The notes below the pieces were generated by a model. It saw only the letters and a program-made list of their open reading frames with translations, made no database searches and was not told where the DNA came from. 64,000 bases of DNA, taken from positions 40,858,001 through 40,922,000 of the forward strand of contig CM114271.1 in assembly GCA_050084515.1 (NCBI GenBank), read 5' to 3'. This DNA is from Blasia pusilla. Lineage: Eukaryota. Both the position numbers and the translations under genes were made by a program. This document shows positions 1-64,000 of this stretch, in pieces (the stretch's first letter is position 1; each line of letters starts with the position of its first letter).

Positions 1-231
1 ACAACATCCCGTCAGATAACCATTCGCCCAAAATCATATTCACAAGTAACTGAAAATCACCAACGCAAAATCAATATATTTGGTTGACATTCCTCTCATT
101 CGTTCAGCACTCATGCAATACATAACAACTTATGGCACCTCTACAGCGTTTCCAAATTTAACTACAGCTCGTCACTAGCACCTCTTTATCGGCTTAAACA
201 TTAAGTTGTCGTTATCCTAAACTATCTATTA

Positions 232-1243
232 TGTCGCGACCCTCATAACCAAACAAGCACCAAATAGGCGCCAAGCGGAACATTGGAACTCTAGTGGACT
301 CACGCTACGATGATCGCGGTTTGGAGAGGCTTTTGGAAAGATCTCTTGGAACAGTCCAAGAGACAAAACACAGAATAGAGTTTTGTGTTTCATGGGCGAC
401 CACAAACTTGGACCAAAAGCAAACCAAGACTTGAGATAAGTTGGAAGGTTGGTTGTCAAAGAGATGAGAACCAATTTTGGAACATGACTAGCGTTTGGGG
501 ATTTTGACTGTGTTTCGGACCATAACGTTTAGCCCCAAGATGCATTCGAGACAAAGAAGGGCGCTTTGGAAAGCTTATCCCCAAGATTCTTCCAACGCAC
601 CAAAGATCTCAAAAAATACATTAGTATAGGATGAGATATTGGCCAAAAACGATTGTGACAACAATCGGGTTGAGGGCCAATCTGAGGGGCCCGAATGTCT
701 TTCGCTAAAGTTAGGGGGAAGGCGGGGATCCTCAGAAGTACTAGCAAGGGGGAGTCTCTCCAAGGAGTCTTAAAACACAATCCCCCACTTTGAGCACCAA
801 ACGGCGTCTCAAGGGCACGGGATGGAACGAGAGTTTGACGTTGGAACTCCAAACCCAAACCTGATCCAAGGGAGTGGACTTTGTAAGCCACACTTGGATT
901 CCAACCCACGATTCATTTTCGTGACTTGCGGCTAGGGACTCATTGGATGTCCATTGGAGAGTTGGAACCGCCAGGCATTGAAAGGTCGTTTGAGGTTCCT
1001 GAACCGACTAGAAAGTTTGTCCCAAGTCTGCAAAGACTTGCCTATGTTGTAAACCGCAAAATTAGGAAGGTTGAGCTTGATGAGAGGCCGAGTCGAGAAC
1101 TCGACAAGTTAGAACCGCTGATTGATCCATACCCTAAACGTGAGTGCGTGTTTGGATGCAGATCAACGTTGAGAGCGTGTCTTACCGAACACACGTTTCT
1201 GCAACAAACAAGATTAACGTCCAAGGAGAGTAGGCGCACGACA
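232..1243. mobile_element. Solo-LTR-like or non-autonomous retroelement, related to the split-repeat Gypsy family
   Basis: Starts TGTCG and ends CGACA, with exact 5-bp flanking duplication TATTA (227-231 / 1244-1248). The 3' end GCGCACGACA is identical to the end at 55871-55880. About 530-1120 is reverse-complement homologous to about 23380-23960. Confidence 0.75.
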
Positions 1244-1666
1244 TATTAACTATCCTCATCATGGTAACTAATTTATACACCTCTATCTATATTACTATTG
1301 GAGAGTGACTTCTTGATTTGCAAACACCTCTCTGTTTGACATGTGGCAAATGGGCAACAAGAAAATATTTCACACGCTAGAGGTAGCAGATTTTTTTTTG
1401 AATTTGTGTGTAACATCATTAGTCCTTTCACTCCCGTTCCCTCCTTTCACGGGCCGGACAAAGGACTCCTCAACGAGCTCCTCAAATATTTTTTTTTCCC
1501 CGTGCATCTCACGGGCACCTTGCTAGTATTGCCTAAGGACTTGCTCCAGTTGGTTTTATGAGCGATGGTGCTAACTATGGGCCGCATTCTTGTTTTTCTA
1601 AGTTATTTTTCTCTAGTCGTTTGTTTTTCCCGTGTTTCTTCTCGTTCCGGCTCAGCCGAAGCATTA

Positions 1667-1938
1667 GGGCCACTCACTTCCGGAGTTGGGAGGCCCTCGG
1701 GAGTCGTGGTAACGGCAAATGCCCGTTTGAAGAAACGAGTACCTACACACCACTCCCATTTCTATAAACGGAATTTTTTAGAAACGTTCTAAAAAGATTT
1801 TTCTCCTCTTTCGGACGATATACATTTTTAAAATTTTTGTCCTTAAAATATTATTATTATTATTCAATAAAATCCACTCGTGTGAACTAAACGGAAATTT
1901 CCTTGTATTTGTCCCCGTTGGAAGGAAATGAGTGGCCC
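1667..1938. mobile_element. MITE-like element (Tourist/PIF-like termini)
   Basis: 15-bp terminal inverted repeat GGGCCACTCA(C/T)TTCC flanked by TA on both sides. A second weaker inverted pair lies at about 1717-1740 / 1874-1900, around an AT-rich core. Confidence 0.55.
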
Positions 1939-2249
1939 TATTACTCTCTTCCCTCCGAACCCTCTTCCCCGTCTTCTCTCCGGAGTCCCTCAAACCTACT
2001 TACGCGTGTATGGACCTCCGGAGGTGACACGTGTGAGGGCGTGGCGCTCCTGTGGCGAGAGGAGGAAGGCCAGTAATGTAGGGTGCATGCGATCGCAGCG
2101 GTTGCGGTGAGGAACGGAGGAAGGAAGTGATGGAAGTCTAGAAACGAATTGCGAGCCTAAAGCGAAGAGGTGGAGCGAGCTGCTGGAGGACGAGGACGAG
2201 GACGAGGATTAAGAGAAGCGGACTGCAAGGGCTGTAACGCAGAAGAGAG

Positions 2250-5200
2250 ATGGCTGCGAGTGTGGGCGTAGCGGCAACGGTGGGTGTTTTGAGTTGCGAT
2301 GGTGCTCGAACGGTCGGAAACAGCAATTCGAGGAAAGCAGAGGCAGCGAATCTGCGTGAATTTCGGTTTCGCACTATGCTCCAGACATCCGGTCTCCACC
2401 GATTCGTCAGTCGCGGAGTAGCGGAGTCGTCGGGTAGAAAGAGCTTGGGATGGTGCTCAGAAGGGGCGAAAGTGGGGAACAGGGGCGATAGACGGGGGCA
2501 AGGGAGCGTCGTTGTAAGAGCTTCGACCGCGACGGTGTCCGAGCCGCAATTGTCCAAGGTGGTGAAGTGGCAGCAGAACAAGAGACTGCAGACGCAAGTA
2601 GCACCGATAGCTCAAGACATCACCACAATTCGCTCTCTTGATTGGGACCGTGATCGCTTTGATATGTGAGATTCTTGCATATGCTTCTTCGCACTGTGCC
2701 ACCGCAGTCCCTGATAGAGGTAGCATGTCAACCTGCTAGCATAGCCATGTGGTCGTAGCCGTTTGGAACCGGCGGGATTTTTGGGGGGGTCCCAGCAAAT
2801 TCAGTTCAATTTTAACGATTCTGGTCTCTTGAGAATTCGTAAGGAGTGTTGGGCTGATTTCAAAATCAATTCTCAGCATAGGATACTTGGAAGACCGTGT
2901 TTTCTTGCGATTTGTTACTGACTCTGCTGTGATGTCAAGTGAGTTCGGACTGTCGGACGGCACAACATATAATTCGTTCATCATAGAAGGGGACAAGCTG
3001 GCGATTGTTGATGCATCTCACGAGAAGTTCCGAGATCTTTACCTCCAAACAATCAAAGATCAAATTGATGTGAGCAGCATAGATTACATCATTGCAAATC
3101 ATACCGAGCCGGACCACAGTGGGCTGATTCCGGATCTCTTGGAACTTGCTCCAAATGCCAAAGTGGTAGGCTCAAAGGTGTGCATTGCATTTCTACAGAA
3201 CCTCGTCCTTCGACCATTCGAGGGCGTAATTGTGAAGGTGAGACGGTTCGAGAGCCCATGGCGTACTTACTGCTGACTCATTCTGGCCGTCATGATTTTT
3301 CTTCACTTCCCTGTATCTGGCTCCAGCCTGAACAGCAGAATGTAACAAGACCTGCCTGTGCTAAAAACAACATCATGATAGAGCATAATTGTGTTTTCAG
3401 GGGGGAGACACGCTGGACTTGGGGAAAGGGCATGTGTTGGAGTTCGTCATGGCACCCAATCTGCACTGGCCCGATACCATGTTCACTTTCGACCGTGGAG
3501 CAGGTGTCTTATTTACATGCGATGCATTTGGGATGCACTACTGTTCTGAAGCGGTAATTTTATGGCATCCTCCTTCACTTCAACTCATCTGCTCTGCATA
3601 GACCTTGCCATGCAGCAACAGTGCTAGACATGAAGAGATGGCTCGAGGCTTTTGTCGAGCTTCCTTGTGGGTTGCTAAAGTTGGAGCCGCAAGTGCAAAT
3701 GAATATCGATCAGTTGAGAGTATGGTTCATAATTTGCTTCTCAATATATTATCGCTCTGGACTTCATCACCTTAATGAACACAAGCTTTGAGTCGACCAT
3801 TAAATGGAGAACTGGACACAGCAATCCGAACCACGAAGTGCTCATGGTTGTTTGGATGTTTGTTGAAGGCAGGTGTATGATGAAGAGCTGCTCAACCTCG
3901 AGCCCCATTACAGATTCTATTATGATTGCTTAATGCGACCCAATGCTAGGTCAGTAATAAACGCGCTAAAAAAAGTCGGACAAATGGATTTTAAGATCAT
4001 TGCAAATGGACATGGACCGCTTCTACGGTACAATGTACCTGAACTGATGAGCAAGTACGCGGGTTGGAGCACTCAAGCTTTGGAGAAGCAATTGGCCAGT
4101 ATTGCTGTTCTTTATGTCTCCGACTATGGTTACAGTGATCGCCTTTCACAGGTGACGACGCTCTCTTTTTGTTCATTCCCAACCATCAGTCCACAGGATG
4201 TCCTTCCAATCAGGGTAGGGGATCTATTGTCGCAATGCTACGAAAGTCAGTACTTCATGAGTGCAGTCGAAACACCATCCAGAGGAGCTTGAGATTCGGC
4301 AGGTGGACTTTAGTCATTTGCTGGAGCTCCTCGTTCTATATATGCTCGACCCTCGGGCAGAACAGCCACCGAGAGAGCAAATCTTCTGAGTGATTGGTTC
4401 CCATACTAAGATCATCGTCATTCGCCCTCTTGACTAGTCGCTAGTGTATTCCAGGAAGGTCTCGTCGGAGGACAGTAAGCAGAGTCTCTGGAGCTCAAAC
4501 CTGCCATAGGGTCATGGTCTTAGTGTGAGCCCCTAAGTTTGTCACGAACGCAGATTCGGTTTGAAGCTTTATGGGCAAACTTCGAAGTTGCCAAATTGCA
4601 GACCTGTGAAAGAAACAGCTCATATGTATGACAGCAACTGAGGGAAAACAATCTGCCGGAGTTGAAATAAAGGGAAAAGGTTATGGGATGCTTGTGGACC
4701 AGTGTTTAACTCCTGCGTAGAATGGGAGCTGGTCAAATTAAGCATGCTTTCGGAAGACGCTTTCGGTCCTTTAGTGAAGAATGGCTTTGTGTCAGAAAAA
4801 ACACTCTACGTCGGTACTGTGCTGCCTACTTGAATGCTGGTGAATTCCTACGCTGGCAGCTAAGAGTGTTTTGACATTGGGCTTAAGAAGCTGGGCGAGA
4901 ATGTTGTCATAGACTCACCTGGGAATGTCTTGAATGACTCGGCCCCTAAATCTATTCATTCATTCTCATCTCTTTGCATTCCGCATACATCCAGGCATTC
5001 GCAAGAGGGTTGACAAAAACCAACACTGGAGTGGAGATGGTGGACCTGAATAATGTAGAAACTCAAGAGCTGGTGGAGTGCGTTGGAAGGAATGGGGGCG
5101 TTGTGATCATGGCTCCTCCCAGCTCTGGACCTGCCAACGCAGCAGTGGCAACTCTCCTTGCAGCTGTGAAACCCGGGAAACAGGCAAGTTCTTGCTCTCC

Positions 5201-6810
5201 ATCTTCGATTGTCCTTCATTGCATATACCGAGTCGGTGCATCTTTCGTAATCTGTTCTGCGTCAGACACTTGCACGTTTTCAAGACCAAATTCAACTGCT
5301 GACCGTAGAGAACGTGTTTGTTCTCTTCACCACAGCCGGTGCTGATCGCTGAAAGCTATGGCGGGGATGATGAGCCAGTTGATACTATGCTCCAGCGTTT
5401 TCTGGCACTCGGGATCAATGCCCCATTCCCCCCTTTGCGAGTAAGAGGAGAACCATCAGAGGCAACGTAAGCATCTATTTCCTCCTTGTTATGCTGGGGG
5501 ATGCTATGCTGCTAGTTCGTCGCCACACGCGCTCAGAGAGACGAAGCCTGCCCAGGTGTTGGAATCGTCGTTGGAGACCAGAGTAGCCCACCATAGCTGG
5601 AGCTTGACTAGCATTTAGTTTCACGCTCTAGAACAGAAAGAAAACGAATCAAGACCTGGGGACTCACAAAGCCAAAGAAGAAAAGGCCGTGAAGTTTTCG
5701 AAAAGCCATCTTACTTACGGTGTAGGCGAGACTTGCGGGGATTTTCTCTCTGAGAGAGTCTGTCGCAAATTAGACCGAGTAAGTCTCTAGAACTGAAAAG
5801 TGTGTTCATTTAACTTTGCAGGTACCAACTGTATGAGGAAGCAGGCACAGATATGGGCCAGCTTCTAACACAGAAGAAGGCTATCGCAGAAAAGAAAGCG
5901 AGCCTACCGATGGACGTGGCGAAGGCTATAGCCCGTGTCTCGGGTGGTCTGTATGTCGTGACTGCCTTCAAGGGGGCCTCGAGAGGTGCCATGATTGCGT
6001 CGTGGGTGTCTCAAGTAAGTTCAGTGTTGTGCTGGCTGTTTGCTCCTTGTGTGTTTCTTCATAACGGGTTCGAAGACTAGATCGGAGTCTCTGAAACGTT
6101 CGACGTAACGGGATAGGTGATCCCATGCCAACCGAAACAAATCATATGTCCAAAGCAGGGTTTCATCAATGATTCATGGTTTTGGCAGGCAAGTTTTCAG
6201 CCCCTCGGAATCACAATCGCAGTGGCCAAAGATCGAGCTATTGAGTCTCTCATGCAAGTATGCTACCTCAACCGACAAAACAAACGCCTTCCAGTTTTTC
6301 GGCTTCTTTCATTTTGGTGCAACTCGCACGAGATTATTGTAGTTAGTACCTGCTAAGCGGGATTTTCTTTGCTGTCAGGTGGGTGATTCGTTCGTGCTGA
6401 ACTGCCTTGACGAGCAAAACTTTGGGCCGCTGATGAAGCATTTCCTCAAGCGATTTCCGCCTGGAGGTAAAACCTACGTTGACATCATGGGAATGTGGAT
6501 TATCTTTTGGTTGGAACCCGTGTGTGGAGATTGAACTTACTCGCGGATTTCGTAACTACCAGTTGCAGAGGACTAATTGACACAAATTGTGTTTTCATCA
6601 GCGGATAGATTTGAAGGGGTTGAGTGGGTACCTGCATCAAATAGATCCCCTATTCTCGTGAGTGCCATTGCACACCTAGAGTGCACCGTGAAGAGTCGTA
6701 TGGAGACGGCAGACCACTGGGTAACATATGCCGAAGTCTACGATGGTGACGTGTTGAAGGCCGAACGAAGGACAGCGGCGCACCATCGGAAAATCGGAAA
6801 TTACTACTAG
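2250..6810 (+). CDS. FLVB: Chloroplast flavodiiron protein, Flv3/FLVB type (metallo-beta-lactamase diiron + flavodoxin + flavin reductase domains)
   Basis: Exons 2250-2665, 2940-3237, 3401-3553, 3873-4151, 4995-5183, 5336-5466, 5822-6014, 6189-6257, 6379-6466 and 6602-6810 splice in frame. Motifs: [44 protein letters not shown] (canonical diiron ligands as in Flv3), [24 protein letters not shown]. The N-terminus is Ala/Ser/Arg-rich and transit-peptide-like. Confidence 0.95.
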
Positions 6811-8475
6811 TTATGAGAGTTTGACCGGAACCTCTTGCATTGCAAGGGGTCCCGTTCGGGCGTTGAAGGTGTTGAAACTTGTACTAGGGCCCGTCATTGA
6901 TGCGTCCCGCTCTCTTCTGAACGAAAACATTGTACATTACAACTCTTAAATTTGAAGTGTCGCTGGAACCGGACACAGGAAATGTCTCGTTGAAACGAAA
7001 ACAGTTCCCCATTCTTTGGCACGTCTGACTGCCACACCCCTCGTATAAACAGTTTTCATTCATAGCGCATACTACCACAGAAGATTCCTCCTTCAAGAAT
7101 GCACTTCCGAGCATCGTATTCCGTTCTCCCAACCACTTAAGAGACTTGGGTGGACTTGTCGGAGTGTTTCTTACATACTCTGGAACCTGACCTAGTACCA
7201 AGATACTGAAATCATTGTTAAATTAAGTAATAAAATTATATGTGATGGAGGGTAGTGTCTACATCAAATGACCCCTCTACACTACTTGTTCGGATAAACC
7301 CTGATAAACCAGTTGCTCTGAATCACTGCTCCTTCCAATTCATAACATGTATCAACTCATAACTCGCATGAAAAGTACCATACACACTACGTAATAGTCA
7401 TGCTGCTGGTCCATGGCACTGTAGGAAAAACCAAAATTACCCTGCAACAGCAAAATTGCGCAAGACTGACCTTAAATATGCAAAGAGAACATTCAAGAAA
7501 CCTTGGACTGTAAACACGCTCAACTTGGAATTGAGAAGAACCAAAAGTTTAATTATAGTTCATTGACGTGGATGAAGTCGTTCAGAGGTAGGAACACTCA
7601 TTGTCTTGCAGTGATCTTGGTTGTCATCGACAATATGAGCGTCCATACGAGACACTATTGAACATTTCCAGGACATTATTGAACATTCCCAGGTGGTCAT
7701 TATTCCATTCGGAAAATAACATTCTACAATTTTGGTCAATGTAAGAGTCAGCAAAATTCACTACAACTTCGGGAAGATCGCTCCCCCAGGAGATTCCCTA
7801 AGATGCGCTGCATCACAAAAAATTGATAATGCACGCACTTGCAATTCTTGGAACGAGATGATAGAATCACTTGCTCTTGTATGCACACAAACCCGTACTT
7901 GTGTGTTGAAGACCCTGGGAACCATCTTAATACAGAAAAGATGGAGCTCTTAGGACCACAAATCTGCAAGAGGTCGTACAATAATAATACAAGCTGAGTG
8001 TATGAACATTTCCCCTCTCAGACAAGCTATTTTTAAATAACTGAATTAAAGTCTGAGGCAAAACTACCCAAATGACCTGAGTTCCTATCCAAGGCAGTAT
8101 GCTTACAATCCATGAAGATTGAATAGCTTAGGAAGACATACCAAAAGCCCACTTCGGGCTGTGAAACTTAAGGCACAGGTGTGCTGCTATTTTCAGGACC
8201 AACCCTGACAGCTACAGATGGCCTTGCAATCAAATGGGACTATAACCAAAACTTCTCCACCAAATCCCCATCAAGAATTCAAGAGTGAAAGAGACTTGGT
8301 TTCACACATTTCATATCCGCCAAGTATAAGCCCTGGACTCTCTAAAAGTAGACAGGCTAATTTTCAACAACCGACATATCCTCCTGGTTAAGCGAGTTTC
8401 TTATTTTTGAGTGAAATCATCCTAATTGTTGAGGAACAAATCTGAGCAATCTCAAGGTGAGAATTCCAGATCTCA

Positions 8476-17654
<9,179 letters not shown>

Positions 17655-17761
17655 GGGATTTTTTTAAAACCTCTCCTACCGGACCTCCACTCTTCCTCTT
17701 CCCTTTCTATTCCACGGAATAGATTGATAGAAAACCAGCTCCCACCATTCCCAAACAAAGT

Positions 17762-17792
<31 letters not shown>

Positions 17793-17796
17793 CTCT
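17762..17796. repeat. Imperfect (CT)n microsatellite upstream of the kinesin-13 start codon
   Basis: tctctctctctcactatctctctctttctctctct. Confidence 0.7.
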
Positions 17797-20700
17797 GTGC
17801 GCTGCCACTCCTGGCCTATGGCGGATCAGGATCGGAAGCGCCCCGGGACATTCGTCTCCCACTCCGTTTCGTTTGCAAACAAGGGAAACAAGAAGCACAA
17901 ACAAGAGCAGTGCCAACCACACCTCGAGAAGGGAGCGCACGAACGAGTGGGTAGTGACTCGAGAGCCACCGTGATCCGATCTGATAGTGAGTTTCCCCTG
18001 CCCGCGTCCCTGCCTGCCTTCCTTGCCTGCGCTATGCCTTTCAGATTTCCTCCGATTTCCTCCCCAACACCGCCGAAAACGAAATGGAAACCCGAAACCC
18101 AGGAAAAAACCTCCCGATCACCAGGGCTTGCCCATGACGACAGGCGCAAAAGCCAACGGGAACCAGCTCAGGGCTGACGTGCTCCGGTTCCTCTCTTCCA
18201 CCATCCCCATTTCACGCCTCCGGCGCCCTCGCTTGCTTCTCCTGCACCTCTTTTAAAACAACTAAAACCACCACCACCACGACGCTGCCTAGCTAAATGC
18301 TTGTCATCCGACGCGCTCCCTCCACCACAACAGTCATCATTCCTCCCCTTCTCCTCCTCTCGCCTTTCCTTTCCCCTCCCCTGTTCTCTTCTCCTCCCGG
18401 CGTTCTTCATGTGCTCGCCCGCCTCCTCATTCTCCTGTCGGTCACCCTCTCTCCGATCTGAGATGGAAATCCAGAAAGCCACCGCCCCACTTCACTGGAC
18501 TGCACCCACTGCCCTGTCCTGCCCTGCCCTGCCCTGCTCCTCTGTCCGTCTGCCCATCGACGAACGCTAAGCTCGACTCAATTCGCCGGCGCGGGGCACA
18601 ATCAATGTAACGAACGAACGACCGGGGAAACTAAAACTTTCCCGACGAGTTTTGTAAATCACCAGCCAATCAGCGCAGGGGAGAAAAGCTCCGGACAGTC
18701 AGAAGGCACGGATGCCTTTTTCAAACAGCTCCGTCCGTCTGCTCGTCCACGTTCGTTGGTCTAACGCCAACCGCACAACCGTCTCATTTCGCAAGGGCCT
18801 CGGAGCCCAAAATGGACGGACTTTGTCTCCTGATTCATTCGACACCCGCTCTCTGCCGGGCTCGCGGACGTCAGGAAGATCCGGGCCTATCGCCCCAGCG
18901 CTGGGGCCGCTTTAGCGGCCCCCCCCAACAAAGCCGTCTACATTTGGCGGATCGTGAAAGGATTCCGTCGCAGCGGGCCTTGAGGGAGTTCACGTGCTCT
19001 TTTTCTAATGTCAGGAGTCAATACGGTCAAACTGAGTAACTAGGAAATTCATTTGTCGGATTTTCTCCGGTTCATTTCGAATTTCAAAAGCCCTCCAAGG
19101 GAAATGGGATTGATTCCTACCGGTGGCGAAAAGTGGAAGGATTCAAAAGGGTCCGTTGCGTGTGGCACACCGATAAGCATTTCTTGTCACGATCGTCAAC
19201 CCCTTGGCATTTCATGAGACCAGTAAAATACAAAATATTTCGGCCAATGAAACTCGTGTGGAATTCCTTCCGACTTCGCCTTCTACCAAAGGTGCCCGGC
19301 CCATCCATCCATTGTTCAACTTCCTCGCTTTACATCCATCCGACCAACGATGCGAGCTTTTCCGCGAATTTCCGCCTTGGGATCTCCTTCTTTGTACATT
19401 TGTGATGGTACTGACGTCACTCCATGCGAACCACTCTCGCCTCCTCCCTTTCCTTCCCCTCCCATCCAAAAACACCAAAAGAGTCGGGAAAACATTCTTC
19501 TTCGCACTGTTCGGAGATCGAAATCATTCAAGTTTCTCCGCTGGAGCAAAACGTTCGAGACGAAGGACGCAAGAACGGAACGCTCCCTAGAGCGAACTAG
19601 CTGGCCTCAATGCGCGCGATGAATGAAACATACAGAAAGAATGAATGAATGAGTTTCATGCAATGCAAACTACGATAATAATTATTTTTTAAATTTATTT
19701 ATCTGTAAAGAACGTGGAGAAACCTCGATAAATGTGCACAGACACATGTGTTAATTCCGCGATGAAGACGATGATGCACGATGCTCATCGATCCTCTTCA
19801 CACATACCCATGTCGGGGGATGGCACATGATGGCTGCTCGCATCGTCTGGCATGGAGCGAGATGCTCGACATGGTATGCCATCGTTTGAACCTTGCAATC
19901 TGTCGCTAACATCAATGACAGGCCACTAGCCATGATCTTTCCGCCTCACCTGCGTGTCAAATTTAGCAGGTGCCAGAATCTCTCCACCCTAGATCTCCAA
20001 GGCGGCGAGCGAGTAGTGCCCCGGCTATTCAATAGAGCTCCGCCACCTACCAAACCACCCTCCGTCCCCGAGAACGACTACTTCCACGTCCACATGTTCC
20101 GTAACGGACCTAAACCCGCTACCGACTAGCGGGCGGGCGACGGACATCCACCACCACCAGATATACCGAGACTTGCTAGATCTGGAAAACAGGCTTTTTC
20201 GTGGATTTTCCTAGTATATTTATCTTTCGTCCGACTACCCGTAGAGGCGGATCTGTTTATTTAATAATTCATGTTTAAGCGTCATTCCCCTCCAATCTCT
20301 CGTCCCCCCAAATAACACATGTAAGGTATTTTTGAGAGACATATAAAGACACGTGTCAAACCTATATTTATTAGTACATAAGGCATAAAAAGGAGCAATG
20401 CTTTCACATATCCGGGGTTACGAGTAGTGTTGGCCGGCACTTTTGCGAATTTCCGTTCGGGTGGGGGAAGTTGTGGCAGGACTTCCGGCAATATGTGCAC
20501 ACTTCTGGAATTTGACGGGGCCAAAAGGGGAACAATGGTACAAATTCAGATTCCGGCAAGGACTCAACGCAATATGGCTATCGGCCAACTGAAACCGGGA
20601 AAAATGACGGCTCCCCGGAATAAGCCTCCCGGAATCCTGCCGCTTTAATTTTCGACCACCAGTAATTAAGTGCTTATGTGGCAGAGGGGGATTTGATGAC

Positions 20701-21956
20701 GAGGTCGACACTTGGATGGAGATGGGTTTTTCTAAGCAAATCCTCATTGTCAAAATGTTGGGACCAATTTCAACCCTAGCCCACCATTTTTTTCCTTTCC
20801 TCCTGTAGCCGTTAGATCTCGATCGACAACTTTGTAGTTGCCCAAGCAGCTCGAACAAGTTACGGGCAAGAAGAGGGAGGCGGCTTGACTCACCACTTGA
20901 GGAACAAAGATGCACTTGAGGGCCGTGGGGGTTCGGGGGAATGCGGTTGTGGGGCCCGGGGGTAGTACGCTGAGGAGGGGCCCTCCTGCCCTCATTCGAT
21001 CCTCTCTTCATTTGGTTCTTTCCGAGTCTAGCCCGCAGCTCCGTAGTGTCCGCAACTACGCACTCTCTAAGTCTCCACAACTCCCTTGCCCTAAAGCTTC
21101 CAAAGGTCGACCGTCGATGTCCGTTGCTTCGCATTGTTGCAACGCCTTGCGACTACGAGGTAGCTTCGTGCCTCCGCTTTCCATGCAAGTCCCCTTTGCA
21201 GTGATTTGCACGTATGTCCGCTTTGCAGAGCTCCGCCATGCTACGCAACTACCTCTTCTCCGTGATTTTCCAGTTGCATCCGCGCATCATCTGCACTACA
21301 TCCACAGATCCATTGTCCATGCTTCGCTTTGCTACGTAGTTTCGTGTGTCCGCCGTGCTACACGAATACCTTTCTTAGATCCGTTTCGTTTGGGTTTTTT
21401 TTTCGCAGCTCTGTGTCCCTATAGTGCGTAGCTACCTCCGCAACTCGTCAGTTGCACTTCCGATTAGTTCGTGTGATTCCTCCGCAGATCCGCACTTCAA
21501 TTCATTTTCATTGTGTGATCGTGTGATTTTGCCTGCTGCTTTGTAGTGTGCCCCGTTGAAGTATTGAAGTTGCAAATCCGCTTCCGTTGTAGCCGATTTG
21601 CAACTTTCCAACTTCTTATCGTCCAACTGTCACACTTGGGGATTGGATTCAACTTCCAACCTGCGGAGATCTGCACATGTTGTAATTTTTCAATAGGCTA
21701 CTTCCACACGTGCACTTGGGATGTTTAAATGTTTTTTACATATCTGTAGCTTTGTAGTGCTTAAGTCAAGTTTACTTACTTTCATATCCAAACCAGGTTA
21801 GTCATTGCGATCCCCTACTTTGGAAGTTCGTGTTCTTTACCTGAAGCCCTATAGCACTAGCTCCGCTCAAACTTCACCATCCGATTTGAAAGAACAAGCC
21901 ACTTGCTTGATTTGTAGCCTTGTTTCCCGCATTTGAGTCCAATTCATTGGGGTTAC

Positions 21957-22852
21957 ATGGCCAAGAGACAGAAGACAATGAGTGCTTTCTTAGACAAGGG
22001 ACGTCGAAACTATGGGCCACACATCATTGCATTGTCTGGCTCATCTAATGATAAAGATGAACAACCTACATCAGGCAGTAGTGCAACCTTACCTAAGAAG
22101 TTCGCGTAGCGTGGAAGGACGTTTGGTACTAAATGTATGATTGGATTTACTATGATTTAGTTCTTCATATAATTTTTTTTTTAGAGTCTATAGTAAGGGT
22201 AAGGGGAAGAGTGCTTTTGCTAGAGATGGAAAAATTAATTGCAAAGTCTTTGAATCCATTGACCACGCCAAGTCCCATGAGCATATCAAGCATTCATGGG
22301 TTGTAAATGGAGTTAAGAAGTCGATGGCCGAGGCCATTGCGAAAACGAACTAAACTTGTGAAGTAGCCCTCCTTACATTGTTTAAGTGTGCATATTTCCT
22401 TGCGAATAAGGCTATTACATTTCTGAAATTTCCCAATCCCAATCTTGCGAATAAGTTATTGCTTCCTATAAATGCACCTATTACCAAAGATCTTTATCAT
22501 GATGAAAAGAGTTGTATTGAAATGTCTTATTTTATTAGCCAAGTTCTGCAAAGAAGAACTCTTTCCAGAGTTCAGGCCTCTCCCTTCTTTGGAATCTTGA
22601 TTGATGAATCCACCAACATATTTGTTACAAGTCTTTTAGTTGTGCTTGCCTCTTTCATTGAGGAGGATCAAGCACAATGTTGTTTTCTAGGATTACTTCA
22701 ATGCAAATCCAAATCTTTTAATATTATTACTGAAATGTTTTTGCAACTCATCAGGGATGAAGTGTTGGATTTTTCCAAGATGGTACCATTTGGCTCTAAT
22801 GGTGCCGCGACAATGGTAGGTAGCCAAATAGGGGTAGCCTCACAAATGAGGA
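21957..22852 (+). pseudogene. hAT transposase (ZNF862-like), 5' part
   Basis: FGILIDESTN and FGSNGAATMVG motifs, with stops and frameshifts; cut after SQMR by the Gypsy insertion. Confidence 0.85.
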
Positions 22853-23349
22853 TGTCACGTCTCTTAGGATAGATCGACGAGGTTTAGTAGAGCGCATTTT
22901 TGAGTAGTGGAGGACAAGTTGAGAAGGTTGAGGATGACCTCCTGAGGCCCTGGAAAACCTGAGAGAGCAGGTTTCCCCTTCGTTTTGGCTCATTTGGCGC
23001 CATATTGGGAAACTTACTATTTTGGGTAAGTACCATTTTGAGTATATGGTCAACTTTCTATTTGAGAAGTGGCCCTTGACCTCCTACATCAGGTCAAGAG
23101 CCAAGGAGGTAACTTGAGAGCATAGGTTATCATGGAGAGAGCTTGGGAGAGGGGAGGATATACCTCAAGGAGAGAGCTCTTGAGAGCTCATTCTCTCTTT
23201 GTTGAACCTCTTGGCATGAGGCGGCGGAGCTATGGTCCCTTGCCTTGTGAGTGTAACCCAAGCCTCTCATTAGGAGAGTGGGTTTGGTTTGACATTGAGA
23301 GAGACATGTGAGAGCTATGGTGTTGTGAGAGAGATTTGACCTTATTTTA
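22853..23349 (+). repeat. Terminal repeat A1
   Basis: Aligns by eye with 55235-55749 and with the reverse strand at 62799-62310. Confidence 0.9.
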
Positions 23350-24062
23350 CAAAGAGAGAATGAGAGGGTGAGCTTTGGCCAACCGGCGTTCCAACCCACC
23401 GAGTCCTCAACTCGGCGTCTCATCAAGCTCAACCTTCCTTAGTTCCTAGCTTCCAACACATGGCAAGTCCTTCAAGACTTGGAACAGACTTTCTGGTTAG
23501 TCCAAGGATCTGAAACGGCACTTGCGCGCCTAGCGATCCCAACTGTTCAACGGTCCTCGGGTGAGTTCTGAACCAAGACCCAAGTAATTGAGTCGCGGGG
23601 TGGAATCCAAGAGGGATGTCTAAAATCGCCTCACTTCACTTGGTGCAGGTTTTCCAACCCAACCCCCAAACTCGCGTTCCGTTCCATGCCCTTGAGCCGC
23701 CCCGGGGCGCCCAAAGTGGGGTTTGGGTTCCAAGCACTCTCGGAGACCTTCCCCTTACTAGTACTTTTGGGGTTCTCCAATAACCCCTCCCCTTTGGGAA
23801 AAGAGGGTCGGGCCCTTCATTGTGGCCCTCAACCCGACTCCACTTACAGTCGTTTTCGGGTCGTATCTCGGCCGCTGCTTATGCGTTTGCAGAGATCTTT
23901 GGTGCGTTTGGACCGGCTCTCCATAAGCTTTCCAACGCATCCTTATGTTCTGGCCCTCCATCAGTGCCATCTACTTTACAACCTGTCACAACGGGGACAA
24001 AGTCAATAAACTACACTGAATTGCCAATGAATTGCAATATGGGCCTTCACATAACTTAATGA

Positions 24063-24727
24063 TCAAAGATCGTTTCTTATCCGCTCAAAGATTGGGTCGG
24101 TGTCTTGGCCCGCCAACTGCTCTGGGACAACAGTTGGCAAGTCCATTGGAAACTCGTCGATCCGATAGAGGTTGATTTCTTCTGCCAGGCTCAGAGACGA
24201 GGAAGACCGCTCTCCTGCTTCTTCAAAGATGTCCACCTTCTCCACGTTGGCGATCCTCATGACCTCATCGTCCGTCACTTGCACTTCGGAGGTTTTCTCA
24301 GCCGATTTTATATTGATTTTATATGCAGGAAATGTCCATGGACTTCATCGGGGACATTTCCTGCATCTCAACACTTTCGGTTGAACGGGATTTCTTCAAT
24401 GGCAACCGCTTTTTCCCTCCGAGCTTTTGCCAATTATGCTCTCCTCACCAACGCGTCCAGATGCTTCTTTTCACGCTTTTCCTCGACGATCCTTTTCTTC
24501 AAGGTCTGCGACGCCTCGGCCTCTGCATTCTGTTTTTCGAGCGCCTCCAAAACACGTTTTGCAAGAAGCTCCTACTTGTGCATGTCCGCTTCCCTTTCCC
24601 GCTCCTCGATCTCTTGCTGCCTTATCTCATTGGCCAAACGAGGCCCTGGAGATGGTGACGGAGGAGTCCTCATGGACTTGGGAGTGAAGCTCCCAACCTT
24701 GTTTGATTGAGATTTATTCCTCGTCAT
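24063..24727 (-). pseudogene. MULE ORF2, 5' part (charged, coiled-coil-like N-terminus), copy 1
   Basis: MTRNKSQSNKVGSFTPKSMRTPPSPSPGPRLANEIRQQEIEERERE is nearly identical to the ORF starting at 36481. A TATA-like box lies on the minus strand at about 24977-24987. Confidence 0.75.
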
Positions 24728-25074
24728 TGTTCCCGAAAATGCCTCCTCCTCGACAACCAAGTTATTTTCTCTGCATGATGAGTCGCCTTGATGAGTTACC
24801 TTGCTGATGTCACGATGAGTCACCTTGATGAGTCGCTCGAATCATCTCGCAATCATTCGCTCGAATCGTCTCATGATGAGTCACCATGTAAATCGCCCCG
24901 TGGTATCTGATGAGCTGTTGCGCGGAAGAGCAATCGAGATCGCGAAACGATAAACCGGAAATGAGCAAACCCTGGCCTATTTATACTTTTCAAGCCGTTG
25001 GGCTGACCGTTGGGTCACACCGTCAATCCGCCGGCGACGTGTCAGCCGTTATGGAAGTCTCGACGTGAAAACCA

Positions 25075-25530
25075 CCAACCCGACGACTCCGACCTGTTGC
25101 ACGCTTCCCGCGGGTTGTAGGCATCCGTCCTCCTCGGGTTAAAAAGCCGAGATATCCTGGAAACCCGTCGGAGACCGACCGGTTGCACGCCTCCGCCGTC
25201 TTCGGGCAAGAACGTGAGGTACCCGCGCAACCCGTCAAAGATCGGGGGGTTGCACGCTTTCCTAGTCTTGGGATAAGAAGGCGACGTATTTGCGCAACTC
25301 GTCGAAGGCCGACGGGTTGCACGCTTCCTTCATGTAAGCGTTATAAGACAAGGCACTTGCGCAACCCGTCGGCCTTGCGCAAAGGAGGCCGAAGGGTTGG
25401 CCTTGGGTAAAGGAGGCTGAAGGGTCGGCCTTGCGCAAAGGAGGCCGAAGGGTTGCACGCTTCCCTCATCTTGGGGTTATAGGCGAGGTACCTGGGCAAC
25501 CCGTCGTTTATTGACAGGTTGCACACTTTT
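25075..25530. repeat. 67-bp-period palindrome array, copy 1
   Basis: Units start at 25160, 25227, 25294 and 25361 (GCAACCCGTCG...CGACGGGTTGC), with a local slippage duplication at about 25370-25455. Confidence 0.85.
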
Positions 25531-26032
25531 CTATCCCTCGGGTAACAATGCGACAACACATAGTTCCGAGGCAACCCCTTGCAATCCCACGGGTCACAAG
25601 GTCTACCGTGAGTTGGACAATCCTGTAACAGTCCCCAAGGATTGGTTGCCTTAGCAAATGCAAGCGGTGTCTCGTGTTTGATGCTAGCAAAATTGACTTA
25701 AAAGACCATTGGTCAGCAAGAAGGTGGTACCAACCCAACGGACTCCGACGGGTTCCAACTTACATTGGGACACTGAAACAAAAAACGGAATTGGGTGCTT
25801 CGCTACCCACGTCTCTGATTCCCAAATTTTGCAACCTATCGGACTCCGACAGGTTGCAATAGAATTAAATCCATCTTGTCAGACAATCTCACCTACCAAA
25901 CTTCATCTTGTCAGTCAAATTCTGTAAGGAGAATCTGAGTCCCTATTCTCTATAAATTAAACATTCTCATACCCATACCCATTCTTATCCTTATTCTTAT
26001 TCTCAGTCTCCTCCCGGTGGAATCTTCAAGGA

Positions 26033-29000
26033 ATGGATAATTATGTGAACCTCACTTGTGGCAGTCATCTAGCAGCCCTTCCTCAATCAGAAATCGTTTG
26101 ACCGCAAGCTTGTGAGTCTTTCATACCAGTGGATGAAAATTTTCTCTCAGTTCGATTTTTTCTTCAAATTGGAACTGTCTTCGTGTCGAAGGATGCTAGG
26201 GTGGACGGTATGGAGGACATAATAGATGAGACAATCCAGCCAGTGATTGCAGACCGTAAATTATGGAATCTCCTACCTCTAGCAAATGGTCAATATAGAG
26301 TTTACGGCTTGTCTCTGAATTCCTCAGTTTCCCAAGTAGACGGTCGAGAATTTCCTAGTGCATCAAGCTCTACGTTTGCAACTCCTACTCAGTAGATCCG
26401 GCATTGACTTCAACTTCACACGCTCGTAACAGTGTTGTACTTCCTGAAAACATTCCGGACGTCGTCAACCTCAGTGGATCTGTCGGACACCAATCGGGCC
26501 CTGTGTCCGCCTACTCGTTCCTCTTGCGAGCATCAGGTAATAGTTTGCTCTTGTATCTGGACTTGAAAATGTTCAAGCACACTCTTGTTGACGAGCTGCC
26601 ATCCACGTACGATGGTAATTGCATTTTTGAGTTGCCTCCACTTGCTGCCCATGCTCAAAAGAAAGATGGAGGACGCTTGAAGGGTATGGACAGAAAGTCT
26701 GATTGTCATCGATGGTGTAGGCTTCAACGGACTAGTACTTCAATTCCAAATGGTCCTTGGTTTTTCTCCCGCCGCCAATGCGTTGGAGCCTTGGAGTGTA
26801 GAAGTCCAGCATGCCCGTATCTAGAGCGTAACGGGCGGGTCAATACATCGTAATTCCCCCCCAAGAATGCATAAACTCCATATGAGGTTGGTGCCACCAT
26901 ACTGCCGGGAGGCCATCGATGTCCTCATTGTAAGGCATCCCCTTTCTATGTTGGAGCGTGTCATGCATACATATTTTTCATTGTCCACAACTTGGGCTCC
27001 ACATCATAGTACACAAGGCTGGCAGTTCATGTTGGCTCCCACACTCATCCTGTGAGCGATGCAATTCAAAAACACATCAAAAAGGATGTGGCAAAGAAAG
27101 TGGCCGAGGTCTACAGAAACTCTCCGGGTTCAAAGCCCGGAGTGATAAAGCTAACAACAACATCACAAATTTTTGAACAATTGATTGGAATCCCTGGACA
27201 CGGCGAGATCACAACTGCTGAGGAGAAACAACTTTGGGAATATCTCGTATTTCTCGCTGATCCTGAATGCTTCCGAAATTTGATGCGTCAAATACGCGTA
27301 CTGGATGGAAAGACGGCCAAAATGGATTCCATTTCCAGAATCAAGGTCCGTCGAGTGGCCTCGATCTTATAGATCGAATGAGGGAAGGGGAAGATCTTTA
27401 CGACAGCTGGGTAAGCTTTGATATTTGCTACAGTGTGCTGAACGGATGGTTGACAATGGGTGCTCACGTTTATGACCGTGTGGAGAAGGGACTCAAAACT
27501 ATATTTGTCTGTGAAGTAAAAGCTGAAGACGTTGGCAGTTTGAAGATGTGCTGGTTACTCTTATTGGAGGTGGTGAAGGCAAAAGGCCAAAACAAAAGGC
27601 CATCTCCGGAAATTTATGGATTCATGGTGGACAATGCCAAACTTGGATGGATTGCTATGAGGGAAGTGTTCTGGGGTAGAGAGGTTCAACCGAAGAGGAA
27701 AAGGTTGGATGCTTTCCTGTGACCCGGTACACCAAATCTTGCATCAAGGAGAATAAGAGGACAGAGCATGTCACTCTGCTCCAACGCTGCAAGGAAAACA
27801 AAACCTTGAAACAGGCCATGGAATGCCAAGAAGAACTTCATGGGTGGTGGAGGAAACATGCGATTGAGGGGAAGTACAAAGAGTTACGCTCTGGGCTGAG
27901 TTGGTGGACTATACAAATGAGAAAATGGGGGAATTTCATGCGAGAGGTGAGTTCACTAATTTGTCTCGTCGAGCTCACGTGGATTTTTTTTTGAAGGGTG
28001 GGCACTACAGGGATTTCAAACCAAAGAAAACAACCAAGCCGTCGGATGCGACAGGTTGCCTGAGTGTGCAACCAGTCGGAAACCGACAGCTTGCATCAAG
28101 AATGTTTGTGTTACCCTTTGGAGCGCGACATCATGCACGAGGAATGTTTGTGCAACCTATCGGAACCTGACTGGTTGCATGAGGTGCAACCTGTCGAATC
28201 TCGACGGGTTGCAAGCCGCAAGGCTGTGAGTTACTCGATCTGCAACCCAACGCATTCTGACAAGTTGCGTCTTTCTGCAACTTGTGGGATTCCGACAAGT
28301 GGCGTCTGTATGTGACTCCTCGCATTTAGAAAGGTTGCGGATGTCTCCAAGTCGTAGCCAGACAAGTTGCATCAGTTCAAGTTAATTGGAACCCGTCGAA
28401 TTCCAATAGTTGCAAAGATTTGTGTGTGGAGACTTCTTGCAAGCCAACGGAATCCGACAGGTTGCACAAGGATTTTCGAGACCGGACCGGCCTGCTTCTC
28501 ACAACCCATACGATTCCGACGGATTGCAGTAGCAGGTTCCTAGGGGCTAGGTTGTAGTAAAAGGTTACTGGGACATTCCAAGGATGTCTCCCACTTGCAA
28601 CCCGTTTCAAGTTGGAGGCTGGAAAATCCATGTGCGATTCATCGAATTCCGATAACTTGCACTTGGATCTTCCAGCCCGGAGTGGCCAAAGCTACTTGCA
28701 ACCCGCTTGAATCCGACGGGTTGCACTAGGTGGTTCCTGGGTGTTGCAACATGTCGGAAACCGACGGGTTGCAGAGTCATTCATGGGATCCCTCCGACTT
28801 GCAACACGTCTAGTTTCGACAGGTAGCTTTTTTCTTTGCTCATAGAGCTATTTTGTTCCCTTCTCTCATTGCCGTCATTGCAGGGATTGAACATTCATGA
28901 AAATGCCCTCTGCCCCAACACAAGTTGAGTAGAAAGTGTTCATTCCTCCTGGAGGTCGTCAAAAGCATGCCAACGAATTTCACTTGTGGAGGCATGCCAA

Positions 29001-30391
29001 CAAGACGAGGCAAGAGAAATGCTACAGTCTGCAGCATCCCATATCTTCCTCACAAAAGGCATAACAAAAGGAAGGGGGCCTTCGATCTACAAGCTCTCTA
29101 TCAGGGCCTTAGTGAGATCGGGTGATGAGAAACTCTTTGTGGAAGCCTTCAATCGGTGCGTAGCAAGAACTCCCCGTGGAATCCTTCAATCGGTACGTAC
29201 ACACTGGTGGGGATATTCGTGGGCGCGTTTCAAGACATCCCATACAGATGGTGGTAGAGCAGTCCGAGAGAGACTCGTGGAGACTAGATAAATATCTTGA
29301 CTTCAAATAGGTGAAGAGGCAACATCGAGGAACGAACCCAGTGATTGATTTGGATGAGGAAATAACACCGGCAAGGTATTCGGAGACCTTGAATTGCTCC
29401 CAAATCCGTGATGCAGTATCTTCTCCAAAATCAGTGAATGTTTTATTTCAAAAGCCCTTTGTTGTTGGAAGTTCGTAACATCCGGTCGTTGGGGTGGTTC
29501 AATAGTATGGGATTCCGGTCATTGAGGTGGATTGCAATCTCAAACGGTGGCATATATCTCGGAGCAACCCTGGACGCGGACCCACATGCAGGGCAGGATC
29601 TGATGGCATTAGGAGAGCATACGGCACTTTCCTAAATAAGAACTGTACAAGGACTGGACGACCACTGCTTGGGTTTTGGGGACCCAAAACCTTTGATCAC
29701 GAGGACCCGTGATCAATTGAAGTACTTCTTCTGCCCAAATGAATCTTACGCTTTCCGAAAGTCTTATCTGGCTGCCATTGGAGCTCCGGGGAATACCCCC
29801 ACGATTTGGCCCATTGCCAAAAGTACGAATTGCACTCAAGACAAAGTGGACAATCTTATAAGTGCCGGTTTTAGACTCGTAGACGGAGGAAGTTGGGAGC
29901 ATGTTTGCTTTACAGAGACCTTTATATTTCGTTTTCAACCCAAGATTGATGTCAACATGTACCCGGAGAAGGTGGATGATCTCAATCCATTATTTCTGTT
30001 TGAGTCTAGAAATGGGGTGAAGAGAAACAGAATGTGTAGGCCAACGGTGGAGAGAGCAAAGCAGATTGCATCAGCTCGGGAGGCAAAAATGGAAATCATC
30101 GCCACGAAAGATATATTGAGTGGCAATGGAATAGGAAGGATGTATTGGATCAGGAACAACACTGTAAATTCAAGTGTCACAGGGGTGTATGTGGTGCACA
30201 TCTGTTGCTTTCCCACATGTTCATGTGATGATTTTGTCCAAAGAGAGACAAGTGGGAAAACGTATTTCCCTTGTAAGCACATGTACTATGTGTTGCTTGT
30301 AGTTTTAAGAGAGTCGGAGGTAGGAGTAGGAATCCACCAACCAATTATGTCCGTCAAAGAAGTGCGAAGTATTTTAAACAAACCACTTTGA
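26033..30391 (+). pseudogene. Mutator-like transposase: GCM/WRKY-like Zn finger + MULE DDE + SWIM finger, copy 1
   Basis: CVGALECRSPACPY...CPHC...HVGSHTHP; WVSFDIC; GFMVDNA; DAFH in the CxxH position (intact in copy 2); ESVHSSW; SWIM CSCDDF...PCKH. Introns at about 27947-28882. Stops, frameshifts and deletions are present. Confidence 0.85.
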
Positions 30392-30814
30392 GGATGCAAA
30401 ATGAGGTTTTAGATTGTACTTTCATTTTTCCAGAACCTTCACTTTGAGCTTGAACTCTATTTAGCCTAGGGCAAATGATAGATTTTTTCCAGACCTTGGA
30501 TGGAAAAAGTGATTGGTTCTACACTTATGATTCCATTGATTATTCCATTTTCTAAATTTTGTGCAATTTGCAACTCGTCGGACTTAGAGGGGTTGCCAAA
30601 ATGTGGAAGAGGAAAAAAATTTGTGGGAGTGCTCTAGAATTGAGCAGAAAAGTGCAAAAAAGTTCACACAAAAAGTTTCCTCTCTTCAACCCAACAGAAA
30701 CTCTCTTCAAATCATAGGAAACTCTCTTAAAAAAAAAGTATCTCTTTGGGTTGAAGGAAGTTTTCTCTGTCCTCTCTTTCTCTCTTTCTCTCTTCCTCTC
30801 CTCTTGCTGCACCT

Positions 30815-31315
30815 CTCAGATTGGAGGACATGCAGAAGACCGCATTTTGGGTATGGATCCTCATGGGAAGGAGTTTTTGTACCAGTGGTGATTCTTACCA
30901 TTTTGATTAAAGAACGTCCGGGTTGAGTTTCAGAGGGTCATGCATAGGATCTTGGCAAGTGTGGATTTTGCTAGGTGTTATATTGATGACATTGTAGTCT
31001 TTAGCGCCATGGTTCAGGAGCATGATCGACATCTGGACTCTAGAGGTATTTCGACGATTGTAGTTACATGGGCTAAAGCTACATCTAGGCAAGTGCAAGT
31101 TCTTCTACGACCAAATTGAGTACCTAGGTCATATGATATTCCCAAGGGGACTTGGTGTGCAGCAAAAAAAAGGTAGATGCTATTTCATGCATTCCACGCC
31201 CTTCATATGTGAGTTGAGTTTGTACATTCATCGGATTGGCGACTTCTATCGACGGTACGTCAAAGGTTTCAGTTTTATTGCAAAGTCGTTGACCTTGCTG
31301 ACCAAGGTGGATCAG
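30815..31315 (+). pseudogene. Reverse transcriptase core fragment of the split-repeat Gypsy
   Basis: EDMQKTAFW...EFQRVM...RCYIDDIVVFS...KCKFFYDQIEYLGHMI...YRRYVKGFS, with stops and frameshifts. Confidence 0.9.
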
Positions 31316-31708
31316 AAGTGCGGTAAGAGGAGAGGAAGAGAGGAAGAGAGGAGAGAGGAAACTACCTTCAACCCAAAGAGATACTTTTTTTTAAGAGAGT
31401 TTTCGTTGGGTTGAAGAGAGGAAACTTTTTGTGTGAATTTTTTTGCATTTTTTTGTTCAGTTATTAAGCAGTCCCACGGTTTTTTTTTTCTCTTCCATAT
31501 TTTGGCAACCCATCTGAGTCCGACCGGTTGCAAATTGCACAAAATTTAGAAAATTGAAAAATCAGTGGAATCATAAGTGTGGAACCAATCACTTTTTCCA
31601 TCCAAGGTCTGGAAAAAATCTACCATTTTCCCTGGGCTGAATAGAGTTCAAGCTAAAAGTGAAGGTTCTTGAAAAATGAAAGTACATCTAAAACCTCATT
31701 TTGCATCC

Positions 31709-34700
31709 TCAAAGTGATTTGTTTAAAATACTTCGCACTTCTTTGACGGACAGAATTGGTTGGTGGATTCCTACTCCTACCTCCGACTCTCTTAGAACTA
31801 CCAGCAACACATAGTACATGTGCTTACAAGGGAAATACGTTTTCCCACTTGTCTCCCTTTGGACAAAGTCATCACATGAACATGTGGGAAAGCAACAGAT
31901 GTGCACCACATACACCCCTGTGACACTTGAATTTACAGTGTTGTTCTTGACCCAATAAATCCTTCCTATTCCATTGCCTCTCAAGACATCTTTCATGGCG
32001 ATGATCTCCATTTTTTCCTCCCGAGCTGATGCAATCTGCTTTGCTCTCTCCACCGTTGGCCTACACATTCTGTTTCTCTTCACCCCATTACTAGACTGAA
32101 ACAAAAATAATGGATTGAGATCATCCACCTTCTCCGGGTACATGTTGACATCAATCTTGGGTTGAAAACGAAATGCAAACGTCTCTGTAATGCGAACATG
32201 CTCCCAACTTCCTCCGTCTACGAGTCTGAAATCGACACTTGTAAGATTGTCCACTTCGTCTTGAGTGCAGTTCGTACCTACGACGATGGGCCAAATCGTG
32301 GGGGTATTCCCCAGAGCTTCAATGGCAGCCGGATAAGACTTTCGGAAAGCGTAAGATTCATTTGGGCAGAAGAAGTAATTCAATTGATCCCCGGTCTAGT
32401 GAAACGATCAAAGGTTTGAGTCCCCAAAACCCAGGCAGTGGTCGTCTAGTGCTTATACAGGTCTTATTTAGGAAAGTGCCGCATGCTCTCCTTATGCCAT
32501 CAGATCCTGCCCTGCAGGTGGGTCCACGTCCAGGGTTGCTCCGAGATATATGCCACTGTTTTAGGTTGCAATCCACCTCCATTACCGGAATCCCATATTG
32601 TTGAACCACTCCAGTGATAGGATGTTGCGAACTTCCAGCAACGGAAGGCTTTTGAAATAAGACATTCACTGATTTTGGAGAAGGGTCTCCATCATGCATT
32701 TGGGACGGTCTGGGTCCGCGAATACCTGGCGGCGAATTTCTCATCCAAATCAATCACCGGATCCGTTCTTGATGTCGCCTCTTCACCGCTCAAGTCAAGA
32801 TACTTATCTGGTCTCCACGAGTCTCGCTCGGACTGCTCTACCACCATCTATATGGGACGTCTTGAAACCCGCCCATGAATATCCCCACCAATGTGTACGT
32901 CTTCCTCGAGGGGAGTTTCAGCTACGCACCGGTTGAAGGCTTCCACATACAGTTTTTCATCACCAGATCTCATAGCCGCCCTGACATAGAGCTCGTAGAT
33001 CGACGACCCCCTTCCTTTTGTTATGCCTTTTGTGAGGAAGATATGGGATGCTGCAGACTGTAGCATTGCTCTTGCATGGTCTTGTTGGCATGCCTCCACA
33101 AGTGAAATTCGTTGGCATGCTTGTGACAACCTCCAGGAGGAATGAACACTTTCTGCTCAACTTGTGTTGGAGCAGAGGGCATTTTCATGAATGTTCAATC
33201 CCTGCAACGACGGCAATGTTAGAAGGGAACAAAAATAACTCAGGAGTCAAAGAAATAAGCTACATGTGGGAACCAGACGGGTTGCAAGGCCGAGGCATCC
33301 CATGAGCGACTCTGCGACCCGTTGGGTCGCGACGTGTTGCGACCCTAAACCCACCTATTGCAACCCGTCGGATTCAGACGGGTTGCAAGAACCTGTGGCC
33401 ACTCAGGAAGATCCAAGTGCAAGTCATCCAAAACCCATCCGGGTCAAACTATTTGCAGGCCTTGTATACATGCGACTTGCATAATTGTCTATGGGTTGCA
33501 CCAAAATTCTGGATGCAACCCGTTGGTTTCCATCAGGTTGCACACTCGGGCAACCCGTCGCATCCGAAAACTTCCTTGGTTTCTTTGGTTTGAAATCCCT
33601 ATGGTTCCCACGCTTCTCAACTTGAGCTGCAACTTTACAAAAAATTCTCAGCGTGAGCTTGGCAAGACAAAATAGTGAACTCACCTGCCGCATGAAGTTT
33701 CCCCATTGTCTCATACGTACAGTCCACCAACTCAACTAAGAGCACAAATCTTTGTACTTCCCCTCAATCGCATGCTTCCTCCACCACCCATGAAGTTCTT
33801 CTTGGAATTCCATGGCCTGTTTCAAGGTTTTGTTGTCCTTGCAGCGTTGGAGTAGAGTGACATGCTCTGTCCTCTTATTCTCCTTGATGCAAGATTTGGT
33901 GTACCGGGTCACAGACTGTTGCCAATGGAAAGCATCCGATCTTTCTCTCTCCGGTTGAACCTCTCCACCCCAGAACACTTCCTGGATAGCAATCCACCCA
34001 CGTTGTGCATTTTCCGCCATGAACCCATAAATTTCCGGAGGTGGCCTTTTGTTTTCCTTCACCACCTCCAATAAGAGTAACCAGCACATCTTCAAACTGC
34101 CAACGTCTTTTGCCTTTACTTCACAGACAAATATAGTTGTGAGTCCCTTCTCCACATTGTCATAAACGTGAGCACCCATTGTCAACCATCCGTTCAACAC
34201 TCTGTTGCAAATATCAAAGCTTACCCAACTGTAGTAAAGATCTTCCCCTTCCCTCATTCGATCTATAAGATCGAAGCCACTCGACGGACCTGTGGTTGAC
34301 ATTTTGAAGACATAGGCCCTGGATCCCTGGATCCCTCGCCTCCTTGGCCCATGAACTGCCATCTCTGAATGAATGGAAATCTGGAGTTGGCCTTGATTCT
34401 GGCGATGGCATCCATTTCGGCCGTCTTTCCATCCAGAACCCGTATTTGACGCAGCAAATTCCAGAAGCATTCAGGATCAGCGAGAAATGCGAGATTTTCC
34501 CAGAGTTGTTTCTCCTCGGCCGCCGTGATCTCGCCCTATCCACGGAATCCAAGGATTCAATTCAGGCGTCCTCCATCTTTCTTTTGAGCAAGAGCAGCAA
34601 GTGGAAGCAACTCAAAAATGCAATTACCATCGTACCTGGGCGGCAGCTTGTCGACAAGAATGTGCTTGAAAATTTTCAAGGCCAGAGACGAAAGCAAACT

Positions 34701-35209
34701 ATTGCCTAATACTTGCAAGAGGAACGAGTAGGCGGACATAGGGCCCGGTTGGTGTCCGGCAGATCCACAAAGATTGATAACATCCGGAATCTCTTCAGGA
34801 AGAACAACATTGTTACGAGCGTGTGAAGTTGGAGTCGAAGCCGGATCTACTGAGCTAGGAGTTGCAAACGTAGAGCTTGGAGCACTAGGAAATTCTCGAC
34901 CGTCTACTTGAGAAACAGACGAATTCAGGGGCAAGCCGTAAACTCTCTATTGACCATTTGCTAGAGGTAGGAGATATATACTTTACGGTCTGCAATCACT
35001 GGCTCGACTATCTCACCTATTATGTCCTCCGTACCGTCCACCCTAACATCCTTGGATACAAAGATGGTTCCAATTTGGAGAAGAAATCGAACAGAGAGAA
35101 AATTTTCATCCACAACTATGAAAGACTCAAGAGCTTGCGGTCGAACAATTTCTGATTGAGGAAGGGCCGCTAGATGACTGACATAAGTGAGCTTCACAGA
35201 ATTATCCAT
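31709..35209 (-). pseudogene. Mutator-like transposase, copy 2
   Basis: MDNSVKLTYVSHLAALPQSEI start; SWVSFDICNRVLNGWLTMGAHVYD; SDAFHWQQS; SWIM finger. The GCM-like segment is deleted near 34550. Confidence 0.85.
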
Positions 35210-35484
35210 TCCCAGAGATTTCGTACGGGAGGAGAGTGAGAATGAGAATTTTTAATTTATAGTGAATAGGAAATCAAATTCTCTTGACAGAATTTTACTA
35301 ACAAGATGAAGTTTGGTAGGTGAAATTGTCTGACACAATGGATTCAATTCTGTTGCAACCTGTCGGAGTCAGGTGGGTTAGAGGATTTGGGAAGCAGAGA
35401 CGTGGGTTGCGAAGCACACTTCATTTTTTTGGAACCTGTCGGAGTCCAGGTAACTCAACTATTAACCCAAGCTAAGCAAAGCCT

Positions 35485-36177
35485 GCAACCCGTCGTCTTC
35501 GGACGGGTTGCACGCTTCTGCCTTACCTTGAAATGCAAACATGATCGAAGTTGGCAGCCCGTCGCTCTCCGACGAGTTGCGCGGGTACCGCGCCTTCTTG
35601 CCCGAAGATGACCGAGGCGCGCAATCAGTAGGCATCAGACGGGTTGCCCAATTCTCTCACGTATAAACACTGACATGAAGGAAGCGTGCAAACCGTCTTT
35701 TCTCGATGAGTTCAGCGGTTGTCGCACCTTCTTGCCCAAAGACGGCGAGGCGTGCAACCCGTCGCCCTCCGACGGGTTGCGCAAGGGCCTCACCTTGTTT
35801 CGCTTACATGAAGGAAGCGTGCAACCTGTCGGCCTCCAGCGAGTTGCGCGGGAAGCCCGTGTTGTTATCCCTTGACGAGGGAAGCGTGCAACCCAACGGT
35901 CTCCGACGGGTTGCGCGGGTACCTCCTGTTCTTGTCCGAAGACGGCAGAGGCGCGCAACATGTTGGTCTCCGACGGGTTGCGCGGGTACCTCGCGTTCTT
36001 GTCCGAACACGGCCGATGCGCTCAACCTGTCTATCTCCGACGGGTTGCTCACGCACCTCGCGTTCTCGTCCCAGGACGGCGGAGGCGCGCAACCTGTCGG
36101 ACTCCGATGGGTTGCCACGAGGACGGATGCCTTGAACCCTCGGGAAGCGTGCAACCCGTGGAAGCTGTCGGGTTGTT
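35485..36177. repeat. 67-bp-period palindrome array, 11 units, between the two divergent MULE genes
   Basis: Unit starts at 35485, 35554, 35621, 35688, 35754, 35821, 35888, 35955, 36022, 36089 and 36151. Each unit is a 27-bp imperfect palindrome plus a linker of about 40 bp. Confidence 0.9.
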
Positions 36178-36263
36178 GTTTTTCACGTCCAGACTTCCGA
36201 AACGGCCGGCACGTCGCCGTCGGAAGGACGATGCGACCCAATGGTCAGCCCAACGGCGAGAAA

Positions 36264-36274
36264 AGTATAAATAG
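36264..36274 (+). promoter_or_regulatory. Candidate TATA box of MULE ORF2
   Basis: AGTATAAATAG about 215 bp upstream of the ATG at 36481, conserved in reverse in copy 1. Confidence 0.5.
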
Positions 36275-36644
36275 GGGAGAAATCGCTCATTTCCGGTTTC
36301 TCATTTGGCAATCTCCATTACTCTCCTGCGCATCAGCTGATCAGATACCAAGGGGCGCTTCACACGGTGACTCATCCCGAGACGATACGAGCGAACGATC
36401 GTGAGACGATTCGAACTACCCATCAAGGCGACTGATCAAGCGATTCATCGTGGACATAGGTGGAGGCATTTCCGGGAAAAATGACGAGGAAAAACTCTCA
36501 AGCAAACAAGTGTGGGAGCTTCACTCCCAAGTCCATGAGGACTCTTGCGTCACCATCTCCAGGGCCTCGTTTGGCCAATGAGATAAGGCAGCAAGAAATC
36601 GAGGAGCGGGAAAGGGAAGCGGAAATGCACAACCAGGAGCTCGG

Positions 36645-37519
36645 AGAGCGAAGCACGAAGCACGAAGCACGAAGAAGAAGGAAGAATTTCGTCCTCCGGA
36701 AATTTAGCGCAGCGAAGCTCAGCATGATTGAGATTTGAACCGACACATAGTTTAAACAATTAGACTAGGAAAGGGCGCGACCCTTTGTATCAAATTGGTA
36801 GTTAGGGACGATTTTTGTACCGCATGATTCATAGGGATCGTAGGAAAAGCTAAGAGAACCATAGATCTAGGTAGTTACAGATATTGAAAAGACACACCCT
36901 TCATCAAGAACGCTTCGGATCATAGAAACGATCCTACTCTCGAGAATATTTAAGAAACAAGACAGAAGCTATTAGCATCATTCGCTCGTGACGTCCTTAT
37001 GTTGTAGGAATGGTCCGAGCAAGAGAGTTATACCCTCTCGAGCTTGTAGATACTTTGTAGTCTTCCAATTCTTGATAGAGTAATAAAGCATTCATTCATT
37101 CATTCGATGTGCGATGCTTATGTCCGAACATTCTTTTGGGTCTGCGAGAGTGAAGAGTGAATCAAAGCGAACCGTTCTCATCAATGGAATAATCAATATA
37201 AAGTTGTATGAAATCTGTTTGACTGAGAGTAACCTGCCCCGACGGATTGAGTTCCGAAAGTAGGAGAAGCCAGCTTTATTCTCGAGATCTCTCTGAGGTT
37301 CCGAAATGTTGAGAGAAAAAATTGCCTAAGCGTCCTTTAAATTCCACTCGAGAGAATTGAAGAAGAAAATATAGGTACTAAGAAGGATCGGAAGCTGATA
37401 CTGGAATACTACAATTGAATTACATAATCAATTACACTTTTACAACATAATCATCACCTTATACTCTCTTTTCATCCCACAATGATCCTCTTGGGGATCG
37501 AACTCTACAATTGACTGTA
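36645..37519 (+). repeat. 5' LTR (portion shared with the 3' LTR; the true right end lies further downstream and is unresolved)
   Basis: Matches 45656-46520; AATAAA near 37083. Confidence 0.85.
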
Positions 37520-38834
37520 TGGAACCCAGGGGCATACTGTACAAGAATGCCCTGCTCAGCGGGATCTGCGGTGGGTCCAGGAAAAGGCCCCTATTGAAGA
37601 AGGATGGTATGATGCAGAACAGTGGGAAGGGTGCTATGTCCTTATATAGCGATCCATGGATGTCAATAGGCCTGCTCAAGTAGGGTTTAACACTAGTTGT
37701 GCTATCTTCCTTGTGTACAAGCGTAAAATAGTTTATAGGGATTTTATAGTTAGGAATTTCGGGGTCCGATGTTACGAAAAAGTGATCGCCTCGTCACTTC
37801 CATTTGTGATACCTGTCGTGAGAGAATGGAGAGTGTACATCATAATTTTGTATTGAAAAAGGAGAACTTATTAGAGAGTTCACCTTGCATCGACCGCATC
37901 TACCGCAGCTAGAAGGCCCGTAATGAGTTCATAATGTTGGGCCTAGCCCGTATCAAAAGATCCAGAAAAGCAAGAGGAATCCCTTAAACCGATGGTAAGG
38001 AGAGCGCTATGTGTGAAATTGCGTATACAAATCTATGAGCACATTTAGGAGAGAAGGAGGTCCAAAGATCCCAAGAACTTTGGAAAACTCAATCTTAAGT
38101 GGAAAAAAGAAGACCCTAAAGTTCAAGCTTGAGAAGATGAACACATTGGGCCTTAGATTGAAAAGATTGGATCACCATGGAAATAGTTACAAGCAAAATT
38201 CTAGACGTCCCTCCATCTCCTCCGCCATAGTCCTCCTCCTCCATCGAATCAGTTCCAAGAATTTCACCACATGGATCTAGTAGTATCCACGTGGTGAAAT
38301 TAGATTTATTAAGATGGAACATAGTAGGTTTCACAAGATTAGAAAAGATTTGTAAAAGAAAGTGAAGATCGTAGTAGAAAACATAAGTTAACAAGGGAGT
38401 GTCTATTAAAAACTCTCTTTTTTGGAAATTTTCTTAATTTTTCCCGCTAGTGAACTTGAAGGCCGTGTTTGAGCTCTAGTCTTTTAAATGGGTTATCATG
38501 TAACCTTATTTCTAGTTGAACTGAGTGGTTTCTATTGGGTATGGGATGTTAGTGAGATTCGTTTCTTTGAAAATAGCTAGATGACTAAAAGATGAACTTT
38601 AAAAAAAATAGAAATCTTTGGGGTAGTGACCATATAATTTTTCCTTTACATTACCCCAAAAAAAATTTCACATTAAGCACCTCTCCTCATTTGGCCATAA
38701 CATGTCTTCTCGAATTGAATTTCACTAGGTTATGGTCGTGAATTAATTATTTCCCTAAGTATGGAAATCTTTAAAAATTTCTTATTCATTCATGGGATTG
38801 GAAAAGTTCTATTGACGATACGTCAAGGGTTTCA

Positions 38835-41800
38835 GTCCGATTGCGAAGTTCTCATGCCCTCCAATACCCGATAAGTGGGCAACGCCCATTGAATAGGTGT
38901 TAAGGGATGTACGCCATACGTCAGGAAGAACGGGGTGTAGTTTGTCGTCACCTTCTCAGCCGTTCGGTACGCCCATAATGCTGGGGCAATTTTTGTGTCC
39001 CAATCATAGGAATAGGTTACCGTTAATCGATTCAATATTCGGCAAATGAGGGCGTTCGATTTTTCCGTCAACCCGTTGGCTTTAGGGTTGTAGGGAGTGG
39101 TTTTCCAATGCTTAATGAGAAAGTGGGAAGTGAGAGACTCAATAGTGTGGTTCAAGAAGTGCGTCCCCCGGTCACTGACTAGTTCCAACGGACAGCCATA
39201 ACGCGTGATAATCATCTCGTATAAAAACTTAGCCATTGTTTCTTTGTCATCTTTCCGCATGGCTTTGCTTCAACCATCTTAGTACAATAGTGCGTGGCGA
39301 TAAGAATATACTTCCGCCGGGTTTGGCGAGTGGCCGGGAGATAGGGCCTACGGGAAGTCAATGCCCCATTTTTCAAAAGGAGCTAGGGGCATGATGGGGA
39401 CCAAAGGCCACCGCAGAGTCGCCGTGGGTCGACCGCCTTTGACACGCATCACAACTCCGAATAAAATTACTACGTCTTTGTACATAGTCGCCACCAATAT
39501 CGTGCGGCCAAAATTTTCTTCACGGTATTTTTTTACCGCATAGTGTCCACCGGAATCAGCCATATGCAGAGCTCTGATGAGCTGGGGAACCTCTTCAGCT
39601 TCCAAGCATCTTCGATGCTCTTCATCAACACCTAATTTGAATAAGACCCTTGATGAGCTCATAAGGGCCTATCCGATGTAAAAAGCGCGCGTTCTTCCGC
39701 TGTCATCGGGGCAGGAAGTCGCAGAGTCATTAGAAAACGCAGAATATCCGCATACAACAACCGGCTCAACCGTTCCTCTGTTATCTGGAACAGATCTTCA
39801 TCGGGAAAGGTATCATCGACAGATTGGGTGACGTCCGCGTTTGTCATTCTCAACCGGGAAAGAAAATCGGCATTGGTATGCACCTTGCCGACACGGGTCA
39901 CCACATCGAATGTGAATTCTTGTAGCAACAAGATCCACCGTGCAATGTGCCCTGACAGGTCGGCTTTCACCATTAAGGGTCTGAGTGCAAAATGATCCAC
40001 ATGAAAGACAAATTCGTACCCTAATAAATAGTGTCGGAACTTTTTACACGAGAAGACCATGCCTAACGCCTCTCGTTCGGTGGTTGTATATTTTTGCTCT
40101 GCCGCCGATAGTTGTCGGCCGGCGTAGTAAATTGGAAAATCATGTTTGTGCTCATCCAATTGGTGAGCACTACTCCAATGGCAAATGAGGCGTGTCTACA
40201 TACACGTGGAAGGGTTTGGTCCAATCGAGGGACCGAAGTACAGGAGCCTTTTGCAATGCGTCTTTTAAGGTGTCGAATGGCACTTGGCACGCTGGTGTCC
40301 ACTCCCATTCGGTGGTCTTCTTAAGTAATGAAGAAGAGCGCATGCTTTTACCGCGTAATCTTTAATGAACCGTCGATAATACCCGACATGTCCCAAGAAT
40401 CCTCTCAATTCCGGAGATTAGTGGGTGGTTCCAATGCGACGATAATATCCACCTTGGCCTTGTCGACCTCAATTCCTTGCGCCGACACTCGGTGTCCCAA
40501 AGAGAATTCCTTGTTTCATAGCGATATAGGATTTGTCCGGATGAAGGGACAAATGCACTTCGCGGCAAGCGTGAGTGTTAACTCTAACTTTTCAAGATGT
40601 TCGGCCTCCGTGCTAAAGATACAAAAATCTTCTAAAAGATTTGACGAACTTCGAAGATACTCCTGGAAGATGGAGATCATCATCCGTTGGAAAGTAGCTC
40701 GGGCATTGCACAACCCAAAAGGCATTACGCGATATGCGAAAGTTCCCCAGTCCGTCGTGAACGTTGTGAGGGGACGATCCTTTTCTCTTATGGATACCTG
40801 GTTGTACCCCGAATACCCGTCCAAAAAGGTATAACGCTCATACCCGGCCACTTGATCCAAAATACCATCGGTGAAAGGTAGAGGATGGTGGTCTTTTAAG
40901 GTGGCCGCATTTAATTTCCGATAGTCCTGGCACACTCGGATTTTGCCCGTTTGTTTTTTAGGCACAATTACGATGGGCGACACCCACTCGCCGCTTAACA
41001 CCGGATAGATTATTCTGCCTCGAAGACGCTGATCGATCTCGCCCTTGACTAACAATGAGTACTTTGGGTTCAGTCGATATTGTCGCATTCGCACCGGGAC
41101 CGCGCCTTCTTTAAGATCAATTCGGTGTTCACCATATTGTGCGGGAATGCCTCTCATTTCATCCATAGAGTATGCAAAGACATCCAAATACTCAAATAGT
41201 AGTCTTTTATATTTTATAAGTGTGGTAGGAGACAAACCACGAAAGGCGTAGAGATTTTTGATGCAATATTGACTGGACATAGTCCCGCTCTGAACCATGT
41301 TTTCGTTAAACTCGAAGGTGCTATGACCTAGCTTCTCTTCCTCTCGAGTCGACCTTGGCTTGGAGGGTATTGCCTCCTCATCTATTTCATAACATTATAA
41401 GTAATATACATTGGACGAGGACTCAGTAGCGGTGGTGTTGTCTTGATCTGACGTATAGCCGTCGTCAGTTGGTGGCGTCTCTCCTTGAGGTGGTCGAGAT
41501 TTCCACGACAGCTTGATGAGCCGCCTCGAGTCCTGATTCGGCGCCTAGAATGTGAACCGTCGCCTTTTCCAATCTGTAGTCACTCTCGCGCCATACAGTC
41601 AGGGTCTTCCGATGAGCAAAGGATAGCCCGTCGCGTCGTGGGTCAAAATGTAAGACTAAGTAGTCCAACATAAACAACACCCCGAGCATGGTCGGAATTT
41701 GCGTGAGTGTCGAGGGGTCTCTTCCGGATTGATCCGCATGAACCGCAAGTACTTGTCTGTGGGTTCGTACACCGTGTACCCTAGGGCCCGAGCTGTTTGC

Positions 41801-42834
41801 TCCGTCATAATATTGATTCCGCTTCCGGAATCAATAGGGACCTTCTTAATAGTATGGCCCTCAATCTCCATCTCCACTTCGGGGGCTCCCAAGTCCTCGA
41901 CTTCGATACGGAATAGGTCCACCACTTGCAGCTGCTTCGCTGCCTTCCTGGGTCTTTTGCGGCTGATTTTTCATTGCTGCAGGATTTTTCCGTATACCGG
42001 GTTATCCATTAGCAACCGCAGCAGGTTATGTTGGCGGGGTTGACGCCAAGTTCCTCAAGAAATAAATGACGCTTCTAGGACCCGATGGTGATGTCGCCAT
42101 GGCTTGATCGTCAGACTTGGGTTGGCCTTTGCCTTCTCGGGTCTGTTTCCCCTCTGGTTCCTGGGCCTCCCGACTTGAGCACGGACCTGGTCCTCCACGT
42201 CCGATGGAAGTATTTGGATGACTTCCGGTCAAAGGCCGGGTCCACATCGCTTTGAGGATGGCCTTTCCAGACGTAAGGTGTTCACCGCTTTGTTCTTGGG
42301 CTCCCCGACAAGGCAAGACAAGCACCCTTCTTTACCTTTGGGGTCCCCGCGGTCGACTCTTTGATCTCGTGGTAACCGCCAACAGCATTTCTTGAAATTC
42401 TTTGGGCGATCCGATGATTCTTCGTTGGCCCCTTGGGTGAGTCTTCCTCGCTGATGGTGACTCGCTTTGGTCTCGAGGACACTACTTCTTCCCCCGGACC
42501 AGTTGTACATTTACATCGTTCTTGGGCTCTGGTTGAGCCGCTGGAGTATTTACATACCTAACCAACAAACGTGGGACCTTAGGCTCCGGGCATTCCACGG
42601 CCGTGTGCCCGCCCTTCTTGCAGTTCCCGCATAAGGGATTGAGTCCCACTGGTCGCTTCAGGTCTAGGCAATTATTGGCCCGGTGGTCTCGCTGCGCCTA
42701 CGTTATAACAACAATTTCTCTTGATGGGTGGCGTGAAGGCCGCCGCACCCATAATCTGTCTCAGGGGTCTCTGTTCCCCGTATTCCAGAGGTACATACCG
42801 CGTGATCCAGCCTCTTCCAGGGTTTGGGGCGGAC
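38835..42834 (-). pseudogene. Inverted gag C-terminus (CCHC knuckles), protease, RT, RNase H and integrase core
   Basis: CGNCKKGGHTAVEC; VPIDSGSGINIM; EWVSPIVIVPKK...FLDGYSGYNQ...VMPFGLCNA; KYTTTEREALGM; PFEKWGIDF; LVSDRGTHF; YNPKANGLTEKSN. Many single-base frameshifts. Confidence 0.9.
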
Positions 42835-43176
42835 GAAGTTATCGAACACAGGAATGAGACTCTAGTGGAGTTGGAAGAAGCACGCATGCTCGCGTTACGA
42901 CGGACAGCCCAAGTGCAAAAAGAACGTAAGAAACGTTACGATCGACATCTCCGGCCACAATCTATCAATGTTGGCGACTTAGTGCTATTGTATGATAACC
43001 GGCGACTAAAGTTCCCCGGAAAATTAAAATTAAATTGGATGGGACCCTACCGGGTATTGGCCATCTATGGTAATGGATCCCTCCAATTAGAAACCTTACA
43101 GGGAGAATCCCTGCCCACGCGAGTCAATGGAATGCATGTGCGCCGGTATTATGAGCCCGAACCTCAGGATGACTGA
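42835..43176 (+). pseudogene. Integrase C-terminal GPY/F segment in the original orientation
   Basis: VGDLVLLYDNRRLKFPGKLKLNWMGPYRV...RVNGMHVRRY. Confidence 0.9.
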
Positions 43177-43436
43177 AACATGAGGAAGGGGGTAGGCGAA
43201 TGCCCCGTGCTTCGCGAAGTCACGGCACTGTACGAAGATATCTGATGCTTCACGAAGTAGCGAAGCACCGAAGTTCAGGCGGCCCATGCTTAGCGAAGCG
43301 GCGAGCGCAGAAGATAGGAAGGGAAGCGTGGCGAAGCGCGGCGCCCACTTTCTTATTCTGACCCGGCGCCACGACCAGAACGGACAGGGGGAAGCGGACT
43401 ATAAGAGCGATCTAAGCGTACCCAGCGGGTATTTTC

Positions 43437-45181
43437 ATGGGACGGATCACCACGGTTGCGTATGAGCGGTGCCAAAGCGCGGTGTCCATCGAGATCGACC
43501 TAGCAACATGCCTCGCGAAGATGCCACACCCATTCTGCGGGCGGCGATGCCGACGGTCAAGTCACCGAGCCGATCGAAGCTCGGAGGAGCGATCGTTGGC
43601 AACTTTCTTTCAAGCCAACTGGACTCTAACATCAGGAGAACTCCTGGGCAAGCTTTGCTCGACGTCTGCAGTCACCAAATTTCGAAAGAAGGGTCTTCGG
43701 TATCGAGCTCAGCCCCAACACTGGACGGCGGACGATCGAGAGCAACTTATTCGCTCCCGCCGCGCAGAGTACGAGTATGACACGGAGTTGCTCGTCAAAC
43801 ATGAAGATCTTTTAGCACTCGGCTGTGTCACGTCTGAGCGCTTGGGCAGGAACGGCTACAAGGCTTCGTCACTCTCTCCGCCCGTCTTTGGTCAGTTTTG
43901 CAAACATCTGATGACCCTGTTTTATCCCGCTCGTTATTACTATCTGACGAACAAGATCTTGAAGATGTGCTTCATCATCTGGAATCAACACCTCGACCCC
44001 GAAGCCCCAGGAGTCGACTTTGCTGCTTTTGTGGACGGGCACGTACGAGGAATGGTGGACGTGCTTCATCCAAGCACGAAGTCCTTCCTATCTCCTTTCT
44101 TGATTCACCTTTATATTCACAACCAGGAATTGACCGCAGAGGTGGCGTTAGACTGGTCGCAAGTGACCCCCGTCCGACTACCACGGAAAGGCGCAACTAG
44201 TACCAGGGGTAGCCGCGAAGTCACCCCGCCCTCCGAAGCACCTCAGCAACATCCGCACACGCCGGCTTTGAAGAAAGAAGCTATCAACGAAATGCCTCGG
44301 CCAAAGCGAGGCCGGGTCAATTTTGAATCACACCCTACCCTTAACTTGTCATGCGAGGAGGATTCCACGAGACCCGCGGGCAAGGGATCATCAACCTATG
44401 CTTGGCGTCTCATGTCGCAGACGTCAGGCTGGCGGCGACATGATGTGGTTCTTGCAATTGGCGATTCCGTCATGAACCAACTCCGGGTTCTTCAACTCGA
44501 GGATACGGCGTCCGTGGGCGATTATTTAGAAGGCTTGCACGACCTCAAGCTGCAGAGCCCAAGCTTCGGACCCCACAATCGGTGGCGTCGAGTAGCGTAA
44601 ACGAATATGCAAATCTGAACCAGGAACTCGAAGAAACGCAGACCACGCCGCCAAAACTCAGGCGACTTGGTCGGTGTCGATCTGAAGATTTAAGGAACGC
44701 ACGCCAAAGGGAAAGTTTGGCGCTTAACCTCGAATGTGGGGCGGATCAGTTAGTTTTGCAGATCAAGGAGGCTTCGCACCTCATTGACAAGTATCGACAT
44801 CAGATACAGCAGGTTCACACCGAATTCAAGAAGTTGTCGATCCAGCATGCCGAGTCTTCAAAGCTGCTTCAAGAACATCAAGAAGTGAACAAAGACTTAC
44901 TGGCACAGTGGACGGAGGCTACCGAGAGGATCGCTGTCTTGGAGGCAGAGCAGAAGCTACTCAACGAAGCCCAGATGGACCCAGACGATGTCAAAGAACT
45001 GGTCGACGAAGCAAGCAAGAACTTCAAAGAGCAGATGAACGAGGAAATCGACTACATCAACAAACATTGGAAGCGCCAATTCAAAAATCATACTAAATCT
45101 CTTCCAGAAGTAGTACCCACTCTTTCCATTACTCTTGAAGAATTACCAAAGATTCACTCCATCGATGTCTTAGTCGAATGA
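43437..45181 (+). pseudogene. Extra 3' ORF(s) of the inner LTR element, unknown function, C-terminal coiled-coil-like
   Basis: Overlapping 387-aa and 199-aa frames between pol and the PPT; the second is E/Q/K/L-rich and heptad-like. Confidence 0.6.
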
Positions 45182-45381
45182 AGTCTCGGAGTCACTTAGT
45201 TGTTAACAAGTCGTGAGAAAGAATGCGCAATCATACCCCTTACATTATCAACAAACCTTCTACAATTCATGGCCGTTTGGTGCCTACCCCTGAATTTGAT
45301 AGTTTAGACGACAAATTTATGGAGATAGCAGATACATCATGAAGTGTTCGCCGGGGCGGCTCACATTTGAGGGAGGGGGTA

Positions 45382-46520
45382 TGTGATACCCACAATTTTG
45401 TAATCTTGAAGAATATATCTTTTTATTCAACGAAGACTCTTGTATATTATGATTTTGATTATGATTATCTATTAGTATGAAGAAGAAAAAGTGAATCACC
45501 AAGCTCCGAAGACAAGGCAGAGAGATAAAGATCAAGGATTTGCCTTAGAGGAGAATCAAAAGCTGAAAAGAAGCTCAGCGAAGCTTAACAGAGTTTAACA
45601 AAGTCTAACGAAGCTCAACGAAGCTCTATATACGAAGTACTTTGCTCTTGAACGAAGAGCGAAGCACGAAGCACGAAGAAGAAGGAAGAATTTCGTCCTC
45701 CGGAAATTTAGCGCAGCGAAGCTCAGCATGATTGAGATTTGAACCGACACATAGTTTAAACAATTAGACTAGGAAAGGGCGCGATCCTTTGTATCAAATT
45801 GGTAGTTAGGACAGTTTTGTACCGTGGATTCATAGGGATCGTAGGAAAAGCTAAGAGAACCATAGATCTAGGTAGTTACAGATATTGAAAAGACACACCC
45901 TTCATCAAGAACGCTTCGGATCATAGAAACGATCCTACTCTCGAGAATATTTAAGAAACAAGACAGAAGCTATTAGCATCATTCGCTCATGACGTCCTTA
46001 TGTTGTAGGAATGGTCCGAGCAAGAGAGTTATACCCTCTCGAGCTTGTAGATACTTTGTAGTCTTCCAATTCTTGATAGAGTAATAAAGCATTCATTCAT
46101 TCATTCTGATGTGCGATGCTTATGTCTGAACATTCTTTTTGGGTCTGCCGAGTGAAGAGTGAATCAGGCGAACCGTTCTCATCAATGGAATAATCAATAT
46201 AAAGTTGTATGAAATCTGTTTGACAGAGAGTAACCTGCCCCGACGGATTGAGTTCCGAAAGTAGGAGAAGCCAGCTTTATTCTCGAGATCTCTCTGAGGT
46301 TCCGAAATGTTGAGAGAACAAATTTCCTGAGCGTCCTTTAAACTCCAGTCGAGAGAATTGAAGAAGAAAACATAGGTACTAAGAAGGATCGGAAGCTGAT
46401 ACTGGAATACTACAATTGAATTACATAATCAATTACACTTTTACAACATAATCATCACCTTATACTCTCTTTTCATCCAACAATGATCCTCTTGGGGATC
46501 GAACTCTACAATTGACTGTA
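45382..46520 (+). repeat. 3' LTR (right-truncated)
   Basis: Begins TGTGATACC after the PPT; homology with the 5' LTR stops at TTGACTGTA. Confidence 0.85.
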
Positions 46521-49500
46521 AATAAGAAACACTTAGACATTACACAATCCGTCGGAGTCCGACGGGTTGAAACTAGGCAATCACAAATCTGAATGCAATC
46601 CGTCGGACTCCAATGGGTTGCATAATTTAGCTCGTTGCTAGAATCCGACTTTGAGCTGTGACGACCTGTCGAAGTCCGACGGGTTGCAGGAACCCATGTA
46701 CCTTACAAAATTTCTTATATTGAGTTTGGATGTGCAGGATTGTATCGGAGGGGAATGTCACCCACCACTGGATCCATGATTGCGATCGGGTGAAGAAAGT
46801 GCTTACGACGCACCCAGCAGAGTAGAAGGGGTTCTTGGGCGAGGCCCTGGTAAATCAGATGCTGGAAAAGGGTGCACAAATCAAAAAGAAGACTTGGACA
46901 AATAAGTTTATTTCCCAAGATGCTGCCGTCACAATCCTTTGCTGGTCGAAGATACATGCCGCGAAGAAGAGCGTTGCATTGGAGCTGGAGCGGAGGGAGA
47001 AAGTATCTGTGTCTAAGCGTGCAAAATTCATCCAAGGTGCAGTATCTACAGCTACGAAGTACACGGCAAGCAAGATGTACCGCTATATTGCCATTCTTAA
47101 CCCCAAACTTGGTCCGGGGTTTTACAAGGAGCTGAAGGTGATAATCAAGCGCCAATGGAAAAGGGATGAAGATCCGCAAGGTCCGATTCGGGAGAAAGTG
47201 TCTCTCGATCGCGTGCATCGATTTGCGTTGTCTAGAATAAGCAAATTTAGGAGAATCGGACTGATGAAAATCAGTCTCGAGGGCATAGAGGCCCAAAAGA
47301 GGGCGGCACACCATCGTTCGGGTGTCTCTGATTGTGTCCTCCCTCAGGCAGACCTTGACGAAGAAATCGAGGGGAAAAAGAGGGATCTCGCAAAGAAGAA
47401 GCGAGATCTTCAGGAGCAGGCGGCCGATGCAGTTTGACTAAGAGCTGCCCGACGTATGGTGTTCAGGTACTTCGTCCATTGTAAGAATGCAGGTGCATGG
47501 GGAAGAATACCGTAGCGTGCAAATTGTGGGCTTCTCCGCCTGATGGAGAGATATTCTCCATGTACGACACGAAGATGGCTCAGCGCATGTCCGATTGGGA
47601 GGTGAAAAATTTCCCGATTTGGCTGGACTTCAACGACCCTGAGGACATTACTGAGAAAGATTAACGCGTGCTTTATGATACAGTGGCCGCACGACGGGAC
47701 GACATCCCCAATTTTGTGCAGCCTGAAGACTTTTTCGAAGGAGATGCGGAAGAGCAAGCCCTCCGGACAGCGGAGTTGGCTTCCAAGGTCCACACAGCCA
47801 AAGACAAATCTACAGCGGGTCTCAAAGGCAAGGCGAGGGGAGCGAAGAATTCCAAGGCCGAGTCTTCCCAAAGAGAGGCTGAAGATTCAAGGCCAGAGCC
47901 GGAATCTTCCAGGCGAGCGGGGAGAGAGGGTCGGACCAGGTCCTCCGCAAAAAAAACCCCCCTAGAGTCTGAGGTCCTAGAGACCCCAACAAGCCGACCG
48001 CAAACTCGGGAGAAGCGGAAGCGAGAGGCGCCAGGGTTGTCCCAAGGAGAATACAGTCCATCATCCTTGGGAAGACATAGAGAAACAACGACCTGGACAA
48101 GCGTCCTCCTTCAATTCACGAATTTACTGGATGAGTTGAAAAGTTTCAGTTCTCAAGCGTCGACACCCGCCATTGATAAATTGACAACGTTGGGACGGAA
48201 GCTTCAACGAAACGGGCACGCTCCCTGGACGGTCAATGGAGTGGTCGAAGAGGTGGCGGTGGATCTATTGATCGCTGATTTGCCCTCGGGGTTGCGATTG
48301 TGGGACGAGAATCCGTCGGACGGAATCCTAGACTCGAATGTTCCCCTTTCTTATGACTAGATCGCGCTTCTGTTTTCCTTTGCAGACGCTTATCTGAGTG
48401 ACAGGGGCTGCTTCTTAGTTTTGACTGGAGGGAGCGAGGACGAGCTTTTCAACCTCTTGTGCGTCAAGAGGTTCGCTGAAGTGGAGGACGGCGCAATCGT
48501 GGATAATCAAGAACGAGTACCTACTCCGATCCACGACGAGTCAAATTCGGGTAAGGCTCTATTCCTGTCTCCAGATTATATTTCTCCGACGTGTTGTTTT
48601 TGTCCGTGAGCAACCCGTCGGAAGGCGACAAGTTGGTCATGGACAAAAACAACCCGTCGGACTGCGACAGGTTGCTCCAATGTTAGTATTATAAAGAAGT
48701 TCTCTAGGGTTAAGCAAAGTTCTTTGGTGACGTGTTGCACATTATGTCACCATACTGAGAGTAGACCAGTGGCCAAGTTGTTGACATTGTTTCCAACGTG
48801 CTTCTTTACAGATGGACCACTCCTATGTTTACTGCTTCGTTCGGCTTGAGCACAACTTCCAGGTGTTTAAGATCCAGGATCCTGTGGATCCATGCTCCGA
48901 TGGGTACAACTTAGATAGTTTATACGATTCCCTCCCGAGAATTTACATGCAAGACGGTACCCCACTACTTGGAGGAAGGGAAAAGTCGCCAGCCCTGATG
49001 CAAACGCTCATCGAGCTCTGCTCAAGGCCGGGTGACTTGGTGTTCGACTTAGTGGGCCTTTCAGGGGCGAGTATCAAAGGCGCCTGGCAGAGTGGCAGGA
49101 ACATTCTCTGCCTCGAGGGAAGGCAGGAACTATTTGACCTTTGCAAGGAGGCAAAGGCAGATTATGACAGGCTAGTTGGGGCGTACAACTCTCCCCCGAA
49201 GCCGAGAGCTCCGGTTCCAGACCCACCATTGGTAGTGACACCATCGTTACTTCCAACGATTCCGAAAATCGGGAGGGCAAGGCCGAAAGTAATTTTGCAA
49301 GAGCTCTCGGACGATGACGAGAGAGTTCAAAGAACTCAAGGACCCAGCTTGACTACAAAATTTGGAGTAGGGATTTATTTGATGATGAGGCAAAAGATTT
49401 CATAGAATAGATTAAATGTACAGTTTCGAGCTTCTTTCGGATGTAATAAAGGAGAAATTTTTTTCGAACGATGGTGGTGTTTCTAAAAGTTTGTTGAATA

Positions 49501-51276
49501 TCTTTTATGTCTTTTCGAATGTGATTGTCTATGTACTCCGCGGACTTCTGTTTTGCAACCCGTCGGATTTCCACGGCTTGCAACTTTTCACTTTTTGACC
49601 ACTGCACCTTTTTAACCACTTCAAGCAACCTGACGGATTCCGACAGGTTTCCTGATCGGACTCTTTCCCTGTTGGTCCAACTTAAGAGGCAGTCTGGCAA
49701 GCTTCTTCACTTTGGCACCTTCCCCTAGTATCATCAAACAAGGCGTAGGCTTCTTCTCTTCTCTCAGACGTGTTGGATTCCTACTACCTGTGGGATTACC
49801 ATCATGGTATTACCAAGGACGGAGCACATATTGATAATGGATGGGTGTCACATTGTAGAGCGTACAAGATATACTGCCGAGGAAGGCGGTGGGACTCAAA
49901 TCAGGTTACATGGGACCGTTATGGTGTACCTAGGGGGGGCCAAGGCTCTCGAATTCGCCAATATTTTTGATCCCGGTCTACAATCAGCCAGAGGAGCCAC
50001 TTGTATCCCAGGACATTCCTTTTGTACAGGAACCTAGGAGAGTTAGGAGTGAATTTGTAGATGACGAGGCTGAAGAAATCATAGACTAGGTCAAATGTAC
50101 ATTTCCGAGGTTCCTTCGGAGGTAATAAAGGACGAGATTTTTTCAACCGATAATGGTGTTTGTAAAAGTTTGTTGGAAATTTTATTTGGACTTGTGGATT
50201 GTGTTCTTTTAGCTACTCATAATTACAATTTTGCAACCCGTATGATTCTGACGAGTTGCAACATTAAGCTTTTTTCCCACTGCAACTTTTTAACCATTTC
50301 TAGGAAAGCTGTCGGATTCCGACAGGTTGGCTGCTTGAGTGATCGGACTCTTTCCCTGTGAGACCAACTTCTGACACATTGTGGAGGGCTTCTTAACTTT
50401 TGGCTCGTTCCCCTACATTGGTCAAACCAGTTGTAGGCTTCTTTTCTTGTCTAAGATGTGCAGGATTCCTACTACCTGTCGGATTGCCATTTCGGATTCC
50501 CAACCCGTTAGATTTTTGTGGGTGCAGGGTGGAAGGGAATCACTTCTCAAAATATTTCCTTTCTTATGGTGAGCTTGCTTGCAAGGGGTGCAAGCCATCT
50601 GATTCCGATGGGTTGCAAGAGTAGCAACCTGTAAAATTCCGATGGGTTGCAAGAGTTGCAAACTGTAAAATTCCGACGGGTTGGGAGGGGTGCAGCTTCT
50701 CGATTTCTCAGATTTAGGATCTGAATGAAGGGACATCAGTTCCTCTTTACTCCAGACAGCTAACAATCTTTTGGTTCAATTATCGTCTCATGTGTTCACA
50801 TTTCACAAAGTTGGTCTTGAGTAGACACCACTCATAACCAACAGAAAGTTGGTTATGAGGCAATTCAGGGGAGGCCATGATGCAGGCAACAATACCTGCA
50901 AAAAGAGAGGTTGGCATCATACCGATGCGCATCCGGGTGTTCCTCCAAAAAAATACCCATAGACATTGCTTATTGTAGACCGAGACAGGCAATGTTAAGA
51001 AACTTTGGCTCACATGGAGAGTGATGGAAAAATGTTTGTAGTGGTCTTATGATGTCTACTTTTTTTCGCCCCTTGGAAAAAGGAGGTTACTTTAGGCCCG
51101 AATGTGGACCACTACCTACTCTCTTCTAAAGATTTCATGAATTTGAAAGCAAACAAAAATTTCAAATATGTCAAAAAGTTTTGAAGAGAGGAGGCGGATT
51201 TGGCCCTTTTTTTTGAAGAGAGACTCTCCTCTCTTCCTCTCCTCTCTTACTCTCTCCTGCCAAAATACCGGGCCCT

Positions 51277-53074
51277 GGTGGATCAGGAGTGGCACTCAGG
51301 GGATGAGCAAGAGAGATCATTTTAACTCCTCAAGGACATATTGATGTCCACACCCATATTGAAGAGACCGATCAGGGGGCGTCCTTTCCAGTTGGATACC
51401 GATTAGAGCATGTTGGGGCTTGGAGTCGTGCTCACACAACATGACTATGATCGTAGAGAGTTCGTGGTAGCTTACGCTAGTCGCTCGAACAACGCTCTAG
51501 AGATGAAGTATAGCTCGTATGAGGGTGAGTGCTTGGCTGTGGTGTGGGCTATTGCACATTTCAGGTGTTATCTATTTGGAAACCCCTTTACCATCATTAT
51601 TGATCATCAGCCACTTGAGTGGTTGATGGAGTACGACAAGCTTACAGGGAAGCTTGCAAGGTGGGCTCTTTTGTTGTAGAAGTATGACTTCCAGGTGGTG
51701 CATAGACCTAGGATGCTCAACCAAGATGTAAATAGTTTGAGCCCTAACCCATACGCAATTCAGCGAGATCCGATTGGAGCTTGTTGGCATAGAGAGAGCA
51801 ATGAGGAGTTATTTCCAGGATGGCACGCGTCAGCCTATTTGGGCTTGTTGGCTAGGAGAGCCAGATTGCTGAGACTTTGATGGCAAGGTCTGATGGAGAG
51901 TCCTTAGATCCAGAGACCGGTGAGGAGATGACAGGTGGCCGATATATTCACGACAAGGGAGTAGTCTTGGAGTACCTGCGTACTAATAGCGTCGCGAGCA
52001 CAGTAGATGCTAGAGAGTGGGATCAAATCCTACAACGAACCACACGGTTCCAGTGGGAGGGGACACATGTGTTGCACATTTGGGAGGAGGGTAGAGTACG
52101 TGTAGTGCCTCATCATTCACAAAGAGCACGTTTGGTACGTCATGCCCACGAGGAGTTGGGTCACTTTGGAGTGAAGTGGAGGTATAACTTACTCTAAATA
52201 TAGTATTGGTGGTGAGGCATGTAGAATGACGTTCAGCTGTTTGTTGCCAAATGCATGGTGTGTGATCGGGTCTGAGTACCATTCAATGCTCCAACTCCAC
52301 AATTACATCCACTTCCAATCATGGGTTAAGGTTATAGATGGAGTTTGGATTTTGCAAGACCTTTGCATTTGACGGAGCGCCATAATCGTTATGTATTGGT
52401 GATGGTCGAGTACTTCTCAAAGTGGATAAAGTTGGTTGCATTTCCTGACAAAGCGAGTAAGGGAGTAGCGTTTGCCTTCCTGGATTGAGTGCTAAGTCAT
52501 TATGGCGCCTAGTAGAGGTGTTGATAGACCCAGGTAGAAATTTTGCGGGGAGTTTAAGGTCTTGTATGATCATGTGTTGATCGACCACTGCACCACTTCG
52601 CGAGATCATCCTCAAGCGGATGGACTAGCGGAGAGGGTTGTGCAGACTTTGAAGAGAGGATTGAGCAAGTATGGTTTGCAGAGAGATCACCTAGGAGATT
52701 GGGACCTCTAGTTGTCGTGGTTGGCGATGGGATACAAATTCAATACGCAAGCATCTTTAGCGTCTTTCTCACTAAACTTGCTACTTTATGGTCAAGAGCC
52801 AGATTTTACCTATGGCCATTTGTCGAGATGTTGGTCAGCTGTTGAATCTTGATGACCTTGATGTATGGATGCGAGCATGTTCTCAGAGGGCTGATTTTTT
52901 TGGAGATTGATTTCCATGGCGTTTGAGAACTTGGCGATTGTGCAGCATCGGGATACGTTGAGGTATGTGACTATTTGGGAAGGTGGTTATCGATCTACTA
53001 TCCGGAGGTTTCATTAGGGAGACTATGTCTACTTGCAGCAGACGACACCCACGACATTGAATGTGGTTGTAGGT
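51277..53074 (+). pseudogene. RT end, RNase H and integrase of the split-repeat Gypsy
   Basis: RPFQLDTD, VVAYASRS, YSSYEGECLAVVWAIAHFRCYL, DHQPLEWL, HAHEELGHFG, WSLDFA, HPQADGLAERVVQTLK. Confidence 0.9.
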
Positions 53075-53090
53075 GTGCGTGAGATTTTGC

Positions 53091-54615
53091 CCAAAATTTT
53101 TGATCCCCGTCTATAATCGGTCAGAGGAGCCACTTGTATCCCAAGATATTCCTTTTGTACAGGAACCTAGGAGAGTTAGGAGTAAATTTGTAGATGACGA
53201 GGCTGAAGAAATCATGGACTAGATCAAATGTACATTTCCGAGCTTCCGTCGGATGTAATAAAGGACACGAAGTTTTTGAACCATGATGGTTTTTGTAAAC
53301 TTATGCTCAATAGTTTTTCGTTCTAGTCGATTGTGTTGGTCTATCTACTCGAGGCTATTTACTTTGCAACCCGTCGGATTTCGACGGGTTGCAACTTGTC
53401 ACAATATTTTAAACCCCTTGCAGGCAACTTGTCGGATTCTGACAGGTTGGCTGCTTGAGTGATCCCACTCTTTTCTTGTTAGTCCAACTTTTCAGGAATT
53501 TTGGTAGGCTCCTTCACCTTTTCCTCGTTCCCCCATTGTCGTCATACCATTCTTCTCTAACACGATATTTCAGAGACGTGTTGGATTCCTACAACCTGTT
53601 GGATTCTCATGTCAAATTTCCAACCAGTCGGGATTCACATGGGTTGCAGGGTGGAATGGAATCACTTCTCAAGATCCTTCTTTTGTTGTGGTTTGCTTGC
53701 TTGCAAGGGGTACAACCCATCGGATTCCAACGGGTTGCAAGAGTTGCAACCTGTCGGATTCCAACGGGTTGGAAGGGTGCAACCTGTCGGATTCTGACAT
53801 TTAGGGTCTGAATGAAGGGACATGGATGCATCGGTTCCTCTTTACTCCTGATAGTTATCAACCTTTTGGTTCAAATTGTCCTCTCAGTCTCATCACATTT
53901 TCTTCTTGATGCATACATTTCTCAGTGGCTGAGAGAATGGTGAAACCAAGTTGTCAAAAACGCATAGCACTCCATGGTATACTTTATGCACCCCCATTCA
54001 TGAGCCAACATCATCCAATGCTATCATGAAAGTCTTTGGCTACCATCAGTGATGAGTGATTTGTTATGTTGTGGAAAACTCCCTATGGATGAGTATTGAT
54101 TGGATGGGATATTTAATGCAAGAAGAGTCAACAATCCATAATGTCAACCACATCTTCAAAGAAGTTAAACCTTGAAAGGCACAGAAGTCTATCGAGACCA
54201 TAGTAAGAGTCTTTATTTGAACCTTTCATTGAGATGAAATTGCTACTTCGGGTCAAATTATCTGCAATTGTCCTCCAACAATAATACCCCTTGGCCCTGC
54301 TTACTGTAGATCTGGCTTAGACAAGCAATGTGAAGAAAATTGGGCTTATGTGGAGAGAGATAGAAGGATGTTTGTAGTGGTCTTATGATGTTTACTTGTT
54401 CTTCCAAGCCTGGAAAAACAAGGTTACTTTAGGCCCGAATGTGGTTCACTTGCTACTCTCTTCTAAAGATTTCATGAATTTAAAAGCAAACAAAAATTTC
54501 AAAAATGTAAAAAAAAATTTGAATAGAGAAGGCGGATTTTGCCCTTTTTTTTTTAAGAGAGACTCTCCTCTCTTCCTCTCCTCTCTTACTCTCTTTTGCC
54601 AGAATACCAGCCCCC
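53091..54615 (-). mobile_element. MULE family copy 3 (ORF2-distal terminal fragment)
   Basis: Homologous to about 49958-51276, including the terminus ...CTCTTACTCTCT...AATACCAGCCCCC; splits the Gypsy integrase tail. Confidence 0.85.
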
Positions 54616-54930
54616 GCGCACTATCTTGAGAATGCGTGAGATTTTACCATCTTGTGTTCTCTTATTGAAGGGATGCGATGGTATGGTTTGGAATGACCAT
54701 GTGCATAATTGTGCGCCATGTCACTTTCCAAACATTAACGGTATAGTTGATCCAAGCTTAGCAGTAGTTCCTACAGGCTTACGATGTATGTTTTGTGGTT
54801 CCGCCCGTGGTGCAACCACTATGCTAGTCTGGGATGGATGTTCGAGAGGATGGCATATGGTATGTTTGACGCCACCTCTCACTAGGGTTCTTTAGGGACG
54901 ATGGACGTGTCCCAGATGTACATAGAGTAG
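54616..54930 (+). pseudogene. Integrase C-terminus with PHD finger
   Basis: RTILRMREILP...CMFC...LVWDGCSRGWHMVCLTPPL...WTCPRC, a C4HC3 spacing with one Cys mutated. Confidence 0.85.
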
Positions 54931-55108
54931 GTAGTTCTAGATTCTGACTTGTGTATGTGATATGGATGACAAGAAGGCGACTAACGATGGAGCCACATGA
55001 GCACCCAGCCATTTTGCTCTTAGCATCATAAAGATGTTTGTCATAGTAGATAGGGATAGATGACTACGTAGAGTTAGAGGGACCTAACCACCAGCTAGGG
55101 AGCGACTA

Positions 55109-55232
55109 GAGATATTTTGGTAGTTCTCGCCTCTATGTTTGGGTGCCATCAATTAGCATGGGATCGTGTGTGTTTGTATGTGTGTTCGGTGACAGCGAAG
55201 TATGTTGTGTAGCGATGTGTATGTGCACAACA
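55109..55232 (+). repeat. Repeat B1
   Basis: GAGATATTTTGGTA...GTGCACAACA, repeated at 55753-55880. Confidence 0.9.
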
Positions 55233-55234
55233 AC

Positions 55235-55749
55235 TATCACATCTTTTAGGATAGATCCGTGAGATCTAGTGGAGCGCCTTCTCGAGTAGTGGAGGACACG
55301 TTGAAGAGGTCGAGGATGACCTTGTGAGCCCTAAGAAACCTGAGAGAGCATGTTTTCCCTTCGTTTCGGCCCATTTGGAGCTATATTGAGGAACTTATTA
55401 TTTTGGGTAATTACCATTTTTTAGTATATTATCAACTTTTTATTTTGGGAAGTGGCCCTTTACCTCCTACATTAGATCAAGAGCCAAGGAGGTGACTTGG
55501 GAGCATAGGTTACCATGGAGAGAGCTTGGGAGAGGGGAGGGGTATACCTCAAGGAGAGAGCTCTTGAGAGCTCATTCTCTCTTTGTTGAATCTCTTGGCA
55601 CAAGGCGGCGGAGCTATGGTCCTTTGCCTTCTGAGTGTAGCCGAAGCCTCTCATTAGAAGAGTGGGTTTGGTTTGACATTGAGAGAAACATGTGAGAGTG
55701 CACATATGTGAGAGCTATGGTGTTCTGAGAGAGATTTGACCTTATTTTA
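55235..55749 (+). repeat. Repeat A2
   Basis: TATCACATCT...CTTATTTTA, homologous to A1. Confidence 0.9.
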
Positions 55750-55752
55750 TTG

Positions 55753-55880
55753 GAGATATTTTGGTACTTCTCGCCTCTATGTTTGGGTATCATGAGTTAG
55801 TATGGGATCGTGCGTGTTTGTGTGTGTGTGTTCAGTGACAACCATATATATATTGTGTAGCGATGTGTATGCGCACGACA
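55753..55880 (+). repeat. Terminal repeat B2
   Basis: Homologous to B1; ends in CA at the junction with the hAT ORF. Confidence 0.9.
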
Positions 55881-57140
55881 AGGCAGAAGGTGAACCCCTA
55901 TATTCTATATGTTCATTTTAATTCTCATAAGACAAATCTTGTTGCTCTGTGTGTTGCAAAAATTGTTGATTGCAATTTGATATCTAATGAAGTACATTCT
56001 CAATACTGCAGTTAGTTACTTCATGAGGTCTTCCAAGAGGAAAACAATTCTCGCATCTTTGTAGTAAAAGTTAAATGACTTCCAACCAGTCATGAAGAGA
56101 TACCATAAAATACGACGGTTATCTTGATGGCAAGTTGTTTCCACATTGTGTGATTCTCTAGAATCGGCGTTGAGTTATTTCAAGGACACTTTTCCTTCAG
56201 AGGATGATGCGAATGCTGCTTATTTCTTTAACAAGGTAAGATCATTCGAAATGATATATCAGTTGTATTTTTTGGCTGATATTCTTTCCATGCTTGCAAA
56301 TATGAGCAAGATTTTTCAATACAAGTTTGTGGATATTAGCATTATAGGGAGTATTAAAAATTTTGAGATAGATGCTATCACTATGAATTTTGTGATGGAA
56401 ACACATTACTTAAATGAATCGACCTTCTCTAAAGATACATGTTATCACATTTTACCTGATTTTGGGCCTCCAAGTGGTTATCTTCAATGTTTACACTGTG
56501 CGGTAAGGATAAAAGGTTCCATAGTATAGAGATGTCCCGAGATTGCACAGGTAGGGACTTGGAGGCTGCCTTATTCTTTCAAAAACAATTTGCAAAAAGT
56601 GTCCGTTGAGCTTTACAGGAACGATCTCGAGATAACCACCTCGTTGGTGCAATGAAAATTCTAAATCCCTTGCACATGCCTTGTAGACAGGTGGTAGTGA
56701 ATAGTTGGGGTTGTAAAGATCTAGATAATTTTTGTGGTTATTTTGGAGCTCAATTACTTCTTAGGGTTCAGTTAAAACTTATTGTGATTAATACTCCTCT
56801 TGTGAAACAAGAGTTTCAGTCTTTAAAATTGATGGCTACCACAAAATGGAAGGATCGCAACTTCAGAGATGTAGAGGCTATGTTAAGCCGGAGTCCCTCT
56901 TTGCAATGTAAATTTTCCAACTTTTTGATTTTAACAAATATTGCTAGAGTCCAATGTGTGAGTACTACCATTTGCGAGAGAGCATTCTCCATCCAGAATA
57001 TGATCAAGAGCAAATCTTGCAATAGGTTATCGACTAAATACTTAGATGTTGTTTTGAGGATTGCCTTAGAAGAACCTTCCTTTGATAATAAAGACTTTTT
57101 GTCTGAGTCTATGGTGTTGTGGAAAAATATTTGTCTCTAG
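55881..57140 (+). pseudogene. hAT transposase, 3' part with dimerization domain
   Basis: Resumes RQKVNPYILYVHFNSHKTNL (HCxAHxxNL-like) and ends with VSTTICERAFSIQNMIKSKSCNRL. Confidence 0.85.
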
Positions 57141-59399
57141 ATGTGGAAGTATACAACAATGAAGTATCTATAAAGTAGGATGTTTAAAATTTTTCCTAAC
57201 AGGGCCCTTTTGGAATATTTGGAGCCCCAAAGCTCCAAGTATTCTAGAGGGGTAGGATCCTTGGCTCCCAACTAGTGGGAGTATTATCAAGCTCAACTCC
57301 TCCCAAGGATATCATAGAATGAGGAATGCATAGTGTCATTTGATGTACTTGAAAGTGAAATGAGGTTTTGGTAGTTAATAGAGTGTTGGAATTTAACTCC
57401 TTAGATTGTTGGAGTGAATGAATGGGAAAAAAAGAAACCCCACATGGATGATTTTTTTTTCAAAAATATTTGAACGGCTGGTTTTCTATCAACGACATGG
57501 AAAAAAACCACGGAAACTAGCTGGAGAGCGGAAATCGAGACACAAATTTGGTACCGGGAAATTTTAAAATTGTGGATTTTCACTTATTAATATTAAAAAA
57601 ATTCAGAAATAACTTATACGTATGAAAAGTTCCAGCTGGAGCCAATAACCTATAAAAAATCCGGATAATAGTTAATATTACCAGTAATAGTGTGACAATT
57701 AATAATTCCCGAACCTTGAAAAGGAGGGAATTATTACTTACATCTTGCTCTAAGTTTATTATTATGAGTCTTCAATAGTGTAGATATTTGGATGAAAAAG
57801 AAAACCAGTAATTCGGTGCAAACAATGCAACGCATTGGTCATAGAGATGGAATCGCAAAATGTGAAGTTTATACGAAAATGGTTCAAGTAAGATATTTCC
57901 AGCAAGCCATTTGACATGTAAACAGCTAATGGAAATGATAGTATGGATAAATTCCCAACTTAATATTTATGAATGTGAAAATCCTACATGAAACCCATTA
58001 CTTGGAAAGAAAAACCCTATCCTTCATAAAAAAATGAAAACAACTTTGAAAGAAAATTACTTATTTTCCCTTACAAGAAGGGAAATCTACTTTCCATTCC
58101 TAACCCTAATAACCGCATTCAAAATAATTCACTCTCAAAATTTTGAAATCTAATTTTTTTTCCATAATGTGATTATTCTCAATCCTCATCTTTGACTCAA
58201 AATTTCCAAAATAAGATGTATTCATCCCTCCTATGCAAGGTTGAATAATCGCTATTATATCATTTATTAAGAAATTAAGAAAACATGGAAATTTTAATGA
58301 GTGGGAGGAAGACTTTGGGAAAATTGAAAAGAAAATGAACCTATAAAAAATATTCTAAATTCTGATTGCAAACTAAATTAATAAGGTGAAAATTTAAACA
58401 TACACCCTCTTAGCTATCAATGTTTTGCCCGTGTGGTGCACTTGGTGAGATGGTTGGGAATGAAAAGACTCATATATGGAGGATGATAATGTGAAAGTAG
58501 TGGACGCATGATGAATAAAGTTTAATCTTAAAAAAAAGATGACAAAAAAAGAAAGATGGATTTTTTTATAATATAACTAACTCGGCTCAAGACAAAATTT
58601 AATATTTTGTCCTTTATTAATCGAGGAAAAATAATTGATCCCTTTTCCAATCCCCATCGTTCAATAGGTAAATGAAAATAACTTATTTTGATGACTTTTT
58701 TTCCCAAAAGAGGGATTAAATTTTTCTCTTTATCTAGCTTGAAAATTAAGAATAATATAGAAACAATACATCTTCCATTATTTTGAAGAACAATTCTTGT
58801 CCCATTAGTGTCCTATTATCCTTTTCAATTTTTTTTTCCAAAAGGCTTGTTAAGTTTCCCCTAAAAAATAAACTTTTTTTTCATAGTTTCGTTGGCACGA
58901 ATCTTGAAAAAGTAATTAAATTTTTTTAAAAATACAATAAAAATGAAAGAGACTCTAGAGGATATATTGCATTGGGAAAGATGTTTTAATTTCTGTTACT
59001 TAAAATTATATAATTCATACAATAATTATTAAAACCTTTCCCATTCTTTTTTCTTCATAGTACAGGGTAAAATTAGAAGGAAAAACTTCATTAATTTGCT
59101 TGATGGACAAATCTGATAGGTGTCATTCATTCATTTGTCTTCAAATTGAGCTAACGCCCTTAATAACATGATTGTTTCGTACCAATTAAAAAATAAATCC
59201 TTAGTGCCCTTGAAATATTTTCTCCATGCCCTTAATATAAAAAAATTGTTTCTCAAGTGCCATGTGTCAATCAAACATATGTTTGGAAATGAAGATATTG
59301 TTCTCCCACAATAATATATAATATAGTTGTAGATATATAAGAAGCCATAAGATGTGATGAAGGTGTTGATAATCTAGCAACATAGATTTGATCAAACAT

Positions 59400-60620
59400 T
59401 GAGATTGGGATGGATTGATTAGTGTACCTTGGATGAGTTCATAAGTTGGAAAAGTTTTGTTCTCAGTTCTAGAGGAAGTGGAAAGCCTCAATGCCTAATC
59501 AATACTCGTATTATATCTAAGGTGGAAAAGAGTTTATATAGAATTAGGATATATAGAATTAGAAGACATAGACACTTTCCGTGTTGCCTTAAGGAACCCT
59601 TGGCTTTCTTTGAAGCTAAGTAGCAAAGGAGTATGAAGTCAGAATAAGAATAGTCAAAGAAGGAGGCTGTTGAAGGAGGGAAACAAGGCAATTTGATCAT
59701 TTTGAATTTAGAACCTTTATTTCTTAGGATTTTTTTTCTTGAAGGGTCCGTAATGGCACTACAAATTGTTGAAGAGGAAGATTATTTCACTGTTTTTATG
59801 TTTCCTTATGATGTATGTTTAATGACGAGCATGGAGTATGAATGCTAGAATGTATATATGATCTTCTTGATTGCAACTTTGAGGACACGTTTGCACAGAG
59901 ACATGGGTAAATATAAGATAAAAGTATCAACTGTGAGTTGGATAGTAAGATGGTATTGGGAATATATAGATAAGATAAGTTGGATGAATATAATCCACCC
60001 AAGACACTAAAATTGGTCCACCCATGGGATCACCTCAAAGTGTGCCATACATTGATTGGAGAATATTGTATTCTTCAAAAGCAACATGGTGAGAGTAGAA
60101 AATGGGCATATCATAGGCATAGAAAGGGCGGAAGGAATGGAATGAGACACTTTCGGGACTTAAAGCTAGAGCAAGGGCCATGTTACCAAGCATAGAGAAT
60201 ATGGTAGGAGTGATCTTAATACGCTTTTATGAAGTAAATCATAGAATTGAGGAATGTGGATGGACGAGTGTAAAAGTGAGAAATAAAGTGTGAATGAATT
60301 AAGGTGAGAAGAGTATTGTAAGAAGCTTTGGAAGCTTTCAGCATGAGACACATGCTCCAAAGATTATCTCCATGGAAAGGAAACAACAGAACGTATGGCT
60401 GTAGAGAATTCAAATGGATATATTTTCCAAAACATGTCCATCTAAAGTCTAAATGTGAGTAGGAGACCCTAAATCTGGTTGTCAATAAGGATCCTAAGGG
60501 TTCCTATGAGAAATTAGTCCACCTACACTAAAAGAAAGGAAACAATAGGGTTGGGCCAATGGCAATTACATCTGCTAAGGACCTCATAGACATTTGGTTT
60601 CATATATAAGAAATTCTTGA
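59400..60620 (+). pseudogene. Possible highly decayed hAT (DUF659-type) transposase remnant
   Basis: Only faint motifs across frameshifts: LRNVDG near 60250 and an SIRIL...SYE...ST...TKRK...NR pattern near 60480-60550. Confidence 0.25.
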
Positions 60621-61602
60621 TACGAATGTTGGTGTTATTGACAACCGCTTAGGATCTGATGACATTGAAAACCTTATACTGCATATCCTTCAATAGGAAT
60701 AAAACACTATATCTACTGAACAAAAGGAATCTGGTGGTACTTCTTTGCACTTCTATAGAAACTCAAGAAATAGGGGCGCTAGTACCAAAGGATTCTATGG
60801 GTAAACATGTAAGACGTAGATACATGTGAGAGAACTATGAATATCAAGAACACACCATGTAAGATATGGACGAGGGTGGGGGAGAGCGGAAAGCATAAAT
60901 GGCTAAAAGTTTAAGCCGTGAATGCTACTTCATTGAGTACATACATCTGGCCTGCCAAATAGCAAAAATAAGAAATGGAAAAAAAAAACCCAAAAACAAA
61001 TAGCGTGAGAGGAATCCAAGAGAGCATATGAGCGAGTTGAAGCATGAGGTGGAGCTAGCGACCAAGATGAAGGTGGTCATGGAAATGGACTTGGTGGTGA
61101 GTATGCTAGAGGAGGAGGAAGAACCCCATCATTGGGACACATATGGGAGGATCCTCTTTGTGATGTTGGGATGACATCATGGATAGTGTAGCTCCAAAAC
61201 ATAATTAAAATATTTTCACTTTAATTTCATAGTTGCGTCCTTCGATAGTAGGAGAGATTAGGAGGATCTCATATGGATGTGTGGGGTTGCATAGATGGAG
61301 GTAACCATTGCCATTACTAGAGAAATCATCATAAAGTTGGGCCAATAATGAGGGGAAGTTAGTGGATAGACTAGACTTACCCAACCAATCACTTACCTGA
61401 ATTTAGGTGATAATGACTTAATGATGGGTCTCAAGTAGACCTCTCAAGGGAAAGGAGTGTAAAAATGAAAAATTAGGGTAGAGACAAAGTATACCAACGC
61501 TCCATGGTGGATCTCAAGAGGAGCATTTGTTGAGCACAATGTTAGGGGCAACTTATACCATGTACAAGGCCCCACTTTGTTTGGATCAACTTTTTTTGTA
61601 CT

Positions 61603-62799
61603 TGTCGTGCACATGCACATCGCTACACAACATATATTGTTGTCACCGAACATACACACAAACACACATGATCCCATGCTAAATCATGGCATCCAAACAA
61701 GAGTATATCCCCTTCCCTCTCCCAAACTCTCTCCTCGGTAACCTATGCTCATAGGTCACCTCCTTGGATCTTGACCTGCTGTAGCGGGTCGCCTAACAAT
61801 GGCAGTTTTGCAAAATTGGCCATAAATTTCTGCTCGCACCTCCAAACCATGCTCCTTCTGATGCACAACGTGCACAACTTTATGATCTAAGATGGTATTA
61901 AAAAATAATTTTAATAAAAAATTACAATAAAAACTTATGGGGATTGTTGTAAATCCCAACGTCTCTTCTCCTACAAAAATTTTGGCAACGCTTCCGCGCT
62001 GATTTCTCCCAACGAAAATGTAAAATATGTGAAATTAAAAATCAGCAAGGTAGATGGTGCTCCCGAGAGCACCGGCATGGGGCAACCTGCCCCCATACTC
62101 AATCCCTATCAAAAATTGGGGAGCGCTTCCTCGCGCCACTTTCTCACACAGAAAATCGACACATAAACGTCAAAATAGCGCGGCTCTTGCTCTCGTGAGC
62201 ACTCCCATGAGCCATGACGTGGGGAACACGGTCCCCAACCTGTACCAAACATCGAGCAACGAGAGAGCTCTCCCATGAAGCTCTCTCACCCCCTCATTCT
62301 CTCTTTGTAAAATAAGGTGAAATCTCTCTCAACACCATAGCTCTCAAATGTGTGCACCCTCTCTCAATGTCAAACCAAACCCACTCTCCTAATAAGAGGC
62401 TTGGATTACTCTCACAAGGCAAGGGACGATAGTTCCGCAGCCTCATGCCAAAAGGTTCAACAAAGAGAGAATGAGCTCTCAAGCTCTCTCTCATTGAGGT
62501 ATACCCCTCCCCTCTCCCAAGCTCTCTCTATGGTAACCTATGCTCCTTCGCTCTTGATCTCATGTAGGAGGTCAAGGGCCACTTACTAAAATAGAAAGTA
62601 GATCATATACTCAAAATGGTACCTACCTAAAATAGTAAGTTCCTCAATATGGCTCAAAATGAGCCGAAACGAAGGGGAAACCTGCTCTCTCAAGTTTCAT
62701 CGGGCCTCATTAGGTCATCCTCGACCTCCTGAGCTTGTCCTCCACTACTCACGAAGGCGTTCTACTAGATCTCACCGATCTATTCTAAAAGACGTGACA
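61603..62799 (-). mobile_element. Deleted non-coding copy of the split-repeat family
   Basis: Full A repeat at 62799-62310, followed by the same CAAAGAGAGAATGAG as A1. A partial A joined to B ends ...GTGCACGACA at 61603. No matching TSD seen. Confidence 0.8.
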
Positions 62800-64000
62800 A
62801 CATGGAATTGCATGCTGGTAGCTAACCCGCAATTCCTTTTTTGGCTTAAGTCGTAAGTTATCCTTTGCAACACTTAGCATCTTCCCTTCGATAAGCCTAG
62901 ATTAGTTTTTGGGAACTAGTCTTAACTATCAAATAAGCTAACTAAGTGTGCTACCTAAGACTTCTCTAGCTCACAACTCGTAAGCATCCCACTTGTTTAC
63001 ACCACATACAAGTCATACTACTTTCAAGTCACTCTCGTATTCGACTTACACGCGTCACTTAGTTCACTCACGCTATCACGAGTAAGATCACCCCAAGCCC
63101 CACGGACGCTAGGTCGAGCCCTAGTGTTAGTCACCCGACTCTTAGTCCTATTGTAGGTGCTTATCCAAATACAAGCACTTACCCCAAATACTACTTGTCT
63201 ATCCTCTTTACTTACATCCTAAGCATATGAGGAACTACTCAGTGCCATGCACTACACGACACAAATTGGAATTAAAACAAGCATCGAATCTAGCAAAATA
63301 TATTTTACATGAAAAATACAAAATATATTTTACATTCTATATTTTGCAAAATATAGAATGTTTCTCATAAAAATTAGTTTAGGGTTAAGGAATTTCATAT
63401 ATCAAGAGCGTGCCTCATTACGTCCAAATTTGTAGAATGATGAGAAGTTAAAATCTAAATTTTGGGAATAGTTCTTAATTATGCTTGAGCCTACTCAAAC
63501 TATTTCCCTTGATTCTTTCTTCGATTTTCAATTTTCCAAAATAAATAAATGAGAATATTAAGGCCTTTTCTTTCCAAATAAAAATTTCCTTTGTTATCTT
63601 TTGTCTTTTGAAATTTACCATGTTCTCTCTCACTTTGTATTTTTCCTTACTACTTATTTTGTTTTGTAGGCATAAAAGAGGTTGAGAAGGATATGGAGGT
63701 ATGATTCTTGGTTACTTTACCAATAAGATTACTCAAAGTAGGGATTGATTTTGCAGTGAAAAGTCTTTGGTTCAACTCCTATAGCAATTGGTTATACGAG
63801 GTAAGAATATGTTGGAGAATTCATTGTTTAATGCGTACCAAAATTTCCATTGTTTTGGTCATGGCACTCTCCACAAGTTTGAGTGAATGATCCACAGTTT
63901 CACATGTATAGCAAGACACTAGGAAGGTTCCTTGGCCCGCTACAACAGACTATTCGATCTTGAAGCATACTATACTATAGTTGAGTGACTCTTATATGTT

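What the first reader, a model, noticed from the sequence alone, without database searches (positions are those of the whole stretch)
22853..55880. Integrase-encoding Gypsy element with split direct repeats (A1...B1-A2-B2) instead of paired LTRs
Seen: A1 22853-23349, B1 55109-55232, A2 55235-55749 and B2 55753-55880. The outer ends are TG...CA. The internal B1/A2 junction reads ...CACAACA-AC-TATCAC..., like an end-to-end CA-nn-TG junction. No B repeat and no recognisable tRNA PBS follow A1. An independent copy (62799-61603) also has A followed by the same non-B sequence at its left end and A-B at its right end. Known: A...BAB split repeats typify PAT/Ngaro tyrosine-recombinase elements and TOC1, not DDE-integrase Gypsy elements. 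Inference: a Gypsy lineage with a non-standard priming and strand-transfer cycle.
Basis: partly seen in the sequence, partly recalled or inferred. Interest (0 to 1): 0.75.

Follow-up and report, generated by a model that had tools for sequence, protein, structure and literature searches.

The report
Gypsy retrotransposon with circularly permuted LTR
This is a broken copy of an abundant plant Gypsy retrotransposon family whose inserted copies begin and end in the middle of their long terminal repeat, as if the DNA copy had been joined end to end and then cut open by integrase at an internal site, a layout noted once in an alga but never explained.

Summary
Observation confirmed and family-wide, not a local accident. 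A1 and B2 are the ends of one insertion (7 of 7 empty-site homologues contiguous); other elements nested inside inflate ~10 kb to 33 kb. The family (>1,200 exact matches per end motif) encodes gag-PR-Dnmt3-like methyltransferase, then RT-RNaseH-DDE integrase-PHD; no tyrosine recombinase found; 4-bp TSDs. The A2/B2 joint carries variable PBS or PPT remnants, like a 2-LTR-circle junction; young copies have A1≈A2 and B1≈B2. Genomic ends come from an internal palindromic site, GACA-RY-TGTC. Relatives with unrelated repeat sequences keep the same logic. So priming looks Tf1-like; the oddity is integration. Unexplained: the upstream site is nearly always the one opened (893 vs 1). Closest known: KnitGypsy-Dnmt3 (Klebsormidium), whose DIRS-like repeats appear in one figure legend without a mechanism. 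This scan reached the same reading on another genome (e1-7364823). New variant of a known kind; mechanism inferred, untested.

The parts
22849..22852 (+). left copy of the 4-bp target-site duplication (AGGA; right copy AGGC; empty sites mostly read AAGC)
22853..23348 (+). A1: upstream LTR minus its B part; starts with the TGTC half of the opened attachment site
23187..23202 (+). 16-nt self-primer sequence (inferred transcript 5' end), exact complement of the PBS
   Evidence: start site itself not mapped
23349..23364 (+). self-priming primer-binding site directly after A1
   Evidence: 1,421 genome matches of A-end+PBS motif
23373..30811 (.). foreign DNA replacing the element's leader, gag, PR, methyltransferase and 5' RT (other retroelement fragment plus a SWIM-finger-like element)
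30812..31320 (+). element's own RT, 3' part (broken)
31321..51276 (.). nested insertions splitting RT/RNase H, including a separate Gypsy with ordinary paired repeats (36646-46520)
51277..53073 (+). element's own RNase H and DDE integrase (broken by stops and frameshifts)
   Evidence: PF17917 E 1e-28; 81-82% to young copies
53074..54615 (.). nested fragment splitting the integrase C-terminal region
54616..55095 (+). integrase C-terminal region with PHD finger, and 3' non-coding tail
   Evidence: PF00628
55096..55104 (+). polypurine tract (decayed; TAGGGGGGCG in young copies) directly before B1
55105..55232 (+). B1: first 128 bp of the hidden LTR (5' part of U3), ends in the GACA half-site (AACA here)
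55229..55238 (+). uncut internal attachment site, GACA-RY-TGTC in the family (decayed here)
55235..55748 (+). A2: remainder of the downstream LTR
55745..55753 (+). A2/B2 joint: right cDNA end joined to left cDNA end (flush form here)
55749..55880 (+). B2: B part of the upstream LTR moved behind A2; ends in GACA
55881..55884 (+). right copy of the target-site duplication
61603..62799 (-). second, internally deleted copy of the same family

Best explanation
A Ty3/Gypsy family whose integrase attachment site lies inside U3 instead of at the cDNA ends. Step 1 (inferred from anatomy): RNA starts about 335 nt into A1 and ends in A2; its 5' 16 nt pair with the PBS behind A1 and prime the minus strand, as in Tf1; the plus strand primes at the G-tract before B1. 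Step 2 (follows from standard reverse transcription): this yields a linear cDNA with two LTRs of the form B-NN-A. Step 3 (shown as a sequence signature): the right cDNA end is joined to the left cDNA end, with variable primer remnants (A2/B2 joint). Step 4 (inferred): integrase cuts the palindromic GACA-NN-TGTC site of the upstream LTR after CA on each strand, which gives two recessed CA-3' ends with 2-nt overhangs, and inserts them with a 4-bp TSD. Product: A...B-NN-A-B. Whether joining precedes cutting (true circle) or follows integration (host repair of the two free cDNA ends) is not resolved. The upstream site is probably chosen because it is double-stranded first after second-strand transfer (inference only).
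For: PPT directly before B1 and PBS directly after A1; 893 PPT-B-NN-A and 1,421 A-PBS motif matches, 0 in reversed controls. Joints: 50 flush, 19 +A, 2 +AC, 1 other of 72 distinct joints held; in the first 100 of 1,293 listed matches (counted by eye) 76 have flush length, 18 +A, and single cases of +AC, +ACAA, +11 nt of PBS, +A plus one PPT base, +T and +3 other. +A needs 19 changes for 19 rows on the A tree and occurs in both end subfamilies. Of 27 B-NN-A-PBS matches, several are right ends overrun by 40-200 nt of leader before B2, and 2 fold back at the PBS/self-primer pair. Young copies (14 of 26 pairs parsed): TSD 4/4 in 12, 3/4 in 2; one has A1=A2 (0/513) and B1=B2 (0/128); within vs between-element distance 0.020/0.039 (5' A), 0.012/0.017 (3' A), 0.015/0.026 (B). 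Relatives at 44-70% integrase identity: 29 of 82 loci show B...B; of 27 printed, all have a G-tract before B1 and 25 show the GAC/TA-RY-TRTC site; 3 of 4 full copies have a 4-bp TSD; self-priming matches of 11-17 nt in 3 of 4, and in L246 and L179. RNA is sense-biased; 84 reads leave A into the PBS against a mean depth of about 19 in B2, although the two junctions are about equally common in DNA. Precedent for the chemistry: foamy-virus integrase cleaves a palindromic LTR-LTR junction, losing two nucleotides (PMC1180852, abstract and section 9 read).
Against: A free closed 2-LTR circle has two equivalent sites, yet the ABA...B product is nearly absent (1 match, a tandem, vs 893; 0 of 27 B-NN-A-PBS loci have an A end before B); the kinetic explanation is untested. 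No cDNA intermediate seen. RNA reads show no sharp start or end and come mostly from older copies. The joint tree is poorly resolved (54 of 69 branches open) and no shuffle control was printed. +A alone could include homopolymer assembly errors (young copies have many frameshifts), although +AC, +ACAA and +11 cannot. In older copies B1/B2 are barely closer within than between elements (0.093 vs 0.101), and in some young copies the 5' half of A1 is closer to other elements (ranks 10-13 of 14 for three copies). One of 27 loci (L285) has an uncut B-NN-A left end.
Confidence: 0.72

Rival explanations
1. PAT/Ngaro-like copying: the RNA spans A1 to B2, both ends are rebuilt by template switches onto the internal B1/A2 junction, and the result is inserted by integrase.
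For: Same repeat order as PAT/Ngaro/SymbioDIRS (PMC5890265, passages read); a few RNA reads cross A2/B2; no 5' or 3' RNA end was mapped.
Against: Does not explain why a PPT abuts B1 and a PBS abuts A1, nor PBS/PPT remnants of variable length at A2/B2; a templated joint should be uniform or track subfamilies, but +A is scattered.
Confidence: 0.1
2. Same hidden LTR and same joint, but the ends are not made by integrase cutting a duplex palindrome: a nick or RT stop at the upstream site creates the TGTC end during synthesis, and integrase then does ordinary 2-nt trimming on one or both ends.
For: Would explain the 893:1 polarity without choice between two equal sites and the A...B copies with TSD (L030, L037 4/4; L035 3/4; L031 none).
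Against: Needs the freed B piece to be kept and joined to the right end; remnants of both primers at the joint suggest both cDNA ends were completed first. No direct test.
Confidence: 0.12
3. A tyrosine recombinase supplied in trans integrates a circle at the B/A junction, as for DIRS-order elements; the integrase is a passenger.
For: Repeat order typical of YR elements; the genome was not searched for YR genes.
Against: No YR hit in 138 six-frame fragments (65 aa or more) of two copies; two uninterrupted relatives hold only gag-PR-DNMT and RT-RH-INT-PHD frames of 250 aa or more; TG...CA ends, loss of the 2-nt spacer and varied 4-bp TSDs fit DDE chemistry; catalytic D and E columns nearly invariant.
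Confidence: 0.03
4. Ordinary Gypsy with A+B LTRs; this locus is a tandem insertion or recombination product, or an assembly artefact.
For: The locus is heavily nested and deleted; solo A-B units with TSDs look like solo LTRs (8: 4 exact, 4 at 3/4).
Against: Same layout in dozens of independent copies and in contigs of other datasets with unrelated repeats; no A-B unit seen continuing into the leader; flanks prove one insertion.
Confidence: 0.01

Closest known systems
KnitGypsy-Dnmt3 of Klebsormidium nitens (de Mendoza et al. 2018, PMC5890265; sections 9 and 11, passages and a supplement search read)
   Same: Gypsy domains plus a Dnmt3-like C5 methyltransferase; Fig. 4c legend says the repeats are arranged as in DIRS (A-coding-B-A-B in that paper) while the domains are Gypsy.
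   Different: The parts I read give no priming sites, TSD, attachment site or mechanism, and report it in a charophyte only. Here: land-plant genome, over a thousand copies, homologues labelled Marchantia, Calypogeia and Sphagnum, PHD finger, stop-readthrough junction. No Klebsormidium sequence was available, so direct kinship was not tested.
Tf1/Sushi and plant Tcn1 self-priming Gypsy elements (PMC6317226 and PMC2864245, passages read)
   Same: PBS complementary to LTR-derived sequence instead of a tRNA; PPT before the downstream LTR.
   Different: Those have paired complete LTRs with TG...CA at the cDNA ends; here the TG...CA site is 128 bp inside the LTR, and a PHD finger rather than a chromodomain was detected.
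PAT/Ngaro/SymbioDIRS tyrosine-recombinase retrotransposons (split direct repeats)
   Same: A...B-A-B order; integration at an internal B/A junction of a joined intermediate.
   Different: No YR; has protease, DDE integrase, PBS, PPT, 4-bp TSD. The resemblance looks convergent.
Prototype foamy virus integrase acting on 2-LTR circle junctions (PMC1180852, abstract and section 9 read)
   Same: Integrase cutting a palindromic CA-NN-TG junction to give two processed ends with loss of two nucleotides.
   Different: There the cut site is the end-to-end junction itself; here the end-to-end joint is left alone and a separate site inside U3 is opened.
IS3/IS30-type copy-out-paste-in insertion sequences (recalled, no call)
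   Same: DDE enzyme integrating from abutted ends separated by a 2-3 bp spacer.
   Different: DNA transposons without RT; junction is made by the transposase, not carried in an LTR.

Membership tests
Ty3/Gypsy LTR retrotransposons | gag-PR-RT-RNase H-INT order with Gypsy-type RT | tested here: met
   Order; best solved-structure match of a relative's pol is Ty3 Gag-Pol, E 7e-100
Ty3/Gypsy LTR retrotransposons | DDE integrase with HHCC domain | tested here: met
   PF17921, PF00665; second D and E nearly invariant, spaced by 34 residues across relatives
Ty3/Gypsy LTR retrotransposons | PBS, PPT, TG...CA ends and 4-6 bp TSD | tested here: met
Ty3/Gypsy LTR retrotransposons | two complete identical LTRs at the ends of the integrated copy | tested here: not met
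   Upstream LTR is split: A at the left end, B behind A2. Gypsy by enzymes and priming, not by integrated structure.
KnitGypsy-Dnmt3 / streptophyte Gypsy-DNMT3 | Dnmt3-like C5 methyltransferase inside the polyprotein region | tested here: met
   PF00145 E 5e-12 with PC and ENV motifs; top PDB hits DNMT3A. Deleted in the window copy.
KnitGypsy-Dnmt3 / streptophyte Gypsy-DNMT3 | DIRS-like A...B-A-B repeats with Gypsy domains | tested here: met
KnitGypsy-Dnmt3 / streptophyte Gypsy-DNMT3 | one clade with the Klebsormidium element in RT/DNMT trees | not testable with these tools
   No named Klebsormidium sequence among listed hits
DIRS order (PAT/Ngaro) | tyrosine recombinase | tested here: not met
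DIRS order (PAT/Ngaro) | split direct repeats | tested here: met
DIRS order (PAT/Ngaro) | no DDE integrase or protease (recalled) | tested here: not met
   integrase hits; protease-like LDSG motif seen in translations, no Pfam hit
Tcn1 / Tf1-Sushi chromoviruses | self-priming PBS | tested here: met
Tcn1 / Tf1-Sushi chromoviruses | chromodomain after integrase | tested here: not met
   PHD, no chromodomain hit in 138 fragments or in listed homologues
Tcn1 / Tf1-Sushi chromoviruses | RT/INT tree position within the clade | not tested

The most novel reading that the evidence does not exclude
A streptophyte-wide Gypsy-DNMT3 clade has moved its integrase attachment site into U3 and replicates obligately through an end-joined (2-LTR-circle-like) cDNA that integrase opens at an internal palindrome: a retroelement for which the supposed dead-end circle junction is a normal part of every insertion, converging on the split-repeat layout of tyrosine-recombinase elements and depending on end-joining repair.
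Probability: 0.6. Interest if true: 0.85.

Novelty: new variant of a known kind. Interest (0 to 1): 0.73.

Why it matters
If right, it is a natural, high-copy case of an LTR retrotransposon whose integrase does not use the cDNA ends, and it makes an old dispute testable: whether end-joined cDNA and integrase cleavage of a CA-NN-TG palindrome can be a productive route rather than a dead end. It explains the unexplained DIRS-like repeats of KnitGypsy-Dnmt3 and extends methyltransferase-carrying retrotransposons into land plants at scale. It also suggests why the clade is under-annotated: REXdb was built from predictions needing paired LTRs, TSDs and TG/CA termini (PMC6317226, passage read), which this layout would not satisfy (inference).

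Tried and rejected
Local accident or tandem insertion: rejected. Assigning the RT/INT at 38835-41970 to this element: rejected, it belongs to a nested Gypsy. L008 as a full-length model: rejected, it carries another element and a deletion. An early idea that A2 begins TATC and A1 TGTC as a fixed difference: rejected, both forms occur at both places, consistent with methylation decay. 5-bp TSD: never more than 2 of 5 matching in 14 older copies. Unbiased cutting of a closed circle: not supported. Search for sequencing runs: no RNA holder listed; raw RNA runs laid gave no sharp start or end. Six young copies had no long open frame in the assembly. The 20 left ends were chosen with an A+leader query, so they cannot test for A-B left ends; that test rests on A-B-chosen loci. 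In one search, 12 of 26 pairs were dropped (5 no A1 in the fetched stretch, 7 not parsed); two apparent duplicates (L228, L242) were left out. Prokaryote-genome scan gave 2 close hits that look like plant contigs in a binned genome, the rest weak. Literature searches for the layout or mechanism found only the 2018 legend; subscription papers, Repbase and bioRxiv supplements were not visible, and Fig. 4c itself could not be seen. tRNA complementarity of the PBS region and genome-wide YR presence were not tested.
Full report
1. Observation. The DNA left of 22853 and right of 55880 reads as two halves of one hAT-like transposase gene, contiguous in 7 of 7 homologous empty sites, around a 4-bp target. 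So A1 and B2 are the ends of one insertion. Only about 4 kb of the 33 kb is the element's own; the rest is nested DNA, including another Gypsy with ordinary paired repeats that owns the RT/INT on the minus strand.

2. The family. The genome (390 Mb, 26 contigs) holds thousands of candidate matches to both ends. Mapping parts onto 52 fetched stretches gives a ~10-kb element: A, leader, gag, protease, methyltransferase, RT, RNase H, integrase, PHD, tail, B, two bases, A, B. Pfam confirms C5 methyltransferase, RT, integrase zinc and core domains and PHD, and finds no tyrosine recombinase in 138 fragments of two copies; the methyltransferase is closest to DNMT3A among solved structures. Homologues carry Marchantia, Calypogeia and Sphagnum labels. 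TSDs are 4 bp: exact in 12 of 14 young copies, exact in 5 and 3/4 in 6 of 14 older ones. Solo A-B units and A...B copies also carry TSDs.

3. The hidden LTR. A G-tract lies directly before B1 and a 16-nt sequence directly after A1 is the exact complement of a stretch ~335 nt inside A (chance control 0 of 21,984). These are the two priming sites of a Tf1-type self-priming element (self-priming described in PMC6317226 and PMC2864245, passages). Standard reverse transcription between them makes a linear cDNA whose LTR is B+NN+A. It predicts A1=A2 and B1=B2 at insertion; young copies agree (one with 0/513 and 0/128 differences; within-element distances below between-element ones in all three parts). 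The signal is weak for B in old copies, and three young copies have a 5' A closer to other elements.

4. The joint. If B2 is the left cDNA end attached to the right end, A2/B2 should look like a 2-LTR-circle junction. It does: mostly flush, otherwise extended by bases that follow the PBS letter by letter (+A, +AC, +ACAA, +11) or by a PPT base. The +A form is scattered over the tree and both subfamilies (tree poorly resolved, no shuffle control). Rare copies overrun 40-200 nt into the leader before B2, or fold back at the PBS/self-primer pair. RNA reads leave A into the PBS about four times as often as they cover B2, although the junctions are equally common in DNA (1,421 vs 1,293); no sharp start was seen, so this is weak support.

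5. The attachment site. B ends in GACA, A begins with TGTC, and between B1 and A2 lie two bases, nearly always purine-pyrimidine. The genomic ends are the two halves of this palindrome without the spacer. A cut after CA on each strand would give exactly the recessed ends integrases insert; foamy-virus integrase does this on its circle junction (PMC1180852, abstract and section 9). That the integrase does so here is inference.

6. Conservation. Among 82 loci found with an integrase alignment, 29 show B...B; four hold the full A...B-A-B. At least four repeat families with unrelated A and B sequences keep the G-tract before B1 (27 of 27 printed), the same attachment site (25 of 27), self-priming complementarity, primer remnants at the joint and 4-bp TSDs (3 of 4). 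Sequence changed, logic did not.

7. What does not fit. A closed circle has two equal sites, but the product of cutting the downstream one is almost absent (1 vs 893; 0 of 27). My guess is timing: after second-strand transfer the upstream LTR is duplex at once while the downstream one waits for ~9.5 kb of plus-strand synthesis. Joining may then happen before or after integration. Neither is tested.

8. Known systems. De Mendoza et al. 2018 (PMC5890265; sections 9 and 11, passages, supplement search) note in a figure legend that KnitGypsy-Dnmt3 has DIRS-like repeats with Gypsy domains; it is the only paper in the library with that name, and a 2026 preprint mentions streptophyte Gypsy-DNMT3 without structure in the passages read. 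Eight searches found no account of the mechanism; subscription papers and Repbase were not visible.

9. Verdict. A real, family-wide and cross-species feature. Gypsy by enzymes and priming, not a DIRS-order element, and not an ordinary Gypsy by integrated structure. Layout known from one legend; hidden LTR, joint signature and internal attachment site shown here as sequence evidence; enzymology inferred. New variant of a known kind, interest 0.73.

Noticed in passing
L110 6532-6540; L246 3489-3497; L179 5083-5091: A single in-frame TAG separates the methyltransferase frame from the RT frame and is followed by CAR-YYA (31 of 37 family copies read TAG CAA CCA), the type I readthrough motif of plant viruses (PMC5382211, passages). 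Pol is probably made by stop-codon readthrough.
   Followed up: partly
alignment A1: The integrase D-to-E spacing is 34 residues across this clade, one fewer than the usual 35 (usual value recalled); may relate to the unusual substrate.
   Followed up: partly
window 24567-30811, 31327-36641, 46520-51276, 53074-54615: Several copies or fragments of an unidentified element with a SWIM-finger-like ORF (motif read by eye, no Pfam hit), many short palindromic repeats and a shared C/T-rich end; two lie in inverted orientation; three interrupt the Gypsy's pol.
   Followed up: no
window 48785-49402: ORF inside that element with a weak N6/N4 DNA methylase hit (PF01555, E 2e-4, below cut-off).
   Followed up: no
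window 36646-46520: Separate Gypsy with 876-bp repeats at 97%, pol on the minus strand and extra plus-strand ORFs at 42709-45178 with no Pfam hit; termini do not show a clear TG...CA or TSD.
   Followed up: partly
window 22354-22852 and 55881-57137: Multi-copy hAT/ZNF862-like transposase gene (family label by recalled motifs; 323 candidates) split by the insertion.
   Followed up: partly
L246, L247 (record CADCWO01, labelled a cyanobacterial genome bin): Contigs holding a plant-type Gypsy-DNMT3 element, probably eukaryotic DNA mis-binned; L246 has a 127-bp terminal overlap typical of a collapsed circular assembly.
   Followed up: partly
L268, L272, L279, L293 and G000:C1:7357758-7359863: Head-to-tail arrays of the family sharing one B-NN-A unit, and a ~1,036-bp periodic array containing the A/B joint.
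   Followed up: no
window 9570-11204: Degenerate tandem repeat with long open frames on the minus strand.
   Followed up: no
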